IMG/VR virus record: IMGVR_UViG_3300020183_000013
Span: 32,001-96,000 of that record
DNA: 64,000 nucleotides
Source of the DNA: a virus
Direction: 5' to 3' (one strand)
The stretch's first letter is position 1. Each line of letters begins with the position of its first letter. Both the position numbers and the translations under genes were made by a program. Under the pieces are notes generated by a model that was not told the DNA's origin, searched no databases, and saw only the letters and a list, made by a program, of their open reading frames with translations. This document shows positions 1 to 64,000 of this stretch, piece after piece.

Positions 1-1
1 C

Positions 2-592
2 GTTGCTAATACTGGTGGAGGTACTGCGGGATCAAATGGTGGTGGAACTGGTGGAAATGCAGGACCTGGTGGTACTTCTGGTGGCGGTGGTGGTGGAGGA
101 GGTTGGTCCGGAGTTTATGCTGGATCAACATATTATGTTGCTGGCGGTGGTGGTGCGGGTGGTGGTGGATCAAATGAAGGTAACGCCAATGAAACTCCAT
201 CTAGAGGTGGTGGTGCTGCAGGAAATGTTTATAGAGCAGATAGTTCAACTGGTACTTCGGGATTAAACTTTCCCGGAGATGGAGGAGGATGGGGAGGTTG
301 TGGGGGTGGAATAAGTGTGTCAAATGGAACTCAGGGAGGAGGGTCTGGAAACCAGACTCAATATGGTGGCAGTAATTTTGCAAATCCAATAGCATCAACA
401 TCTGCAACTTATGCAGGTGGTAATGGTGCTGCACCAAATAATCCGACAGCGGGGGGAAGGGCACCTGGACCATACAATCCATGGCCAGTTTTACCAGCAA
501 CTGTAGGAAATGGTGGATCTGGATCTGCATCACAACCATCTAGTGGATCGTCTGGACAAAGTGGAATTGTTATTTTTAGATATTTGGTATAA
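2..592 (+). CDS. Gly-rich virion/adhesin-like protein, C-terminal part (5' end outside window)
   Basis: Frame +2 is open from base 2 to TAA at 590-592, with poly-Gly blocks and a C-terminal SGIVIFRY motif shared with 17164..18177 (GRVGIRY). Confidence 0.75.
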   Translation, partial: VANTGGGTAGSNGGGTGGNAGPGGTSGGGGGGGGWSGVYAGSTYYVAGGGGAGGGGSNEGNANETPSRGGGAAGNVYRADSSTGTSGLNFPGDGGGWGGCGGGISVSNGTQGGGSGNQTQYGGSNFANPIASTSATYAGGNGAAPNNPTAGGRAPGPYNPWPVLPATVGNGGSGSASQPSSGSSGQSGIVIFRYLV

Positions 593-596
593 AAAA

Positions 597-683
597 ATGG
601 GTATAAAATCATATACAAATTCCACTACAGTCGTAGGCAAAGGTGGTTTCGGTATCGTTGCAATCAGATATCCATACGTTTAA
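597..683 (+). pseudogene. 28-aa mini-ORF resembling only the C-terminus of the Gly-rich adhesin family (probable internally deleted paralog)
   Basis: Translates as MGIKSYTNSTTVVGKGGFGIVAIRYPYV*, which matches the GGSGIVIxRY C-terminal motif. Confidence 0.5.
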
Positions 684-704
684 TAAATAATCATAAAAAA
701 TCTT

Positions 705-1148
705 ATGGCACACTACGCAGAACTTAATGAAAATAATGAGGTAATCTATGTTGTCTATATGGACAATGAGATTATCACCGATGAGAATGGTAATGAAGTA
801 GAAGAACTTGGTGTAAACCATCTTCATACTCACCACGGTGCAGACCGTAGATGGGTAAGAACCTCATATCGCGGAAACTTTAGGGGTAAGTATGCTGGAC
901 AAGGTGATACTTACAACGAAGACCTTGATATGTTTATAGGTCCTAGTCCATATCCTTCTTGGATTTTGAATGAAACTACTGGTCAATGGGAAGCACCAAC
1001 TCCTAAACCAGAAGGTGATTACTATTATTGGGATGAAGATACCACGTCTTGGATGCTACCAGAAGGTTATAATCCAAATGCACGAGATGGTGATGGTGAT
1101 GGAATTGTTCAGGAAGGAACTCCATTTGAGAGACCTGTAGGAACCTAA
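705..1148 (+). CDS. Conserved cyanophage protein accompanying Gly-rich fibre genes (putative assembly chaperone)
   Basis: MAHYAELNENNEV...W..TSY..NFRGKYA..GDTY....D.FI.P.P.PSW.LNE....WE.P.P.P; paralog of 18183..18650; late promoter ATAAATA at 683-689. Confidence 0.7.
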   Translation: MAHYAELNENNEVIYVVYMDNEIITDENGNEVEELGVNHLHTHHGADRRWVRTSYRGNFRGKYAGQGDTYNEDLDMFIGPSPYPSWILNETTGQWEAPTPKPEGDYYYWDEDTTSWMLPEGYNPNARDGDGDGIVQEGTPFERPVGT

Positions 1149-1170
1149 ATACCTAAAACTATAATATCCA

Positions 1171-1605
1171 ATGGGAAAGACCCGCCAGACTTCGAATTTA
1201 GTTTCTGATAATAATATCTTTGTAGATATTGCCAATGACCGTGTTGGAATTGGTACGACTGTTCCTGGTTATAAGTTAGATATTGTAGGTAATGTCAACT
1301 TTTCCGGAAACTTAACACAAAACGGAGTTGTTTTTTCTTCTGGTGCTGGCGGAACTTGGACATCATATACTGCTGGTATTGCAACAAGTAAATCAGTTGG
1401 TGTTAATACTACAAATCTAGATAATTCAAACTTAACAGGTGCTGGCAATTCATTTAAGGGACTTTATGTTTCAAATGGAATGATTGTTGTTGATAATGTT
1501 CTTTCAGGAAATCATTATATTGGTACGAACTTTAACGGCATAATGGCAGGTCCAGTAACAATCGAAGGGACTTTGACTGTTGATGGTAATTATGTTGTCG
1601 TATAA
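1171..1605 (+). CDS. Virion structural / tail-fibre-like protein
   Basis: RVGIGTTVP..KLDIVGN fibre repeat; late promoter upstream. Confidence 0.7.
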   Translation: MGKTRQTSNLVSDNNIFVDIANDRVGIGTTVPGYKLDIVGNVNFSGNLTQNGVVFSSGAGGTWTSYTAGIATSKSVGVNTTNLDNSNLTGAGNSFKGLYVSNGMIVVDNVLSGNHYIGTNFNGIMAGPVTIEGTLTVDGNYVVV

Positions 1606-1617
1606 GGAGAAAGAACA

Positions 1618-2850
1618 ATGACAGTAATTAGACCCAACAGTATCGCAGGTATCACAAGTCTAACGGCTCTTGGAACTGCTATTGACTTTTATAATGTAAA
1701 TGGAACGGGTATAGCATTTAATAATGTCAATCTGAATAACACCAGTGGTATTAGTACTTTTAATAGTATTAATGTAACATCCATTGTTGGTGTAAGTACT
1801 ATTGGTGTTACGACTGCTTATGTAACTAGTATTAATGATGGACCTATTTCTGGATCAAAAAACCGGATCATAAATGGAGATTTTGAAATTTGGCAAAGAG
1901 GAACTTCTGTTACTTTTCTTGATGGGTCAACTAACTTTTATCTAGCAGATCGTTGGTCTGGAACAGCAGAATACCAAAAAGCTCGCCATCAGAGAGTTTC
2001 TATTGCTGATACCTATTCTGGAATGGTCACTCGTTATGCTTTAAGAGCAAGTTCAAGCACAACAGCACAAGCAGCAAGCGGAACCAGAATTACTCTGGGG
2101 CAAAAAATTGAAAACGTGAATATGTATGACTTACGTGGAAAAACTGTTACGGCATCATTCTGGGTCAAGTTTAGTGCGGCAACAGTAAGTAGTAGCACCG
2201 CCACCGCATACGGAAACTGGAGTGCATATTTTGGGTTTCCAACTAGTGTTGATGCGACTTTTGCTACAACAAGTCCGATTACTGGTGTTGGAACTTTACA
2301 ACTTGCTAATGGTGCCTTACCAACTACTTGGACAAAATACAGTATAACTGCTACTGTGCCGTCAAATGCTGGAAATATTGACCTTCGTTTTCTGTTTGCT
2401 AATCTAGGTAATACCGCATCGGCAGATACAGTTTGGTATGATATCACACAAGTTCAGTTAGAAGAAGGTCCAGTAGCTTCTGTTTTTGAGCGGCGCAGCT
2501 TTGGGCAGGAGCTGGCGTTGTGTCAGAGGTATTACTACCGTTTGAAAGCTGGCTCAAGTTATGCCAACGCTGGGGTTGGTCGAGCCTATTCAACGACAAA
2601 CGGGCAATCAATCGTTTCACTTCCTGTATCAATGAGAGCGTTACCAGTAGGCGGTTACTCAGCCTTGGCGGACTGGAACGCTTCACAATCATCAGGAAAC
2701 ATCACAGCGTTGGCTCCAGTGTCTCAGTATTCACTTGATTACAAACAGATGACAATCGACATAACAGCGACGATGGTAAGTGGTCAAGCAGTTATCCTGA
2801 ACGCAAACAACACAACAAACGCTTGGATTGACTGGAGTGCGGAACTATGA
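1618..2850 (+). CDS. Tail fibre protein with carbohydrate-binding-like domain
   Basis: NRIINGDFEIWQRG...ADRW...VQLEEG..AS.FERR....ELALCQRYY motifs typical of phage tail fibres. Confidence 0.8.
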   Translation: MTVIRPNSIAGITSLTALGTAIDFYNVNGTGIAFNNVNLNNTSGISTFNSINVTSIVGVSTIGVTTAYVTSINDGPISGSKNRIINGDFEIWQRGTSVTFLDGSTNFYLADRWSGTAEYQKARHQRVSIADTYSGMVTRYALRASSSTTAQAASGTRITLGQKIENVNMYDLRGKTVTASFWVKFSAATVSSSTATAYGNWSAYFGFPTSVDATFATTSPITGVGTLQLANGALPTTWTKYSITATVPSNAGNIDLRFLFANLGNTASADTVWYDITQVQLEEGPVASVFERRSFGQELALCQRYYYRLKAGSSYANAGVGRAYSTTNGQSIVSLPVSMRALPVGGYSALADWNASQSSGNITALAPVSQYSLDYKQMTIDITATMVSGQAVILNANNTTNAWIDWSAEL

Positions 2851-3107
2851 CATACAAACTTTCACGGGACGGGTTTGGTCAGCAGTACGTTTTGAGTATT
2901 ACTGAGCAAGGCACAAAAGTCATCCCCTTCGACCCTGCCAACACCGACTATCAGGCATACCTGCGCTGGCTGGAAGACGGCAACAGCCCGCTCCCGGCGG
3001 ATGAACCAGACCCCATTCCCGAACCAGAACCTCTAACTGCTCAACAGAAACTAGAGGCATCAGGACTTACAGTACAAGAACTCAAAGATCTTCTTGGGTT
3101 ATCATAA
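2847..3107 (+). CDS. Putative tail fibre assembly chaperone
   Basis: IPFDPANTDYQAYLRWLEDGNSPLPAD motif; overlaps the fibre stop codon (ATGA). Confidence 0.7.
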   Translation: MTYKLSRDGFGQQYVLSITEQGTKVIPFDPANTDYQAYLRWLEDGNSPLPADEPDPIPEPEPLTAQQKLEASGLTVQELKDLLGLS

Positions 3108-3124
3108 ATACCTAAAAAACCACA

Positions 3125-4369
3125 ATGGGAATTCAGATAAACGGACAAACTGATACTATCTCTGCATCTGATGGTGGTTTGTCCATCAGTGGAATGGATT
3201 TATCAGGTGTTACGAGTATTAATGCCTCAGGTATTGGTACTTTTACTAATGGTCCTGTTCTTATAGGTTCTGCTACTTCTACTGGTACTGCATCTCAAAG
3301 ACTTCAGGTTACTGGTGGTGGATACTTTAGTGGTAATGTCGGCATAGGAATCACAAATCCATCCACTAAACTTGATGTTTTTGTAACAAGTGGAAATGCA
3401 ATTAGAGCAATTTCAAATCCAACTTATTCACCTTATCCACTGTCAATTGGAGTAATTGCAGGACTTTCTACAAATGCAGCATCTTCCAATGCTTCTCAAT
3501 TTGCAGCAGCTGGTATTGGTGTAACAAGTGGAGAAATAGGTGTTTATTCTTTTTATCCAACATTTGCAAACTTTCCATCAGATAGAGGTCCAAGAAGAGC
3601 AGTTGATTTAGTTGGTGGATTTGCAGGAGTTTGGGGAACTGAATACTTTGCGATTAATGTTGGTAGAGATGGTTTTTCTAATGATAGTGCTGTTTTAACT
3701 AATGAAAGATTAAGAGTTACTGGAAGTGGTAATCTTGGTATAGGAACCACAAATCCGAGTGTAGTTTTAGATATAGCAACTTCCAATGATGCTATTATAA
3801 AGGCAACCACGACAGGTTCTATTCAATCATCTATGGTTACTTTGATAGGTAAACAAGCAGGAGTAAGTAATGAATGGAGTATAGTATCAACAGGTAATGG
3901 TTTATCTGGTCCTCAACTTCGTTTCGTGAATGGTGGTTGGACCAGTTCTCCGTATATGCAAATAGATTCTTCCGGTAGAGTTTTGAAAGCATCTCAACCA
4001 TATTTTTATGCAAGAGGAGCAAATAGTAACTATACGCTTACAAATGGAGCAGATTTACCATTCAATGATGCTATAACGAATATTGGAAATCATTTCAACA
4101 CAACAAACTATAGATTTACTGCTCCAATCGCAGGAAGATATTTGATTACATGGTCTGTTTTCGTTAACATCGTGGCCGGTAGATGTGTTATTAAAGTAAA
4201 TGGGTTAAATTATAACAATCTTCAGATGGATTCTGGTGCTGCAATGTCACAATCTGCAATACTCTCATTAAGTGCTAATGACTATGTTACGGTTGGTGAT
4301 TGGCAAAGTTTTTCGGGTATGCAAGTTTATATGGGACACTGCCACTTTAGTGGTATTCTTCTATCATAA
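3125..4369 (+). CDS. Tail fibre-like protein with C-terminal C1q-like domain
   Basis: GNVGIGITNP repeats; C-terminal PYFYA...F...N.GNHFNTTNYRFTAPIAGRY...LSLSANDYV C1q signature. Confidence 0.75.
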   Translation: MGIQINGQTDTISASDGGLSISGMDLSGVTSINASGIGTFTNGPVLIGSATSTGTASQRLQVTGGGYFSGNVGIGITNPSTKLDVFVTSGNAIRAISNPTYSPYPLSIGVIAGLSTNAASSNASQFAAAGIGVTSGEIGVYSFYPTFANFPSDRGPRRAVDLVGGFAGVWGTEYFAINVGRDGFSNDSAVLTNERLRVTGSGNLGIGTTNPSVVLDIATSNDAIIKATTTGSIQSSMVTLIGKQAGVSNEWSIVSTGNGLSGPQLRFVNGGWTSSPYMQIDSSGRVLKASQPYFYARGANSNYTLTNGADLPFNDAITNIGNHFNTTNYRFTAPIAGRYLITWSVFVNIVAGRCVIKVNGLNYNNLQMDSGAAMSQSAILSLSANDYVTVGDWQSFSGMQVYMGHCHFSGILLS

Positions 4370-4389
4370 TAAATACTCAAAAAAGACTT

Positions 4390-4662
4390 ATGGATTATAC
4401 TATTACTTTAACCGAAGCAGAAAATAAAGCATTAGAATATGTTACTGCATCTCCACAAGAATGGATTGATAATGCAGCAACCAACAGAGCACGTATTGCT
4501 ATCGATGAAATCTGTGATATCTATGTTAAGCATAAACTAGATAACAATCTTCCTATCACAGTTACAAACAAACCAGATATGGTTCTAGCGGCTTTTGAAG
4601 AGGGATTAGTCACTACAGCAGTACAAAGAAATCAAGAAGCAGCATCTAATACTGTTTCATAA
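4390..4662 (+). CDS. Small fibre-associated protein (putative chaperone), paralog 1
   Basis: Highly similar to 6093..6365; follows a C1q-tipped fibre; own late promoter. Confidence 0.7.
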   Translation: MDYTITLTEAENKALEYVTASPQEWIDNAATNRARIAIDEICDIYVKHKLDNNLPITVTNKPDMVLAAFEEGLVTTAVQRNQEAASNTVS

Positions 4663-4679
4663 ATACCTAAAAAACTATA

Positions 4680-6068
4680 ATGGCATCTGAACTTAGAGTA
4701 AACAATATCAAGAACAGAAGTGGACTCGGAACAGTCACCTTTGCTGATGAAGGACTGGTTATTTCTGGCATCACAAGTTTAAGTTTAGGTGACACGAGTT
4801 TAATCGTTGGTTCTGCTACTTCTACAGGTACTGCAAGTCAGAGATTACAGGTAACTGGTGGTGCTTATGTGAGTGGTAGTATTGGTATAGGAACCACAGT
4901 ACCGGCACAGAAATTACACATTCAAGATGGTTCGGATGGACTAAGAATAAGTGCAACTGCTGTAGAACAAACTTCATCATCAGGACTTACATTAAATGGT
5001 TCTAATGCTTCTGGTTTTATTGCTTTTAGGGCAGCAGGTAATGAAAGAGCCCGTATAGATTCAAGTGGTAATGTCGGCATAGGCACCGATAATCCACTGG
5101 CAAAACTTCACATCCGTACTACATCCTATACAACTCCGTGTTTAGTTTTTCCAGATGCAACAAATCCAAGATATTCTGTTGGATTTGGAAATGCTAATAT
5201 ATTTGGTGTTGGACAAAGATTAGATTTTTATGCTGGTGATAGTGGTTCTAATACTTCTAATCTTAGCAGTGCTCATTTAAGAATGAGTTTGACTGCCGAT
5301 GGTAATCTGGGCATAGGAACCACAAATCCAAGTTCTTCTCTCCACGTTGCAGGTTCAAGAAACAATTATCCAACGCAACCAGGAGTTCATATTGGTGAAG
5401 GTGGGACAAATGATTTTGCTTTAGACATTTGCTGTCGCAACAGTAGTGCCAGTTCATACATCGACTTTACTCATCCAGGTCAAGACTATAAAGGTCGTGT
5501 TATAAAAACTATGGGAGGTGTTTTCTCTATTCAAAATACAGAAGCAACTCCAATGACTTTATATAATAATGGTGATAATAGAATAATCATTGATAGTTCT
5601 GGTAGGGTGACGATGCCTTATCAACCTGGTTTTTTCGCTTCTAGTGATAATGCTGGTGCTGCTAACCAACCAGCAACTGGTGATACTGCTATGCTTGGAA
5701 CTTTATTCAATATAACTTCTCAAACAGGTGGATTTAACACAGGAAATCATTACAACACTGGAACAGGCATCTTCACAGCACCAGTTGCTGGAAAATACTA
5801 TACATTTTTTAATATGAGATGGGAAACTGCAAACTTTGTTCAAAATAGTTACATTAGAATTTTTATATCAAAAAATAATACTCATACAGTGTTTATTCAC
5901 CAAATTAATGGTACTAATGAAGCTTGGTCTAATTATATGGCGATGTCTTGTTCTGGTATTATGGACCTTGCTGCTGGTGATACATTAAGACCAAAGGGAG
6001 GTCTGAATGGTGGAACTGCACAGGCCTGGTGGAGTGAATCATCTTGGGGCGCTTGGTTATTAGGATAA
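4680..6068 (+). CDS. Tail fibre-like protein with C-terminal C1q-like domain
   Basis: GIGTxNP repeats; QPGFFA...HYNTGTGIFTAPVAGKY...MDLAAGDTL C1q signature. Confidence 0.75.
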   Translation: MASELRVNNIKNRSGLGTVTFADEGLVISGITSLSLGDTSLIVGSATSTGTASQRLQVTGGAYVSGSIGIGTTVPAQKLHIQDGSDGLRISATAVEQTSSSGLTLNGSNASGFIAFRAAGNERARIDSSGNVGIGTDNPLAKLHIRTTSYTTPCLVFPDATNPRYSVGFGNANIFGVGQRLDFYAGDSGSNTSNLSSAHLRMSLTADGNLGIGTTNPSSSLHVAGSRNNYPTQPGVHIGEGGTNDFALDICCRNSSASSYIDFTHPGQDYKGRVIKTMGGVFSIQNTEATPMTLYNNGDNRIIIDSSGRVTMPYQPGFFASSDNAGAANQPATGDTAMLGTLFNITSQTGGFNTGNHYNTGTGIFTAPVAGKYYTFFNMRWETANFVQNSYIRIFISKNNTHTVFIHQINGTNEAWSNYMAMSCSGIMDLAAGDTLRPKGGLNGGTAQAWWSESSWGAWLLG

Positions 6069-6092
6069 TAAATACTCAAAAAAGAACTTAAT

Positions 6093-6365
6093 ATGGATTA
6101 CACCGTTACTCTAACTGAAGCAGAAACCAAAGCAATGGAATATGTCGCTGCTGATCCACAAGATTGGATTGATAACGCAGCACACAACCGTGCTCGTATT
6201 GCAATTGATGAGATTTGTGACTTATATGTAAAGCATAAGTTAGATAATAATCAACCCATCACGGCAACCAACAAACCAGATATGGTTTTAGCTGCATATG
6301 AAGAGGGTCTAGTGAAAACAGTAGAAGAAAAAAATCAAGAAGCAGCATCTAATACTGTTTCATAA
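6093..6365 (+). CDS. Small fibre-associated protein (putative chaperone), paralog 2
   Basis: Paralog of 4390..4662. Confidence 0.7.
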   Translation: MDYTVTLTEAETKAMEYVAADPQDWIDNAAHNRARIAIDEICDLYVKHKLDNNQPITATNKPDMVLAAYEEGLVKTVEEKNQEAASNTVS

Positions 6366-6382
6366 ATACCTAAAAAACTATA

Positions 6383-8005
6383 ATGGCACTTAACTTTCCA
6401 GACGCACCTACTGTAAATGAAGTTTATACAGATAACACTTCTGGGTTTTCTTTCAAGTGGGATGGATATGTCTGGCAAAGTTTTACTCCACAATCAACAA
6501 AAGAAATTGTAATTCTTGATGATATTTCTGGTTCTTTTAATGATTCAACTGTAACATTCGCACTTACAGAATCCGGAATACCATTCTATCCTGCGAATGC
6601 ACAACAACTTAGAATTGTTCTTGGTGGTGTAGTTCAAGCGCCAATTACTGATTATACAATTTCATCATCAAATATTACTTTCACAACCGCACCAAGTTCT
6701 GGATTAACATTCTCCGGAGTTTCACTAGGCCCTGCTGTACCGATTGGAACTGCAATTGTTGCTGATGGTTCTATAACACCAATTAAGTTATCGACTGGAG
6801 GGCCTTCTTGGAATACCTCTGGAGATTTATATGTTTCCGGAATTTCAACAGTTACCAATGCTCTTGGTACTGTCAAGATTGGAACTGGAAACACAACGTT
6901 AATTGTAGAAGGAAACACAAGAGTTACTGGTATTCTTACAATTGGAACAAGTTCAGTTACTCTTAATGGAACAACTGATCAGGTTAATGTAGGTTCTGCT
7001 ACAACCATTCATACTAGTGGATTTAGAATCGGAAGTTCTGATTTACACTCAACTGGATTAAGTATTGTCAATTTAAATTCTTCTGGTATTGGTACTTTTA
7101 ATGATATTAACTTCACGGGAACTTTAAATCAAAACGGAAGTCCTTTTGTTGCATCTAGATGGACTGCAGGAACTGGTAATGATATCTACAGGTTAACTGG
7201 TAATATCGGCATAGGAACCACAAATCCACAAGCAAAACTTGATGTGAATGGAACTGCTAGAGCAAATAGATTTACAGTTCCTTATGGAACAGTTTTAACA
7301 ACATATAAAACTAATAATCCTTCTACCAATGTTGCAATTGAAGGATCACCCAATGATAGAGATTTTTGGATATTCAGAGATCCAGCAGACTCTAATTCGA
7401 ACTGGGGAATATATCATAGAAATATTGACTCATCTTTATCAGAGTCTGGTGAATATACTGTTCCAGCAAACAGTATTTCTTTTGTTGGTGGTGGAACTAA
7501 TAGTCCAGGTGTGACAATTGATCTTGCATATGGAGATTTACAAGTTAAGAGAAATATTAAAATAGGAAATGATAATATTATTCAATGGGTGGAAGTAACA
7601 CCAGGAGTAACAGAATGGTCTTTTACTGGTGGTGTAACTTCACAAGCAATTACACTAAATCCATCCACCATACCCTCAACTGCTCGTTATGTTCTTGCTG
7701 ATGTTTTTGCAACTGCTAATTCCAGCGATCACCAGAATTTTGTTTTGGGTAGAAACGTTTTAACAAATCAAACAAACTGGGTTGGATCAAGGGGACAGCA
7801 ACCATCAGGACAATTTGGAACACTAACTCGTCAGGCAATTACTCTTACTTATAATGGTGAAACAGATGGATACAGCCCATTCTTTGGTGTATGGTATTCC
7901 AGTCAACACATACCAACCAGTGGAAGGACAATTTATTTTAATAACTTTGGAAACTCTGGGAGTAATGGGTGGCTTTATGTTCTTGTAAAAGCATATTCTC
8001 TATAA
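6383..8005 (+). CDS. Virion structural / tail-fibre-like protein
   Basis: LDDISGSFN...LGGVVQAP..DYTIS...ITFTTAP cyanophage structural domain plus GIGTTNP fibre repeat. Confidence 0.75.
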   Translation: MALNFPDAPTVNEVYTDNTSGFSFKWDGYVWQSFTPQSTKEIVILDDISGSFNDSTVTFALTESGIPFYPANAQQLRIVLGGVVQAPITDYTISSSNITFTTAPSSGLTFSGVSLGPAVPIGTAIVADGSITPIKLSTGGPSWNTSGDLYVSGISTVTNALGTVKIGTGNTTLIVEGNTRVTGILTIGTSSVTLNGTTDQVNVGSATTIHTSGFRIGSSDLHSTGLSIVNLNSSGIGTFNDINFTGTLNQNGSPFVASRWTAGTGNDIYRLTGNIGIGTTNPQAKLDVNGTARANRFTVPYGTVLTTYKTNNPSTNVAIEGSPNDRDFWIFRDPADSNSNWGIYHRNIDSSLSESGEYTVPANSISFVGGGTNSPGVTIDLAYGDLQVKRNIKIGNDNIIQWVEVTPGVTEWSFTGGVTSQAITLNPSTIPSTARYVLADVFATANSSDHQNFVLGRNVLTNQTNWVGSRGQQPSGQFGTLTRQAITLTYNGETDGYSPFFGVWYSSQHIPTSGRTIYFNNFGNSGSNGWLYVLVKAYSL

Positions 8006-8078
8006 TAAATACTCAAAAAGATTATAATGAAGGTGGTATCCAAACTAGAATTAACTCATAAATACCTAAAAAACCATA

Positions 8079-8525
8079 ATGTCTAGAACAAAAGTACAAC
8101 TTGTCGGTGATGCTCAAGGTGGAGCAAACTTTGCTGGTATTGTAACTGCGACATCAGCAAATGTTGGTTCTGGAATTACTCTAAGTGGAACTCAGATTAA
8201 TGTAGGTTCAGCAACGACCATTCATAGTAATGGTTTTAGAATCGGAAGTTCAGACTTGCATTCTTCTGGGGTTACGTTACAAAATGCCAATATTCTTGGT
8301 GTAGTTACCGCAACATCAATTCGACTAAATGGTCAAACTTTATTCAATGGTGTTGGTATTGGAACATTTGGAGTAACAGTAGGAACTGGTGTAACTTTTA
8401 TTGATTTGAGAGGTGCAGGTATTTCCACAGTAACAGTATCATCAGGTATCGCTACAATAAATGTAACTGGTGGCGGCGGAGGAGGAGGAGGAGGATTTAG
8501 TCCAATAAACTTCATCCTTTCATAA
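8079..8525 (+). CDS. Short fibre-like structural protein
   Basis: Shares the VGSATTIHxxGFRIGSSDLHS segment with 6383..8005; GIVTATS repeats. Confidence 0.65.
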   Translation: MSRTKVQLVGDAQGGANFAGIVTATSANVGSGITLSGTQINVGSATTIHSNGFRIGSSDLHSSGVTLQNANILGVVTATSIRLNGQTLFNGVGIGTFGVTVGTGVTFIDLRGAGISTVTVSSGIATINVTGGGGGGGGGFSPINFILS

Positions 8526-8557
8526 AATTAATAAATACTTAAAACACCAGAAGTAAA

Positions 8558-8893
8558 ATGGCTGTCGCTGAAATTACCAATATAATTATTGAAAAGGGCA
8601 CAGATTTTGAGGTGACTTTCAATCTTTTTGAATCAGACAGTTCTGCTGCTGTTTTGAGTCAACTTGGAACGACTTATGCATCAATTCGTAAGCATCCAAC
8701 AGCAACTAGTTCCGTAGAGTTTTCAAAAACAATCACTGCAGGAACAGGAACAATTAAATTAACCTTAACCGCCGAACAAACTGCAACTTTAAAAGCGGGA
8801 AGAAATTACTTTGATGTTGTATTAACGGTTGCAACTAAGAAGACAAAAGTCATTAAAGGAACAGCAATGGTAGAGGAGAGTGTTTCTGTATGA
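8558..8893 (+). CDS. Conserved cyanophage virion protein
   Basis: NIIIEKGTDF...IRKH...LTAEQT..LK.GR.YFDV pattern; late promoter at 8531. Confidence 0.65.
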   Translation: MAVAEITNIIIEKGTDFEVTFNLFESDSSAAVLSQLGTTYASIRKHPTATSSVEFSKTITAGTGTIKLTLTAEQTATLKAGRNYFDVVLTVATKKTKVIKGTAMVEESVSV

Positions 8894-9228
8894 CATATAA
8901 AGTAACACTGTCTTCAGGAAATAATTTTTCAGCAAAAATTTCTCAACCCCTTAACCGAAAAGCAAATCTCTCATACAAACTTGAGATTACTCCAATGAAC
9001 CTAGACGAACTTACAGACGTAGAAATCAGTGGAGCGAATGATAAGTATGTCTTAATGTACGATGCATCATCTGGAAAATGGAAAGATGTCAATCCAGATG
9101 TAGTTCTGAATGCCGCAGCTGCAACTGAAACAACACAACCAGGACTTGTTGGTTACGCAACAGCATTCCTAGATCGTGTCGATATCGATCTCGATGACCG
9201 CATTGATCTTGATGCAGGCAGTTTTTAA
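8890..9228 (+). CDS. Conserved cyanophage structural protein
   Basis: LDELTDV...VLMYD..SGKW motif; C-terminal IDLDAGSF. Confidence 0.6.
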   Translation: MTYKVTLSSGNNFSAKISQPLNRKANLSYKLEITPMNLDELTDVEISGANDKYVLMYDASSGKWKDVNPDVVLNAAAATETTQPGLVGYATAFLDRVDIDLDDRIDLDAGSF

Positions 9229-9271
9229 GTTTTCTAAATAATACTAAGGGAAAAACTAGTGGAGAAAGGGA

Positions 9272-11608
9272 ATGGCTGCTCCAGTACTGCAGTTTAAAAG
9301 AGGTAACGCAGGTGTAGGAGGAACTATACCAGCATTACGTCCAGGGGAACCTGGATTTTCTTTAAATAATTTTGACTTGTTTGTAGGTTTTGATACCTCA
9401 GTTTCTGGTAATAAATTCTTTGGTTCTCATCGTTATTGGTTAAGAGAAGATGGAACAACTTCCCTTCGCTTTAAGTTAGTTGATAAAGACGGTTCAAACT
9501 ACGTAGCACTTAAGTCACCTGATACTCTTGCAGGAAACGTAACTTATGTTCTGCCAGGTACACAAGGTAGTAGTCAAACTGTCCTGACTAACGACGGTAG
9601 TGGTAATCTTTCTTGGTCTAGTGGTTCCCTAAACGCAGTATTCTCTGGAATTACCACAATTGGTGGTTCTTATCTAGATGTAAATACTAACGCAGACTTT
9701 TCTGGTATTACCACATTTAGCAATACAACTGATAACACCTTAGGAGATGCTAACACAGGTGCGGTTCAGATTGATGGTGGTTTAGGAGTCAATAAGAACG
9801 TAACAGTTGGAGGAAACTTAAACGTTCAGGGATACTCTGAGTTTGTTGGTGTTGCAACATTTAAGGGTGGTACTATCAATCTTGGTGATAGTGATACTGA
9901 TGATATCAACGTCGCTGGCGAGTTTGTTTCAAACTTAATTCCAAACGCCGATAATACTTATGATATTGGTGCCAACTCAACTCCAAAGAGATGGAGACAC
10001 GCAGCATTCTCTGGAGTTGGTACATTTGCAACTGGTTTAGTTGCTGATGATGTAAGACTTGGAATTGGTGGAAATGGAGTTGTTGATACCACAACAGGAA
10101 GTCTTTATCTAGATTCTGCTGCAGGAACTACTGTAATCAATGACCACGTTGATATCATCGGTGACCTGGATGTAACTGGAAATATTTCTCTTGGTGGAAC
10201 CACTGTTACTTTACGTGGTTCTGATGTTTTCATTGAGAACAAAGATATTGTTCTTGGATATACTACATCGATTACTCCAAATGATACCACTGCAAATCAC
10301 GGTGGTGTTGCAATTGCATCTACCGAAGGGACTCCATTAGCAGACTTTAATGCTTCTGGAATCAATACACTTCCAAGCACTTATAAGCAATTAATGTGGT
10401 TCAAGAGTGGAACTCTTGGATTTGGGACTGATGCATTTGGTTTCAACTATGGCGTTGCAATCGGAACCACAACAATGGCGAATGGAGTTCGCCTTGCTGT
10501 CGGAACTGGTGTAACTGTTGGTGATACTTCTGTCAGTGCATCAACTTTCTATGGTTCATTAGTTGGTAACGTATCTTCTGCCGACCAAGTTAAGACTGTT
10601 ACTGCAAGTAATAATGCAGCAAACTATTATATAACCTTTGTTGATAGTCACAATGGCTCTGCAACCAATGAGACTGTCTATACTGATGATGGTATTTACT
10701 ACAATCCCGGTGCTAATAAACTTACTACACAACACGCAGAATTCACTGGTGATGTTTTAGTCAGTGGTATCAGCACTCTTGCTGGAAATGTAAATCTTGG
10801 AGATAGTGGTGGAGATTTAATTACGGTTGTCGGCGTAACTACCTTTACCACTTCTAATGTTTATATTGATAATAATCTTTATGTTGGTGGACTTCAAGTA
10901 ACTGGTGGTGCTTCTATTGGTGTTGATGTAACTACAAGACACATCAGTGCTAGTGGTATCGCTACAGTTTCTGGATTAATAGATGGTAATGGTGGTGCAG
11001 ATATTAGTGGTGGTGAAACGACATTATCATCTGCAACAGTTTCAGACCTAACTTCAGGTAGAGTTGTTCTTGCAGGAACTTCTGGTTCTCTTCAAGATAG
11101 CGCAAACCTAACTTTTGGTGCAAATGGACTCACTGTTGGTGCAGGTGGTGTTAACGTAACTGGCGTTTCCACTTTTGCATCCAATGTCATTACAAGTTCT
11201 GACCTTACTGTTGGTGGAAATCTTTATGTTAACGGTTCCACAACACAGGTTAACACTGCTTCACTCACAGTCGAAGATCGTACTATTGAACTTGGTGTTG
11301 TAAATGGAAGTGCTCCTGGCTCTTCAACTACTTGGGACCTTGGAGTTATCTTCAACTATAACTCATCAGGTGCTAAGAAATCTGGTGTTGTCTGGGAACA
11401 CGCAGATGGTAGATTTAAGTTTGGTTCAGAAGTCACTGCTGGTGATGGAAATGACAATAATACTCCACAAATTACATTCACTACATATGCACCAATTGAA
11501 ATCAGTTCTCTTTGGGTAACTGATTGTGCTGGAACTTCACAAGTAATTTCCTGCACAGGAACTGAGAGATTCTTGGAAAATATCACGATTGACGCAGGAA
11601 CCTTCTAA
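9272..11608 (+). CDS. Tail fibre protein
   Basis: N-terminal LQFKRG...LRPGEPG fibre-attachment motif; beta-rich repeats (LTVGGNLYVNGSTTQVNT); C-terminal IDAGTF. Confidence 0.8.
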   Translation: MAAPVLQFKRGNAGVGGTIPALRPGEPGFSLNNFDLFVGFDTSVSGNKFFGSHRYWLREDGTTSLRFKLVDKDGSNYVALKSPDTLAGNVTYVLPGTQGSSQTVLTNDGSGNLSWSSGSLNAVFSGITTIGGSYLDVNTNADFSGITTFSNTTDNTLGDANTGAVQIDGGLGVNKNVTVGGNLNVQGYSEFVGVATFKGGTINLGDSDTDDINVAGEFVSNLIPNADNTYDIGANSTPKRWRHAAFSGVGTFATGLVADDVRLGIGGNGVVDTTTGSLYLDSAAGTTVINDHVDIIGDLDVTGNISLGGTTVTLRGSDVFIENKDIVLGYTTSITPNDTTANHGGVAIASTEGTPLADFNASGINTLPSTYKQLMWFKSGTLGFGTDAFGFNYGVAIGTTTMANGVRLAVGTGVTVGDTSVSASTFYGSLVGNVSSADQVKTVTASNNAANYYITFVDSHNGSATNETVYTDDGIYYNPGANKLTTQHAEFTGDVLVSGISTLAGNVNLGDSGGDLITVVGVTTFTTSNVYIDNNLYVGGLQVTGGASIGVDVTTRHISASGIATVSGLIDGNGGADISGGETTLSSATVSDLTSGRVVLAGTSGSLQDSANLTFGANGLTVGAGGVNVTGVSTFASNVITSSDLTVGGNLYVNGSTTQVNTASLTVEDRTIELGVVNGSAPGSSTTWDLGVIFNYNSSGAKKSGVVWEHADGRFKFGSEVTAGDGNDNNTPQITFTTYAPIEISSLWVTDCAGTSQVISCTGTERFLENITIDAGTF

Positions 11609-11630
11609 GTTTCGTATTAATTTCTAAATA

Positions 11631-11655
11631 GGAGGAGTTATCTCCTCCTTTTTTT
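11631..11655 (+). terminator. Rho-independent terminator
   Basis: GGAGGAG-TTAT-CTCCTCC followed by a T7 tract. Confidence 0.75.
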
Positions 11656-11847
11656 ATGTCTGAAGACGATTTGAAATCTGTTCTTGCAAAATATCAACAG
11701 AAAGCATTTGAACTATACAATACAAATATTGTACTAGAAACACAGGTTGAAAAATTAAGTTCAACTGTAAAATCTTTAAGTGATGAATTGGAAAAATTAA
11801 AGACAAAATCTAAAAGACCTGAAAAACCTGAAGAAGATTTCCAATAA
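11656..11847 (+). CDS. Small coiled-coil protein
   Basis: 63-aa ORF with heptad pattern between fibre genes. Confidence 0.6.
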   Translation: MSEDDLKSVLAKYQQKAFELYNTNIVLETQVEKLSSTVKSLSDELEKLKTKSKRPEKPEEDFQ

Positions 11848-11901
11848 ATAATAAAAACTCTTATATAAGAGTTCTACGGTATATACCAAAGATGAGGTTG
11901 A

Positions 11902-14900
11902 ATGTCTGATCCAAAAGTACGGTTTAAAAGGTCATCTGTACCTGGCAAAATTCCCAATGAGACGCAAGTTCCTCTTGGGGAAATAGCTTTAAACACATAT
12001 GACGGAAAGGTATTTGCCTCTAAAAACGTTGGTATAGGAACTACAGTTTTTACCGTTAACCCTTGGAACGTAGGGACGGGAACGGATTCTTATGATATTA
12101 ACTTTACTGCTGGAAATGTAGGTGTTGGTTCCACAATTCCAACATCAAAACTTTCTGTTGTCGGTGATGGACATTTTAGTGGAGTTGTAACTGCATCTAG
12201 TTTTAATGGATATCAAACACTTTTAGGAACGGCAAGTTCTGCTACAAAAACTTTTACGGTCACAGTCGCAAATAAAACAGCGAATCATCGTTACTTTGGA
12301 TCTGGATCTTCTCAAGGATACTTTATTGACGGGGCAGAATCTCCCTTTATAACATTACTTCCAGGAAAAACCTATCGCTTTGATCAAGCAGACGGTAGTA
12401 ATAGTTCTCATCCACTTCGTTTTTACCTGGAAGCAAATAGAACAACTCAATACACTACTAATGTAACAACAAACGGAACTGCTGGTAGTGCTGGTGCATA
12501 TACTGAAATCACTATTGTAGATACCACACCGATTGTTCTACATTATCAGTGCTCTAATCATGCTGGTATGGGTAATGCAGTATCCAACGCTGCTAATTTT
12601 ATTGACACTCCCTACCAAATCACTGCTCGTAGTGGAATTAATGCAACAGGTGTTGTTACTGCAACTACATTTGTTGGTGCTCTCACTGGTAACGTTACAG
12701 GAACTGCAACCACTGCGACTAATCTTGCAGATGCTGCAAATATCACTACAGGGACCATTAATTCTGCAAGATTATCTGGAACTTATGATATTAATGTAAG
12801 TTTTGCATCAACTGCTGGTATTGCAACTGTTGCACAAGGATTAACAGGAACACCTAATATAGTTGTTGGTGTTGTCACGGCTACTTCTTTTGTTAAATCT
12901 GGTGGAACTTCAAGTCAGTTTTTAAAGGCTGATGGTTCAGTTGATACAAGCACATATTTAACATCATATTCAGAAACTGATACTTTAAACTCAGTAACAG
13001 GTAGAGGCAATAGCACCACAAATGGTATTTCTGTTGGTGTGCTCACTGCAACATCAGGTAATTTTAGTGGCATTATCACTTCATCTGGTGCTAATGTTTC
13101 TGGTGTCGTCACAGCATCTTCATTCTCTGGATCTGGTTCCCAATTAACAGGCATTGTAACTTCATTAACTGCCGGAACTGGTATTTCAATCAACCAATCT
13201 ACAGGTAATGTAACCATCACTGCAACTGGTGGTGGTGGAAGTGGTGAAGGATTTTTTGTACAAAATTCTGCTGGTATTCATACACTCTCTAATGTTGGCA
13301 TTGGAACTACAAATCCAACATCAAAACTAGATGTTACTGGTAACGTAAAAGTTTCTGGTATTGTCACGGCAACCTCATTCTCTGGTTCTGGGACTAATCT
13401 GACAGGTATTGTTACTTCCATTACTGCTGGTTCTGGTATTTCAATTGACCAATCCACAGGTAATGTAACAATTATATCAACGGGTGGTGCAGGTGCTGGA
13501 GTTTCTGCTCTAACATCAGCGGATAATTATATTATTACTCTGACTCCATCATTTAATGGAATTACAACTGCATTTACGATGCAGTACAATGGTAATAATT
13601 ACTTCCCACTGAATGAACAACAACTTTTAGTTTCTCTTGGTGGTGTTATTCAAGAACCCACAACTGCATATACAGTTAGTTCTTCAACGATTAGATTTGC
13701 AAGTGCTCCAAATACTGAAACTGATTACTTCATTACAGCACTGAATACTGCTCCACTATCGAGAAATGCACAATCTTATAATGTCACTGGAGTTCAAACA
13801 AACTTTACATTAACCAATGGATATACAATTGGATATGTTGATGTTTATTTAAATGGTGCTCGTCTAGTTTCTGGTGATGACTATACTGCAACTAACGGTA
13901 CAACAGTTGGTCTTACAAGTGCTGCACAAAATGGAGATGTTGTAGAAGTTGTTGGATATAAGGCTGTTAGTCTATCTACAGATGACTTGGTAATTAATGG
14001 AAATCTAAAAGTCACTGGTATTACCACTCTTGGGAATTATGTTCAGGTTGGAGTTGGCTCTACTGCTCTTATTGTTAATGGTGACGCAAGAGTTACTGGT
14101 ATTCTAACTGTTGGTTCTTCATCAGTTACGATTGATGGTATCAACAATAAAATTAATGTTGGCACTGGACTTACCATAACTAATGGTATTGTTGCAACTG
14201 GTGTTATCACTGCAACAAGTTTTGTTGGTGATGGCTCTGGATTAACTGGAGCAGGTTCTACAGTTGTTGATGACACAAGCACTAATCAAACTTTGTATCC
14301 AGTATTAACTGCACAAACTTCAGGAACAATTACAGCATCGAAAGTTTCGACTACTAAGTTATCGTTCAATCCTTCTACTGGTGTTATATCTGCAACAACA
14401 TTTAATGGAAATATTACTGGTACTGCAGCAACATTTACTGGAAATGTTTCTATTGCAGGAACCTTAACTTATGAAGACGTAACCAATGTTGATTCTATTG
14501 GTATTGTAACAGCTCGTTCTGGTGTTCAAGTTACTGGTGGCAATCTCTTAGTCGGTTCTACAAGTGCTACAGGAACAGCATCACAACCACTTCAAGTCAC
14601 TGGTGGTGCTTATGTGAGTGGTAGTATTGGTGTAGGAACCACAAATCCAACAGCAAAATTAGATGTATCAGGTTCCATAAGAGCATCATCACAATTAATT
14701 TCTACAGTAGCAACAGGAACTGCACCACTTACAGTTTCTTCAACGACTGTAGTAAGCAACTTAAATGCTGACTTGCTTGATGGGTATAATGTGGGAACAT
14801 CAGGCGCAACTATTCCTCTTATGAATGGTTCTAATACTTGGAGTGCTGCTCAAACTTTTACTGCAAATTTATCATTCAACACAACAGCAGCAGAAAGAGT

Positions 14901-15459
14901 TATAATTTTTAATAATGGAACAACTAATGTCTATTTTTATGGACAAACAGTTGCTGCTGGCGGAAATCAAGGTATGTATGATGGCACCAATGGGAGAGGT
15001 GTTTGGTATTATTCTCCTTCTGGAGCATCTTTTAATCCACAAATTGATACTAATGTTACTGGTGCAATTACAGCAACATCAAACATCACTGCATATTCAT
15101 CAGACCGTAGATTAAAAGAAAACTTCAAACATATTGAAACTCCATTAGATAAAATACAGAAACTGAATGGATATACTTTTGATTGGAATGAGAAATCAAA
15201 AGAACTAGGATTCACTCCAAAACACGAAACAAATGACATTGGTTTGATTGCACAAGAAGTTCAAGAAGTTCTTCCTCAAGCGGTAGCACCAGCACCATTT
15301 GACCAAGATTGGAATGGAGAACAAAATATATCAAAATCAGGAGAAAACTACCTTACTATTCAATATGAAAGATTAGTTCCACTTCTTGTCGAAGCAATCA
15401 AAGAGCAGCAAGAGCAAATAAATACACTTAAAGAAGAAATTAATAACTTGAAAAAATGA
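11902..15459 (+). CDS. Long tail fibre with a cupredoxin-like domain and C-terminal intramolecular chaperone (peptidase S74)
   Basis: N-terminal FKRSSVPGK.P..GEIALNTYDG; C-terminal SDRRLKEN...IGLIAQEVQEVLPQAV...YERLVPLLVEAIKE plus coiled coil. Confidence 0.85.
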   Translation: MSDPKVRFKRSSVPGKIPNETQVPLGEIALNTYDGKVFASKNVGIGTTVFTVNPWNVGTGTDSYDINFTAGNVGVGSTIPTSKLSVVGDGHFSGVVTASSFNGYQTLLGTASSATKTFTVTVANKTANHRYFGSGSSQGYFIDGAESPFITLLPGKTYRFDQADGSNSSHPLRFYLEANRTTQYTTNVTTNGTAGSAGAYTEITIVDTTPIVLHYQCSNHAGMGNAVSNAANFIDTPYQITARSGINATGVVTATTFVGALTGNVTGTATTATNLADAANITTGTINSARLSGTYDINVSFASTAGIATVAQGLTGTPNIVVGVVTATSFVKSGGTSSQFLKADGSVDTSTYLTSYSETDTLNSVTGRGNSTTNGISVGVLTATSGNFSGIITSSGANVSGVVTASSFSGSGSQLTGIVTSLTAGTGISINQSTGNVTITATGGGGSGEGFFVQNSAGIHTLSNVGIGTTNPTSKLDVTGNVKVSGIVTATSFSGSGTNLTGIVTSITAGSGISIDQSTGNVTIISTGGAGAGVSALTSADNYIITLTPSFNGITTAFTMQYNGNNYFPLNEQQLLVSLGGVIQEPTTAYTVSSSTIRFASAPNTETDYFITALNTAPLSRNAQSYNVTGVQTNFTLTNGYTIGYVDVYLNGARLVSGDDYTATNGTTVGLTSAAQNGDVVEVVGYKAVSLSTDDLVINGNLKVTGITTLGNYVQVGVGSTALIVNGDARVTGILTVGSSSVTIDGINNKINVGTGLTITNGIVATGVITATSFVGDGSGLTGAGSTVVDDTSTNQTLYPVLTAQTSGTITASKVSTTKLSFNPSTGVISATTFNGNITGTAATFTGNVSIAGTLTYEDVTNVDSIGIVTARSGVQVTGGNLLVGSTSATGTASQPLQVTGGAYVSGSIGVGTTNPTAKLDVSGSIRASSQLISTVATGTAPLTVSSTTVVSNLNADLLDGYNVGTSGATIPLMNGSNTWSAAQTFTANLSFNTTAAERVIIFNNGTTNVYFYGQTVAAGGNQGMYDGTNGRGVWYYSPSGASFNPQIDTNVTGAITATSNITAYSSDRRLKENFKHIETPLDKIQKLNGYTFDWNEKSKELGFTPKHETNDIGLIAQEVQEVLPQAVAPAPFDQDWNGEQNISKSGENYLTIQYERLVPLLVEAIKEQQEQINTLKEEINNLKK

Positions 15460-15794
15460 TAAACTATACTTGGAAAATACATTCGCTTACAAAGAGAACT
15501 ATAAATACTATTGATAGTGTAGTATTCACGGTTGTATGGGAAAAATTTGGTATTGATGAGGATGGTTATACTGGTTCCGTAAAGGCAGCAGCAAACTTTA
15601 ATATCGAAGATATTGATGAGAGCTCTTTTGTACCTTATGAGCAATTAACGGAAGAAATTCTGATTAATTGGGTGAAAGATTTTATTAATGAAGATTCAGT
15701 AAATCAAGGTATTGAAGCAGAAATAGAGAAAGCAAAGTCTAATTGGATTCAAATAAATGATGGCGAGTTTCCTTGGAATGTAGTGGAGGAATAA
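15456..15794 (+). CDS. Fibre-associated small protein (putative chaperone), paralog of 16822..17160
   Basis: YTWKIHSLTK...V.WEK.G.D...GSVK...F.PY..L....I.NW.K...FPWN. Confidence 0.7.
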   Translation: MINYTWKIHSLTKRTINTIDSVVFTVVWEKFGIDEDGYTGSVKAAANFNIEDIDESSFVPYEQLTEEILINWVKDFINEDSVNQGIEAEIEKAKSNWIQINDGEFPWNVVEE

Positions 15795-15797
15795 TAG

Positions 15798-16775
15798 ATG
15801 GTACTTCCAACAGGTACTATTTCAATGAGCCAAGTCAATACAGAACTTGGCATCAGTCCATCAGCAACTACTATCTCGCTTAATCAAGCAAACGTAAGAG
15901 CACTGGCGGGTGTTCCTAGTGGTACTATCTCAATGGATAACTTGAGAGGTAAGAGTGCTGTACAAATATCGTACTATCCAACAGCAAACCAAGGAAATGT
16001 AACTACTGTACCTAAATCTAGTGGATTTAGTGTCAGCACTGCTGGGCAATACGTTATGACAGTTAATGCTCCATTTAGTGCCCCATTTATTATGTGGGGA
16101 GCTGGTGGATCTAGAGGTAATGATAATGTGTCTGGTGGTGGTGGAGCTGGAGGATCATCTTCAGGAACTTTAACTTTATCTCCAGGAACAAATTATGTAT
16201 TTGTTGTTGGAGGAAGTGCTGCACAAACTCAATTTGCATCACCATTTGGTTCTGGTGGTCCCGGTGGAGGTCCAGATGCCTTTGGTGGTGCTGGTGGTGG
16301 ATATACGGGATTATTTGTATCTTCAATTTCACAACCAAATGCAAGAATAATGGCAGGTGGTGGTGGGGGTGGAAACGGAACTGATGCCGGTAACCAACCA
16401 CCAACACATATCGGCGGTGCTGGAGGAGGAACTTCGGGACAATCTGCGCCTGGAAGTGGTGGTGGTGGGGGTGGACAATCAATACCAGGTTCGTTTACCG
16501 GAGGAACTGGTGTAACTAGAGGTATTAATCAAGGTTCTGGAGGCGGCGGAGGAGGAGGATTTAATGGTGGTGGCGGCGGCAACAAGGGGGGAAATGGTAC
16601 TGCAGGTCAATCTGGACGTGCCGGCGGTGGAGGTTCTGGATATATTCATCCAAGTGTTACTGGAGGCTCGACAACTGGTGGAACCGGAACAACTGCAGGA
16701 AATCCTACATCGCCATACAGAGGAACTTCTGGAAATCCCGGTACTTCGGGACTATTTGTTCTTATTGGTTCTTAA
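15798..16775 (+). CDS. Gly-rich adhesin-like protein (gp38-like), copy 1
   Basis: N-terminal ISMSQVNTEL...ISLN...VR.LAG...ISM..LRGKS followed by multiple GGGGG blocks; lies downstream of the S74 fibre. Confidence 0.7.
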   Translation: MVLPTGTISMSQVNTELGISPSATTISLNQANVRALAGVPSGTISMDNLRGKSAVQISYYPTANQGNVTTVPKSSGFSVSTAGQYVMTVNAPFSAPFIMWGAGGSRGNDNVSGGGGAGGSSSGTLTLSPGTNYVFVVGGSAAQTQFASPFGSGGPGGGPDAFGGAGGGYTGLFVSSISQPNARIMAGGGGGGNGTDAGNQPPTHIGGAGGGTSGQSAPGSGGGGGGQSIPGSFTGGTGVTRGINQGSGGGGGGGFNGGGGGNKGGNGTAGQSGRAGGGGSGYIHPSVTGGSTTGGTGTTAGNPTSPYRGTSGNPGTSGLFVLIGS

Positions 16776-16821
16776 AAAATATTATATATTTCATTAAAAA
16801 ACATAAATACCTAAAAACATT

Positions 16822-17160
16822 ATGAAATATACTTGGAGAATACATTCTTTAACAAAAGAAACTAGAAATTCAATTGATGACGTAGTTGTTGAAGTTCTCT
16901 GGGAAAAAATTGGTGTTGATTCAATAGACTATCATAAAGGCTCGGTAAAAAGAAAAACAGAATTTACCGAAGAACAACTTAAACCAAATTCTTTTATTCC
17001 ATATTCTGATCTAAAAAAGCAGGACATAATTAATTGGATTAAATCTGTAGTAAATGAAGAGCAAATAAATAATCAAATCGAGATTGAAATTAATAAATCA
17101 AGAGTGAACCGAGTGTTGGTCAAAGAAGAAGATTTTCCCTGGAACAAGAAGGAGAAATAA
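16822..17160 (+). CDS. Fibre-associated small protein, paralog of 15456..15794
   Basis: Clear motif-level similarity; own late promoter at 16803. Confidence 0.7.
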   Translation: MKYTWRIHSLTKETRNSIDDVVVEVLWEKIGVDSIDYHKGSVKRKTEFTEEQLKPNSFIPYSDLKKQDIINWIKSVVNEEQINNQIEIEINKSRVNRVLVKEEDFPWNKKEK

Positions 17161-17163
17161 CAT

Positions 17164-18177
17164 ATGGTTTTACCATCAGCACCTGCTTCAATTTCAATGA
17201 GCCAGGTAAACACTGAACTTAGTAATCCTTCAACATCCACTATTTCATTAAATGATAGTGGAGTAAGAAACTTAGCAGGTTCTCCTTTTTCAACACCAGC
17301 AACGACAATCTCAATGAATGATTTGAGAGGTAAAAGTGCTGGATTAACTGCAACAGGAGGTACAACATCTACTCCTGGTGATGGCTATAGATATCATATT
17401 TTTGATACAACAGATACTTTCAGTGTTAGTTCAGCACCACCAACTCGTAATACAGTTGAGTATTTTGTGGTTGCAGGCGGTGGTGGTGGAGCAGCTGCTC
17501 CTGGTGTTGCTGCAGGTGGTGGTGGAGGTGCTGGTGGATTTAGAACTGGAACTGGATTCCCAATCACAGCAACAAACTATCCAATTACAGTAGGACCTGG
17601 TGGTGGTTCTAGTGGAAATGGAAGTCCATCAATATTCTCTACAATTACATCAACTGGTGGGGGTGCTGGTGGTTCTCCTGGTGGTTCTGGTGGTGGTGGA
17701 TTTTCCCCTGGTGGTAGTGTAGGTTCCGGAACTCCTGGACAAGGAAACGCTGGTGGAGCTCAATCAGTTCCAAACCCAAATGTAAGAAGTGGTGGAGGTG
17801 GCGGAGGTTCTGGATCTACTGGAGGTGCTGCAGGAACTACTGCTGGTAATGGAGGACCTGGCTCACCAGTAGGATGGACTGTCGGTGGAGGAACTTATTC
17901 TGGCGGTGGTGGTGGAGGTTCAATGGTGTACTTCCCATACCCACCGGGAACTTATGGGCCTGGTGGTGGTGGTCCTGGTGGTGGTGGTCCTGGAGGAAGA
18001 TATTCGTTTGCATTTCCAGGCGTTCCAGTCACAAGAACTCTTGCCGGTAATGGTACAATAAATACTGGCGGTGCTGGTGGTGGTGGAGCAAACAACCCAG
18101 GACAGGGTGGATTTACTACTATGGATGGAGGTTCTGGTGGTAGAGGAAGAGTTGGTATTCGTTACTTATACCCATAA
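17164..18177 (+). CDS. Gly-rich adhesin-like protein (gp38-like), copy 2
   Basis: Same N-terminal anchor as copy 1 with a different body (ATGG...YRYHIF...VEYFVVAGGGGG...GRVGIRY). Confidence 0.7.
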   Translation: MVLPSAPASISMSQVNTELSNPSTSTISLNDSGVRNLAGSPFSTPATTISMNDLRGKSAGLTATGGTTSTPGDGYRYHIFDTTDTFSVSSAPPTRNTVEYFVVAGGGGGAAAPGVAAGGGGGAGGFRTGTGFPITATNYPITVGPGGGSSGNGSPSIFSTITSTGGGAGGSPGGSGGGGFSPGGSVGSGTPGQGNAGGAQSVPNPNVRSGGGGGGSGSTGGAAGTTAGNGGPGSPVGWTVGGGTYSGGGGGGSMVYFPYPPGTYGPGGGGPGGGGPGGRYSFAFPGVPVTRTLAGNGTINTGGAGGGGANNPGQGGFTTMDGGSGGRGRVGIRYLYP

Positions 18178-18182
18178 AAACA

Positions 18183-18650
18183 ATGGCAAATTTCGCAAAG
18201 ATAATCAACAATAATATAGTTGAAAGATTAGTTGCAGTATCTGACGACGAACTAATTGATGAAAATGGACAAGAGAATGAAGTTCTTGGTATTGCATTTT
18301 TGAAAGAACTTTTTGGGTATGATACTGAATGGGTTCAAACTTCTTATAATAATAATTTTAGAAGCAAGTTTGCTTGTATTGGAGATACTTATGATAGAAC
18401 TAGAGATGCATTTATATCACCAAAACCAGAAACTAATCCTTCATGGGTGTTAAATGAACAATCCCTAAGATGGGAACCACCCATTCCTATTCCAGTTGAA
18501 GAAGGATTCTATTTCTTATGGAATGAAGAAACTCAAACATGGAATAAATATTCAATTCCAGAACCAGGTCCAATAACACAAACTTTTGAATGGGATGAAG
18601 TAAATCAAGTATTAATTGTGAGAGATATCGATGAAGAAACTACTACGTAA
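18183..18650 (+). CDS. Paralog of 705..1148
   Basis: MANFAKI...WVQTSYNNNFRSKFACIGDTYD...FISPKP..PSW.LNE..LRWEPP. Confidence 0.7.
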   Translation: MANFAKIINNNIVERLVAVSDDELIDENGQENEVLGIAFLKELFGYDTEWVQTSYNNNFRSKFACIGDTYDRTRDAFISPKPETNPSWVLNEQSLRWEPPIPIPVEEGFYFLWNEETQTWNKYSIPEPGPITQTFEWDEVNQVLIVRDIDEETTT

Positions 18651-18972
18651 ACTATTTTCAAAACCATATACTTGCTGTCTAGAAATGCATAATGAACTAG
18701 GATGCTATTGTTCTGTGGAGCATCCATGCCCACCAGCAGGAGAAGATGGAGCTGTAGAATTTTTTGACAAGTATCATTTCATGATTGTTCATCAAATTGC
18801 TCATAAGGCAAACGAAGAAATTATTCAGGATTTGATTTCAATTCTTGGACCAAGAAAAGCAAGAGTTCAATTTGCCGGAAAAAGAATTTACTTCAATGAC
18901 CGCAGGTATATTGATTTACCTCATGATGGTATCTTTGTTTACGACGAAAACAAAATCGATATGACAGTCTAA
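18631..18972 (+). CDS. Hypothetical protein
   Basis: 113-aa ORF; stop codon lies inside palindrome copy 1. Confidence 0.5.
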   Translation: MKKLLRKLFSKPYTCCLEMHNELGCYCSVEHPCPPAGEDGAVEFFDKYHFMIVHQIAHKANEEIIQDLISILGPRKARVQFAGKRIYFNDRRYIDLPHDGIFVYDENKIDMTV

Positions 18973-19019
18973 AAACTGTCCTAGACCCCTCCAGAATCGC
19001 CTGTGAGGGGTCTTATAGT
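18960..19019 (+). promoter_or_regulatory. Early promoter element copy 1 (palindrome + hairpin + -10)
   Basis: TATGACAGTCTAAAAACTGTCCTA; AGACCCCTC...GAGGGGTCT; TATAGT at 19014. Confidence 0.7.
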
Positions 19020-19145
19020 GTCTGAGCAACCACAGACACCTATGAAGTATTCAAGTCTAGATCGTCTGATTTTTGTTGGTTCCTTTGTGTGGTTCATTCA
19101 CTGGACAACAAAAGTTTCTGCAGCTCTTTTGAACTTTGTATTCTG

Positions 19146-19583
19146 ATGCTTTCATTATACACTAGTGGATACAATTACAGCAAGAAACGCTGTGAAAAAA
19201 TTGTAAATTGGTTTATTCAAAAAGAACTTCCGCGTTACAAATTGGAAGTCTCTGTCAATCATCGCGGAATGTTGCGTGATGGAGTTTATGGATGGGTTGG
19301 TGTGACTGATTGTGACCATAGACCTCGGGCATTTGAGATCGAGATGCATAATCGATTGTCACTAGAACACTATACAATTGTATTACTTCACGAGTTGTGG
19401 CACATTAATCAGCACGTTAAGGGTGCTCTTCGAGATAAGTATGGTAAGAGACATTGGAGGGGTATTGATCATTCTCATCTGGACTATTCTGATCAACCGT
19501 GGGAACAACAATCTTTCATAATGGAAAAAGTGCTCTACGAGGAATATCTAAACTACTTGACAGATACCCAACAATCCCTCTAG
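19146..19583 (+). CDS. Putative zinc metallopeptidase-like protein (HExxH)
   Basis: LLHELWHINQH...PWE; ATG overlaps the stop of a 34-aa hydrophobic ORF at 19042..19146. Confidence 0.6.
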   Translation: MLSLYTSGYNYSKKRCEKIVNWFIQKELPRYKLEVSVNHRGMLRDGVYGWVGVTDCDHRPRAFEIEMHNRLSLEHYTIVLLHELWHINQHVKGALRDKYGKRHWRGIDHSHLDYSDQPWEQQSFIMEKVLYEEYLNYLTDTQQSL

Positions 19584-19637
19584 AATACCTTTGTTGGGTT
19601 TGAAGACAAGTTGGCTAAATATTTCTTTAAGAATCTT

Positions 19638-20120
19638 ATGAAAACTGTTGAACGTCATCGATACAATAGAAAGGATATTATAGAGACTCGTAGATTATCC
19701 TTTGAACCTTATCGATACTCTGAAAACAACCTAAGTCTGGTGATGGGGTTGATTAAACGCAATCTCACACCAGATCTTTTGACACCTAGGTATCGTCCAG
19801 AAAATAAAACAAATCCAATGTATGGATATTGCTATCCATCTACACAAGCATTGTTCTACTTGATGGATACTGATTTATTAGTTCCAATGGTTGGAACTGA
19901 TTATCGTAATGAGTATCATTGGTGGTTACAAGATGGTAAGAAAATTTATGATTTAACTGCTGAACAATACTATTCAGTCGGTAAAATTCCACCTTATCAT
20001 AATGGAAAGAAAGGTAAATGGTATGGATGGGGACAGAGACCACAACAAAGATCATTGGATTTGATTGTACGAGTTCTTGGAAGTAATGTGACGGATGAAC
20101 AAGTGGCACATACAGGTTGA
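19638..20120 (+). CDS. Hypothetical protein with possible Cys-His-Asp (transglutaminase/papain-like) triad
   Basis: GYCY...HWWL...IYDLTAEQY; TTGACA(19557)/TAGAAT(19581) promoter upstream. Confidence 0.5.
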   Translation: MKTVERHRYNRKDIIETRRLSFEPYRYSENNLSLVMGLIKRNLTPDLLTPRYRPENKTNPMYGYCYPSTQALFYLMDTDLLVPMVGTDYRNEYHWWLQDGKKIYDLTAEQYYSVGKIPPYHNGKKGKWYGWGQRPQQRSLDLIVRVLGSNVTDEQVAHTG

Positions 20121-20145
20121 CATTCCCACTCAGATGTCTTATATT
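20087..20145 (+). promoter_or_regulatory. Early promoter element copy 2
   Basis: TGTGACGGATGAACAAGTGGCACA; TTGACA(20117)-N17-TATATT(20140). Confidence 0.8.
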
Positions 20146-20230
20146 ACTTGAGTCGGTGAGGGAGGGAAACCAACCAATCTGACGGTTCCGCTGCCTTAAA
20201 GCGTGTTTACCTTACTTTCATTTTGTCATT

Positions 20231-21442
20231 ATGACTACCGTTTCTTTTGCCGACAATCAAGTCGGTTCTTATTCTCAGAAAGTTTCTGGTCTCAAACTTC
20301 TTGAAGATCCTAAATTTTCTAAACTTTTTAAAATGGTCGAAGATAATAAAGACCAAGTTGCAGTAATCTATCCCGAAGGAGAATGTGCTCTTTCTGTAGA
20401 AGATTTTGTTCAGAAACAAAAAGAACAGACTGAAGAAAAGAAAACTTTCTCTGTTGCAGTTCCTGCCAACCTTATTGAGTATGCACAGGGACAGATTCGT
20501 TTGATTCAACCTGATTTTTGTGAAGAAAACTTCAAAAACTATAAGTTTAAAGTTAATTTTCAAGAATCCGAAACTCCTGTTTTTATCTTTGACGAAAGAA
20601 CTGGTAAGTTTCAAGTAACCAAAAAGCAGCACACTACGATGCAGGCATTGGCTATTGCCGCTTCAACTGACCTTACTATGACTATTAGAGGTCGTGTGGT
20701 TGCTTTTAACTCGAACGTTCCTAAAAAAACTCGTGAACTGGAAGCTTCTAATATTTTCTATCGGGAAGTTAAGTCGATTAACACTACCAAAGATTGGGAA
20801 AAGTTGGAGCACCGTTGTCAACTTGGTGAGCAAAGTGCTCTGAATACTCGTGCTTTCTATCTGAGTATTCCTTATCTTACTTGGCAACCCGTTTCGCACG
20901 AATTTCCTCTTGTTTCTGGTGCAAAATGCTGCATCACGAAGGTTCGTGAGATCGAACGCCTTGTAGGATGGGCAAACAACGACGATCGTCCGAATGTTCT
21001 TACGAAGATTGTAAAAACTCTTTCCGAAGAAATCAATTGGGATAAAGAGTCTGATTCTAAAGAAATCTCTGCATACCTGATCAAGGCACTTTACAACTTT
21101 GATAAGGTCGTTGTACCTATCTATGAGGAAAAGACTGGTAAAACCTTTGATACTTGTGACTTTATCGTAGGTTACTTCAAGAACAAGGTTCGTAAACAGT
21201 CTATGGTGATTGGCAGCACTAAAGATACTAAGGGTGCTTGGCTTCAAGTTCTTCAAGTATGCAATCGTGTCAACAATTATATGACTTGTGAAGGAATTGT
21301 TGAGGAAGCTTTCTTTACTTCCAAAAACAAGGACTTTGTGAATGCAATCACTAATCTTTGCAATTCTAATCGTAAAAAAGGTAATCTGACTCCTGAAAAG
21401 GAAATCAAAGGTCAAATTGTCGCTCGCTGCGATTCTTTCTGA
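20231..21442 (+). CDS. Hypothetical 403-aa protein, possibly a degenerate ParB/Srx-like domain
   Basis: Long ORF behind a strong promoter; QIR...P.F......VTKKQHT loosely resembles the ParB-like DGQHR region. Confidence 0.55.
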   Translation: MTTVSFADNQVGSYSQKVSGLKLLEDPKFSKLFKMVEDNKDQVAVIYPEGECALSVEDFVQKQKEQTEEKKTFSVAVPANLIEYAQGQIRLIQPDFCEENFKNYKFKVNFQESETPVFIFDERTGKFQVTKKQHTTMQALAIAASTDLTMTIRGRVVAFNSNVPKKTRELEASNIFYREVKSINTTKDWEKLEHRCQLGEQSALNTRAFYLSIPYLTWQPVSHEFPLVSGAKCCITKVREIERLVGWANNDDRPNVLTKIVKTLSEEINWDKESDSKEISAYLIKALYNFDKVVVPIYEEKTGKTFDTCDFIVGYFKNKVRKQSMVIGSTKDTKGAWLQVLQVCNRVNNYMTCEGIVEEAFFTSKNKDFVNAITNLCNSNRKKGNLTPEKEIKGQIVARCDSF

Positions 21443-21498
21443 ACCAGTTTCTAAACTGTCACACTGGACTCCTGCGGGGGTCCTTTTTCCGTTATAAT
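21440..21498 (+). promoter_or_regulatory. Early promoter element copy 3 with terminator-like hairpin
   Basis: TGAACCAGTTTCTAAACTGTCACA; GGACTCC-TGCG-GGGGTCC-TTTTT; TATAAT at 21493. Confidence 0.8.
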
Positions 21499-21515
21499 AT
21501 TCCCATATTCAACTG

Positions 21516-22775
21516 ATGAGACCTGTGTTCCAACTGCGTCCTCACCAACAAAAAGCACTTGACGCTCTTGCTAAGTATCTGAAAGGTATCTGTGTGTTTC
21601 CCACTGGTGGTGGTAAGACCAATGTGGGTATCTTTGATGCAATGCGTGTGTTTCAATCTGAAACTCCTAAGACTGTTGTAGTTGTTGCTCCTCGCATTCT
21701 GCTTGCTGAGCAGCTGTCTTCTGAGTACCTTGAGTTTATCACTAACGTTGCTGTTCTGCACGTTCACAGTGGTGAGACTCATCACTTCAGCACCACGAAA
21801 CCCTCTGAGATTCAGCACTGGAATCAAATTGTGACTTGTGCATTCAATCCTGATGCTCCCAAACACAAACTGATCTTCACCACTTACAACTCTCTTGGTC
21901 AACTTGCCAAGGCAGGAATTGATGTAGATACGATTTACTTCGATGAGGCACACAACAGCGTTCAACGCCACTTCTTTCCTGCTGTTGAGTATTTCAGTCA
22001 GGAAGCAAAGCGTTGCTACTTCTTCACTGCAACTCCTAAGTATTCTGCCACCATCTCCAAGCCTGGTATGAATCTGACCGAAGTCTATGGTCAGATCATT
22101 GCCAAAGTTCCTGCTCCTGAACTTGTGAATGGTGGTTACATCATTCCTCCTAAGGTTGTTGCTAAGCAACTGCAGATGGTTCAGAAAGGTGACAACATCG
22201 CTCAGCGTGACCGTGACAATCTTCTGGAAGTTCTGGAGGAGAATCCTGTCAACAAGATTCTGATTTGTGCCAAGGCAACCAAGCACATCATCAATCTGCT
22301 GTCTGAGACTGACTTTGCTCACGTTCTTGCTCTGCAAGGTTATTCTGTGATGCACATTACTTCTAAGCACGGTGCATTCATCGACGGTAACAAAGTGAAC
22401 CGTGAGGTGTTCTTTGACACTCTGAATGCCTGGGGTCGCAATCCTGACAAGAAGTTTGTGGTTCTTCATCACAGCATTCTTGCTGAGGGTATCAACATCG
22501 CTGCACTGGAGGCAGTGGTCTTTATGCGCGATATGGACATTGTTGGTATCGGTCAGACTGTTGGCCGTACTCTTCGTCTGCATCCTGATGATGCTGCTGG
22601 TATTAGTAACGGTCAGATTGCTGCTGGTAACCTGCAGGAATACACCAAATCTTATGGTCTGGTGATCTGCCCTGTGTTCTCCAAGTCTACTGCCAACGCT
22701 GCAAAGAAGATCCAGAATGTTGTGGACATTATCTTTGAGCAGGGCGATGTTGCTGTTTCTACCATTCGGAGGTGA
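21516..22775 (+). CDS. Superfamily 2 (DEAH) helicase, ResIII-like
   Basis: LRPHQ Q-motif, PTGGGKT, FDEAH, FTATP, LAEGINI, QTVGRTLR. Confidence 0.9.
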   Translation: MRPVFQLRPHQQKALDALAKYLKGICVFPTGGGKTNVGIFDAMRVFQSETPKTVVVVAPRILLAEQLSSEYLEFITNVAVLHVHSGETHHFSTTKPSEIQHWNQIVTCAFNPDAPKHKLIFTTYNSLGQLAKAGIDVDTIYFDEAHNSVQRHFFPAVEYFSQEAKRCYFFTATPKYSATISKPGMNLTEVYGQIIAKVPAPELVNGGYIIPPKVVAKQLQMVQKGDNIAQRDRDNLLEVLEENPVNKILICAKATKHIINLLSETDFAHVLALQGYSVMHITSKHGAFIDGNKVNREVFFDTLNAWGRNPDKKFVVLHHSILAEGINIAALEAVVFMRDMDIVGIGQTVGRTLRLHPDDAAGISNGQIAAGNLQEYTKSYGLVICPVFSKSTANAAKKIQNVVDIIFEQGDVAVSTIRR

Positions 22776-22777
22776 TT

Positions 22778-23341
22778 ATGAGGGGTGAATGGTGTTGCTT
22801 TGAGAATCACTTCAGTGCATCTGATTGTCAGATTATTCTAGAAAGGTCTAAAAATCTACCCCTGAGTGACGGTGCTCTGGGAGTAGATGGCATTCCTGCA
22901 AACGAAAAGATCAGAAAAAGCAAAGTTAAATGGTTGGAGGTCGAACAATTTCAAGATGTATTCGCTGAAATGTGGAAAATTGCGAAGAAGGCCAATGATT
23001 ACTGGTTTGGATTTGACCTTAAGGTTCTCAAACTGATGCAACTTGCAGAGTACAACTCCGAATATAAAGGTAAGTACAGTAAGCATCAAGATGTATTCTG
23101 GGTCAATCCAACGCCCTACCATCGTAAACTGACGTGTGTGCTACAATTGACAGATCCCACCCAATACACTGGAGGAGAGTTGGAACTCTTTGACTGTGAT
23201 GTGATTCCTGATCAGAACGCTCTACGTTCTCAGGGAACTGTTATCTGCTTTCCGTCGTTCAAGTATCATCAGGTGAATCCAGTTACCTCTGGTGTTCGCC
23301 ATAGTCTAACCTGCTGGTTTGAGGGACCTAAGTGGCAATGA
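22778..23341 (+). CDS. 2OG-Fe(II) oxygenase (prolyl-hydroxylase/PKHD-like)
   Basis: HQD...RKLT..LQL.DP..Y.GGEL...FPS...HQV.PVTSG.R.SL..W..GP. Confidence 0.9.
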   Translation: MRGEWCCFENHFSASDCQIILERSKNLPLSDGALGVDGIPANEKIRKSKVKWLEVEQFQDVFAEMWKIAKKANDYWFGFDLKVLKLMQLAEYNSEYKGKYSKHQDVFWVNPTPYHRKLTCVLQLTDPTQYTGGELELFDCDVIPDQNALRSQGTVICFPSFKYHQVNPVTSGVRHSLTCWFEGPKWQ

Positions 23342-23877
23342 AAGATTGGAAACCCTACTGTGAGACTGCCTATCACGGTCTCCGCTGCAACCTGGGGAAC
23401 TGGGGGAAACCCGAGTTCGCCCGACCCATCACCCGCATCTACTATTTTGGCGTTTTTGACGCGGGGAACCCGAATCCAACGGGGTTTATCACGGAGAATG
23501 CACTTAAAAACAAAGAAAAAAGGGGGAAAACGGTCTTAGATCACTGCTTATCACCCCAATTTATCTGCAGAATGATACTGGACAACCCAGAAACCCATCT
23601 TTCTTCGCTTGAGGCATTCCAGAGGGTCTACTGGTACTCCACCCGCACCATCGTGGTCACTCAGGAGGAAAATGAAGCTCTTTCGGCACTAACTTCCAAT
23701 GATGGTAACACTTATCAGGTCAAAGTTCCCACTAATTTGAAGTACAATTATTTGGGAATCAAATTGTATCAGAGACCTGAAGGTAAAACACGTTGGAACC
23801 TTGCAGAAGAAGTCCAGTCTAATATACTGGACGTACCACAAGAACTATTGAATTATGAGGAGAAATTCCTAGTATGA
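23338..23877 (+). CDS. Hypothetical protein
   Basis: ORF coupled to the oxygenase stop; DHCLSP motif. Confidence 0.55.
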   Translation: MKDWKPYCETAYHGLRCNLGNWGKPEFARPITRIYYFGVFDAGNPNPTGFITENALKNKEKRGKTVLDHCLSPQFICRMILDNPETHLSSLEAFQRVYWYSTRTIVVTQEENEALSALTSNDGNTYQVKVPTNLKYNYLGIKLYQRPEGKTRWNLAEEVQSNILDVPQELLNYEEKFLV

Positions 23878-24047
23878 AAGAAGGATTTGAAACCAAAGAT
23901 GGATACGCTGCTGTACCCTGGGGGAAACGGTTGGTTATTATCTACAACGGAGAACAATTGACTGATGTGAGCACCGTAAATCAAGCACAGAAGTTTATTA
24001 AAATACATAGATCCAGTCCTCAAACTGGTACAGTGTTTGTCAATTGA
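23874..24047 (+). CDS. Small hypothetical protein
   Basis: MKEGFETKDGYAAVPWGKRLVIIYNG...; below the ORF-track cutoff; 3' end contains palindrome copy 4. Confidence 0.55.
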   Translation: MKEGFETKDGYAAVPWGKRLVIIYNGEQLTDVSTVNQAQKFIKIHRSSPQTGTVFVN

Positions 24048-24066
24048 CCCCTTTATCACTTATAAT
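24009..24066 (+). promoter_or_regulatory. Early promoter element copy 4
   Basis: AGATCCAGTCCTCAAACTGGTACA; TTGTCA(24037); TATAAT(24061). Confidence 0.65.
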
Positions 24067-24086
24067 ACAGTTTCAATCAAATCACA

Positions 24087-25271
24087 ATGATTAAAACCAA
24101 ACAAAAATTTGTAAATGTAATTCCTAAGAGTTCTAAGGCAAAGAATCGCTTTGTGAACATTATGAATTCATTTCACGCTTGCCTTGTAGAGCAAGAAATT
24201 GACGATATGATGTTTCTTGTTTCTCTGAATAGGCAGTATTGCTTTTGGGTTCAAAAAACTGGTAACGAACATTGGAGTATTGTAAAATGAAAAAACTGAT
24301 TCTTCTTACTGCACTTTTGTTCTCTTCTCCTGTATTTGCACAGGAAGTTAAAACATATCGTCCATTTCGTTATGAAACTCCTTGTATTCTAGAGCAAGGT
24401 ATTCAAACTTATCCTGATACTTGTGTAGTAGTTGAAACCCGTGAAAAAGGTGGAGCACTTCGAACTCGTAACATTTATTCCAATAAACATCGACTAACAA
24501 TCAAAGGACGATTTGATAAAGAGAAAGGTTATATGACTTGGGATAGTCATAATCAATTTGAATATAAGTGGGATTATAAAGTTGGTGGTGTTCAGGAACT
24601 TGGTGTCTGGACATATGTAATGCCTGGATTCCTAGTACAAAATGTAAGTTGGGACTAATTATTAAAATTTTATAAACTGTATTAAATAGTAATAGAATAA
24701 AGGAAAGTTATGGTTGTTTTACTTTCAACCGTGATTTCTTGTTCGCAAGCCTTTGCGATAATAAACAAAATACATAGGGTTATTGGACTGACTGAGGTTC
24801 AAAAAACCGAAATCGTACAAGAAATTCGCAATGTTATCCCTAGATGTCCAGTAATTGTTGTTCAGGAGAAAAAGAAATGAGTGTATATAGATCAGCAATC
24901 GATTTAATGCTGGAAGATCTCCAAAAACATCACAGCGACATTAGAGAATTGGCAAAACATCTTGGATGTGAAAAAGAACTTGATGAGATCAAACTTGATC
25001 TTATAGAATACCTATACACTAAGAGGCCTATTCAATGACCTCATATTATACATATCTGACTATATTTTGTATTCTTGCATATTTTATTGTTACTGATCAA
25101 AGTTTCGCCAAGTACATTATAATTCTTGGTAAACAGTTGCAGATCAAGTGGGCAATTTTTTATTGGTGGTTAAAAAATAATCCTGCAAATCCAATCGTAG
25201 CATATCGAATGAAAAGAAAATCTATGAGGATGGCAGAAGAACTGATGAAAGAACTAAAAGACAAAAAGTAA
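24087..25271 (+). CDS. Run of small hypothetical genes (24087..24290; 24287..24658 with signal peptide; 24710..24880; 24877..25038; 25035..25271)
   Basis: Tightly packed ORFs with overlapping start/stop codons; MKKLILLTALLFSSPVFA signal peptide. Confidence 0.6.
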
Positions 25272-25315
25272 ACTGTCCACTACCTCTTGACTTTGTAGTC
25301 AGGAGGTTTTATAGT
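25257..25315 (+). promoter_or_regulatory. Early promoter element copy 5
   Basis: AAAGACAAAAAGTAAACTGTCCAC; hairpin CCTCTTGACT-TTGT-AGTCAGGAGG containing TTGACT(25287); TATAGT(25310). Confidence 0.75.
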
Positions 25316-25337
25316 AGGTACATATAAATTCATACCA

Positions 25338-25793
25338 ATGACCTACAAAGCACGACTCAAAGTTTCTTTTGACACCGAATGGACCTCTAATGGGTATGGT
25401 GTTTATGATGATGAGACACTTCCGGAAGAGCATTATACCTTTGAAATTCCTACTGAAGACCTCAACAGTATTCAATTGTTCCGCTTCTTTGGAACGATTG
25501 CTCGCACGATGGGACATTGTGAGCAAGGTATTATGAAAGGTGCTTGTGCTCTTGCATTTAATGATATGCGTAGTTTTGAGGATATGAAGAAAGTTGCTGA
25601 TGAGTATGACTTGTTTCTTGCAGAAGAATATAGAAGCAAAGTCATTCCTCTGGAGAATAAGAATTATGAACTGGAAAAGCAAGTTCGTGACCTGAAAGCA
25701 AAACTTGCACGATGTGAGAATCCTGATGCTGAACAGTATCTTGATGAAGAGATTGAAGCAATGACTGCGGAGGAAGAAAATCTGAATGAGTGA
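25338..25793 (+). CDS. Hypothetical protein with coiled-coil C-terminus
   Basis: ORF directly downstream of promoter copy 5. Confidence 0.6.
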   Translation: MTYKARLKVSFDTEWTSNGYGVYDDETLPEEHYTFEIPTEDLNSIQLFRFFGTIARTMGHCEQGIMKGACALAFNDMRSFEDMKKVADEYDLFLAEEYRSKVIPLENKNYELEKQVRDLKAKLARCENPDAEQYLDEEIEAMTAEEENLNE

Positions 25794-26193
25794 CACTGAT
25801 CCTACAGCACCTCGGTATGAATTTATCTCATACATAAGGTGCTGTGAAAGCCTTGAGGTTAAACCATCACTTCAAAGATTTATGGCGTATCAAAGATATT
25901 TTAGGGAGATTATGGATGAAAAAATGGTTGGATAGTATCTTTAACTTTAGTTCTACAATTACTTGCTTTGATGATAACTGGGTGACTAAATCTGTTGCTG
26001 AAAAAATTGAAGAACTTGAAGAAAGAATACTTAAACTTGAGGATGAAAATATTTCATTAACTAATGAACTTTATCGTCTCGAAAACTCTTTAGATGCTCG
26101 TGTTGATATGCTTGTAATAGAGAATCATATCAATAAAACTATTGACTAATTGAAATTTCATTGGTAAAATTAAAAAAAAATTCATCAACATCA

Positions 26194-26688
26194 ATGGACT
26201 ACAAAAAATATTCGCTTGAAAATCTTGAGAATTGGCTAAACGATGCAATGTCTGCGAGTGGAGCAACACCGCAGGAGATTTATGATGTAATTGTTGGTGT
26301 GGTAAAAGAAAGTTATTATTATCATAAAGATCAAGCAAGTCGTGCAAATGAACTTCTTGGACTTTTGAATAGTGGTGTTGACAATAACAAGTATGATGAT
26401 TATTTAAATAAAATCTTGAGTTGTGATGCGAATAATTCTTCACCCGAATGCCAAGATGCTTGGAGTGACTTTTGGGAATCAAGTCACGAAGAATATTTGA
26501 GAGTTAACAATGACAAAGTTGTAAAGTGGCAACTTTCTACTCAAGTTGATGGATTGACTGGAGATTGTTATATTGAGTTGCCTGATGATTTACTTCAAAT
26601 TGCCGGACTTAAAGAGGGTGATACTGTAGAATGGATTGATCGCAATGATGGTAGTTTTGAAATGAGGAAAGTAAATGGCTCTAAGTAA
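26194..26688 (+). CDS. Protein with C-terminal AbrB/MazE-like (SpoVT) domain
   Basis: IELPDDLLQIAGLKEGDTVEWIDRNDGSFEMRKV. Confidence 0.6.
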   Translation: MDYKKYSLENLENWLNDAMSASGATPQEIYDVIVGVVKESYYYHKDQASRANELLGLLNSGVDNNKYDDYLNKILSCDANNSSPECQDAWSDFWESSHEEYLRVNNDKVVKWQLSTQVDGLTGDCYIELPDDLLQIAGLKEGDTVEWIDRNDGSFEMRKVNGSK

Positions 26689-26899
26689 ATCTGTAGAAGA
26701 AAGTCTAAAGGAAGCAGAACAAAGTCTAAGAAATGCTTTGGCATTCGCAGCTCGTCAAGAACGACCAGTAGTTTGCACAACAATTTCTAAAGTCATTCAA
26801 GAGATCGAAGCACTTCAAAGTCTCGATAGTTTAATGGATAAACTTGAGAATCGTATTCACGGTGATTCTGGTGGATTTGATACATTTTTTAATTCATAA
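26675..26899 (+). CDS. Conserved cyanophage small protein
   Basis: MALSKSVEESLKEAEQSLRNALAFAARQERP. Confidence 0.6.
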   Translation: MALSKSVEESLKEAEQSLRNALAFAARQERPVVCTTISKVIQEIEALQSLDSLMDKLENRIHGDSGGFDTFFNS

Positions 26900-27154
26900 A
26901 GAACTGTAACAACACTCCGAAAACAATGTTAAGGAACCATCACATAGGTATACATAGTGGTATAATTAACTTATATTCAATGAGAAATCTATGACACAAG
27001 CAAGATCAGGCGGTCCTAATCTAACACAAGAAGAATGGGATGAACTGATTGCCCTCAAAGAAGCAATTAAATATGATCCAGCATCAGTTCATTTTGAAAA
27101 GATGGAAAGGTTTACTGATCTTATGGTAAGATCTCTTGAAGGTAAAGGAGATCC

Positions 27155-27214
27155 TACTCCAGTTAAATAAGTGGCACAGGAGAAGTTGCACAGATTTCTC
27201 CTTTTTGCTATATT
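27155..27214 (+). promoter_or_regulatory. Early promoter element copy 6 with terminator-like hairpin
   Basis: TACTCCAGTTAAATAAGTGGCACA; GGAGAAGT...ATTTCTCC-TTTTT; TTGCAC(27186)-N17-TATATT(27209). Confidence 0.75.
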
Positions 27215-27235
27215 ATAAAAATAGTCTCACACAAA

Positions 27236-27673
27236 ATGAAAGCAGTCATCACCGCTATAATTGCTGCAGGAATTCTTGTTCCTACTTCAGCAGTTGCACA
27301 GCAAACAAATTACTATCAAGTTTGTAAGACATATCAAGAAAATTACGTTCCTGGTTATTATGACCAGTATGGAAATTATATTCCTGGTTATGTAAATCGT
27401 GTTAGTTATACTACCTCTTGTGGTTCTGGAGGTCCTGTAACATATCAACAACCAACTTATAATCGTAGGATTTGTAATCCTGCCGCTGGTGCAGCTATGG
27501 GTGCTGGTCTTGCAAGTGCTCTATCTGGTGGTTCTGGATGGCAAAATAGTGGCAGTTGGAATCGTAAATATAACCGAAACAGTTCATCTGGAAGTTGGTC
27601 TAACTCTTATAAAAATACTAGCGGTTGGACTTTATTTGGTGCTGGGCTCGGAGCACTTATGTATAGTTGCTGA
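27236..27673 (+). CDS. Exported/membrane protein with glycine-zipper
   Basis: Signal peptide; GAAMGAGLASAL and GAGLGAL helices. Confidence 0.65.
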   Translation: MKAVITAIIAAGILVPTSAVAQQTNYYQVCKTYQENYVPGYYDQYGNYIPGYVNRVSYTTSCGSGGPVTYQQPTYNRRICNPAAGAAMGAGLASALSGGSGWQNSGSWNRKYNRNSSSGSWSNSYKNTSGWTLFGAGLGALMYSC

Positions 27674-27730
27674 GACAGTTCTCAAACTGGCACACGGGGG
27701 GATCTCAGGGCACTGGGGACCCCTTATAAT
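27671..27730 (+). promoter_or_regulatory. Early promoter element copy 7
   Basis: TGAGACAGTTCTCAAACTGGCACA; GC-rich inverted repeat; TATAAT(27725). Confidence 0.8.
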
Positions 27731-27755
27731 ATATGAGTAATCGACAGACGCCCCA

Positions 27756-28169
27756 ATGGCAACTCGTGCTCGCATCGGTCTTGAACTCAAAGATGGTTCT
27801 ATTCTGTCTGTCTATCACCACTGGGACGGTTATCCTGAGTGGTTGGGTCGCATCCTGAAGACTCATTACAATGCACGTTCTCTTGCTGAAGAACTGATTG
27901 ATGGTGGCGATATGAGTTCTTGCTGGACTGATTCTCGCTGGGATGATAGTGCAGTTAAGGGTGTTTATGGACCTGAGTATTATTCTCAGCGTGGTGAAGA
28001 TTGTCCTCCGCGTCTTGATGCTGACCTTTGTGAGTATCTGCTTTCCATCAATGCCGAAGAGTATCACTATCTCTTCCGTAATGGTAAGTGGGTTTGCTAT
28101 GAAATCAATTCACTTGGTCTCGAACTTCCCAAAATTGTTGAAATTCCCTCTGGAGCACTTGCAGTATGA
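27756..28169 (+). CDS. Conserved phage hypothetical protein
   Basis: MATRARIG...SVYHHWDGYPEWLG..L..HY...LIDGGDMS family pattern. Confidence 0.7.
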   Translation: MATRARIGLELKDGSILSVYHHWDGYPEWLGRILKTHYNARSLAEELIDGGDMSSCWTDSRWDDSAVKGVYGPEYYSQRGEDCPPRLDADLCEYLLSINAEEYHYLFRNGKWVCYEINSLGLELPKIVEIPSGALAV

Positions 28170-30874
28170 CAGAAGATCTTTACACAATTGAAGAATTTTG
28201 CACCGTTGGATGGACTCCTATTGCATCTAAACTGACAAAGCCGCAAGCAACTGAGCGTATTGAATCTCTTATCAATGAAGGTTACAATCCAAATCGCCTG
28301 AGGGTAATCCGTGAACAGTAGGCACATTTCTTACATCTTTTTCGCTCTTATTGCAATTCTTGGATGGAATGTCTTTCTAATCCAGCGTGATGATGCAATG
28401 TATAAAGCACACTATCGTCAACAAGCAATGGAGAACCTAAAGAAACCTCCAAGTATTGAAATCAAATGACATTAGCAGTCGGAATCTTTATCTACCTTAT
28501 GTTGGTAGCACTTGTTTCTCTGCTACTTACATATTATTACAAAGTTATTCATCCAAGAGATGAGGCAAAATGGACCAACAAACCAAACTAATCTTTGCAC
28601 TGATGCAAGTTGACAACCTTACCAACTTGTTGGAGGACAATGAGTATCAAAAGTTTCTTTATGGACGCCTCATTTCAGTTCGTTGCGAACTTCAAAGACA
28701 GTTGACCAATTTCCAATACACTGCTAAAATCAAGGAGTAATTTACAAAAACAAATGAAATATCTGTACATCGTTGACTACTGGGTTCCTTTTCCCTCTTC
28801 TGAGTATGGTGGCGTAATCAATGTCATTTCTGAAAATGATGTTGAGTGTCACGATATTTTGAGAGACTCAGATGACTATGATGACCGATATGAGAGTAAA
28901 ATTATGGAGCGCGTAGTTGCTGCCCCTCGCTTTGCTCTTGTGGATGAAGAAGAATCCCGTATTGTTGAATCTTTTACGACCTGATTATGAGTTCTCAACC
29001 TAACGTTCAACACGCTGGCAATATGCTGACAAATCTCAAAAAAATGCATCAAGATAAAATTGAAGAATTGTATCGAATGATTGAGTCTCTCCAAGAAGAG
29101 ATTAGAATTATTAAAGAATTCGATGAACGCCTTGACGACCTTTGAGTTTCCTCACACTGCTCCTAAAGGATACAGTTATGAATTTGAAGAATTCAAACGG
29201 AATGTTGTTGGAATATGGATCCGCAATCATTACCGTTTTGATTATAACAACGGGTCTCCTGTACGTTCTATCTGGGGATTCTGGAATACAAAAACAAAAT
29301 CCTACCACGCTCCAATCAATGCAAAGACAGTTGGTAGTGTAGTAGACATTAGAGACACTACACCATACTCATCAATGAAACCCAAATTGACACCACTTGA
29401 GGCTTGTTTCCAATGAATGACTTTATTAACGAAATCCGAGAGCAATCACTTGATGAGCTTGATGCTTATTGGAGTGAGAGAATGTGTGTTTTAGTGTCTG
29501 ATGATCGTATTGACGACTCTGATGCGCTATATCTTGAGTTTGTTGTAGATGGTGAAGAACCTGAAGAATACATTTTTATGGAGGATCTGAGTGGTATTTG
29601 TTGAAGGAACTACAGTGTCTTACAAGCACGTTACTGGCGCAATTGCCTTTGTAAGTGAACAATCAATTTCAATTCTTGTGCATAAAGGTAAACACAGATC
29701 AAAAGATGTACGTGTTGTTGTTCCTACCTTTGAGTTTCATCTGATCACATCGCTTGAAGAAAAATGAAATATGAAGTATCATATCTAAAGCCAAAGCAAA
29801 GAGGTTATGCTAAACAGTCTGCGGTCTTTTTCAAACTTGATGATGCATTTGCCTGGCAGTCTTATGTCAAGAGTGTTGGGGCAAAAGAAATCATTGTCAC
29901 GCCCAAGTGAATACCAGTGCCAAGCGTGTGATGAAGTAAAACCTTTGACTTCTGAGTATTTTCAAGCAGTCAAGAACTTCAAATACGGATACTCTACATA
30001 TTGTAATGAATGCGACAAAAAAGTCTTCAAGAAAAAGGATGAAGAATAAAAAACACAGGACAATATGGAGACTCTGGTCTTATTCGCTTGGTGAAAAACA
30101 CGGGAAGAATGATAAAGAAGCAGACATCATTTCAATTGTAAGAACTATCATCTTTGCAACCTATCTGATTACAAACTGTTTTATTGTTGCGGGTGTAATT
30201 AGACATTGGAATGACATAGACTACTCAAATGTTGAAAGAGTCAAATGATTTCAAAAAGAATTGATCCACAACCAGAAGTACAACCATTTCATAAAGTATT
30301 TCCTTTTGCATTAGAATGGTTCGTAAAGGATGGTAAAAGAAAACTACAGCATAATGCATACTTTCCATATGATGATTACAGAGAAAACTATGTCAAAAAA
30401 CTTAAAGGAACAACAGCAATTGGAATCAAAAAATACAAAACAAAACCGAGAAATGATTGACGATTGTTTCTATGTTGAAGAGAAAAAGTATGGGTTGTGG
30501 GATTCATACGATAAAGATGGTAAGTGCATCATTACAGCACTGAATGAGGAAGAATGTGTACGAGCAACAAGGTTCTATTTGAAAGGACAGCAGGAAGGAT
30601 GGCCTGACTCTAAAACTTATTCTACAAAGGATAACTATAAACTCTAACTAATTTAAAAAAAATGGAACGTTTTAGAGTAGGAGATACTGTTGCATACATT
30701 GGTGCAATAGATGAACAAGTTCACTGGGGTGCTGGTAACAACGATCCTAGGGACATTCTTACTTTAAACACTCATTACATTGTAGAACGTGTCGATGTGC
30801 ATACCTGGCATACAAAGTTGACACTTCAAGGTATATCTGGTAGATTTAATTCTGTACATTTTGAAAAAGTATGA
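28166..30874 (+). CDS. Dense run of about 15 small hypothetical genes (e.g. 28754..28984, ~29123..29416, 29413..29604, CxxC..CxxC peptide ending 30049, 30245..30460, 30453..30647, 30662..30874)
   Basis: Contiguous short + strand ORFs with overlapping ATGA junctions, typical of T4-like early regions. Confidence 0.55.
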
Positions 30875-30967
30875 CTGTAAGAACTTACACACAAAAAGAT
30901 GGTACAATTTGGGAATGGGATGAAACTCAACAAATTGCCAACTATATAAAGAATCTGCACAACTCCT

Positions 30968-31399
30968 ATGGAAATACTGACGGAGGGACACAAAGCTCTA
31001 AGAGTAAAGAGCAAGCGGATTGATAAAATAGACGATACTGTTCGTACCACTTGTGCAGCACTTGTTGACCTAATGGTTAAAAACAATGGTGTAGGACTTT
31101 CTGCTCCACAATGTGGTATTAACAAGCGTATCATTGTAATCACCGATAATCAATCAATCAAAGTTCTTATCAATCCAGAAATTATATTTCATTCTGAAGA
31201 AACTGAAATGGATGAAGAGGGATGTTTGAGTATCCCTGAGACATTCATCAAAAAGAATAGGTATAGTTCAATCACAATTAAATATCGCAACCTTGCTGGA
31301 CATCCACATTTAGAGACACACAGAGGCTTGACCGCAAGGATTATACAACACGAAATTGATCATCTTGATGGGATATTAATGACTGATGAAACAACTTGA
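30968..31399 (+). CDS. def: Peptide deformylase
   Basis: GVGLSAPQ, EGCLS and QHEIDHLDG motifs. Confidence 0.95.
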   Translation: MEILTEGHKALRVKSKRIDKIDDTVRTTCAALVDLMVKNNGVGLSAPQCGINKRIIVITDNQSIKVLINPEIIFHSEETEMDEEGCLSIPETFIKKNRYSSITIKYRNLAGHPHLETHRGLTARIIQHEIDHLDGILMTDETT

Positions 31400-31958
31400 T
31401 AGTGGAAAACTGATGTTTTCTGAGGGTAACAATGACGAATGTTACACTCCGTTTTACGGTGTAACTCCAATTCTCAAATACATCCCTAAAGATGCAGTTG
31501 TTTGGTGTCCATTTGATACGATTGATAGTGAGTTTGTCAAACAGATTAGTAAGCAGAATGAGGTAGTCTTTACTCATATCAATTATAATCAAGACTTTCT
31601 CACCTATGAACCTGACAACTGGGATGTAATCGTATCTAATCCACCATTTACAAACAAGCGCAAGTTCTTCGAGCGAGCATTATCATTTGAGAAACCATTT
31701 GCTCTCATTATGACTAACACTTGGTTGAATGATAGTGCTCCTAAGCAGTTGTTCAAGGATAAGGATCTGCAACTACTAATGTTTGATAAGCGGATGAAGT
31801 TTCATAGCCCTGATGGTAGACCAAACGACAAGATTACATTCAGCAGCAGTTACTATTGCTGGAACTTTCTACCAAAACAAATCATTATGGAGGAGTTGAG
31901 TGTGCCACCTTCCAAACTGGCACAACGGACCCGTAGCGAGGCAGTGCTTCCCCTATAA
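31386..31958 (+). CDS. Solitary DNA N6-adenine methyltransferase
   Basis: DECYTP, WCPFD, QDFL, IVSNPPF. Confidence 0.8.
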   Translation: MKQLDSGKLMFSEGNNDECYTPFYGVTPILKYIPKDAVVWCPFDTIDSEFVKQISKQNEVVFTHINYNQDFLTYEPDNWDVIVSNPPFTNKRKFFERALSFEKPFALIMTNTWLNDSAPKQLFKDKDLQLLMFDKRMKFHSPDGRPNDKITFSSSYYCWNFLPKQIIMEELSVPPSKLAQRTRSEAVLPL

Positions 31959-31959
31959 T
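31901..31959 (+). promoter_or_regulatory. Early promoter element copy 8
   Basis: TGTGCCACCTTCCAAACTGGCACA; TATAAT(31954) contains the MTase stop codon. Confidence 0.8.
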
Positions 31960-31982
31960 ACTTACATACGCAACAGATGCCG

Positions 31983-32414
31983 ATGAGCACTCCTACCATG
32001 CAAGCACAAGCACAACAAACCATCGCAGAGAATGTTCTCAAGAATACTCTGCTGCTGATTGAAGCATTGAAAGACAACTATCGTCAACACTCGATTCGTT
32101 CTCATCAGCGTTCTGTTGAGCGATTTGATGCAGTTCCTGGTTATCATCAGCGCAAGATTGATGAACTCAAGTCTGGTAAGTGCGACATTGATTATACCAT
32201 CGAGACTGGTAAAAAGTATCACAAAATCATTTTTGTTGATGGTGGTGGACAACGCTCTGCTCATGCTTTCATTGACAAGAACACTGGCGAAGTGTATAAA
32301 ACTGCATCATGGAAGTCTCCTGCCAAAGGTGTTCGTTATGACCTGCGATTGATTGCTGATCGTGAATACCTGCTGGAACATGCAGATTGGAGCGGGGGGT
32401 ATTTATACAAATAA
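31983..32414 (+). CDS. Conserved phage early protein
   Basis: GKKYHKI...SAHAFIDKNTGEVYK.ASWKSPAKGVRY. Confidence 0.7.
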   Translation: MSTPTMQAQAQQTIAENVLKNTLLLIEALKDNYRQHSIRSHQRSVERFDAVPGYHQRKIDELKSGKCDIDYTIETGKKYHKIIFVDGGGQRSAHAFIDKNTGEVYKTASWKSPAKGVRYDLRLIADREYLLEHADWSGGYLYK

Positions 32415-32476
32415 CTCACTCTCAGTCAGTTGGAACTTTCTATGATGCTATTGGAAACTCTGGACATTATTGCACG

Positions 32477-33233
32477 ATGACTTACACTGACATCACAAAA
32501 CTTGAAAATTGTCCCGAATGTGGTGCAAATTGGGTTGAAAAACTGATTCCACAAGAATACTGGGAAAACTATTCTCCACCCTATTTTTATAGTCGTGTGA
32601 TTGGTATTGAATTGCTTGGTGAAGATCGTATCAATCATTGGGTGTGCCCTGATTGTAACCACAAGTTTCCCCGATGACTTACTCTAACCTCTCAAAGATT
32701 CGTCCTAAACTGAGAACAACTGGGCGTGTGTCTGGTAACTTCGGCAAGAGCAAAGTTGTTGCTGGTTCATCACTCAACGACATCGGTGGTGATGGTAACA
32801 TAGGTGCCACACAAGATGAATACCTGAAACGATTGTATCTTGCTTTTGATAACACTACCGACCCTAAACTTCGACATTTTCTGCATCAGGAAGTCCGCAA
32901 AATCTACATTCAAAGAGGAACTTGGTAATGGCAACTTGGAGAGCAGAAGTATTTGCAAACTCTCGGGTTGGTCGCATCAACACTGAGGTTGAAGCTGCAA
33001 CATTCTCTGGAGCAAAGGAACAGATCTATGCAAAGCACGGTGATGTTCAACAAATTGTAAATCTACGCCAAGTAAGTTCTGGTGGTTCATCAGGTTCTTC
33101 TTTTGACCTTGATGGAACTGTATGGTTAATTGCTATTCTTGTTGGACTCTGGTTGATTGTAGAATACTGGTGGATTATAGTTCCTGTTAGTATCTTAGGT
33201 GGTATTCTTTACTACTTGGGCACCAGGGACTGA
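32477..33233 (+). CDS. Three small genes (Zn-finger 32477..32677; 32674..32928; membrane protein 32928..33233)
   Basis: CPECG...CPDC motif; C-terminal TM segments in the last ORF. Confidence 0.55.
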
Positions 33234-33288
33234 CAGTTCAATAAGTGGCACACAGGGGACTCCACAGGTCTCTTGTGTGCTCTATAAT
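33229..33288 (+). promoter_or_regulatory. Early promoter element copy 9
   Basis: ACTGACAGTTCAATAAGTGGCACA; GCACACAGGGGAC...GTCTCTTGTGTGC hairpin; TATAAT(33283). Confidence 0.8.
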
Positions 33289-33312
33289 ATAGAGGTAATC
33301 AGGGGAACCACA

Positions 33313-33588
33313 ATGACAGCACTCGCTCAGACCCCTCAACTGACCAGCAAGGATGGTAATATGATCGTGGACTTCTACCCTATCAAAACTCCTTATGGTG
33401 ATATTTCACAAGAGTGGTATCTGAAAGTTCTGACCTTCAAGGCTGCTGGAAATCAAATGTCTAAGAAGTGTCTGAATCGTATTGAGATGCTTCGGGAGAT
33501 TCGGGAACGTGTTGCTATTGGTTACACTGAGACCCGTGACAATTCTAATCTTCCTCAACTTGCAAACCCTATGTACGGAGCGTGCTGA
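33313..33588 (+). CDS. Hypothetical early protein
   Basis: ATG downstream of AGGGGA and promoter copy 9. Confidence 0.55.
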   Translation: MTALAQTPQLTSKDGNMIVDFYPIKTPYGDISQEWYLKVLTFKAAGNQMSKKCLNRIEMLREIRERVAIGYTETRDNSNLPQLANPMYGAC

Positions 33589-33882
33589 TTATGAAAACCT
33601 ACCGCGTTGGGTTCAAATGGAAAGATGGTTCTGAGTATTATGTCGCAATGAAATGCACAGGTACTCCTACTGAAGTTTCTAAGGAACTTCTGGATCAGGA
33701 CAAAACAGGTAATTTAGTTGCTGTCTACGTTAAACCAGTTCACAAATGAAAGGATTTCTGTTTGGTTTCATTCTTGGAGTTGCATCTGCAACCGTTGGAT
33801 TCTCTGGACTTGCTCCAATGTTAGATCGCGGAGTTCACACAATTCAAGAGACAACAGAGAGTCTGACGCATAAGTAATAACA

Positions 33883-34344
33883 ATGAAAGAGTTCAATTAT
33901 GCCCTGGACTATAAAGTTCTGGACTTTACACTTCCAGAGAATCGCAAACTTTATCGCATTGGAAGGGGTGAGCAAGGAGTTTTATTGGTTCGCCCTTATA
34001 CAGACGATATTTGTAAGCATTGGAGATTTGTAAATGAATCTGTGGCTCGCAAATCTGCTGATAAAATATACAGAATGTTCTGTGATTATAAATCCTCTGG
34101 AGACTTCATTGGTATGGACATGTCACGGAAATTTCTTGAAATGGGTTTTACACGCGCCCGCAGGTATGCAAATCATCCTGATGGAAAAAAGTATGCTAGT
34201 GATGGTTCCGTTAAACCCCAGTCGCCAGTCGCACTACATTGTGTCAAAGCGAGATCGGCAACAATCTTCAAAGAAGTAAGAGATAAGGCAGCATATGACC
34301 CAGAGTATGTTATAATGAGAAAGAAATGGAGAGCAGCAGAATGA
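33883..34344 (+). CDS. DUF4385-like conserved protein
   Basis: YRIGRGEQGVLLVRPY...HWRF...DFIGMDMSRKFLEMGFTRARRYANH. Confidence 0.75.
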   Translation: MKEFNYALDYKVLDFTLPENRKLYRIGRGEQGVLLVRPYTDDICKHWRFVNESVARKSADKIYRMFCDYKSSGDFIGMDMSRKFLEMGFTRARRYANHPDGKKYASDGSVKPQSPVALHCVKARSATIFKEVRDKAAYDPEYVIMRKKWRAAE

Positions 34345-34627
34345 ACCTGATCAACTTTAAGCATCGTGAAGACTTTGGACACGAATGGTATGTTCAGGTT
34401 CTTAATGTAAAAGGATGGAGTTTACTTCAAGCATCTGTAAGTTGGAATGATTATCCATCTTGGCCTTATATTCAAATTAAATCTGGTTCTGGTTCTACTT
34501 TGAGTATTTTATTCTGGGTTTATAAATTCGGTTTTGATATTGGTATTCTTGAACGCACTTGGAAATGGGACTATAGGGAGGAGTTGGATGAGCAAGAAAC
34601 TGAACCTAAAATAGAGTTTTATAAAAA

Positions 34628-34813
34628 ATGATAGGAAATCCAGATGATATTATACTCATAAGTCCATCAAAGATGTTTGAGTATGAAAAATTAGCAAGAA
34701 ATATTGATAATTGTGAGAATGTAGAGGAACTGCAACTTTCACTCAAAGGTATGTTAAAGTTGTATATGAAACAACAAGAAGTAACGGCACAAGTATTAAA
34801 AATGAAAATGTAA
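34628..34813 (+). CDS. Possible NblA-like phycobilisome degradation protein
   Basis: 61 aa, two-helix pattern L.SPSKMFEYEK...EELQ..L..MLKLYMKQQEV. Confidence 0.4.
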   Translation: MIGNPDDIILISPSKMFEYEKLARNIDNCENVEELQLSLKGMLKLYMKQQEVTAQVLKMKM

Positions 34814-35289
34814 TGAGCGAAGTAACCTTTAAAAAGCACAGAGTATTCCGTGAAACTCAATCAGTTATCTTTTATGATATTTCTGTGGAAGGATCTAATG
34901 CATCAGACCTCGTGGTTCATGAAGGTCCTGCTATCAGTCCTCCTGATGATATTGTAGGAGCAAAGCAATTTTATATTCACTATCATCAAGTAGACCACAA
35001 TCGTGTTCTTCAAGGTATTCGCACGTTTGAGTTAGTGAATCCCGAATGGAGATATCCTTATCATATCGTGCATCTTAATCGTTCTTCTGGTGCTCTTGTG
35101 ATTCCAAAGATGACCTTTCATCGTTCTTGGTCTGGAGAAGAAGGGTCAATAGTCATTAACCAAGCAATTCGTGATGAAGAATTTGATGATAAGACTGAGT
35201 TTATTCCAGTATCAGCAGCAAAGAATCCAGATCTTTACCACATTCTTGCACACGAAAAACCAGTCATTCATACACTTGGAGAAATGTGA
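34813..35289 (+). CDS. RmlC-like cupin protein
   Basis: FYIHYHQVD.NRV...IPK.TFHRS; cyanobacterial-type cupin pattern. Confidence 0.6.
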   Translation: MSEVTFKKHRVFRETQSVIFYDISVEGSNASDLVVHEGPAISPPDDIVGAKQFYIHYHQVDHNRVLQGIRTFELVNPEWRYPYHIVHLNRSSGALVIPKMTFHRSWSGEEGSIVINQAIRDEEFDDKTEFIPVSAAKNPDLYHILAHEKPVIHTLGEM

Positions 35290-35519
35290 TGAAATTAACA
35301 CCAACATCTCTTCGTATTATTGGAAGCATTCTACTCATAATAGGATACTTTATTCTTCTTTATGTTGATGTCAAAACTGGTTGTTGGTTTCGTTTGATTG
35401 GTGGTTTAGTAATGGTTCCGTTCTCCATTAAAATTAAAACTTGGGATGTTGTAGGATTGCAGGTATTCTTCGCAACAATAGATATATCAAAGATTATTCA
35501 ATTGAGTTATGAAAATTGA
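35289..35519 (+). CDS. Small multi-pass membrane protein
   Basis: Three hydrophobic segments. Confidence 0.55.
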   Translation: MKLTPTSLRIIGSILLIIGYFILLYVDVKTGCWFRLIGGLVMVPFSIKIKTWDVVGLQVFFATIDISKIIQLSYEN

Positions 35520-35841
35520 TATCACGATGGAAGAGTATGGTATAATTATTAATGCTCTACACTATTATAAAAAAGTAGAGAAGAAAGGAAACTTTCAGCA
35601 GTATGATGATAAAAGAATTAATGAGTTAAGAGACAAACTATCACATCAAATGGTATGGGAACAGTGAAGTATTTCTGACAAATGAAATCAAATGCTTCTC
35701 ATAGAATCACAATAGGCATAAATTTTTATTGCGTAATATCAGAAAATTAACACAAAACATATAAATAGTAGTAGAATATATGTGGTGATACAAATGAACG
35801 AAAACTCTTCATTATGATATTCTTTGTGCGTGGAGGACATT

Positions 35842-36024
35842 ATGCACAACTTAATTTCTTACAATCAACTATCTGGATGGAAACATTTTGAGGATACCGT
35901 AGACCGATGTAACGAGCAAAATGATTTGATTAATGACTATTTTAATTGTTTAATTGAGTGCGATGAAGACCAACAAAATTGTAAACGAATATGCAGGAAA
36001 TTATTAAGTCATAGCTCAATCTAA
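35842..36024 (+). CDS. Small Cys-rich protein (DYFNCLIEC...CKRIC)
   Basis: GGAGG RBS before ATG; TATAAATA at 35760. Confidence 0.6.
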   Translation: MHNLISYNQLSGWKHFEDTVDRCNEQNDLINDYFNCLIECDEDQQNCKRICRKLLSHSSI

Positions 36025-36070
36025 AAACCGTCTCCCGACCCTTGACTTCCACAGTCAGGGGTCTTATAAT
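36012..36070 (+). promoter_or_regulatory. Early promoter element copy 10 (degenerate palindrome)
   Basis: GACCCTTGACT-TCCAC-AGTCAGGGGTC hairpin; TTGACT(36042)-N17-TATAAT(36065). Confidence 0.7.
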
Positions 36071-36117
36071 AGGTGCATACAAATCTAAATCAAAAACCAT
36101 CAAATGGTATGGGAACA

Positions 36118-37538
36118 ATGATTGATCTTATTAAAACACTACTCAAATCAGCACTTGCTACCTCCCGTTGGGGTCCGCTAACAGAGGCAGATGAAGAACT
36201 TGTATGGGACTCTTCCTTTGCTAAAATATTCAAAGCATCATCTATCCACCGAACACCTTTAACACCACGCACTGCGATTACACTCGAATGACTCAAATTA
36301 TTGACTCTTCTGACCCACGATATTTTCGTCAAACATCTGACGAACCCTATCTTCGTCACGATTATAAATTGATAATGAGCAATGGTAATACCGTTGTCTT
36401 TGATAATTATGAAGATGTGCGGCGTAGGTGGTTAGAGAGTGGTGGTAACTTTTTAAGTCACGTTGAAGTTCTAGATCACAAAGAACCAAAGAATAAGAAG
36501 AAGAAAGGATTTTGATTATGATTGACTGGACAGAAAGATTTTCATCCTTGCCTGATGTAGAACAAGATAAACTAGCCCTGTTGCGTGTGATTGAATGCAC
36601 AAATGGTGTCATTCAACACTCCTATCGTAGTGGAGATGATGATACACTGACGGTTGATGAAGTCAGAGACGCTATGAAGTTTTCTATGGGTTGTATGAAA
36701 CGACAGGAGATACCTGTAGGAGATAAGGTTGTTACCTTTGCACCCGAAACAAAAGAACTGATGACTGAAATGAGACGATTGTATATCTCTGGTGCGAAAC
36801 AAAACAATCAAGAAGATTTTAATGAGTTTCTCAAAGGATCTAAAGCAAATCTACTTGCGATAGGTAAAGAACGCATCTTGAAAGCAAGACGACTTGCATT
36901 CAATCATATTGACGAATTACCACCTCATACATTAGACTGGGGACTTGAATACATCTTTAGTTTTGCTGGGTGGGTATGATGACTGACAAAATCACACTTG
37001 AACTCACACTTGAAGAACTCAAACTGATTGATAAGTATGTTGAGTTGAATGATGAGACCCAGGGTGTATTTGATAAAATCAAGTATGCTTATCCTAAATC
37101 AAAAACCCTGTACGATTTGATTTATGATTGGTGGGGTGATGTATTCACAGTTCATGGTGATTGGGATAGTGAAACATCTATTGAGGATTTGGTAGACCAG
37201 ATTGATATGTGGTTGCTCAAAGAGCATGATACCAACAGTTATAAATGGAATGAGTGTATCCGAATGATTAGGGAGAAACTACGATGACTGAAAACTATCC
37301 CGATTATATCTTTGAAGAAGCACACCGAAGAGAACTTGCAAATAAGCCTTTTGAGGAACTCACCACAAATGAAAAAATTCAACTTGCCCTTGAAAAGGTT
37401 GATTGGATTGTGATTGGCGGACAAGACGGACAAGAGTTTTATAGTTCTATTCAGTTTATTCGTAGGGTGTTGAGGAGCCTTGTGACACCTTACAAACTGA
37501 CACAAGGACACACCAGAACCGACCTGGATGCCCTATAA
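36118..37538 (+). CDS. Run of small hypothetical genes (36118..36291, 36288..36515, 36518..36979, 36976..37287, 37284..37538)
   Basis: Contiguous coupled ORFs. Confidence 0.55.
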
Positions 37539-37539
37539 T
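37481..37539 (+). promoter_or_regulatory. Early promoter element copy 11
   Basis: TGTGACACCTTACAAACTGACACA; TATAAT(37534) contains the upstream stop. Confidence 0.8.
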
Positions 37540-37562
37540 ACACTCGTACACACAGAACTCTA

Positions 37563-39865
37563 ATGTCTAACTTCTACACTCTCATTCCTGGAACTGATGT
37601 GCTCCGTAGTAAGATTGATGTCTTCCAGTGGACTAATCCTGAAAATGAAAATCAATCTGAACGAGTAGAACTAACAGTAGATAATGCTGGTATTTTCATT
37701 ACTTCTTGTTCTGGTGGTGCTCGTGAAGATATGAGTATTTCACAGAAGGATTTGGCGATTGCTCTTGCTCGTGGAATTCTTGAAGCATATGGAGTTGGTT
37801 GAATGACTGACATTTCTAAACTCTCCTACAAAGAACTCCAACAACTTGAAAAACAAATTGATGAACGCAAAGAGGTATTGCGTAAGTCAAAGGATTGTGT
37901 TGAGGGATATAAAGTTACATTCTGTGTGAAGTTCAATCCTGCTGAACACCAATTTGATGAATTGAATAGTCCAGAAGAGTTTGGTGATTATTTGGGAAAT
38001 GATGTTGCAAATCTGATTGTCAAAGATTTGGGTCTTCTGCAATCTAATGTAAGTGCTTTTATCATTGAAGAAATGACTGATGAAGATAAGGTAGAATGGA
38101 AGAACTTCTGGGAGGATGATGAATGACTTACGGACTAAACCCAAATACAATTGCATTCTCTTACACTCGTGAAGAGTTGTTTGAGTGTATCACAAAGATT
38201 GTAGCACACCCACACACTGCAATCACAAAGCACGACAAATCCCGTGCTCTTGCGATTATGGTAGTGATGGATGATTACTTCTCAAACTATGCTGAAAGTG
38301 ATAATGAGGGTTGTCATTATGTTTATGAACAGGAGGCAACGGACCTTATTGATTTTGTAAGAAAGTTTGAACTTGGTATTGATGATTATGGTGATGTTGA
38401 TGTTGATGAGGTGTTGAAGTGAGCAGATTTACTGAAAATCCTGATGAGATTGTGCTTCAAGACATTCAAATGTTTCATCTGGAAAGTATGAATGAACGCA
38501 CACTTTGGATTGGTGTTTATGGTGATGATGGTAAAATCTATCACTTGAATATTTCTGCAGATGGTGATAAACTGAGGTATTATTGGAGTAATGAAACCCC
38601 GTGAGATTCGAAGAACCAACAAAACTTGAACTCTTCCTTGATGGTTTTCATAACTTTTTGAACTGTCTGGATTGTTATAATGATGGTGATGAATGGGGCT
38701 ACCAAGAATTCTGGGAAGGATTAAATCTCGGGTGGTATATGGAATATATTTTCCCTTATGAGGATCCGTACAATATTACTATCTCACCAGAAAGAAAGTT
38801 GAGGTTGGACCAGAAACCACCAGTCATTTATGTTTCAGAAGAGGCATATGATAAACTAATAGAAGCAATCAACAAACCACCAGAGTATAATGAAAAGATT
38901 GCCAGAGTGTTAAGTCGTAAAGCACCTTGGGATGAAGAAAAATGACTATTGAGGTAACACACAATGAAGACAACACATTTACCATCTCCTGGGATGAGAA
39001 TTCTCCTACGGAAAGTATTTTCAACACCTGGACAGAAGAAGACTTTATCAAGGTCATTATGGACTATCTTCAGAAATTAGAAACTGAAAGACGTGATGTT
39101 GAAAAATCCAGATATGTATAGTAGAGTAGTACCAGGAACAGCAAAAAGAAAAACTAAAATGAACTGGTTTGATTACTGGATTATGCATTGTTGGATGACT
39201 GGATGGCAGAGCATTAAACATTCATTCCAAAACTGGGCTGATTTGATGACTGGTAACTGGAAAGATTATGCTCTGATGTGGTATGATGATCCATATGAAG
39301 AGTGTCGTGATTGCTTCTGGTCTTATCTTGGTGATGATGACACTCTACCAAAAGAGTTTTTAGAACATCTACAACAACTGGTTGAAGATATTGAAACTGG
39401 TAAAGAGAAAGTCATTCCGATGGATGAACTTCTTATCAAACGAATGAAAGACCTTACAGAAGATGTGGAGGTAGACTAATGGGATTATATGATGACATTC
39501 ATTCTTCTTATAACCTAGGAGAGCACTTCACTAATGTACCAATGCAAACCAAAGGACTTGCTCGTGCTATGTCAAGATATTGGATTGCACCTGATGGATG
39601 TTTGTATGAATTGACTTATAAAGAAACACATACTTATGAAGATATTAAAGAGGATGATGAACGATATGATTCAAAACATTTATTCTTAAATTATGAATGG
39701 ATTCCAACTGGAAAACACGGTAAGGTAGAACCCTGTTACATCACCGATTATGTTGAGATCTATCCTGCACAATGGAATGGTTCTTATGATGATTGGCCAC
39801 GATGTAGAATACACTTTAAGTATGGTAAAGTAATGGACTTTGAAGTATATGTCGGAGAAGGATAA
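37563..39865 (+). CDS. Run of small, mostly acidic hypothetical genes (37563..37802, 37803..38126, 38123..38422, 38419..38604, 38601..38945, ~39159..39479, 39479..39865)
   Basis: Contiguous coupled ORFs. Confidence 0.55.
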
Positions 39866-40084
39866 GATCTATTATAATGTATGGTGTTGTGCTTATCAGA
39901 GAAGGTATCTGTATAAGAAAACACCAAGAGAAAGTAGAGAGCATGAGACTGTTCTTATGTGTTTAGGTATCGCAAGGTTCACAGTGTTTGATACTGAAAA
40001 AACTAAGCATTTAAGTTAATATAACGATAATATGATATTAAAATAATAAAAAAACGGCTTTTTAAATCATAGCCTATTATTTTG

Positions 40085-40107
40085 TTATTGATAATCATTC
40101 TCAATAA
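40085..40107. promoter_or_regulatory. Fur-box-like palindrome
   Basis: TTATTGATAATCATTCTCAATAA; core TGATAATCATTCTCA has one mismatch to the 7-1-7 Fur consensus TGATAATnATTATCA. Confidence 0.55.
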
Positions 40108-40118
40108 AAGGTGTGATG

Positions 40119-40210
40119 AATACTCTTTTAATACCCTATAATACCCTTAGATATCTTATAAACCCTTAGATATCTTATGTTAATACCTTATAATACCCTT
40201 ATAAACCCTT
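40119..40210 (+). repeat. Tandem ~10-11 bp phased repeats (AATACCCTT / AAACCCTT / GATATCTT)
   Basis: About 9 related units in non-coding AT-rich DNA. Confidence 0.75.
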
Positions 40211-40237
40211 CGGATCCTTGTGATCTTACACGTCGGC

Positions 40238-40266
40238 AGCTTAGCACAAGGTCTCTGAGTTGTCAA
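40238..40266 (-). promoter_or_regulatory. Leftward sigma70-type promoter
   Basis: Minus strand TTGACA(40266-40261)-N17-TAAGCT(40243-40238) with TG extension. Confidence 0.55.
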
Positions 40267-40276
40267 GGGACGCGCA

Positions 40277-40633
40277 CGAGATTCGCAGAGACGCACTAGA
40301 TTCGCACACACAAGACACTTCGAGATTCGCATAGGTCTCATAGTTACTTCGAGATTCGCACAATACCTTATAATCAAACTAGATTCACATCATATCATTA
40401 TATCGTTATATCATACTAGATTCACATAAGTTCTCGTAATCATTTCGAGATTCGCATCAATCACATAAACACTTCGAGATATCATCATATCATCATATCA
40501 TCATATACTAGATTCATTTCGAGATTCACACAATACATCTAGATTCTTACTAGATTCGCATATATACTGTCAAGGGTCTCGTGAACACTTCGAGATTCGC
40601 ACACAATAACTTGACACACCTTCTAGATTCACG
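40277..40633 (+). repeat. Iteron-like array: 14 copies of C(G/T)AGATTC(G/A)CA
   Basis: Copies start at 40277, 40296, 40321, 40350, 40379, 40416, 40446, 40475, 40508, 40520, 40539, 40550, 40591 and 40623. Confidence 0.85.
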
Positions 40634-40639
40634 TATACT
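40611..40639 (+). promoter_or_regulatory. Near-consensus sigma70 promoter
   Basis: TTGACA-N17-TATACT; the last array repeat sits in its spacer. Confidence 0.8.
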
Positions 40640-40671
40640 ATACACATAGTTTTTCAGGAGTTCGAGTTCTT

Positions 40672-40845
40672 ATGTCTAGTTCTTATCTGTCTGCAACAAA
40701 GACTAAGTATCGCATCACGTTAGAGCTAGAGGTGTTTCCAGATATGAATCCTCATCAGATTCAGTGGGAACGTGTACTCGAACTTGAGCCTGCGGAGAAG
40801 GTTAACTCTTATGTCGAAGACCTGAGTACACCTGACCGCTGGTAG
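40672..40845 (+). CDS. 57-aa hypothetical protein next to the repeat array
   Basis: AGGAG RBS; MSSSYLSATKTKYRITLELEVFPDMNPHQIQWERVLEL... Confidence 0.65.
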   Translation: MSSSYLSATKTKYRITLELEVFPDMNPHQIQWERVLELEPAEKVNSYVEDLSTPDRW

Positions 40846-40882
40846 AAACTATAGTTCAGTCTCCTTAAGTTTATCTCTTAAG

Positions 40883-40917
40883 ATCTCCCATTCTACCAAG
40901 AATCGGGAGATTTTTTT
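40883..40917 (+). terminator. Rho-independent terminator
   Basis: ATCTCCC-ATTCT...AGAAT-CGGGAGAT followed by a T tract. Confidence 0.7.
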
Positions 40918-40924
40918 ATGTCTT

Positions 40925-40983
40925 TGTGCCACTTGTAGAACTGTCCATAATATTCACCAAACCCCTGTGGAACCTGGTATATT
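40925..40983 (+). promoter_or_regulatory. Early promoter element copy 12
   Basis: TGTGCCACTTGTAGAACTGTCCAT; TGgTATATT(40978). Confidence 0.8.
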
Positions 40984-41013
40984 TGCAATGTGGTTAATTC
41001 TCTACACAAAACC

Positions 41014-41262
41014 ATGCAAGACTTTTCCAAGAAATTCTACCAAACCCTGATGCTCAATGTTGCAACAATTGCCGCGATTGTGGTGGGAATTGTGACATTT
41101 ATGATTCGCTCCTTCAATGAGAACAATGGGGCAGAAAAGACACGTAAGGTGTTACAAACTGTTCTGCGCTTCGTTGATACCATTGTGGGCAAGCTTCAGG
41201 TTCTGGTGAATACTGATGTGCCAGAAGTAAAAGTGGCACAGAAAACTACCAAAGGGAAGTGA
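41014..41262 (+). CDS. Small membrane protein
   Basis: One TM helix; 3' end carries palindrome copy 13. Confidence 0.6.
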   Translation: MQDFSKKFYQTLMLNVATIAAIVVGIVTFMIRSFNENNGAEKTRKVLQTVLRFVDTIVGKLQVLVNTDVPEVKVAQKTTKGK

Positions 41263-41275
41263 ATCCTGGTATATT
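41217..41275 (+). promoter_or_regulatory. Early promoter element copy 13
   Basis: TGTGCCAGAAGTAAAAGTGGCACA; TGgTATATT(41270). Confidence 0.8.
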
Positions 41276-41300
41276 ACATTCGTTCGGTTGAAAACTGACT

Positions 41301-41632
41301 ATGTGCGGTCCTGCTTTTGAGTATACTCGGGAAGATTTCCTGAATGATGCTTCTGATGAAGAATGGGTTGAATGGGAACAGAAAGCAGCAGAACTTGAGT
41401 TGACTCTGGATTACTACCTCGCCGAATTTGTCTGATGGAATTTGTTAACTACGTTCGTTCATTCTATGGCCCTGGTGGTATCTACTCGATGAATGTAACT
41501 GATGCAATGATCATCGACGCCACCATACAGTACTTGACAACTCCTGGCACACGTTGGTGCGATGGTGATAGTTTCGACCGCGAACATGTTCGTGACATTA
41601 TGATCGAACGGTTCGGTCTTGTGCCAACCTGA
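41301..41632 (+). CDS. Two small genes (acidic 41301..41435; 41435..41632)
   Basis: Coupled TGATG junction; the second has the FYGPGGIY...DSFDREHVRD pattern. Confidence 0.6.
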
Positions 41633-41680
41633 GAACTGGCACACGGGGTCGCCACAGACCCCACCCCCTGACCCTATACT
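41620..41680 (+). promoter_or_regulatory. Early promoter element copy 14
   Basis: TGTGCCAACCTGAGAACTGGCACA; GGGGTC-GCCACA-GACCCC; TATACT(41675). Confidence 0.8.
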
Positions 41681-41705
41681 GATTCAGTCAACCACACACG
41701 AGATC

Positions 41706-41966
41706 ATGCTCAAGAAAGTATCACCCGAAAAGGCAACTCCATCTCCTGTTGTAGTTAACAAAGGAAAGCATGGATACAACTGCTGGGTGTATTCTAGCAG
41801 GATTCAGAAGAATGGCAACACATACTTTAAGTATACAATTGCCCACACATTCAAGCAAAAGTTTGTATCTAGAGAGGATGCCCTGATGTATGGTTGGGCG
41901 AAAGTTAATGGGCACAAAGTTACAACTTTCGATGTGCCCATGCGCCACAAACCTGTGACAGTCTGA
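41706..41966 (+). CDS. Basic hypothetical protein
   Basis: Single-gene cassette between copies 14 and 15. Confidence 0.6.
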   Translation: MLKKVSPEKATPSPVVVNKGKHGYNCWVYSSRIQKNGNTYFKYTIAHTFKQKFVSREDALMYGWAKVNGHKVTTFDVPMRHKPVTV

Positions 41967-42013
41967 CTAGTGGCACAAGACCCCTTGCGGTTCTCCTGAT
42001 TCTGGTTTACATT
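41954..42013 (+). promoter_or_regulatory. Early promoter element copy 15
   Basis: TGTGACAGTCTGACTAGTGGCACA; TTGCGG-N17-TACATT(42008). Confidence 0.8.
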
Positions 42014-42040
42014 ACATTCGTTCAAACAAAGGAACACCAA

Positions 42041-42286
42041 ATGCGTCCTGTTTCTGTTCACCCTGAGAAAAGCATTCGGTTCACTGAACACGCTAAGTTC
42101 TGGTGTGAAATGTTGAACAATTATCGCAAATGTTACCCTAAGCATTCGTTTGCTAAAATGGCAGAACATTTCGATCTGAGTGAAACAAATGCCCGCCGAT
42201 ATTACTATGGAATGCATCAAGCAAATCTGGGGTATTTTGGCAATGGTTACAATCAAATCCGCAGGGGTGCCTGTGTGACACTCTGA
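42041..42286 (+). CDS. Helix-turn-helix protein
   Basis: SFAKMAEHFDLSETNARRYY fits an HTH pattern. Confidence 0.55.
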   Translation: MRPVSVHPEKSIRFTEHAKFWCEMLNNYRKCYPKHSFAKMAEHFDLSETNARRYYYGMHQANLGYFGNGYNQIRRGACVTL

Positions 42287-42333
42287 GAACTGCCACAAGG
42301 GGGGTTGCAATGCTCCCCAATCCGTTCTACATT
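42274..42333 (+). promoter_or_regulatory. Early promoter element copy 16
   Basis: TGTGACACTCTGAGAACTGCCACA; TTGCAA-N17-TACATT(42328). Confidence 0.8.
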
Positions 42334-42358
42334 ACATTCGTTCCTGAGACACCAACCG

Positions 42359-42796
42359 ATGACCGTGACTCTGACTGCTTCCTATCGTGAAATGCTGCAC
42401 GAAGATGCAGTTGCTAAGATCGATGAGCTTCTGGAGGAGAACTATGCTCTCGATGATATGCTTGAGTTCATCGATGAGCGTAATGAGACCAACTTCGTTC
42501 TCTTTTATGAAGAGTATGTGCGTGTTGGTGAAGCAATCGGTTATGAAGCAGTAGATGCTCTCATTGATGAAATGGGATGCGTTTCTGACATTGAAGATTG
42601 CGACGAACGTTATCAAGGTTGCTATCAAGATGAGGCAGAGTTTGCAGAATCTTTCTACAATGAAATGGGTTGCAACATCCCTGAAGGAATTGTAGTGGAT
42701 TGGGAAGCAACGTGGGAAACTTCGCTGCATTATGATTACACTTCCTGCAGTGATGGTAGCACCTATCGTTCTTGCCACATCTTCCGCGATTGCTGA
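42359..42796 (+). CDS. ArdA-like acidic anti-restriction (DNA mimic) protein
   Basis: Very acidic; YQGCYQDEAEFAESF...IP...VDWEATW..L..DY resembles the ArdA C-terminal domain. Confidence 0.6.
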   Translation: MTVTLTASYREMLHEDAVAKIDELLEENYALDDMLEFIDERNETNFVLFYEEYVRVGEAIGYEAVDALIDEMGCVSDIEDCDERYQGCYQDEAEFAESFYNEMGCNIPEGIVVDWEATWETSLHYDYTSCSDGSTYRSCHIFRDC

Positions 42797-42914
42797 TAAG
42801 AATGGGGGGATTAATTCCCTCCCTTTTTTTATACTTTTATTTTAAATATTTTTTAGCAGGGGCGGTGGCGATGGTTTTCGTCTTAGAGGCTACCCCGCCT
42901 CTCATCCGATTGTC
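42797..42914 (-). ncRNA. Candidate structured sRNA transcribed leftward from element copy 17
   Basis: Minus-strand TATAAT(42925-42920); no ORF; hairpin AGAGGC/GCCUCU with possible pseudoknot. Confidence 0.5.
42803..42830 (+). terminator. Rho-independent terminator (possibly bidirectional)
   Basis: GGGGGGA-TTAAT-TCCCTCCC followed by a T tract. Confidence 0.7.
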
Positions 42915-42919
42915 CCCAT

Positions 42920-43014
42920 ATTATAAGGCAGCCACGGGGGCATTCGTGGGCAGCCAGTGCCACTTCCCGAACTGACCACGACCCATTGCGTTGGGTGCTG
43001 ATCCGTGCCATACT
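42920..43014. promoter_or_regulatory. Bidirectional early promoter element copy 17
   Basis: AGTGCCACTTCCCGAACTGACCAC(42956-42979), with CATACT 29 nt to the right and minus-strand TATAAT 30 nt to the left. Confidence 0.7.
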
Positions 43015-43020
43015 AACCGT

Positions 43021-43932
43021 ATGCAAAACAAACACCTCGAACACCCCGAAGATACCATCCTCACGGGTGACCTTTCTGTTCTTGATTGGTTTACTGCTGC
43101 AGGATTCCTGAGTGTAAAGATTGATGGTGCCCCTGCAATTGTATGGGGTAAGAATCCTGCGAACGGTAAGTTCTTCGTTGGCACCAAAGCTGTGTTCAAC
43201 AAAGTAAAGATTCGTATTGCACACAATTATGAAGAAATTGATGCGTTCTATCAAGGTGAGGTTGCGTCTATTCTTCGTGCTTGTTTTGATTATCTGCCTC
43301 GCATCGATGGTATCATTCAAGGGGATTTTATTGGTTTTGGCGGTAGTGATGAGTATTGCCCCAACACGATTACTTACCAGTTTGGTGAAGTAGTAACTGA
43401 AGAGATCATTGTTGCACCTCACACTTACTACGTTGCAGAAAAGGATCTGCGGGATGCTGTAGCGTATCCGATGAACTTTATCATCACTGATACTCCCTGT
43501 GTGAAGTTTGTGAAACCTGATGTATACATTGCACACGGTCAAGAATCGTTCGCTGATGTAAAAGAAGTCTGTGGATTTGCTCGTCAAATGTCTACTCTTG
43601 CAACGTTTGTAACTGATAAGGAAGCACAGAAGATCAAGCAACAACTGAATGCCTGCATTCGTGCTGGTGAAGAAGTCAACCCTGAGGACTTTGATTGTGA
43701 TGCTAACCTGTTGCGTTTGTGGGCACTGGTGAAGTCGATTAAGGATGATTGTCTGTTCCTTTGTCGTAACAATGGGCCTGCAGCTTATCTGGGTTCTCCT
43801 CATAACGGCTATGAAAGAATTGACTCTGAGGGTTACGTAATGACCAATGAGTTTGGTATGTTCAAACTGGTGAATCGTGAGGTATTCTCTCACGCCAACT
43901 TCACCAACGGTCGATTTCAGTGTGCCACCTAA
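43021..43932 (+). CDS. Conserved T4-like protein (DUF6267-like) with RNA/DNA-ligase nucleotidyltransferase motifs
   Basis: HLEHPED N-terminus; SVKIDGAPA (KxDG), IQGDF, SEGYV, FKLVNR. Confidence 0.65.
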   Translation: MQNKHLEHPEDTILTGDLSVLDWFTAAGFLSVKIDGAPAIVWGKNPANGKFFVGTKAVFNKVKIRIAHNYEEIDAFYQGEVASILRACFDYLPRIDGIIQGDFIGFGGSDEYCPNTITYQFGEVVTEEIIVAPHTYYVAEKDLRDAVAYPMNFIITDTPCVKFVKPDVYIAHGQESFADVKEVCGFARQMSTLATFVTDKEAQKIKQQLNACIRAGEEVNPEDFDCDANLLRLWALVKSIKDDCLFLCRNNGPAAYLGSPHNGYERIDSEGYVMTNEFGMFKLVNREVFSHANFTNGRFQCAT

Positions 43933-43980
43933 ACAAGTGCCACATCCTCCCTTGTGGAGGTCCTGGATTCGTGCCATACT
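43921..43980 (+). promoter_or_regulatory. Early promoter element copy 18
   Basis: TGTGCCACCTAAACAAGTGCCACA; CCTCC..GGAGG; TGcCATACT(43975). Confidence 0.8.
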
Positions 43981-44003
43981 ACGTTTGTTGCTGAGGGATT
44001 TCA

Positions 44004-44516
44004 ATGGATTTCGACACTGACTTCTGGGGTGAGATTCAAGATGCCCCTGGTGAAATCTTCGACATTCCAGAGTTCGATGACTCTGATGATTTCAACCTCA
44101 ATGAGTATTTGAACGCTTCCTACGATTACTGAAACAATGCAATTTCAAGTTACTGCAATCGAGTTTGATTTTGATGATGAGGATCTACATCCTGAGGAGA
44201 AATCTGACATCATCGAGGATACAGTAGGACACATCTGGGAAGCAGATGATGAAGATGATCTCATTGAAGAGATCACTTCGTGGACAGGTTGGTGCATCAA
44301 ATCCATTGATTATCGTCACGTTCTGATCTGATTATGTACCGCACTGAACTTCAAGACGCCTACATCAATCAGGTTCTTGATGATATGGACATCAAAGATG
44401 CAATGGCATTGTTGTTTGATTTTATGGATGCTGACCTTGATAAGTATAGTGAAAAGCAACTGATTGAAGAGATTAGTCACTTTTATCCCGAACTGGTGGA
44501 GGATGTGACAGACTGA
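44004..44516 (+). CDS. Three very acidic small genes (44004..44132, 44137..44331, 44334..44516)
   Basis: D/E-rich peptides downstream of copy 18. Confidence 0.6.
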
Positions 44517-44564
44517 CTAGTGGCACAAGGGGTCGCCACAGACCCCACCCTGACCCCTTATACT
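44504..44564 (+). promoter_or_regulatory. Early promoter element copy 19
   Basis: TGTGACAGACTGACTAGTGGCACA; GGGGTCGCCACAGACCCC; TATACT(44559). Confidence 0.8.
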
Positions 44565-44587
44565 GATCTCAGTTCAGACAACCCCCG

Positions 44588-44827
44588 ATGATCGTCCAAC
44601 AGATCGGCAGCAACATGACCGAAGTGCAACTTGCCGATGGCACTTGTGTACTGGTCTCCTACACGACCCCCGTTGCTGCCCTTGTGCCTGGGAAGGGATG
44701 GATCCGCACTGCCCACAAGTGGAGCGCCACCACCACCAAGCACATTAACAAGTGGCTTGCCAAGAACTGCGGTGGCGCTGTTCAGACTGTGACACAATGG
44801 GAAGTGGATCAACTGCTCGCATTCTGA
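44588..44827 (+). CDS. Conserved phage small protein
   Basis: LVSYTTPVAA...WSATTTKHINKWL pattern. Confidence 0.7.
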   Translation: MIVQQIGSNMTEVQLADGTCVLVSYTTPVAALVPGKGWIRTAHKWSATTTKHINKWLAKNCGGAVQTVTQWEVDQLLAF

Positions 44828-44847
44828 CCTTTCCGACCCTGTAGAAT
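44788..44847 (+). promoter_or_regulatory. Early promoter element copy 20 (degenerate right half)
   Basis: TGTGACACAATGGGAAGTGGATCA; TAGAAT(44842). Confidence 0.6.
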
Positions 44848-44851
44848 CCTT

Positions 44852-45240
44852 ATGATCACCACCACCCGATTCCGCTTGATCCGCACCCCTCGCTTCCTTG
44901 CTCCTCTGTTCTACGCTGCCCTCGCTACCCGCCCCCGTGTCGGTGATGAGGCAGCGGCAGTGAGCATCGGTCCTGCCTACCTTGGCATCTACCGCACCCA
45001 TAACGGGTTTGAGGTTGTCTACGGCATCCTGAACGAACAGGAAGCACTCTGACCAATGGGAACTGCAGCGCCCTAAAGACTGCTTCAACCATCCTACCCC
45101 TTTCTGAAATGACCCGCGACCTGGCTCTGTCCCTGCTCCGTCAAGGCACCAACGGCGACAGCATCCTTAAGATTCTGGAGACCATCGCCAACCCTAGCGA
45201 CGATAGCGCACAACCGACCGCCGAGCCCATCCAGTTCTGA
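44852..45240 (+). CDS. Two small genes (44852..45052; 45109..45240)
   Basis: GC-rich ORFs; MTRDLALSLLRQGTNGDSILKILE. Confidence 0.55.
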
Positions 45241-45286
45241 CTCTGACCACTGGCCCCCTCGGATGATCCGCAGGGGGCCTTATACT
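45227..45286 (+). promoter_or_regulatory. Early promoter element copy 21 (degenerate)
   Basis: CCATCCAGTTCTGACTCTGACCAC; GGCCCCCT...AGGGGGCC hairpin; TATACT(45281). Confidence 0.6.
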
Positions 45287-45309
45287 AAGGGGACCGAAGC
45301 AACTCACCG

Positions 45310-45828
45310 ATGAACACCGCCACCATCACCACCGCCCAGCAACAATACCTGGATGCCTTCGCCGCTCTGTATGAGGCAGCGGATGCTCTGAACGCCGGTG
45401 ATCCGATGTCCTATGCCCGTTCCCGTGAGATCCACCTTGCCTGCCTGCTGGGCCACACCGTTGCCGATACGTACAGCGGTGCTGATGCCTTCGAAGCGGA
45501 TGGCACCCCTGTAGAGTACAAAAGCACCATCGGCGCTCAGATCTCTGCGACCTACAACGGCATCAGCGTTCAACCGACCTGGGAAGAGCAGGAGGCCTAT
45601 CTGATCGACCATAAGATCGGATGCTACCCCCGCCACTATTACGCCCGCTATGAGGGTGCCCAGGTTGCTGAGGTTTGGGTTCTGGATTCTGATACGGTGC
45701 TCTCCCTGCTGCTCCCTAAGGCAGAACGCCAGTACGCCACCAAGCGCAACGGCAAGGCAAAGGATCCCCGCATCGGCGTCAGCATCTCCGCTGGTGAGAT
45801 CCGCAAACACGCCCGCCGCCTGGTCTGA
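45310..45828 (+). CDS. PD-(D/E)xK restriction-endonuclease-like protein
   Basis: SRE...GADA......VEYKS catalytic pattern. Confidence 0.6.
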   Translation: MNTATITTAQQQYLDAFAALYEAADALNAGDPMSYARSREIHLACLLGHTVADTYSGADAFEADGTPVEYKSTIGAQISATYNGISVQPTWEEQEAYLIDHKIGCYPRHYYARYEGAQVAEVWVLDSDTVLSLLLPKAERQYATKRNGKAKDPRIGVSISAGEIRKHARRLV

Positions 45829-45867
45829 TCCGTGCTACAATTCTTTCAGTCCAACCGACACCGACCA

Positions 45868-46053
45868 ATGGCACTCTACAACATCGCATCCGACCGCACG
45901 ACCCGCCAGACCATCTGGGTTAGCACCAACGTTGTGAAGGGTCGCCCCCAGATCAACTCCCACTCCTCCGCTGCTTATGCTCGGGAAGGGTTCGACGGAT
46001 TCACCGCCGCCGAACTGGCAGGACTTCACACCGACTACCGTGGGGTGGGGTGA
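45868..46053 (+). CDS. Small hypothetical protein
   Basis: ATG downstream of TGcTACAAT(45836). Confidence 0.55.
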   Translation: MALYNIASDRTTRQTIWVSTNVVKGRPQINSHSSAAYAREGFDGFTAAELAGLHTDYRGVG

Positions 46054-46086
46054 CCCCCCTCCCATTCGTTCGGAGCATTCGTGAAT

Positions 46087-46153
46087 GGCAGTTATGGGTA
46101 TAACGGCGGCGTTATGTCCGCCCGCCCTGCCGTTATAAAAACCCATAACTACC
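46087..46153. other. Long imperfect inverted repeat / stem-loop at the GC-content boundary
   Basis: GGCAGTTATGGGT...ACCCATAACTACC enclosing TATAACGGC...GCCGTTATA. Confidence 0.8.
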
Positions 46154-46383
46154 CTAACCTACAGAGGTGACAAAGAGCGTGAGAACTATAAGACATAAAA
46201 AAATTTTCCGTGGCCACAAGGACCTATGAGACCCTTTTACTATACAAATAAGAAACAAAAACCTTATTGGAATTTCTGGAAGGTTGTACTTGCAGGATGG
46301 TTAATACGATATCCTAAGATAATCTGGGTGCCACTTGGGTTTCTTTTAGTTCTCATATATAATGCTGTGACAAGATAAGGATT

Positions 46384-46581
46384 ATGGAAAAAATTTCCGG
46401 AGAAAAAATTTATCACATCTATGCTCAGGGAAAGTGCATCTACCATTCTTTGACGGAAGACGAGTTTCATACAACCTGGATCGCCCTCAAGCGCCTTGCA
46501 GAATTAGTGTCAGATCATTCGATACTTTCATACGAAGAAGTACTGACAAATAAGGCAATTGTCTTTGAGTCATCTCATTGA
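46384..46581 (+). CDS. Small conserved hypothetical protein
   Basis: KIYHIYA..KCIYHSL.EDEF...W pattern. Confidence 0.6.
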   Translation: MEKISGEKIYHIYAQGKCIYHSLTEDEFHTTWIALKRLAELVSDHSILSYEEVLTNKAIVFESSH

Positions 46582-46629
46582 CAAGACATATATAAACTGA
46601 TAAAATTGAACTGAAACAAAAACAATCTT

Positions 46630-47397
46630 ATGGCAAAAGGATTTACAGTAAAAGCAGCATCTCCCAAACCAGCAGCAGAGCAATGGGACTATGAGGCTAT
46701 CAAAGAAAGAATGAAAGGAAAATCGATTGTTTTCTGTCTTCCTGGCAGAGGATGTTCGTTTATTTTTCTGAAGGCATTTGTACAACTTTGTTTTGATCTG
46801 GTACAAAACAATATGAGTATTCAGATTTCTCAGGATTACTCATCAATGGTAAACTTTGCACGTTGTAAAGTGCTTGGTGCAAATGTTCTCCGTGGTCCGA
46901 AGCAAATTCCTTGGGATGGTAAACTACAATATGATTATCAACTTTGGATTGATAGTGACATTGTATTCAACACTGAGAAGTTCTGGCAACTTTGTGATAT
47001 GGCTCTTTCTGCTGAAGGGGAAGAAAAAGAAATCGTTGCTGGATGGTATGCTACAGAAGATGGTCACACAACTTCAGTTGCTCATTGGTTGGAAGAAGAT
47101 GATTTCCGTAAGAACGGTGGTGTGATGAATCACGAAACCGTTGAATCAATTCAGAAGCGTCGTAAGCCATTTACCGTTGATTATACTGGATTTGGATGGG
47201 TTCTGATTAAGAACGGTGTCTTTGAAAATCTTGAGTATCCTTGGTTTGCTCCGAAGATGCAAGTATTTGAATCTGGTGCAGTTCAAGATATGTGTGGAGA
47301 AGATGTTTCATTCTGTCTCGATGCAAAAGAGACAGGATTTGAGATTTGGTGTGATCCACGTATTCGAGTAGGACACGAAAAGACTCGCGTAATCTAA
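46630..47397 (+). CDS. GT-A fold glycosyltransferase-like protein (conserved in cyanomyoviruses)
   Basis: NFARCK, LWIDSDIVF (DxD), YTGFGWVLIK, GEDVSFC, RVGHEK. Confidence 0.75.
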   Translation: MAKGFTVKAASPKPAAEQWDYEAIKERMKGKSIVFCLPGRGCSFIFLKAFVQLCFDLVQNNMSIQISQDYSSMVNFARCKVLGANVLRGPKQIPWDGKLQYDYQLWIDSDIVFNTEKFWQLCDMALSAEGEEKEIVAGWYATEDGHTTSVAHWLEEDDFRKNGGVMNHETVESIQKRRKPFTVDYTGFGWVLIKNGVFENLEYPWFAPKMQVFESGAVQDMCGEDVSFCLDAKETGFEIWCDPRIRVGHEKTRVI

Positions 47398-47684
47398 TGT
47401 TTAACATCCTCTACAAAGGACGTAAAATATATCAGAATCTCAGTTACGAGGAATGTACTGAGATTCTTGAAGAACTTTCTCAAGAGTTCTATCATAATAA
47501 AGACTTTGATGTATCTCAACTTGAATTGGAGGAAATTTAAATGGCAAAACGGCCTTCGTTGAATGAACAAAAGATTGAATCTAAACCCAAATCAACTCGT
47601 CAGGGACTTGGGAAGCATACAAAATACGCTTCCAGTTCACGAAATGGTGCAAGGAAACGTTATAGAGGACAGGGAAAACCATAA
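47397..47684 (+). CDS. Two small genes (47397..47540; basic 47541..47684 ending RKRYRGQG)
   Basis: Coupled ORFs; RKRYRGQGK basic motif. Confidence 0.55.
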
Positions 47685-48283
47685 TGTATCTCCTAGATTC
47701 TTCTGAAGAGTGGGATATCATTCACAATGAAGATCTTTGGGTTTATAATAAATTATTTCTAAGTCGGATTTTAGGATATAACTGTGGACCTTCGGGGATT
47801 CCAGTTCCTAAGTCCGACTTTTATATTGTGCGTCCCTCTTTTAACTTATTGGGTATGGGGCGTTTCTCTCGTAGAGAGTGGATAGAAAATCTCACAGACT
47901 CTTTGCATCCTTCTGAGTTCTGGTGTGAAATCTTTGAAGGTGATCATATAAGTGTTGATTACTGTCGGAAAAAGCCTGCTCTAACTGTAAAGGGATATAG
48001 GGAACCGGAAAGTCCTCTCTATAAGTGGACTAAGTGGGAAAAAATAGAAAACTTTATAGAATTTCCAAATATCTTAAATGATCTAAAAGGTAATTATGAG
48101 TGGATAAACTGTGAATTCATTGGTGGAAACTTGATTGAGGTACATTTTAGACGCAATCCTGACTTTCGTTATGGAAATAATGTTGCGATTCCTGTCTGGA
48201 ATGGCCAAAAAGTTTTGAATGATGGTAAATATAAGTATATTGAAGATTCAGATTATCTTCGAAAAGGATTTTTAGTTGATTAA
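47684..48283 (+). CDS. Conserved cyanophage protein, ATP-grasp-like
   Basis: WVYNKL.LS..LGY.CGP.G...YIVRP..NL.GMG...FWCE.F.G.H.SVDY...INCEFIGG.LIEVHFRRNPDF. Confidence 0.65.
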   Translation: MYLLDSSEEWDIIHNEDLWVYNKLFLSRILGYNCGPSGIPVPKSDFYIVRPSFNLLGMGRFSRREWIENLTDSLHPSEFWCEIFEGDHISVDYCRKKPALTVKGYREPESPLYKWTKWEKIENFIEFPNILNDLKGNYEWINCEFIGGNLIEVHFRRNPDFRYGNNVAIPVWNGQKVLNDGKYKYIEDSDYLRKGFLVD

Positions 48284-48334
48284 AGGGATAGAAACCCCTT
48301 AAAAAGTTCTGATTTTCACGAATCAGTAGCAAAA

Positions 48335-48589
48335 ATGACTAAAAAAGTTGATAAGGACCAAAATTTTATGATAAATCAGTGGGGAACCGAATATTTGGCA
48401 AGTGAATATGGGTGGGAAAGTAAGATTGGCAAGCAAAAAATGCTTCGTGAGATCGCAAATGACGATTTAACACCCAAAAAACACGATTTTTTCCATCAGA
48501 ACGAAATTCATTCACAAATTCGAAATGATGAAGACTATGATGACTGGGATTATGGGACTGAACCCCTCTATGAAGTCAAAAAACCCTAA
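48335..48589 (+). CDS. Conserved hypothetical protein
   Basis: MLREIAND..TPKKHDF..QNEIH..IRNDEDYDDW. Confidence 0.6.
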   Translation: MTKKVDKDQNFMINQWGTEYLASEYGWESKIGKQKMLREIANDDLTPKKHDFFHQNEIHSQIRNDEDYDDWDYGTEPLYEVKKP

Positions 48590-48616
48590 TAAATAAGATA
48601 GATTTATAGTATTTTT

Positions 48617-49018
48617 ATGCCTCTAGAGAGGGTAAGTAAGAGTTTTAAAGATTTAAGTATGACTTTCCAGGTCAGTCCTCTGACCTCGGACTTGATTGCT
48701 CTTAAAAATGAGAGTGCCATTGCTCGTTCAGTGCGTAATCTTGTTCTTACCCTACCTGGAGAGCGTTTTTTCAATGAAAATCTTGGTTCAAGAGTGAGTC
48801 GTTCATTATTTGAAAATATCGATGACATTACAGCATCGATTATTCAAGATGAAATCAGAAATACAATTGAAAATTATGAACCAAGAGTTAGATTGATTGG
48901 TGTGGATGTAAATCCAAATTTCGATGAAAATGAGTTTAACGTAACCATTCGTTATAGAATCATTGGCATTGATGTTTTACCGCAGCAATTATCATTCGCT
49001 CTACAGTCAACTCGATAA
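48617..49018 (+). CDS. gp25: Baseplate wedge subunit gp25
   Basis: FKDLS...AI.RSVRNL.LT.PGERFF...GS...LFE...I..TI.NYEPRV; late promoter at 48589. Confidence 0.9.
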   Translation: MPLERVSKSFKDLSMTFQVSPLTSDLIALKNESAIARSVRNLVLTLPGERFFNENLGSRVSRSLFENIDDITASIIQDEIRNTIENYEPRVRLIGVDVNPNFDENEFNVTIRYRIIGIDVLPQQLSFALQSTR

Positions 49019-50935
49019 ATGGCACTAGTAAATTTCACAGGGTTAGACTTTGATCAGTTAAAAATTTCGATTAGAGATTATCTCAGATCGAATTCAAATT
49101 TTACTGACTATGATTTTGAAGGATCAAATCTTTCCGTACTTGTTGATGTTCTTGCTTATAACACATATATTTCCTCATATAATGCTAATATGGTTAGCAA
49201 TGAGGTTTTTATTGACTCGGCAACACTTCGTGAAAATGTTGTTTCTCTTGCAAGAAATATTGGTTATGTTCCAAGATCAAGAAAAGCAGCAAAGGCAAAT
49301 ATTTCTCTCTTTGTAGATACTACTGAGTTCTCTACAACACCTTTAACAATGACCCTGAAAAGGGGAGTTGTTTGTTCTACAGGTAATGTTTTTGGAAACG
49401 TCAGTTATGCATTTACAATCTCTGAAGATAAGACCGTTCCTGTAGTCAATAATATTGCATTGTTTGACAATGTAGATATTGTTGAGGGTAATTTTGTAGT
49501 TACTAATTTTGTAAAAGATCCTTATAATAAGAAACAAAGATTTATCCTTCCAAATACTGGAATTGATACTTCTACAATTAAAGTTACAGTAAAGAGTAAC
49601 CAATATTCTACAAGTAGGACCGTATATACCTTAGCAGAGAATCTGTTTAACGTTACTGCGAATTCAAACATATATCTGATTCAAGAGATTGAAGACGGCC
49701 AATATGAACTTATTTTTGGTGATGGTGTTTTTGGAAGACAACTATCCGATGGAAATGTAATCGAAGTAAGTTATAATGTCTGTAATGGAGAGAATGGAAA
49801 TAATATTTCTTCATTCTCTTTTGCAGGAAGAATTACATATTTGAATGGTTCAACTGAAGTTGTTGTTACTTCTGGAATATCACTCGTCACTACGAATACA
49901 CCATCATTTGGTGGAGCTGCGATTCAAAGTGTTGATGCAATACGTAAATATGCACCAAAGTACTTTTCAACTAAAAACAGAGCAGTAACTGCAAGTGACT
50001 ATGAATCTTTGGTTTCTTTAGTATATCCAGAGGCTAAGTCAATATCCGTTTTTGGCGGTGAAGAACTATCACCACCAAAGTATGGGAAGGTTTTTATTAG
50101 CATCAAACCAACAAATGGTAATTACTTATCAAATACCATTAAAGAGAATATTCAAAGAGATTTAAGAAAATACTCTGTAGCGGGAATTGTCACTGAGATT
50201 ATCGACCTTAAGTATCTCTTTATTGAAGTAAATAGTAAAGTTTATTACAATACAAATCAAAGTCAAAGTAGTTCACAACTTAAAACTACAGTATCTTCTA
50301 ATATAGAAAACTATTCTAAATCATCCGAACTGAATGGTTTTGGTTCACGATTTAAATATAGTAAGTTCTTAAAACTTATTGATGATAGTGATCAGGCAAT
50401 TACATCAAACATTACCACAATTGTCATTAGAAGAGATTTGTCGGTGAATCTGAATGCGTTTACAAAGTATGAGATTTGTTATGGAAACCGCTTTAATATC
50501 AAAAATATGAGTGGTTATAATATTAAGTCTTCTGGATTTAAAATAGCGGGTCTTAATGATACTTTATATCTTGGTGATTTGCCTGATGCAAATGGTCTCA
50601 AGGGTAGAGTTTTCTTATTTAAATTGTCTGCAACCAATAGTCCAATAATTGTTAGAAACAATGTTGGAACTATAGATTATATCAAAGGTGAAATTTTATT
50701 GAATCCAATAAACATCTCATCAACCACATTGCAGAAAGATGGAAGCTCCACAATTGAAATTTCTGCGGTTCCATATTCAAATGATGTTATCGGATTACAG
50801 GACTTGTATTTGTCCCTAGATATTAATAATACCAATGTTGAAATCATTCCAGATAAAATCTTATCTGGAACAAATCCTTCAGGAAAAGACTACATCGTAT
50901 CCTCAAGTTATTCAAACGGACTTCTTGTAAGATAA
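49019..50935 (+). CDS. gp6: Baseplate wedge subunit gp6
   Basis: LDFDQ.K...FTDYDFEGS....L.D.LAYNT...NE.F.DSA.LRENV.S.A...GY.P.S; RAVT..DY; YGKVFISIKP. Confidence 0.92.
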   Translation: MALVNFTGLDFDQLKISIRDYLRSNSNFTDYDFEGSNLSVLVDVLAYNTYISSYNANMVSNEVFIDSATLRENVVSLARNIGYVPRSRKAAKANISLFVDTTEFSTTPLTMTLKRGVVCSTGNVFGNVSYAFTISEDKTVPVVNNIALFDNVDIVEGNFVVTNFVKDPYNKKQRFILPNTGIDTSTIKVTVKSNQYSTSRTVYTLAENLFNVTANSNIYLIQEIEDGQYELIFGDGVFGRQLSDGNVIEVSYNVCNGENGNNISSFSFAGRITYLNGSTEVVVTSGISLVTTNTPSFGGAAIQSVDAIRKYAPKYFSTKNRAVTASDYESLVSLVYPEAKSISVFGGEELSPPKYGKVFISIKPTNGNYLSNTIKENIQRDLRKYSVAGIVTEIIDLKYLFIEVNSKVYYNTNQSQSSSQLKTTVSSNIENYSKSSELNGFGSRFKYSKFLKLIDDSDQAITSNITTIVIRRDLSVNLNAFTKYEICYGNRFNIKNMSGYNIKSSGFKIAGLNDTLYLGDLPDANGLKGRVFLFKLSATNSPIIVRNNVGTIDYIKGEILLNPINISSTTLQKDGSSTIEISAVPYSNDVIGLQDLYLSLDINNTNVEIIPDKILSGTNPSGKDYIVSSSYSNGLLVR

Positions 50936-50939
50936 AGTA

Positions 50940-53900
50940 ATGACAGAAAATAGAGTAAAAGTTTCTTCAGTTGTAAAAAATCAACTTCCTTCCTTTGTGC
51001 GAGAGGACTTTCCTCTTGTAGCAGAATTCTTAACTCAATATTACAAATCTCAAGAATATCAAGGTGCTCCAAAAGATTTACTTGAGAATATTGACAGATA
51101 TTTAAAGATTGATAATCTTACAAATTTAGTTGAAGAGACTACTCTTACTCAAGATATTAGTTTTTTTGAAACTGATATCAGAATTGATCCAACAACCATT
51201 AAAGGTTTCCCAGAAACCAATGGACTGGTTAAGATTGATGATGAAATTATCTTATATTCCGCTCTTTCAAAGTCTAACCCAACTTTCGAGTATCCAGATA
51301 CTTTATCTGGTTGTTCAAGAGGATTCAGTGGTGTAACGTCATACGAAGATTCGCAAAAAACTGATAAGTTAATTTTTAGTCAGAGTGAAGCGCAAGAACA
51401 TACTTTAGGAACTAAAGTAATTAACTTAAATGTTCTTTTTCTAAAAGAATTTCTTAAAAAAGTTAAAAAGCAATTTATTCCTGGATTTGAAGATAGGTTA
51501 TCCAGCGAAATCAATCAGAACGTCTTCATAAAGCAGTCAAATGACTTCTATACCTCAAAAGGAACTGATCAGTCATTTGAACTCCTTTTCAGAGCATTAT
51601 ACGGAGAAGATGTTCAAGTTATCAAACCAAGAGACTTTTTAATCAAACCCTCTTCTGCTGGTTATAGAGTTAGTTTAGATTTGGTCACGGAATTGGTTGA
51701 AGGTGATCCTTATCAATTACTGAACCAAACTTTGTATCAGAATGAATATTCTCAATATAATATCCCCAAGGCTTACGGTTCAATATCTAAGGTAGAAAAG
51801 GTTAGTTTTTCTGAAGAAAGTTATTATAAAATAAGTTTGGATTATGATTATGCTAAAGATATTAACCTAAGAGGAAGTGTCTTTGGAACTTTTTCTGTTC
51901 ATCCAAAAACAACACTAACTTTAGAAACTTCTATTGGATCTACATTTATTGATGTTGACTCTACAGTAGGATTCCCTGTTTCTGGCACATTAATTATCAG
52001 AAACAGTCAGGGAGTAGAGGAAACTGTTACTTATGCTGATAAGACAAATACACAGTTTTTAGGCGTACAAGGTCTTTCTATTGCCTTTGAGGCTGGGTCT
52101 CCAGTAACTCTGGATGTTTATTGCTTTGGATATTCGAAAGAAGACTCAAGTGAAGTTAAACTGAGAGTTAGATCAGTACTTTCTGATTTGAAAATAGAAG
52201 GTGACACATATTATTTTTCACCTAATGAAAAAATTAGAATTAAATCTTTAGGTATCATAAGTGATGATTCTAAAAAGAATGAGTGGATTTTAAATATCCC
52301 AAATAGATACGAATCAGTAAGAATTACTAGTTTTATCAGAAGAGATGAAGGTAGAAATGAATATATCTATAATTTAAGAACTCCAAATGAAAATTCAATC
52401 AACGTTGGTGATAGAGTAACATTAACGAGTAACACTATTAGAGGTGTAACTGGAACAGTAATTGGAATAGTCGATTCCAATACTTTTACTACATCTTTTG
52501 GGCAAAGTTTAAATCAGACAATAGATTATACTTTAAGAAAAACAATCTCAAAGGCATTCTCCTTAAAGTATCCAAATATCTCCAATTATACTACAAACGT
52601 TCAAAATACATACCTAAATTTCAAGGATGAAATTTTAGTTTCATCCTCATCAATTCCAAGTTATTATAGTGGTATAGACCCTGTAAGTATTAATGCATTT
52701 AATAAATCTTTTGTACTTCAAGATGGGATTTATAGTGAAGATACAACTTTAAATCTTTCCACATCAAATCCAAATTTATCTGATCACGAATTATATACAG
52801 GTGATTCTGTTTATTATAGTGGTCCAGAAAATCAAACATTCTTAGGATTAAATTCAGGAATATATTTTGTTAAGAGAGTTGATAATACCTCAATAAAACT
52901 TGCTAGAAGTAGATCAAATCTGTATGAAGGTGAGTTTGTAACTTTTACAGGTTCTATAAGTGGAAATAAATTAGATTATATTGATTTTTATAATAAGTCT
53001 CTTTATCCTCAAAATATTTTAAGGGAGATTAAAGATCCAGTAGATTTTGGTGGAGGTCACGAAACAAAACCAGGATCTGTTGGTATACTTGTTAATGGTG
53101 TAGAAATTTTAAATTATAAGTCCCAAGACTCTATTTTCTATGGAAAACTTGAAAGTATTGACGTAACATCACCTGGATCTAATTATGATGTTATTAACCC
53201 ACCAGTGCTTGAAATAAGTGATCCAACTGGAGTTGGTGCAACAGGAACTTGTTCAGTAATTGGATCTCTGAAAAGAATTGATCTCAAAGACCCAGGATTT
53301 GATTATATTTCAAAACCAGTAATTACAATTACTGGAGGTAATGGAACAGGTGCTCTTGCTGAAGTTACATTAAAAGATGTTGAGCATAACGTATTTTTTA
53401 ATGCTCTGTCTGGTATTAATACCAACAATAATACAATCGGATTTACAACTTATCACAAATTTAGAAATTCTGAGAGAGTAATATACAATAACTACGGACA
53501 AACTGCAGTTTCTGGATTAGTTACAAATTCAGATTATTATGTTTCTGTAGTAGATTTCAATACGATTAAATTACATTCCAACCAAGATGATGCTATCGTT
53601 GGATTAAATACTATTTCCTTGTCTCCTGGTGCGGGAGTTCAGGAACTTAAATCTTACTCAAGTAAAAAAATTATTGCCGGAATTGAAGTTATAAATTCTG
53701 GTTCTGGATATTGCACTAAAAAAAGATCTATAGTAGGAGTTAATACTGCAATAGATCAAATTAATATTAATAGACACGGTTATTCCAGTGGAGAAAAAGT
53801 AACCTATTATTCTGAAGGAACATCAATAGAAGGACTTGTACCAAGTACAACTTATTTTGTAGATGTTGTTGACTTTAATAATTTTAAACTTTGTGAAGTA

Positions 53901-56900
53901 GGAGTTGGAAATACTTCAGAGTATTTTTACTATGATAGCAAAAAATACGTTAATCTGAGATCTTCTGGATTAGGAACTCAGTTCTTCAAATATCCTGAGA
54001 TTACTGTAACAGTTTCTGGCAATATTGGAATTACTACACTGTTCAATCAAGATCTAAGCATTTTTGAGGCAAAAATCCAACCAGTTTTCAGAGGTGAACT
54101 AGAATCTATTGATGTTGTTGAATCCGGTTCTTCATATGGAAGCTCTGAGATTATTAACTTTGTGAAGCAACCTAACTTTATATTGAAGAGTGGTAAAAAT
54201 GCAGAACTTCAACCAGTAGTATCAAATGGTTCAATAGTTGATGTTTTAGTCCTTTCTGGAGGATCTGAATATAATTCACCACCTGATCTTGTGATAAGGG
54301 GTGATGGTTATGGTGCCAAGTTAACACCGATAATTTCTAATGGAGAAATTATCTCCGTTAAAATCATTAGAGGAGGAAATAATTATACACCAGGAACCTC
54401 CATCAGTGTGATTCCTGCAGGTCAAGGATGCAATCTAAATGCAAATATCCAAAAATGGACAATTAATGTTGTAGAAAAGAATATTCACAATATTGGAGCT
54501 GATGACGGATTCTTAGAGGTATCATCTAACAAGAAAGAACAGTTACAATATTATCATCTATATGCTCCAAGAAAACTGCGCGAGTCTGTATATTCACGCT
54601 CTATTGATAATTTAAAAGTTGATACTGATATTATTAAAAATAATGCTGGCGTAGAAATTTCTTCAAAAAATCATTCACCAATAATTGGTTGGGCATATGA
54701 TGGAAATCCAATTTATGGCCCATATGGTTATACTGAAAAATCAGGAGGAACAGTCAAGTTACTAACTTCTGGTTATGTTGCTACACTGAAAGCGAACAGA
54801 CCTCCCGAATATGTTGATGGAAAACTATCATATCCATTAGGATTTTTTATAGAAGATCACGATTATATTGGAAATTCTGATCTTGATGAACATAATGGAA
54901 GATTCTGTGTAACACCAGATTATCCAAATGGTACATATGCATATTTTGCTTCTATAGAATCTCTTCCTTCTGTTGGTGGAGTATTCAATAATTATAGAAA
55001 ACCCAAGTTCCCATATTTAATTGGAGACAGCTTTAAGTCAAAACCAAATAAATTTAATTTCAGTGCATTTTCCAATCAAAATTCAATAGATCTTAATGAG
55101 ACAGATTGGTTTAGAAATACATCATTCTTAAGAACCAGTTACTATGATTATATCTTTAATCCAAATAACTTTAAGAATCACAATTCTACAATTATATCCA
55201 CATCGGTAGGAACAATTGAATCTGTTGGTATTTTAACTGGAGGAGTAAACTATAAGGTAAATAATTCTGTTATCTTTGATAATTTAAATAGCGGCGGAGT
55301 AAATGCAAATGCAACTGTAGAAAGAGTTTCTGGAAAAACAGTTTCGAACATTAGTGTTGGTACAACTTTCATTACTGATGTTCAATTATTACCATCTCGT
55401 GGTGGTGAAATAATTGCATTTACCGAATATCCCCATAATTTAAACAATGATAATCTTACCCGTATTTCGGGAATTAATACTTCTACATCAGATATCTACG
55501 GATCGTATAACATAGGAGTATCTTCTAGTTTTTATATTCTAACTCAAGAGTTAGCAAACTCAGCAACTACCGGTATTACCACATACATCTTTGTTGATGG
55601 TAATATTTCTTTCCCATATCTTAGAGAAGATGATATTTTAACCATTGAATCTGAAAAAGTAAAAGTCCTTAATATTGACCTAGCACAATCTAGAATAAGA
55701 GTTAACAGAGAATATAATGGAACAACTGGTGCAGCACACACTGCAACAACAGTAATTTACAATGATTCAAGAACCTTTACTTTTACACACAATATCAAGG
55801 GACAAAATAATTTTGAAATTGATAGAAAATTATATTTCAATCCAATTGAAACAGTTGGATTAGGAACTATTGCCGGAGTAGGGATTGGAACAACATTATC
55901 ATTCTCAAACCCCGGAGTTGGAGTCACACAAAAGTTCATACCAACAAGAACTTTGTATTTACCAAATCACCAATTAAAAACTGGAGATTTACTAATCTAC
56001 TCAAGTGGTAATGGAAGCCCTATTTCCATATCCACAAATGGTATTTCAACATCATCTCTTACAAATTTACAAACAGTTTATGCAGCCAAGTTTTCAGATG
56101 ATCTAATTGGAATTTCAACTGTTAAAGTATATTTGAACTCCTCTGGTAACTTTGTAGGAGTTGCAAGTACTTCTAATAGTATTTTGTATTTCACTGGAAT
56201 CGGTACCGGTGTATATCACAGTTTTACAACTGTAAAAAATAATGTTCTTAAGTGTTTAGTAAGTAAGAACACAGTAACTGTATCGACTGCATCTACTCAC
56301 AACCTCAATTTAAAAGATAATGTAAAAATTGATGTAAATCCATCTATAGGATCTACTATTATTGTAAAGTATGATGATTATAATAGAAGAATTCTAATCA
56401 ATCCTAAGAGTTTCTTATCCTCAGATATTGATTTAACTGAAAATTCTATTTACTTACAAAATCATGACTTTAAGAATGGGGATAAAGTAGTATACACTGC
56501 AAACTCACCATCTGGTGGATTGGAAAACAATAGAATTTATTATGTATTTTCCTTTACTAAAGACAAGATAAAATTATGTGAAGATAGACACAAAGTTTTT
56601 TCTGAAAATCCAATATTTGTTGATATTACATCTGCAACTGATGGAACACTTTCGCCAATAAATCCACCAATCAAACTCTATAAAAATTCATCTGTTAAAT
56701 TTGATTTATCAGATTCATCTTTATCTGTTGTAAGAAATCTACAAAGATATCCTGCCTTTGAATTTAATATCTTTAAAGATTCTGAATTCAATTTCTTATT
56801 TGATTCTTCTGTACAGTCTAATAATTTTGAAGTAATTAGATCTACTGGAAGAGTTGGTATTGATGAATCTGCATCAGTAACCATTAGAATTAAAAATACT

Positions 56901-59900
56901 ACTCCAACAACACTTTATTACGACTTGACTCCTTTAGATAATTCAATTACAAGAAATAGTGATAAATTTGAAAAAATTATTGATAAAGAGGTTGTTAACA
57001 ACAATCAAATAACATTATTAAACAGCGGATATAGTGGATCTTATTCTGTTTCAGGAATAACTAGCACAACATTTAGTTATGATATTCAGAATGTACCCGA
57101 AAAATCTTCATACACTACTTCCGAAGCCTTTATAACTTATGATACTTCATCATTAACAGAATCTGGATCTATAACAAAGATTAAAGTTAATAATAGAGGA
57201 ATAAATTATAAAGTATTACCAGGAATTTCAACCGTTTCTACTCAAAATGGTTCTGGTGCTATTTTAGAACCTCAAAGTAGATCAATTGGAAAAATTATAT
57301 CAACAAAAATTGATGATATTGGATTTAATTATCCAACAGACTTTACTTTAAAACCAATAGTTAATGTTCCAGAAATTTTGAAAATGGAACAATTAACTTC
57401 ATTTGAAAAAATTGATGTTCTTACATATGGTAAAAATTACTTGGTTCCTCCTAGAATTATTGTTTTAGATGGATTTAGAAAAAATGTTGTAAATGATGTT
57501 ATATTGAGATTTGATTTTAGAAGTAAAGAATTAAAGATTGAAAAGAACACTTTTGGAATCTCCAATGTTGATCCAATCTTTATCCCTGTAAATAATTCTA
57601 ATGGCGTAGGAATTGGATCTATATCATTTAACCCATCAACTAAAAATGTCACTGTTAAGATGGGTGTTGGATTTAGCACGGATAATACATTCCCATTTGA
57701 AGTTGGTGATCGTGTTTTAATTGAAAATATTGGAATTACAACTTTAGGAAAAGGATATAATTCTTCTCAATATAACTATCAACTCTTTACATTAACAGAA
57801 GTCGATCAAAATATTGGTGGTATAGGATCAGTAACATATAATCTTTCTGACTTCTTATCTGATGGAGAATATCCAGGTATTTTTGATTCGGAAATTACTT
57901 CTGGAAGAATCATTCCAGAAAAGGATTTCCCAACCTTTAAGGCAATCTTGAAGAAGAATAACTTTATCATTGGTGAAGAAGTTGAAACTACAAATGGTTA
58001 TAATGGTGTTATTGAAAGTTGGAACTCAAACATTGAGTTATTAAAAGTTTCTTCCGATAGTGATTTTAAAATTGGAGAAACTGTAACTGGTAAGACCTCA
58101 AATACGCAAGGAATAATTAGAAGCAAAATTGATTTTGATGCGTATGTAAATCTAGATAGTAGTTCTTTAGTTTCTAGTGGATGGGAGTATGAGACTGGTA
58201 TTCTCAACAATTCTACTCAAAGAGTTCATGACAATGAATACTATCAAGATTTTTCATATTCTCTTAAGTCCAAAGTTTCATATGATGTTTGGGATAGTGC
58301 TGTAGATTCACTCAATCATACATCAGGATTCCTAAAGTTTAGTGATCTAATAGTTGAGTCTTCTCCTTCAGTTTCTGGATCACCAATAATAGCTCAAAAT
58401 GCAACCGAAACTTTGGTTGATATTGTTGAAGAAGTTGATACCAACTGTACATTTAATTTTGATTTGGTAACCGAAACTTCTTTCTCAATTGCCTCGGAGA
58501 CACTATCCAATCAAATTTTATTCAATAATAAAACTTTGATGGATTATTCTGAGTCAATTGGAAACAGAGTATTACTAATTGATGATATAAGTCCACAATT
58601 CAACAGCACTCCAAGACCAACCAATTTTTCTGTAGTTGGGTATTCAAGTGTTGATTCTCATTATAGAAAATATTTTGTTCACATTAGAGATAAGGTATTT
58701 TCTAAAGAACGTCAATTAATGTTGATTTCGGTTCTCCACGATGGATCCAATATATTTTCGAATCAATATGCAAAAGTCAATACTTATAGAGATCTTGGAT
58801 CTTTTGATTTCAAAATTTCTGGATTAGATTTACAATTTCTTTATTATCCAATTGATTTTGAAGTAAATGATTATAATGTTTCTCACGTTTCTTATGGATT
58901 AGAAGATGCATTCTCTGGAATTGGAACAGTTTCTCTAGGAGATTCTGTAAACATTGTAACTGATAGCATAGAAATTCAGTCTGGAATAACTACAACTGTT
59001 GTTGGAATTGCATCAACATATAGGTCTTCTAAGATTTTAGTTCTTGTAAATGATGTAGATAATAATGTTTACCAATCAAATGAACTTAGTGTTCTTTTTG
59101 ACGGTACTGATGTTAACCTGTTGGAGTACGGTCAACTTTCTAATGACAATCTGACCTCATTTGGATCTCCTGGTATAGGAACCTATGTGGTTTATTATGA
59201 TGCACTTTCATCACTAATTAATGTTGATTTTGTTCCAAGAGTTGGATTGGGAGCATCCTTGATAGCAAACACTATTTGTGTATCAATATCAAATACTTCT
59301 TCAGTTGGAGTTGGAACAACAGTTTTACAAACTGGTGATCTCAATTCTACAGTTACTTCAATAGCTTCTACTACGGCTCCAGTTCAAGTTCAAATTTCTC
59401 AGTTCCAATCACCACACGAATCTTCATATTGCATTGTAAGTATTGAAGATCTTACAAATAACCAATATAGAATGTCGGAGGTTGTTTCAATAACTGATGA
59501 TGATAATGCATATTTTGTTGAATATGGAATTATTGAAACTGGAAGCGGAATTGGAACAATTGGAATAGGCACAACTACTTCAAATAAAGTAAATCTATAT
59601 TTTACTCCTAATGCAAATACAGAGACTCAAGTTAGAGTTTTCCAAAATTCTCTCAGTCTTCAGGATGATGAAATTGAACTTGCATTAATAGATCTTAACA
59701 ATGGCGAAATTGAGTCTGGTTATGGAGAATATACCGGTATTGAAAAATCGGTCAGAAAAGATTTCAATTTAACTCATAAAGGAAATCAAATTTTTGAGCG
59801 CACATTTGTTGGTAGCAGTTCAACAACGGTTGATGTTGCTACAAATACTATTCTAATTCCAAATCACTTCTTCGTAACTGGAGAAAAACTAACTTATACC

Positions 59901-62900
59901 TCACCATCTTCAAATGTAACAAATGCTATTGGAATTGCATCAACATCTTTTGCTGGAATTGGAACCACTTCCCTTCTTCCATCTACAGTTTATGCTATTA
60001 AAGTTGATGAGGCAAAGATTAAACTTGCTCGATCCGCACAAGATGCTTTATCTGAAGTAGCAATACCACTTAATTTCACAAGTGTTGGAATAGGAAGTAA
60101 GCATACACTCACTTCATCCAATCAAAACTCTAGGGTATTAATTAGTATTGATAATTTCATTCAATCACCTATAGTATCAACAGCAGTTACTACAAGTTTG
60201 GCATCAACTATTACAAGTTTTGATGCTAGATTGAATTTTGTTGGAATTACTTCATTCTATGGTGGTGATTTAATCAAGATTGGTAATGAAATAATGAAAA
60301 TCAACACCGTTGGTTTTGGTTCTACAACAGTTGTGTTGGTTGATAGACCTTGGATGGGAACTGTATCCGCAGCACACTCATCTGGATCTTTGATCACAAA
60401 AGTTAATGGTAATTACAATATTGTTAATAATAAGATTTATTTTGTAGACGCACCTGAAGGAAACACTCCAATAGGTTCTACAACAAATTCACCAAACGAG
60501 AGAGATTGGACTGGAATAACGACAAGTTCTAAATTCCATGGAAGATCCTTCATAAGGTCTGGAACTATAAATTCGACGGTTGATACTTATTCAACTAACT
60601 ACATTTTTGATGATATTTCTCATCAATTTATCGGAACAGTAGATGATTTTGATCTGAAGGTAAACTCACAAAATGTTACTGGAATTGCTACAGGTAACGC
60701 TATTGTTCTGATAAATGGAGTATTCCAAGAACCACAAGGTGATCAAATAGCAACCAAAGACTATATTATTCAGGAAACTGCAGGAATTACTAGTATTACA
60801 TTTACAGGTTCTCCCGCATCCGTCCTTTCGGATCCAAACAGTGCTAGTGTACCTATCGGAGGTGTTATCATCGCTGTAGGGTCTACAGGAGGTCTTGGAT
60901 ATCAACCTCTAGTATCTGCAGGAGCTACTGCAATAATATCTGGATTGGGTACTATCAGTTCCTTCGGAATTGGTACTATTGGTTCTGGATACAGAGGTTC
61001 ATCATCATACGAAATTGAAACTGTAGTAAACCATCCGATCGGAATTGGAAGCACTGTACTTTACATTGCAAACCAAAATGGAGTTTTTGGAAAACTTAAT
61101 TTCTCAACATCAAATTCAATTAGTGTCGGAGACATTAAGGCTGCAAACATTGTAAGTATTGGAGACACCTTTGTAAGAATTAATGTAGCATCTTCTTCTA
61201 CTGTAGGAGTTGGAACTTCCAATACCGCAGTTGTACGATTAAATTCCCCAACATCTGGTATTGTAAACATTGGCGTTCAAACTTCATATGGCAATAGAAA
61301 TTATGAGACGTTTATTGGATTTACCACGGTAACAAATGGGCACATTTCAACTAATATTGTAATTACAAATCCAGGAACAGGATTCACATCATCTCAACCT
61401 CCTATTGTTCTTATTGATTCACCATTACCTTATTCAAATATTCCACTAGTTTATAGTTCATCTTCACCTGGAAATGGAATTGGATCTGAAGCTAAGGTTG
61501 ATATTATTGTAGGTCAGGGTTCTAGTGTAATTAATTTTGAAATTACAAATACTGGTTATGCATATGGAAATACAGAACTTCTTACTGTTCCCGTTGGTGG
61601 ATTAACAGGAATTCCTACAAATCCAAACATTCCTTTCTCAGAATTTAGATTGAACATAGAAAGAGTTTTCTATGATGAGTTTGCTGGTTGGAACGTTGGT
61701 CAACTTCAAGTATTAGATAGTTTTGAAAGATTCTTTGATGGAACCAGAAAAGTGTTCCAGTTGAGATTAAATAACAGTCCAGTTACCATAAGAGCTAAAA
61801 AAGGATCTAATATTAGCGTAAGAGACACATTACTCATCTTTATTAATGATATTTTACAGGTTCCTGGTGAATCTTATCAATTCAATGGAGGTAGTTTTAT
61901 TACCTTTACTGAGGCTCCAAAAGGACCTGTTGAAAATATTCCAAATTCTGGTGACAAGTGTAAGGTAGTTTTCTATAGAGGAACATCGCAGGTTGACGTT
62001 GTTGACGTTGATATAGTTGAAACTATAAAAGAAGGTGATGATTTAACTATTGTTAAAAATAAAAATACCTGTGCAAATTCCACAACTCAGGAGGAAAGAG
62101 TAGTAACTCTTGTTGAATCTACAGATTCTGTTTACACTACTCCATATAATGGTGTTGGAATATCAAATGATCCAAACTGCTTAAGACCAGTTACTTGGTG
62201 TAAGCAAACTAGTGATTTAATTATTAATGGAAAGATAGTAAGTAAAGCAAGATCTTTATACGAACCTCTTGTAAATCCAACCACAAATATCATTCAATCA
62301 GTTGGTTCAGCATCAACTCAAATATTTGTAGAGAGTGTAAAAACTTTCTTTGATCCAAATAATGAAGTTCCAGGAAACGTTAAACAAAAGACTATAGAAC
62401 TTATATCACAAGAAGATTTGGTTGGAGCTGCTGCAACTGCTTCAGTTTCTATTGCTGGAACTATAACTAACATTTATATTTCGAATGGTGGTGTAGGATA
62501 TAGCACATCTCCAGATGTTGTTATTTCTTCACCAATAGGAATTGGAACTACAGCAATCGTAACCTCAGTTATAAGTGGAGGATCAGTAACCTCAATTTCT
62601 ATTGTTAATGCTGGAACGGGTTATTCTTCAATTGATCCCCCATCAATTTTAATTGCTCCACCAACCATAAAACTAGAAAAGAATGTTGTTTCAAGTTATG
62701 AAGGTGATTTTGGTGTTATAGTTGGTGTAACAACAACATCTGTAGGAGTTGCTTCAACTGGATTAGTTTTTGATCTGTTCATACCTTTAAATTCTTATAT
62801 TAGAAATTCCACAGTGACTGGATCAGGATCTACAAATATCAGTGGAATACAGACTGGATTCTACTTTACAGTTCATAACTCCAATGTAGGAAGTGGATTC

Positions 62901-63239
62901 ACCTCTCTATATCAAAATGGTTCCGTTCTTGGAATTGGAACTCAATGCTTAGATAATGTTTATGAGGTTGCCGCATCATCAATTGAGCAGAGAAACATCC
63001 AGGGAATAGGTTTAACAAATGTTAGAAGGGTCACTGTTAGTGTCTCATCTTTTGATTCCTTTGTCGGTTCATCTCTAACAAGTTTTTATGGAGAATATTC
63101 CTGGGGTAGAATCAACCTTGGTTCAAGATCTGATACCTTGGAATTTAATGCATATACCACAAATGGTTCTACTGGAATAAGTACATCTGCAATTGTTAGA
63201 AGAGTATTCCCGCTCAAGTCTTCTGATTATAACTCATAA
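50940..63239 (+). CDS. gp7: Baseplate wedge initiator gp7, giant 4099-aa cyanophage form with repeats and YHYH-like domain
   Basis: Position between gp6 and gp8; QLP.FVRE, FY.SKGT..SF..LFR.LYG, YYQDFSYSLKS...H.SG; HSPIIGWAYDGNPIYGPYG...DLDEHNGRF. Confidence 0.85.
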   Translation: MTENRVKVSSVVKNQLPSFVREDFPLVAEFLTQYYKSQEYQGAPKDLLENIDRYLKIDNLTNLVEETTLTQDISFFETDIRIDPTTIKGFPETNGLVKIDDEIILYSALSKSNPTFEYPDTLSGCSRGFSGVTSYEDSQKTDKLIFSQSEAQEHTLGTKVINLNVLFLKEFLKKVKKQFIPGFEDRLSSEINQNVFIKQSNDFYTSKGTDQSFELLFRALYGEDVQVIKPRDFLIKPSSAGYRVSLDLVTELVEGDPYQLLNQTLYQNEYSQYNIPKAYGSISKVEKVSFSEESYYKISLDYDYAKDINLRGSVFGTFSVHPKTTLTLETSIGSTFIDVDSTVGFPVSGTLIIRNSQGVEETVTYADKTNTQFLGVQGLSIAFEAGSPVTLDVYCFGYSKEDSSEVKLRVRSVLSDLKIEGDTYYFSPNEKIRIKSLGIISDDSKKNEWILNIPNRYESVRITSFIRRDEGRNEYIYNLRTPNENSINVGDRVTLTSNTIRGVTGTVIGIVDSNTFTTSFGQSLNQTIDYTLRKTISKAFSLKYPNISNYTTNVQNTYLNFKDEILVSSSSIPSYYSGIDPVSINAFNKSFVLQDGIYSEDTTLNLSTSNPNLSDHELYTGDSVYYSGPENQTFLGLNSGIYFVKRVDNTSIKLARSRSNLYEGEFVTFTGSISGNKLDYIDFYNKSLYPQNILREIKDPVDFGGGHETKPGSVGILVNGVEILNYKSQDSIFYGKLESIDVTSPGSNYDVINPPVLEISDPTGVGATGTCSVIGSLKRIDLKDPGFDYISKPVITITGGNGTGALAEVTLKDVEHNVFFNALSGINTNNNTIGFTTYHKFRNSERVIYNNYGQTAVSGLVTNSDYYVSVVDFNTIKLHSNQDDAIVGLNTISLSPGAGVQELKSYSSKKIIAGIEVINSGSGYCTKKRSIVGVNTAIDQININRHGYSSGEKVTYYSEGTSIEGLVPSTTYFVDVVDFNNFKLCEVGVGNTSEYFYYDSKKYVNLRSSGLGTQFFKYPEITVTVSGNIGITTLFNQDLSIFEAKIQPVFRGELESIDVVESGSSYGSSEIINFVKQPNFILKSGKNAELQPVVSNGSIVDVLVLSGGSEYNSPPDLVIRGDGYGAKLTPIISNGEIISVKIIRGGNNYTPGTSISVIPAGQGCNLNANIQKWTINVVEKNIHNIGADDGFLEVSSNKKEQLQYYHLYAPRKLRESVYSRSIDNLKVDTDIIKNNAGVEISSKNHSPIIGWAYDGNPIYGPYGYTEKSGGTVKLLTSGYVATLKANRPPEYVDGKLSYPLGFFIEDHDYIGNSDLDEHNGRFCVTPDYPNGTYAYFASIESLPSVGGVFNNYRKPKFPYLIGDSFKSKPNKFNFSAFSNQNSIDLNETDWFRNTSFLRTSYYDYIFNPNNFKNHNSTIISTSVGTIESVGILTGGVNYKVNNSVIFDNLNSGGVNANATVERVSGKTVSNISVGTTFITDVQLLPSRGGEIIAFTEYPHNLNNDNLTRISGINTSTSDIYGSYNIGVSSSFYILTQELANSATTGITTYIFVDGNISFPYLREDDILTIESEKVKVLNIDLAQSRIRVNREYNGTTGAAHTATTVIYNDSRTFTFTHNIKGQNNFEIDRKLYFNPIETVGLGTIAGVGIGTTLSFSNPGVGVTQKFIPTRTLYLPNHQLKTGDLLIYSSGNGSPISISTNGISTSSLTNLQTVYAAKFSDDLIGISTVKVYLNSSGNFVGVASTSNSILYFTGIGTGVYHSFTTVKNNVLKCLVSKNTVTVSTASTHNLNLKDNVKIDVNPSIGSTIIVKYDDYNRRILINPKSFLSSDIDLTENSIYLQNHDFKNGDKVVYTANSPSGGLENNRIYYVFSFTKDKIKLCEDRHKVFSENPIFVDITSATDGTLSPINPPIKLYKNSSVKFDLSDSSLSVVRNLQRYPAFEFNIFKDSEFNFLFDSSVQSNNFEVIRSTGRVGIDESASVTIRIKNTTPTTLYYDLTPLDNSITRNSDKFEKIIDKEVVNNNQITLLNSGYSGSYSVSGITSTTFSYDIQNVPEKSSYTTSEAFITYDTSSLTESGSITKIKVNNRGINYKVLPGISTVSTQNGSGAILEPQSRSIGKIISTKIDDIGFNYPTDFTLKPIVNVPEILKMEQLTSFEKIDVLTYGKNYLVPPRIIVLDGFRKNVVNDVILRFDFRSKELKIEKNTFGISNVDPIFIPVNNSNGVGIGSISFNPSTKNVTVKMGVGFSTDNTFPFEVGDRVLIENIGITTLGKGYNSSQYNYQLFTLTEVDQNIGGIGSVTYNLSDFLSDGEYPGIFDSEITSGRIIPEKDFPTFKAILKKNNFIIGEEVETTNGYNGVIESWNSNIELLKVSSDSDFKIGETVTGKTSNTQGIIRSKIDFDAYVNLDSSSLVSSGWEYETGILNNSTQRVHDNEYYQDFSYSLKSKVSYDVWDSAVDSLNHTSGFLKFSDLIVESSPSVSGSPIIAQNATETLVDIVEEVDTNCTFNFDLVTETSFSIASETLSNQILFNNKTLMDYSESIGNRVLLIDDISPQFNSTPRPTNFSVVGYSSVDSHYRKYFVHIRDKVFSKERQLMLISVLHDGSNIFSNQYAKVNTYRDLGSFDFKISGLDLQFLYYPIDFEVNDYNVSHVSYGLEDAFSGIGTVSLGDSVNIVTDSIEIQSGITTTVVGIASTYRSSKILVLVNDVDNNVYQSNELSVLFDGTDVNLLEYGQLSNDNLTSFGSPGIGTYVVYYDALSSLINVDFVPRVGLGASLIANTICVSISNTSSVGVGTTVLQTGDLNSTVTSIASTTAPVQVQISQFQSPHESSYCIVSIEDLTNNQYRMSEVVSITDDDNAYFVEYGIIETGSGIGTIGIGTTTSNKVNLYFTPNANTETQVRVFQNSLSLQDDEIELALIDLNNGEIESGYGEYTGIEKSVRKDFNLTHKGNQIFERTFVGSSSTTVDVATNTILIPNHFFVTGEKLTYTSPSSNVTNAIGIASTSFAGIGTTSLLPSTVYAIKVDEAKIKLARSAQDALSEVAIPLNFTSVGIGSKHTLTSSNQNSRVLISIDNFIQSPIVSTAVTTSLASTITSFDARLNFVGITSFYGGDLIKIGNEIMKINTVGFGSTTVVLVDRPWMGTVSAAHSSGSLITKVNGNYNIVNNKIYFVDAPEGNTPIGSTTNSPNERDWTGITTSSKFHGRSFIRSGTINSTVDTYSTNYIFDDISHQFIGTVDDFDLKVNSQNVTGIATGNAIVLINGVFQEPQGDQIATKDYIIQETAGITSITFTGSPASVLSDPNSASVPIGGVIIAVGSTGGLGYQPLVSAGATAIISGLGTISSFGIGTIGSGYRGSSSYEIETVVNHPIGIGSTVLYIANQNGVFGKLNFSTSNSISVGDIKAANIVSIGDTFVRINVASSSTVGVGTSNTAVVRLNSPTSGIVNIGVQTSYGNRNYETFIGFTTVTNGHISTNIVITNPGTGFTSSQPPIVLIDSPLPYSNIPLVYSSSSPGNGIGSEAKVDIIVGQGSSVINFEITNTGYAYGNTELLTVPVGGLTGIPTNPNIPFSEFRLNIERVFYDEFAGWNVGQLQVLDSFERFFDGTRKVFQLRLNNSPVTIRAKKGSNISVRDTLLIFINDILQVPGESYQFNGGSFITFTEAPKGPVENIPNSGDKCKVVFYRGTSQVDVVDVDIVETIKEGDDLTIVKNKNTCANSTTQEERVVTLVESTDSVYTTPYNGVGISNDPNCLRPVTWCKQTSDLIINGKIVSKARSLYEPLVNPTTNIIQSVGSASTQIFVESVKTFFDPNNEVPGNVKQKTIELISQEDLVGAAATASVSIAGTITNIYISNGGVGYSTSPDVVISSPIGIGTTAIVTSVISGGSVTSISIVNAGTGYSSIDPPSILIAPPTIKLEKNVVSSYEGDFGVIVGVTTTSVGVASTGLVFDLFIPLNSYIRNSTVTGSGSTNISGIQTGFYFTVHNSNVGSGFTSLYQNGSVLGIGTQCLDNVYEVAASSIEQRNIQGIGLTNVRRVTVSVSSFDSFVGSSLTSFYGEYSWGRINLGSRSDTLEFNAYTTNGSTGISTSAIVRRVFPLKSSDYNS

Positions 63240-63258
63240 ATAAAGAAAAAAACAAAAA

Positions 63259-64000
63259 ATGTCCGCTATAATCACTGACCAAATTCGTATATTAAATGCT
63301 AAAAATTTTGTAACTGGAGTTGGATCAGTTTCTAACTCCTACTATACTTTTATTGGACTTCCAAATCCAACTGATATTGATACAGAATGGAATGTGACGC
63401 CTCCATCTCCAATTGATAATGTTAATCAATTGAACGAATATTGGGACACTATGATTGGATTGAAAAGAGTAACTGGAGGAGATGTTACTCAAGTAGTTAG
63501 AAAAAATGTTTGGACTTCTGGACAAACATATAGTATGTACAGACACGATATCAGTGCGTTGGATCCAAACCCAACTGATAATGAAACAAATCTGTATAAT
63601 AGTAACTATTATGTTCTGAATAGTGATTATAGAGTTTATGTTTGCATTCATAATGGAGCATCCCCAGAAAACAATTTTGAGGGAAATCCATCTCTAGATG
63701 AACCAATTTTTACTGATCTAGAACCAAGATCTGCTGGTTCTAGTGGTGATGGTTATTTGTGGAAATACTTGTACACTATTAAACCTAGTGATCTGATTAA
63801 ATTTGAATCCACAAATTATGTGCCTGTTCCCAAAGATTGGGAAACAAATAATTTATATGCAACAGTAAGAGATAATGCATCAACTAGTGGACAACTCAAG
63901 GCAGTTATCATTCAGAATAGAGGAGTTGGTTTAGGAACAGCAAACGTATATACAAACGTTCCAATCAATGGTGATGGAAATGGTGCCACCGCTACAGTTG
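63259..64000 (+). CDS. gp8: Baseplate wedge subunit gp8 (3' end outside window)
   Basis: MSAIITDQIRILNAKNF...KRV...VVRK..W.SG..Y.MYRHD...YRVYVC..N...DGYLWKYLYTI; late promoter at 63236. Confidence 0.88.
   Translation, partial: MSAIITDQIRILNAKNFVTGVGSVSNSYYTFIGLPNPTDIDTEWNVTPPSPIDNVNQLNEYWDTMIGLKRVTGGDVTQVVRKNVWTSGQTYSMYRHDISALDPNPTDNETNLYNSNYYVLNSDYRVYVCIHNGASPENNFEGNPSLDEPIFTDLEPRSAGSSGDGYLWKYLYTIKPSDLIKFESTNYVPVPKDWETNNLYATVRDNASTSGQLKAVIIQNRGVGLGTANVYTNVPINGDGNGATATV

Follow-up and report, generated by a model that had tools for sequence, protein, structure and literature searches.

A dyad of 24 bp recurs at a fixed distance upstream of -10 boxes in the small-gene region of a T4-like cyanomyovirus, and its arms are identical to those of a known host regulator site. 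The window analysed comprises 64,000 nt (positions 32,001 to 96,000) of the 137,575-bp IMG/VR record IMGVR_UViG_3300020183_000013, which is 64% complete; coordinates refer to the window unless stated otherwise. Overall, the sites are probably early-type promoters on which a host factor docks. The dyad itself is very likely a protein site linked to a promoter. A host origin of its reader is slightly favoured, and PlmA itself (PMM1637 in Prochlorococcus MED4) is proposed tentatively.

Dyad and composite promoter anatomy

A sequence-only reading had listed 21 copies of a 24-bp palindrome at 18960-45250, all on the gene strand. The family is real: 18 of the 21 are strong copies of TGTGMCAS-N8-STGKCACA, while three (25257, 36012, 45227) are marginal. 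A scan with the consensus of that reading (at most three mismatches) yielded 32 strand-matches, or 16 places, against 0.90 expected from 100 shuffles (sd 1.34, largest 6). All 16 places coincide with listed starts; 24009, 25257, 36012, 42956 and 45227 fell below this cut-off. A weight matrix was trained on all 21 sites, so that the training scores are circular; it gave 18.2-30.5 for 18 sites and noise-level values for the three marginal ones. Scores of at least 8 were reached at 66 positions of the whole record (mean of 30 shuffles, 41.8). All positions scoring at least 18 lie at 18960-44788 and none elsewhere in the 137.6-kb record, in line with the claimed absence from late structural regions. 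The best scores outside occur at record positions 130732 (16.9) and 127639 (13.7), each followed by a -10 box, and at window position 56214 (15.7), which lies inside an ORF of 4099 aa.

The dyad consists of two 10-bp arms reading AACTGKCACA outward from a non-conserved 4-bp centre, and conservation is lowest across its central 6-8 bp. The variable positions of 199 distinct dyads do not co-vary: complementary pairs amount to 0.60 at positions 5/20 (0.48 expected) and 0.35 at positions 8/17 (0.44 expected). The dyad, at about -42 to -65, thus looks like a site read by a protein on duplex DNA and not like a hairpin.

The claimed distance of 28-31 nt to a -10 box was found at all 21 sites and at the two outside the window (23 sites in all). 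At this distance on the gene strand, TATAAT with at least five of six matches occurs at 14 of the 18 strong sites, against 3.5% of random region positions and 2 of 18 on the other strand; TAnnnT occurs at 16 of 18 (7.9% at random). Each site is followed by an ORF, always on the gene strand, with 17-28 nt from -10 box to start codon at 17 of 23 sites. Upstream ORFs terminate within the dyad or just past it, their stop codons at fixed dyad positions. GC-rich hairpins fold in 16 of 23 spacers, and a T run follows on only three. Neither these hairpins nor the ORF ends within the dyad appear in the sequence-only reading. Where a -35-like hexamer is present, the dyad edge lies about 6-8 nt upstream of its TTG. 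Of the three weakest dyads, two are accompanied by the consensus -35 TTGACT, which would be expected of a dyad that stands in for a good -35. The proposal of one dimeric protein just upstream of -35 agrees with this anatomy (symmetric duplex site, 6-8 nt from -35); its binding is what we infer. The anatomy supports the earlier reading also in that the dyads point the same way as the genes and do not extend beyond the small-gene region.

All modules lie on the + strand; matrix scores are given in brackets, and the consensus scan recovered all but the five starts named above. The first (18960-19019; 22.4) joins a dyad at 18960-18983 to a 30-nt hairpin spacer and a -10 box TATAGT, upstream of an ORF at 19089-19583. 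At 20087-20145 (24.5), the dyad (20087-20110) is followed by -35 TTGACA, -10 TATATT and the ORF 20231-21442. A terminator-like hairpin with T run separates dyad 21440-21463 from TATAAT (21440-21498; 22.3), and a helicase-like ORF lies downstream (21516-22775). Dyad 24009-24032 has a spacer of 28 nt, -10 TATAAT (24009-24066; 20.6) and the ORF 24087-24290. The marginal dyad at 25257-25315 (10.2) retains the proximal arm only, with -35 TTGACT, -10 TATAGT and the ORF 25338-25793. Another terminator-like hairpin with T run stands between dyad 27155-27178 and TATATT (27155-27214; 19.7), before the ORF 27236-27673. Hairpin spacers and TATAAT boxes follow both dyad 27671-27694 (27671-27730; 28.8; ORF 27756-28169) and dyad 33229-33252 (33229-33288; 23.7; ORF 33313-33588). 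The exact consensus at 31901-31924 gave the highest score (31901-31959; 30.5; -10 TATAAT; ORF 31977-32414). The marginal dyad at 36012-36070 (9.8) carries -35 TTGACT and -10 TATAAT, a promoter with 11 of 12 sigma-70 consensus positions. Dyad 37481-37504 precedes TATAAT (37481-37539; 27.3) and the ORF 37563-37802.

Successive sites are 284-965 bp apart, judged by coordinates, at 40.9-45.3 kb. This dense series is opened by dyad 40925-40948 with TATATT (40925-40983; 21.8). Dyad 41217-41240 is followed by TATATT and then ACATTCGTTC (41217-41275; 26.6; ORF 41301-41435). The module at 41620-41680 (29.3; dyad 41620-41643, hairpin GGGGTC/GACCCC, -10 TATACT) is a near-copy of that at 44504-44564 (26.5; dyad 44504-44527, hairpin, -10 TATACT, ORF 44588-44827). 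The modules at 41954-42013 (27.8; exact dyad 41954-41977, -10 TACATT) and 42274-42333 (29.1; dyad 42274-42297, hairpin, -35 TTGCAA, -10 TACATT) share 73% identity over 70 nt; an ArdA-like anti-restriction ORF (to 42796) lies downstream of the latter. A DUF6267 ORF (ATG 43021-43932) follows the module at 42956-43014 (22.2; dyad 42956-42979, -35 TTGCGT, -10 CATACT). Dyad 43921-43944 is combined with -35 TTGTGG and -10 CATACT (43921-43980; 26.1). Dyad 44788-44811 with TAGAAT is the weakest of the strong set (44788-44847; 18.2). The marginal dyad at 45227-45286 (7.5) has a strong hairpin spacer, -10 TATACT and the ORF 45310-45828.

Class I activator sites and UP elements occupy -40 to -65, just upstream of -35 and at a constant spacing from the core promoter, and the phage dyad would fall in the same region. 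UP elements, which are rich in A+T, are contacted by the polymerase alpha subunit, whereas the phage dyad contains G+C and has specific arms. It also differs from CRP-type sites (TGTGA-N6-TCACA), its TGTG and CACA blocks being 16 bp apart. For class I activators, a site just upstream of the -35 hexamer is usual for activation, not repression.

Occurrence in other cyanophages

The window DNA belongs to a T4-like cyanomyovirus, with baseplate genes gp25 and gp6 at 48617-50935; the nearest gp6 is that of S-SM2 (60% aa). The dyad region is packed with small ORFs of cyanophage PHROG families, while late sigma, capsid and tail genes lie outside it. Syn9 carries the same composite of dyad, spacer of about 29 nt and -10-like box at 47204, 48558, 51000 and 52996. 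ATTCTATAAGAGTCA follows three of the four Syn9 sites, unlike the TATAAT, TATACT, TACATT or CATACT of the present phage. Copy numbers at most one mismatch from the pattern vary: nine in the present phage, 12, 4 and 3 in three near-complete IMG/VR genomes (none there for the reversed-pattern control), two in Syn9 and zero in the whole record of S-SM2. S-SM2, the closest phage by gp6, has one strong site in 49.9 kb of matching region; being almost without sites, it indicates that the element is not obligatory in the phage group. The composite was found in at least 200 IMG/VR loci, and in 80 loci surrounding homologues of a single gene of the window its density was 0.74 per kb. Before homologues of the DUF6267 gene, the dyad is kept in 57 of 78 cases, exactly 69 nt before the ATG in 46, and the flanks differ.

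A regulatory element at early genes of the T4-like cyanophages Syn9 and P-TIM40 was reportedly described by Doron et al. in 2016. Since the composite occurs in Syn9, in IMG/VR genomes and in hundreds of viral contigs, it is very probably, as we assume, this early-gene element. Host group and phage group are the same, as are the position before small genes between the tail-fibre/2OG-oxygenase block and gp25/gp6 and the abundance in metagenomic cyanophage contigs. On the question of novelty raised earlier, its presence in Syn9 indicates that the element itself is probably not new.

Host regulator sites and the putative reader

CGRE1 is the element responsive to PMM1637 (PlmA, GntR family) in promoters of the yfr2-family sRNAs. 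PMM1637 was identified by pull-down, EMSA and activation of the yfr2 and yfr4 promoters, acting as activator in an E. coli GFP reporter assay (Lambrecht et al., 2018; PMC6191309). The MED4 yfr2 and yfr4 promoter oligonucleotides read TAACTGGCACATGTGACAATTA and TAACTGTCATATGTGACAATTA (PMC6191309, supplementary table S1). The phage arm consensus is AACTGGCACA. CGRE1 has the same 10-bp arm, AACTG(G/T)CACA, and, like the phage dyad, precedes the -35 region of a sigma-70-type promoter. Two arm positions were left free in the host search; 58 of 62 host arms carry A at one of them and all 62 carry G or T at the other, the preference also seen in the phage. The TGTGACAATT arm of Prochlorococcus begins 53 nt before the -10 box, in equal register with the distal phage arm (24 + 29). 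Since the dyad arms are those of CGRE1, PlmA is the leading candidate for the reader.

The arm order differs. CGRE1 is A-A' with abutted, inward arms (21-22 bp), unlike the swapped phage arms, A'-N4-A (24 bp). It lies at about -54 to -75 in high-light Prochlorococcus, compared with about -42 to -65 for the phage dyad; in Synechococcus, some copies of CGRE1 overlap with the -35 region. The phage record contains ten phage-type and no CGRE1-type arm pairs. A rigid dimer should not read both orders, which counts against PlmA. Of 301 Cyanobiaceae genomes, 10 contain the strict phage-type pattern, with 13 sites in all (two for the reversed control); five high-light Prochlorococcus genomes contain none. 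One host clade carries arms in the phage-type order upstream of the 16S rRNA leader and also upstream of defence-type island genes. In five host genomes, a single GntR protein per genome passed the cut-off, and the recognition helices are nearly identical; the present record and five other cyanophage genomes yielded no GntR domain.

The rarity of the phage-type order in host genomes would also suit a phage-encoded reader, be it an activator delivered with the virion or the product of an early or middle gene that binds the dyads and shuts early transcription off, the likeness to CGRE1 being convergence or coincidence. No family could be assigned to many of the region's small ORFs, and these or the missing part of the record could encode such a protein. 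Weak, sub-threshold matches to AbrB/MazE-type and antitoxin-type DNA-binding folds lie at 26161-26688, 38601-38945 and 39093-39479, but among 83 early-region proteins Pfam gave no DNA-binding family above its cut-off. The dyad edge, about 7 nt upstream of -35, is where activation and not repression is usual, and the first-transcribed genes cannot depend on their own product. The agreement of 10 of 10 arm consensus positions, with the same G/T choice, with a proven host site is hard to obtain by chance. A phage reader is accordingly considered unlikely.

Cassette boundaries and proposed working

Promoter-early stem-loop (PeSL) cassettes are known from T4-type coliphages (Arbiol et al., 2010, PMC2839356; Comeau et al., 2014, PMC4122927). 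PeSLs resemble the phage modules as repeated composites of a sigma-70-like early promoter and a stem-loop, which cluster in a hyperplastic region whose genes are small and non-essential and which flank genes singly. PeSLs are described without an upstream protein-site dyad. In the phage, the predicted stem-loop stands inside the promoter, between dyad and -10 box, and rarely has the T run. Neither 'cyanophage' nor 'S-PM2' appears in Comeau et al. (2014).

Coliphage PeSLs mediate the shuffling of genes (PMC2839356). The dyad as mainly a recombination element, providing homology patches or a recombinase core for single-gene cassettes with a secondary promoter role, is nevertheless improbable. 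The sites bracket single genes at 40.9-45.3 kb, whole modules recur as near-copies (41954 and 42274; 41620 and 44504), upstream stop codons hold fixed dyad positions, and in other cyanophages the genes of this stretch are found one by one at different locations. Around the DUF6267 gene, homology stops no more than 5 nt from the distal dyad edge in 185 of 1273 locus pairs, which derive from 51 loci and are not independent, against two in the adjacent upstream bin. However, homology begins later, at the -10 box or coding region, in 803 of the 1273, and BLAST homology would be expected to break off at a conserved motif even without exchange. The strict distance to the -10 box and the single orientation are promoter properties. 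The suggested recombinase core finds no support: the central 6-8 bp are not conserved as a crossover core would be, and no integrase or recombinase was found among 84 + 65 proteins (PHROGs) or 83 proteins (Pfam). Of the proposed cassette shuffling, a promoter-plus-gene boundary at the dyad has partial support: for one downstream gene, homology frequently stops at the distal dyad edge, which fits general recombination between repeated promoter modules, as for PeSLs.

A stem-loop in RNA or single-stranded DNA, shaping or processing the 3' end of the upstream message, is highly improbable: the palindrome stands where upstream ORFs have their 3' ends, offers 8-10 bp of potential pairing and is followed by a GC-rich hairpin at 16 of 23 sites, but complementarity at variable positions is not above expectation, the arms mismatch at 5/20 in about 40% of the 199 dyads, letters and not pairing are conserved, and the window has no Rfam match.

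In host-factor-docked promoters, the composite would comprise the 24-bp dyad, the 28-31-nt spacer, a sigma-70-type -10 box and a short leader with a small gene. The spacer, often with a weak TTGnnn -35, mostly holds a GC-rich stem-loop that may end or protect the upstream transcript. A start about 7 nt after the -10 box would place the dyad at about -42 to -65, where an UP element or class-I activator is located. A DNA-binding protein of two-fold symmetry, present in the cell before the phage DNA enters, would dock on the dyad and recruit host RNA polymerase, and many small transcription units would fire together. The arm match to a known host regulator site provides a testable candidate for the switch of these small early-type genes.

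The repeated palindrome and the geometry of its predicted promoters

The 24-bp palindrome TGTGMCAS-N8-STGKCACA (dyad) is a real and highly non-random repeat. The consensus of the sequence-only reading, allowing up to 3 mismatches, matches the 64-kb window at 16 places, where 0.9 would be expected, and all 16 belong to the 21 copies listed by that reading, which are spread over a 26-kb stretch of small genes. A weight matrix, circular in its training scores since it was trained on all 21 listed sites, splits them into 18 strong sites (18.2-30.5 bits) and three with noise-level scores (25257, 36012 and 45227). In a scan of the whole 137.6-kb record, whose bases 32001-96000 form the window, every score of 18 or more falls within window positions 18960-44788, and the structural blocks are free of dyads, as had been claimed. 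Two weaker copies lie outside the window at record positions 127639 and 130732. They precede a peptidase-like and a cobS-like gene, with a downstream layout as in the window.

PHROG and Pfam scans of the record, which is rated 64% complete, identify a T4-like cyanomyovirus. Baseplate genes gp25 and gp6 are located at window 48617-50935. Synechococcus phage S-SM2 has the nearest gp6 (60%), and the nearest matches are found in Synechococcus and Prochlorococcus phages. Homologues of tail (including tail sheath), capsid, portal, terminase, late sigma, gp45/44/62 and regA genes are located away from the dyad region. The latter, a small-gene region of early type, comprises about 80 small ORFs of cyanophage families, together with a helicase, a 2OG oxygenase, a peptide deformylase, a methyltransferase and an ArdA-like gene. 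Downstream of gp6, one ORF of 4099 aa fills window 50940-63239, and an ORF of 2530 aa is present at record 96825-104417. Both are giant structural or fibre-like genes; the T4-like cyanophage Syn9 has gp101 (18.2 kb) past its gp6.

A fixed distance between dyad and -10 box had been proposed and is borne out. At 14 of the 18 strong sites, a match of at least 5/6 to TATAAT lies 28-31 nt past the palindrome in gene direction, compared to 3.5% of random positions and 2/18 in the opposite direction. An ORF start codon is located 17-28 nt past the -10 box at 17/23 sites. A TTGnnn -35-like element, where present, begins 6-8 nt past the palindrome. With a transcription start assumed about 7 nt past the -10 box, the dyad would thus span approximately -42 to -65. 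A consensus -35 element, TTGACT, accompanies two of the three marginal dyads. GC-rich hairpins of -6 kcal/mol or lower form in 16/23 spacers versus 9.6% of random 30-mers, and a T run occurs on 3 of the 16 folding spacers.

Upstream ORFs of the window terminate within or just past the palindrome, and their stop codons often occupy dyad positions 1-3, 3-5 or 11-13. The dyad itself supplies these stops: positions 3-5 give the TGA within the TGTGA arm, positions 1-3 a TGA, and positions 11-13 a TGA or TAA. Further sites were collected in IMG/VR around homologues of the DUF6267 gene (window ORF 43021-43932, behind dyad 42956). Among 41 distinct oriented sites (loci L333-L412), the first base of the stop is dyad position 10 in 13 sites and dyad position 3 in 10, and these two positions account for 23/40 stops. 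The positions of stop codon, hairpin and promoter would therefore pack a gene end, a docking site, a stem-loop and a core promoter into about 60 nt. For the engineering of cyanobacteria, a gene end, docking site, terminator and promoter that overlap in this way may offer a compact and portable expression module.

The best reading of the dyad is a putative site for one dimeric protein bound just upstream of the -35 element. Among 199 distinct palindromes from viral contigs and the window's 18, variable positions are complementary no oftener than base frequencies predict. Letters, not pairing, are conserved and the centre is unconserved, which argues for a two-fold symmetric protein site on duplex DNA. 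A recombinase core had also been considered on account of the 9-6-9 geometry. It is unsupported, because centre columns 11-14 carry only 0.03-0.26 bits, giving no conserved crossover centre, and because no recombinase or integrase family was found in the PHROG and Pfam scans. The consensus sites of CRP and NtcA are TGTGA-N6-TCACA and GTA-N8-TAC, respectively; a site of this type does not have the geometry of the dyad, in which the TGTG and CACA blocks are 16 bp apart in all strong sites. The hairpin reading of the dyad was rejected, as co-variation is lacking. The proximal arm CTGGCAC resembles the sigma-54 -24 box; cyanobacteria are not known to have sigma-54, and the symmetry of the dyad also speaks against this reading.

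Window 40020-40670 is gene-free and contains an A+T-rich tract at 40020-40110. The motif AGATTCRCA is present in 10 same-strand copies at 40279-40601, although only 1.7 would be expected in the window as a whole. The gene-free stretch closes with the consensus promoter TTGACA-17-TATACT (40611-40639), which precedes ORF 40672-40845. This stretch could represent the site array of a second regulator or an origin-like region. A tRNA scan and an Rfam scan of the window gave no matches.

Occurrence of the element and its cassettes among cyanophages

Syn9 harbors the same composite at 47204, 48558, 51000 and 52996, scoring 18.5-26.6 with the window's matrix. A -10-like box is located 28-29 nt downstream of each of the four sites, which precede gp68, gp73, gp78 and gp90 of the small-gene region. 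Two of them are exact matches of the strict dyad pattern. At up to 1 mismatch and with the reversed pattern as control, 9 sites were counted in the window, 2 in Syn9 (control 0) and 0 in S-SM2 (control 1). Clustered sites occur in three IMG/VR genomes, all with a control of 0: G307 (205 kb, 96% complete) has 12, G306 (182 kb, 100% complete) 4, and G308 (251 kb, 100% complete) 3. An IMG/VR pattern scan for the dyad, followed after 28-31 nt by TAnnnT, yielded at least 200 loci, the spacing being imposed by the pattern itself. An exact TATAAT was found in 80/228 dyads among the IMG/VR matches listed.

Doron and colleagues reportedly described in 2016 a novel early-gene regulatory element of Syn9 and P-TIM40, abundant among T4-like cyanophages. 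Judged by sequence, the element of the window is very probably this early-promoter element reported for Syn9, and the window would therefore represent a rich new example, not a new kind. With 18 strong copies in exact geometry it is among the richer sets of the element.

Around 80 of 412 relatives of the DUF6267 gene, 376 dyads were found in 510 kb. The dyad is kept by 57/78 homologues, in 46 exactly 69 nt upstream of the ATG, while others have a different upstream sequence. Some dyad-less homologues (L349, L352-L357, L359-L361, L363 and L412) share the upstream sequence AAAGTG(T/G)(C/A)CCTATAGTATG into the start codon, a putative different promoter or leader type for this gene.

Modules recur within the window: the copy at 41954 matches that at 42274 with 73% over 70 nt, and 41620 recurs likewise at 44504. 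Genes of the dense stretch are found singly, at other places, in other cyanophages. Within window 42000-46000, a stretch in which individual genes carry a dyad promoter of their own, the G+C content is 0.45-0.54, as opposed to about 0.37 over most of the window. This suggests cassettes circulating among phages of higher-GC hosts.

Promoter-early stem-loops (PeSLs) of T4-type coliphages are characterized in one study as modular cassettes shuffled by recombination (PMC2839356). The dyad modules are PeSL-like in structure: a sigma-70-like promoter is combined with a stem-loop and repeated in a hyperplastic small-gene region. Ends of homology were surveyed in 1273 pairs from 51 DUF6267 loci, the pairs not being independent. 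Homology ended at most 5 nt from the distal edge of the dyad in 185 pairs, a count limited by the fact that a conserved motif alone would stop BLAST at the dyad edge. The end lay 5-15 nt upstream of the dyad in 2 pairs, further upstream in 191, and later, at the -10 box or in the coding region, in 803. Taken as module borders, these ends would fit promoter-plus-gene units with the dyad as left border, as in PeSLs.

Arms shared with the host PlmA site

CGRE1 is the site of the host GntR regulator PlmA (PMM1637) at the yfr2 promoter. Supplementary table S1 of Lambrecht et al. (2018) gives the promoter oligos TAACTGGCACATGTGACAATTA (yfr2) and TAACTGTCATATGTGACAATTA (yfr4), and the shuffled control oligo swaps out exactly the CGRE1 stretch. 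Pull-down, gel shift and activation are described for PMM1637, all abolished by R50A (Lambrecht et al., 2018, PMC6191309). The phage arm consensus is AACTGGCACA, and the yfr2 oligo of Lambrecht et al. (2018) reads TAACTGGCACA abutted to TGTGACAATTA. The high-light form of CGRE1 was found at 26 loci among 185,579 species genomes scanned. Of these loci, 22 are titled Prochlorococcus, one Synechococcaceae cyanobacterium, and three belong to unrelated bacteria. Cyano-1 (Yfr2-type) RNA begins 73 nt past the CGRE1 pattern in the 3 loci examined. The low-light/Synechococcus form ACTGNCACNGTGNCAGT occurs in 46/301 Cyanobiaceae genomes versus 4 for the reversed control (table count). At the free positions of the pattern, host arms have A at position 1 in 58/62 and G or T at position 6 in 62/62. 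The phage arms have these preferences too. Phage and host arms are the same, and on this comparison the dyad arms are those of the PlmA site. Within the literature searched, no work linking cyanophage early promoters to CGRE1 or PlmA was found, and the identity of the arms is new in this respect.

The arm order differs. CGRE1 is a 21-22-bp inverted repeat with abutted, inward-facing arms (A-A'), whereas the phage arms are swapped around a 4-bp centre (A'-N4-A). Ten arm pairs of the swapped order and none of the CGRE1 order were found in the phage record. The TGTGACAATT arm of high-light Prochlorococcus starts 53 nt before the -10 box, which is the register of the phage distal arm; its partner lies on the upstream side in the host but on the downstream side in the phage. 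In both arm orders, 11-13 bp separate the CTG/CAG blocks, roughly one helical turn. Both orders might conceivably be read by a dimer whose winged-helix heads are loosely tethered. In each of five host genomes, one GntR protein passes the cut-off, and its conserved recognition helix reads LHRNT(I/V)SKVYRQLE. The GntR domain is absent from the phage record and from the 5 other cyanophage genomes searched.

Phage-type dyads in host genomes and possible implications for infection

The strict dyad has 13 occurrences in 10/301 Cyanobiaceae genomes versus 2 for the reversed control. Host scans at up to 2 mismatches are noise, with counts equal to the reversed-pattern control. In two of the 10 genomes, the dyad points toward the 16S rRNA gene from about 400 nt upstream. 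A homologous 16S leader is present in 9/301 genomes (G102, G172, G013, G153, G189, G206, G073, G236 and G129; loci L248-L255 and L238). All nine have the dyad, scoring 20-27.5, and in 9/9 the leader dyad T(G/A)TGACAGGTGAAYTAGTGGCACA sits 32 nt before a TGnTACCTT box. The rRNA-leader dyad is a feature of this clade and not of host rRNA promoters in general, since 0/40 other 16S upstream regions carry it (best score 10.6).

Further dyads in the same clade lie 29-32 nt before -10-like boxes and adjoin low-GC genes. Island dyads of phage-type order were located at L239 1501-1524 and 2773-2796, L415 1501-1524, and L417 530-553. The adjoining genes encode an HTH_17 and PIN_3 pair, an N6_Mtase protein and an AAA_16/BrxC-like ATPase. 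These defence-type genes recall island genes responding to Syn9 infection, for which one study names PIN-PhoH and DUF3387 operons (PMC5490813). The PlmA orthologues encoded by two members of the clade retain the recognition helix, have a longer linker and show an overall identity of 44-54% to orthologues of three other genomes. At yfr2-type promoters of the clade and other Synechococcus, the phage-type order was found at 0/7 Cyano-1 loci and the CGRE1 order at 2/7. CGRE1-type sites occur in 0/9 genomes of the leader-dyad clade versus 46/292 others, a sample too small for meaning. With such small numbers, the use of the phage-type order by a host clade is a lead.

According to one report, T4-like cyanophages are without motA and asiA, the T4 genes reprogramming the host polymerase (PMC5780444). 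Their absence raises the question of what fires the first cyanophage genes. The dyad arms point to a named and purified host protein, PlmA. In the literature, PlmA is tied to the PII-PipX pair of nitrogen and energy signalling. New, besides the arms themselves, are the swapped arm order, the host register kept by one arm, and the apparent use of the swapped order by one host clade before an rRNA leader and defence-type genes. A tentative and rather improbable proposal is that infection begins by borrowing host PlmA via an everted CGRE1, gating early transcription by nutrient and light state. It includes that some hosts use the everted site on the rRNA promoter and on defence-island genes (PIN pair, N6 methylase, BrxC-like ATPase), wiring growth and anti-phage genes to the switch on which the phage depends. 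If the dyad is read by a protein other than PlmA, the element stays as known from Syn9 and the window is one more example. If PlmA is the reader, early phage transcription would be coupled to the nitrogen and light status of the host, and this coupling would bear on the outcome of infection in the nutrient-poor ocean.

What the first reader, a model, noticed from the sequence alone, without database searches (positions are those of the whole stretch)
42797..43014. One element is bidirectional and appears to drive an antisense, pseudoknot-capable small RNA
Seen in sequence: copy 17 has a -10 box at the canonical distance on both sides, including a perfect minus-strand TATAAT at 42925-42920. The leftward transcript has no ORF: ACAAUCGGAUGAGAGGCGGGGUAGCCUCUAAGACGAAAACCAUCGCCACCGCCCCUGCUAAAAAA... 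It can form AGAGGC/GCCUCU, whose GGGGU loop can pair with downstream GCCCC, plus GAUG/CAUC. It runs ~115 nt to the hairpin at 42803-42823. Inference: an early phage sRNA (sponge, decoy, antitoxin mimic or ribozyme-like RNA). The symmetry also supports the palindrome acting as an orientation-independent activator site.
Basis: partly seen in the sequence, partly recalled or inferred. Interest (0 to 1): 0.7.

Follow-up and report, generated by a model that had tools for sequence, protein, structure and literature searches.

The report
Conserved leftward small RNA of cyanophages
Between two early genes of this T4-like cyanophage lies a small gene pointing the other way that most likely makes a non-coding RNA of about 80-115 bases, shared by well over a hundred related phage sequences, in no RNA database, and of unknown function.

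Summary
A perfect minus-strand TATAAT (42925-42920) lies 30 nt left of a degenerate early-promoter dyad (42956-42979). The rightward -10 (43009-43014) lies 29 nt to the dyad's right.

The DNA read leftward from it (42913 to about 42845) is one member of a conserved non-coding family. I collected 130 distinct copies from uncultured virus and metagenome contigs and from four cultured phages: S-SRM01, DSL-LC03, P-SSM2 and P-SSM5.

- **Promoter geometry:** in 117 of 124 copies a TAnnnT hexamer is followed, after an unconserved spacer of 27-32 nt (mostly 29), by the dyad.
- **Hairpin:** it is real. All five pairs covary. All 66 wobble pairs are G.U only on the minus strand, which fixes the RNA strand.
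- **Rejected claims:** comparison does not support the proposed pseudoknot or the GAUG/CAUC helix. Folding energy is unremarkable.
- **Coding:** no ORF is conserved.
- **Databases:** Rfam holds nothing like it.
- **Expression:** not tested, because no RNA run was listed. The 3' end and the function are unknown.

My best reading is an early, dyad-driven trans-acting small RNA that binds a protein or a host RNA.

This scan reached the same reading before on other cyanophage DNA (notes e1-5327476, e1-5697257, e1-5669673).

The parts
42845..42913 (-). Conserved core of the putative small RNA. The predicted start is A at 42913, 7 nt after the -10 box. Conservation runs to the invariant U-A (plus T42847 A42848) and A42845.
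   Evidence: Alignments A4 and A5. Upstream-of-GCAGG profile: T(-9) and A(-8) in 70 of 70, A(-11) in 56 of 70. CM R1 scores this copy 88.8 bits.
42886..42901 (-). Covarying 5-bp hairpin with hexaloop GGGGUA. In the window a sixth pair extends it to 42885-42902.
   Evidence: 98.3% of 410 cells paired; 5 of 5 pairs changed on both sides; covariation 0.782 against 0.196 shuffled (0 of 500) and at most 0.127 when slid. There are 66 G.U/U.G cells on the minus strand.
42920..42925 (-). -10 box TATAAT of the leftward promoter.
   Evidence: A TAnnnT sits at the equivalent place in 117 of 124 copies, with a fixed gap to the dyad. No -35-like hexamer is present (CACGAA, read).
42926..42955 (.). 30-nt spacer between the leftward -10 box and the dyad. 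It contains a small inverted repeat, CCACG/CGTGG.
   Evidence: Spacer length is 27-32 nt in 117 copies (29: 63, 28: 26, 30: 17). Mean pairwise identity is only 34% among 68 copies with a 29-nt gap.
42956..42979 (.). Degenerate copy of the early-promoter dyad TGTGNCA-N10-TGNCACA (here AGTGCCA-N10-TGACCAC, 8 of 12).
42986..43014 (+). Rightward promoter of the DUF6267 gene: -35-like TTGCGT, 17-nt spacer, -10 CATACT. The ATG is at 43021.
   Evidence: Read. Same layout as the other dyad promoters (D3). DUF6267 hit of 264 bits.
42804..42830 (+). Intrinsic terminator of the upstream ArdA-like gene (hairpin 42804-42823 plus T run). Possible weak two-way terminator and 3' end of the leftward RNA.
   Evidence: The A-rich tract ATAAGAAT precedes the hairpin. 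Only 12 of 90 related loci with such a hairpin have that A tract.
42831..42844 (-). AT-rich tail between the conserved core and the terminator hairpin. It is unconserved in sequence.

Best explanation
**What it is.** The stretch holds a small non-coding RNA gene on the minus strand. It belongs to an undescribed family found in part of the T4-like cyanophages (Kyanoviridae).

**How it is made (inferred).** Host RNA polymerase starts about 7 nt after a TAnnnT -10 box (start near 42913). That box sits 29-30 nt from the same dyad that serves the rightward early promoter. The RNA should therefore be made together with the early genes.

**What the RNA looks like.**
- A short leader (ACAAUC..).
- A purine-rich GAG(G) run.
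- A 5-bp hairpin with a G-rich hexaloop (GGGGUA).
- A long, almost invariant unpaired 3' tract (..GACGA..AUCGCCACCG-NN-CCUGC..AUnAAAUA).

In the window it probably ends at the upstream gene's two-way terminator, giving about 115 nt.

**How it most likely works (inferred).** It acts in trans. The hairpin loop and the unpaired tract would be a binding surface for a host or phage protein (decoy or sponge) or for a host RNA.

**Shown:** conservation, covariation, strand, promoter geometry, and the lack of coding.
**Inferred:** transcription, the 3' end, early timing, and trans action.

**My odds.** About 75% that a minus-strand transcript is made. Given that: roughly 40% protein binder, 30% base-pairing regulator of a host RNA, and 30% a cis role or a primer role.
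For: 1. **Family.** There are 130 distinct copies, gathered with three sequence patterns and with the CMs R1 and R2. They include S-SRM01 (2 copies), DSL-LC03, P-SSM2 and P-SSM5.
2. **Hairpin.** On 82 representatives sharing under 90% identity (ungapped, over the 106-nt window), 98.3% of 410 cells pair. All 5 pairs change on both sides. The covariation score is 0.782, against 0.196 in shuffles (0 of 500 reach it) and at most 0.127 when partners are slid. The 7 unpaired cells lie in two misaligned rows (L185, L188), which have their own 5-bp stems.
3. **Strand.** GU 61, UG 4 and GU 1, making 66 wobble cells on the minus strand. These would be A.C mismatches on the plus strand. No genuine case goes the other way.
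4. **Promoter.** TAnnnT, then 27-32 nt, then a dyad scoring at least 8 of 12, is found in 117 of 124 copies against 2-11 of 124 in ten shuffles. The variable hexamer positions are the ones a sigma-70 -10 box tolerates (TATCTT 47, TATAAT 12, TATCCT 8 and others). Spacer identity is 34% against 78% for the RNA's 3' tract.
5. **Specificity.** Among 17 good dyads of this genome only 4 have any minus-side TAnnnT, where my estimate of the chance expectation is about 2.6.
6. **Not coding.**
7. **Not cellular.** Of 10 matches in 185,579 species genomes, only one short lake contig is a true copy, and none lies in a cyanobacterial genome.
Against: - No transcript was seen. No RNA run could be listed, so expression rests on sequence alone.
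- There is no -35-like hexamer on the minus side (CACGAA). The consensus promoter scan did not list this promoter.
- Single-sequence folding is no better than shuffles.
- Only one short helix is supported, so 'structured RNA' is a modest claim.
- A terminator with a U tract for the leftward RNA exists in only 12 of 90 related loci, so the 3' end is undefined.
- A -10-like TATnAT also lies upstream on the plus strand, with T48 A36 T45 n A56 T48 of 70. Plus-strand or convergent transcription is therefore not excluded.
- The homologue set was gathered with patterns that fix GCAGG, GTG and CGA (and TACCC..CC in one pattern). Invariance of those bases is partly imposed.
- No complement of 11 nt or more to the RNA exists elsewhere in this phage genome (0 found, 3.7 in shuffles). 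A phage-encoded target with long pairing is unlikely, and no target is known.
- S-PM2, Syn9 and S-SZBM1 gave no match, and S-SM2 gave only E = 0.88. The RNA is not essential to the phage family.
Confidence: 0.6

Rival explanations
1. The leftward transcript acts in cis or at the DNA level. One form is a persistent RNA-DNA hybrid that primes replication, as at T4 oriF/oriG: an activator-dependent promoter followed by an easily melted tract. Another is a leftward promoter whose job is to collide with or insulate read-through from the upstream cassette.
For: - The layout is an activator-type dyad promoter, then a G-rich 5' RNA segment (GAGGGGAGGGG in the common type), then an AT-rich tract before the terminator.
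- Most genomes hold 1-2 copies.
- The element lies in the plastic early region among promoter-terminator cassettes.
- Both roles still need the conserved promoter, so the promoter evidence fits.
Against: - A covarying hairpin with an invariant loop and a 30-nt invariant tract is not needed for interference.
- It is not a known feature of T4 origins (recalled, not tested).
- The AT-rich tract is short or absent in several subtypes (..TTTTTTTATGATTACCGGAAG|GCAGG).
- One contig carries 5 copies in both orientations.
- First-stage notes place a separate origin-like iteron array at 40020-40845 (not tested).
Confidence: 0.15
2. The functional strand is the plus strand. The element would be a plus-strand small RNA or a leader/trailer of the flanking rightward genes, started from the AT-rich TATnAT upstream of GCAGG or reached by terminator read-through.
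For: - A TATnAT-like hexamer ends 10 nt before GCAGG. T(-9) and A(-8) are invariant in 70 of 70, and A(-3), a possible start, is present in 60 of 70.
- The element has the same orientation as the flanking genes in the loci inspected.
- The plus strand folds slightly better in the window (z -1.58 against -1.05).
Against: - On the plus strand 66 of 410 helix cells become A.C mismatches, and no wobble pair is plus-specific.
- The plus -10 is weakly conserved: A at position 2 in only 36 of 70. In the window itself it is poor (TTTAAA).
- The plus-strand minimum-energy fold uses bases that vary freely in relatives.
Confidence: 0.1
3. It is a double-stranded DNA site for a protein, or a recombination/shuffling cassette of the PeSL kind. 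It would be conserved as DNA and never act as RNA.
For: - There are long invariant blocks of primary sequence.
- It sits between a terminator and a promoter, where T4-type phages shuffle cassettes (PMC2839356 seen in the search listing only; passages of PMC4122927 read).
- Close relatives L004 and L005 keep the element but have a different gene downstream.
Against: - Double-stranded sites do not produce compensatory changes in a stem, nor a strand-specific G.U signature.
- A conserved, correctly spaced -10 box pointing into the element has no role in this reading.
Confidence: 0.07
4. It encodes a small protein: the 22-codon minus-strand ORF from 42905, or the plus-strand frame 42772-42975.
For: - Both frames are open in the window.
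- The three variable bases in GCAGGNNCNGTG could be read as codon wobble positions on either strand (read).
Against: - The minus ATG is present in 18 of 82 representatives. Seven of those stop after 7 codons, and the others change frame through a 1-nt indel.
- The distance from GATG to the hairpin is 17, 18 or 19 nt in different subtypes, which shifts any plus frame.
- TAA occurs in the plus frame in several copies (TAAGCAGG).
Confidence: 0.02

Closest known systems
Early-gene regulatory element of T4-like cyanophages (Doron et al. 2016, ISME J 10:1437; recalled from its abstract and named in earlier scan note e1-5327476; the paper is not held)
   Same: A repeated element upstream of early genes in T4-like cyanophages, said to be abundant and conserved. 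The dyad TGTGNCA-N10-TGNCACA, 29-31 nt before a -10 box, fits that description. It occurs in this genome, in freshwater relatives and in P-SSM2.
   Different: I could not compare sequences with the published motif. As far as I recall, that work describes it as driving early protein genes. Here one copy also faces a -10 box on its other side and drives a conserved non-coding unit.
Phage lambda OOP RNA (77 nt; listed in the review PMC12197685, passages read)
   Same: A short phage RNA made from its own promoter, pointing against the neighbouring genes and running towards the 3' end of the gene upstream.
   Different: OOP overlaps and acts on cII in cis (recalled). Here the conserved part lies wholly in the intergenic space. 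The upstream CDS ends at 42796, before the terminator. The upstream gene also differs between phages, so the conserved sequence cannot be antisense to a fixed gene.
CfrI antisense RNA of cyanophage S-PM2 (~225 nt; review PMC12197685)
   Same: A non-coding RNA of a T4-like cyanophage.
   Different: CfrI is antisense to the psbA / homing-endonuclease junction. S-PM2 has no copy of the present element.
lambda-type nut sites (boxA plus boxB; recalled, not tested)
   Same: A conserved linear block next to a 5-bp hairpin whose stem covaries while the loop is fixed. That is the usual look of a protein-binding RNA hairpin.
   Different: No N-like protein or boxA sequence is known here. The element follows, rather than precedes, the nearest terminator on the plus strand. 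This is a functional analogy only.
PeSL cassettes of T4-type phages (PMC2839356 seen in the search listing only; passages of PMC4122927 read)
   Same: Terminator stem-loop plus early promoter modules punctuating a plastic early region. Relatives L004 and L005 differ from the window by a gene cassette at exactly this module.
   Different: As described in the passages I read, PeSLs are sigma-70 promoters with stem-loops in coliphage-, Vibrio- and Aeromonas-type phages. No dyad and no conserved divergent non-coding unit is mentioned there, and the word 'cyanophage' does not occur in PMC4122927.

Membership tests
Any Rfam 15 family | Match to a covariance model at or near its gathering score | tested here: not met
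   Whole window at gathering score: 0 matches. Region 42780-43040 at E up to 10: best 16 bits against cut-offs of 39-80. Six loci with other variants at E up to 1: 0 matches.
Structured non-coding RNA supported by covariation | Helix kept through compensating changes, above controls | tested here: met
   One 5-bp helix: 5 of 5 pairs changed on both sides, 98.3% of cells paired, controls far lower. No second helix was found.
   Pairs 52-86 and 53-85 are unpaired in 24 and 38 of 76 sequences, with no double changes.
Sigma-70-type promoter (leftward) | -10 hexamer with T1, A2 and T6 | tested here: met
   TATAAT in the window. TAnnnT at the equivalent place in 117 of 124 copies.
Sigma-70-type promoter (leftward) | -35 hexamer 16-18 nt upstream | tested here: not met
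   CACGAA / CCACGA (read). Not listed by the consensus scan. The spacer is unconserved.
Dyad-dependent early promoter of T4-like cyanophages | Dyad TGTGNCA-N10-TGNCACA 29-31 nt from the -10 box | tested here: met
   30 nt on the minus side and 29 nt on the plus side in the window. Gap distribution over 117 copies: 27:1, 28:26, 29:63, 30:17, 31:7, 32:3. The window's dyad is weak (8 of 12).
Dyad-dependent early promoter of T4-like cyanophages | Identity with the published early element and early timing of transcription | not testable with these tools
   Paper not held. No RNA run listed.
Intrinsic terminator for the leftward RNA | GC-rich hairpin followed by a U run on the minus strand | tested here: inconclusive
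   In the window the hairpin is followed by AUUCUUAU (5 U of 8). Only 12 of 90 related loci have the matching A tract.
cis-antisense RNA of the OOP kind | Overlap with the coding region of the convergent gene | tested here: not met
   The conserved core (42845-42913) and the terminator (42804-42830) lie after the stop of the upstream ORF at 42796.
Small protein gene | Open frame and start codon kept in relatives | tested here: not met
   indels of 1-2 nt.

The most novel reading that the evidence does not exclude
A small RNA switched on with the earliest phage genes by the same two-way dyad acts as a decoy. Its fixed G-rich hairpin loop and invariant unpaired tract would capture a host factor, such as a ribonuclease, an RNA-binding regulator or a defence sensor. 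Alternatively they would silence a conserved host mRNA, helping take-over in both freshwater and oceanic picocyanobacteria. That would make it the first trans-acting regulatory RNA family known from T4-like cyanophages.
Probability: 0.25. Interest if true: 0.8.

Novelty: new member of a known kind. Interest (0 to 1): 0.6.

Why it matters
T4-like cyanophages kill a large share of the picocyanobacteria that carry out much of aquatic photosynthesis. How they take over the cell in the first minutes is poorly known.

Almost all work has looked at their proteins. In what I could read, the only cyanophage RNAs on record were riboswitch-like motifs and the antisense RNA CfrI (review PMC12197685).

A conserved RNA gene wired to the early-gene switch would be a new player in take-over. 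It also gives a simple handle on that switch, because one dyad with a promoter on each side is a natural reporter pair for finding the factor that reads the dyad.

The element occurs in culturable systems (P-SSM2, P-SSM5, S-SRM01), so the claim can be tested directly.

Tried and rejected
- **Expression data:** no RNA holder was listed for window 41900-44100.
- **Pseudoknot and GAUG/CAUC helix:** rejected on pair counts.
- **Further helices:** RNAalifold on both strands found only the hairpin. My all-against-all column scan found no other clean covarying pair.
- **Thermodynamic stability:** not significant on either strand.
- **Coding:** rejected.
- **Known RNA families:** none. No tRNA or tmRNA.
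- **Host-derived origin:** the pattern scan of species genomes gave 10 places. The CM confirms only L170, a 1.3-kb contig binned with a lake actinobacterial MAG; the others are GC-rich chance matches.
- **Phage-encoded target:** A k-mer scan found no complement of 11 nt or more (0 against 3.7 in shuffles), and 9 complements of 10 nt (16.1 in shuffles).
- **Host target search:** not possible.
- **Literature:**
  - Searches found no description of this RNA or of the dyad.
  - Doron et al. 2016 is not held.
  - Passages read: Sullivan et al. 2010 (PMC3037559) searched only for sigma-70, T4 late, Pho and NtcA sites. The 2025 review of phage sRNAs (PMC12197685) lists only abiF, wcaG, manA, glnA and CfrI for cyanophages.
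  - Supplements are closed, so TSS tables of published cyanophage transcriptomes may bear on this.
- **Mis-steps:**
  - One search failed because a search term was too short, and was corrected.
  - The first representative list dropped the window row as a near-duplicate of L004. I added it back by reference.
- **Rows dropped before counts:** 12 chance pattern hits (L036, L042, L056, L073, L076, L079, L107, L114, L134, L137, L142, L145), judged by eye and lacking the shared blocks. Also L171-L179, L001 (a duplicate of the window), and copies too close to a contig end for the flank needed.
Full report
**Setting.** The window is part of a T4-like cyanomyovirus. Its genes match Synechococcus and Prochlorococcus phages of the Kyanoviridae at 66-72% DNA identity. 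The finding lies in the 224-nt gap between two rightward early genes. The upstream gene is ArdA-like (ORF ending 42796; a weak Pfam ArdA hit of 20.8 bits, below the cut-off of 27) and ends in a clear plus-strand intrinsic terminator (hairpin 42804-42823 plus T run). The downstream gene is a DUF6267 protein (ATG 43021; 264 bits). The gap is GC-rich (56-58%) in a region of about 40-45% GC.

**The observation.** Bases 42920-42925 read ATTATA, so the minus strand carries a perfect TATAAT. I found 17 copies scoring at least 10 of 12 in the 137.6-kb genome. Twelve of them have a TAnnnT hexamer 29-31 nt to their right. That agrees with first-stage note e1-6155492. The copy in this gap (42956-42979) is degenerate, at 8 of 12. 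It has the usual rightward promoter: TTGCGT, a 17-nt spacer, and CATACT at 43009-43014, 29 nt from the dyad. It also has the leftward TATAAT 30 nt from its other edge. Leftward hexamers are not a general property of the dyads. Only 4 of the 17 have any minus-side TAnnnT at 28-31 nt, all inside upstream coding sequence, where my estimate of the chance expectation is about 2.6.

**Conservation.** A BLAST of the gap hit an unannotated stretch of Synechococcus phage DSL-LC03 (77.5% over 89 nt, E 1e-10) and a 28-nt block in S-SRM01. From these three sequences I wrote a degenerate pattern. It found 31 stretches in viral contigs. Twelve of these were chance hits, which I removed by eye. A covariance model built on 76 distinct copies (R1) then found a second, diverged copy 1.5-1.8 kb from the first in S-SRM01 and in two large viral contigs. 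It found one copy in the window's own genome. It gave a weak hit in Prochlorococcus phage P-SSM2 (28.9 bits). Two further patterns, modelled on the second copy and on P-SSM2, added 16 and 42 stretches.

In all I hold 130 distinct copies. Cultured carriers are S-SRM01, DSL-LC03, P-SSM2 and P-SSM5. S-PM2, Syn9 and S-SZBM1 gave no match even with the broader model R2, and S-SM2 only E = 0.88. Species genomes of bacteria and archaea do not hold the element. Of 10 pattern matches, about what chance predicts by my estimate, only one 1.3-kb lake contig is a true copy.

A caveat applies throughout. The patterns fix GCAGG, GTG and CGA (one also fixes TACCC..CC), so invariance of those bases is partly imposed. 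The hairpin stems, the -10 box, the spacer, the dyad and the bases upstream of GCAGG were free.

**Structure.** RNAalifold finds one helix on either strand. I counted it on 82 representatives sharing under 90% identity (ungapped, over the 106-nt window; A5). The five pairs are standard in 98.3% of 410 cells, and every pair shows changes on both sides. The pair types are:
- Outer pair: GU 61, GC 18, AU 1, CG 1.
- Second pair: GC 53, CG 15, AU 10, UA 2.
- Third pair: GC 61, UA 10, AU 7, CG 2.
- Fourth pair: GC 71, CG 8, GU 1.
- Closing pair: AU 29, CG 27, UA 18, GC 4, UG 4.

The covariation score is 0.782, against 0.196 for shuffled partners (0 of 500 reach it) and at most 0.127 for slid partners. 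The seven unpaired cells belong to two misaligned rows (P-SSM2 and a relative). These have their own 5-bp stems with an 8-nt loop.

The window's sixth pair is private to its subgroup (3 of 76). GAUG/CAUC fails too, pairing in 24 of 76 at its middle pair. A scan of all column pairs showed no other clean covarying pair. Single-sequence folding energies are ordinary (z between -0.25 and -1.58).

**Which strand.** All 66 wobble cells (61 + 4 + 1) are G.U or U.G when the element is read on the window's minus strand. On the plus strand they are A.C mismatches. There is no genuine case of the reverse. Where the outer pair is not G.U it is G-C, A-U or C-G, so it really is a pair. This is the signature of a helix that forms in a minus-strand transcript.

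**Promoter.** Immediately upstream of the conserved block, in the minus sense, 117 of 124 copies with enough flank have a TAnnnT hexamer. It is separated by 27-32 nt from a dyad scoring at least 8 of 12 (29 nt in 63 copies, 28 in 26, 30 in 17). Ten shuffles gave 2-11 of 124. The hexamers vary at the positions a sigma-70 -10 box tolerates (TATCTT 47, TATAAT 12, TATCCT 8, TATGAT 8, TAGGAT 7, TAGAAT 7 and others). The spacer keeps its length but not its sequence: 34% mean pairwise identity among 68 copies with a 29-nt gap, against 78% for the RNA's 3' tract. Conservation therefore begins at the -10 box. It runs through about 80 nt and ends at an invariant U-A (plus T(-9) A(-8), 70 of 70; not imposed by the pattern used there). 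P-SSM2 shows the same layout: TATAAT, 29 nt, then TGTGCCACTTTAATAACTGGCACA, inside a 400-nt unannotated gap. There is no -35-like hexamer on the leftward side. That fits a promoter dependent on whatever reads the dyad, but this is an inference.

**Not coding.** The window has a 22-codon minus-strand ORF from 42905. Its ATG is present in 18 of 82 representatives. Seven of those stop after seven codons, and the others shift frame through a 1-nt indel. On the plus strand the distance between GATG and the hairpin is 17, 18 or 19 nt in different subtypes, and some copies carry TAA in frame.

**The 3' end.** A plus-strand terminator hairpin lies within 110 nt in 90 of 127 copies (median 31 nt from GCAGG). 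Only 12 of those 90 have the A tract that would give the leftward RNA a U tail, and the window is one of them. The ~115-nt length is thus plausible here but is not a family feature.

**Function.** No RNA-seq run could be listed. The RNA has no complement of 11 nt or more elsewhere in its own genome (0 against 3.7 in shuffles). I could not search host genomes.

The anatomy is one short hairpin with a fixed G-rich loop, next to a long invariant unpaired tract. The RNA is made from an early-type promoter and is present in 1-2 copies per genome (five on one contig, L164, in both orientations). This points to a trans-acting RNA recognised by sequence, either by a protein or by a host RNA.

A cis or primer role is compatible with the promoter evidence but does not explain the covarying hairpin and invariant tract. 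Examples are R-loop priming as at T4 oriF/oriG (recalled) and interference with read-through. A plus-strand or pure-DNA reading conflicts with the wobble signature.

**What is known.** Rfam 15 has no such family. My six literature searches and the passages I read (PMC3037559, PMC4122927, PMC12197685, PMC6359870) mention neither this RNA nor the dyad. From memory of its abstract, Doron et al. 2016 reported 'a novel regulatory element' controlling early genes of Syn9 and P-TIM40. The dyad is probably that element, but the paper is not held and supplements are closed.

Earlier follow-ups in this scan reached the same reading on other cyanophage genomes. These were a marine one including P-SSM2 (e1-5327476), a freshwater one (e1-5697257) and a duplicated pair (e1-5669673). 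I had found P-SSM2, the second copy and the strand before reading those notes. They are not independent evidence.

**Verdict.** The stretch holds a real, conserved, undescribed small-RNA gene candidate. Its promoter and strand are well supported by comparison. The pseudoknot is not supported, and expression and function are untested.

Noticed in passing
window 42912-42950 and 45256-45294: The leftward promoter region resembles, in inverted orientation, the rightward promoter region upstream of ORF 45310-45828 (72% over 39 nt; ..GCCTTATAATATGGGGAC against ..GCCTTATACTAAGGGGAC). It looks like one promoter cassette used in both orientations.
   Followed up: partly
window 44520-46140: A GC-rich island (55-66% GC against about 40%) holds several small rightward ORFs, each behind its own TTATACT-type -10 box. 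The 172-aa ORF at 45310-45828 has no Pfam hit. A first-stage note calls it PvuII-like.
   Followed up: partly
window 43009-43023: The -10 box of the DUF6267 gene ends 6 nt before its ATG, so this mRNA may be leaderless. In relatives L004 and L005 the same promoter has a leader of about 21 nt before a different gene.
   Followed up: no
L004 4190-4290 and L005 (minus strand) against window 43021-44136: Close relatives keep the ArdA-like gene, the RNA element and the dyad promoter. They lack the DUF6267 gene and the next small ORF, and the promoter runs straight into the homologue of window ORF 44137-44331. This is a cassette gain or loss at the promoter module.
   Followed up: partly
L164 5207-9062: One 16-kb viral contig carries five copies of the element, in both orientations, interleaved with small leftward genes. 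It is a different genomic context from the T4-like early region.
   Followed up: partly
L024 6597-6702: A clear copy of the RNA core (71 bits with R1) sits in a GC-rich 66-kb viral contig with no TAnnnT box or dyad beside it. The element may have moved outside T4-like cyanophages.
   Followed up: no
window 40277-40637: Many same-direction repeats of ..CGAGATTCGCAT.. / ..TAGATTCACA.. lie in a gap without ORFs. First-stage notes read them as an iteron-like origin candidate.
   Followed up: no
window 3098-3133, 4653-4688, 6356-6391, 8052-8087: A repeated TCATAAATACCTAAAAAAC(C/T)A(C/T)AATG lies directly before structural ORFs. This looks like T4-type late promoters (TATAAATA-like) with a fixed leader.
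   Followed up: no
window 42356-42796: The upstream early gene gives only a sub-threshold ArdA hit (20.8 bits, cut-off 27). Its homologues are annotated 'anti-restriction protein' in S-PM2 (NC_006820.1) and S-SZBM1 (NC_070839.1).
   Followed up: partly
L186 700-860 (P-SSM2 66300-66460): Three further dyad copies are packed within about 150 nt just upstream of the P-SSM2 copy of the RNA element, inside the same unannotated 400-nt gap.
   Followed up: no
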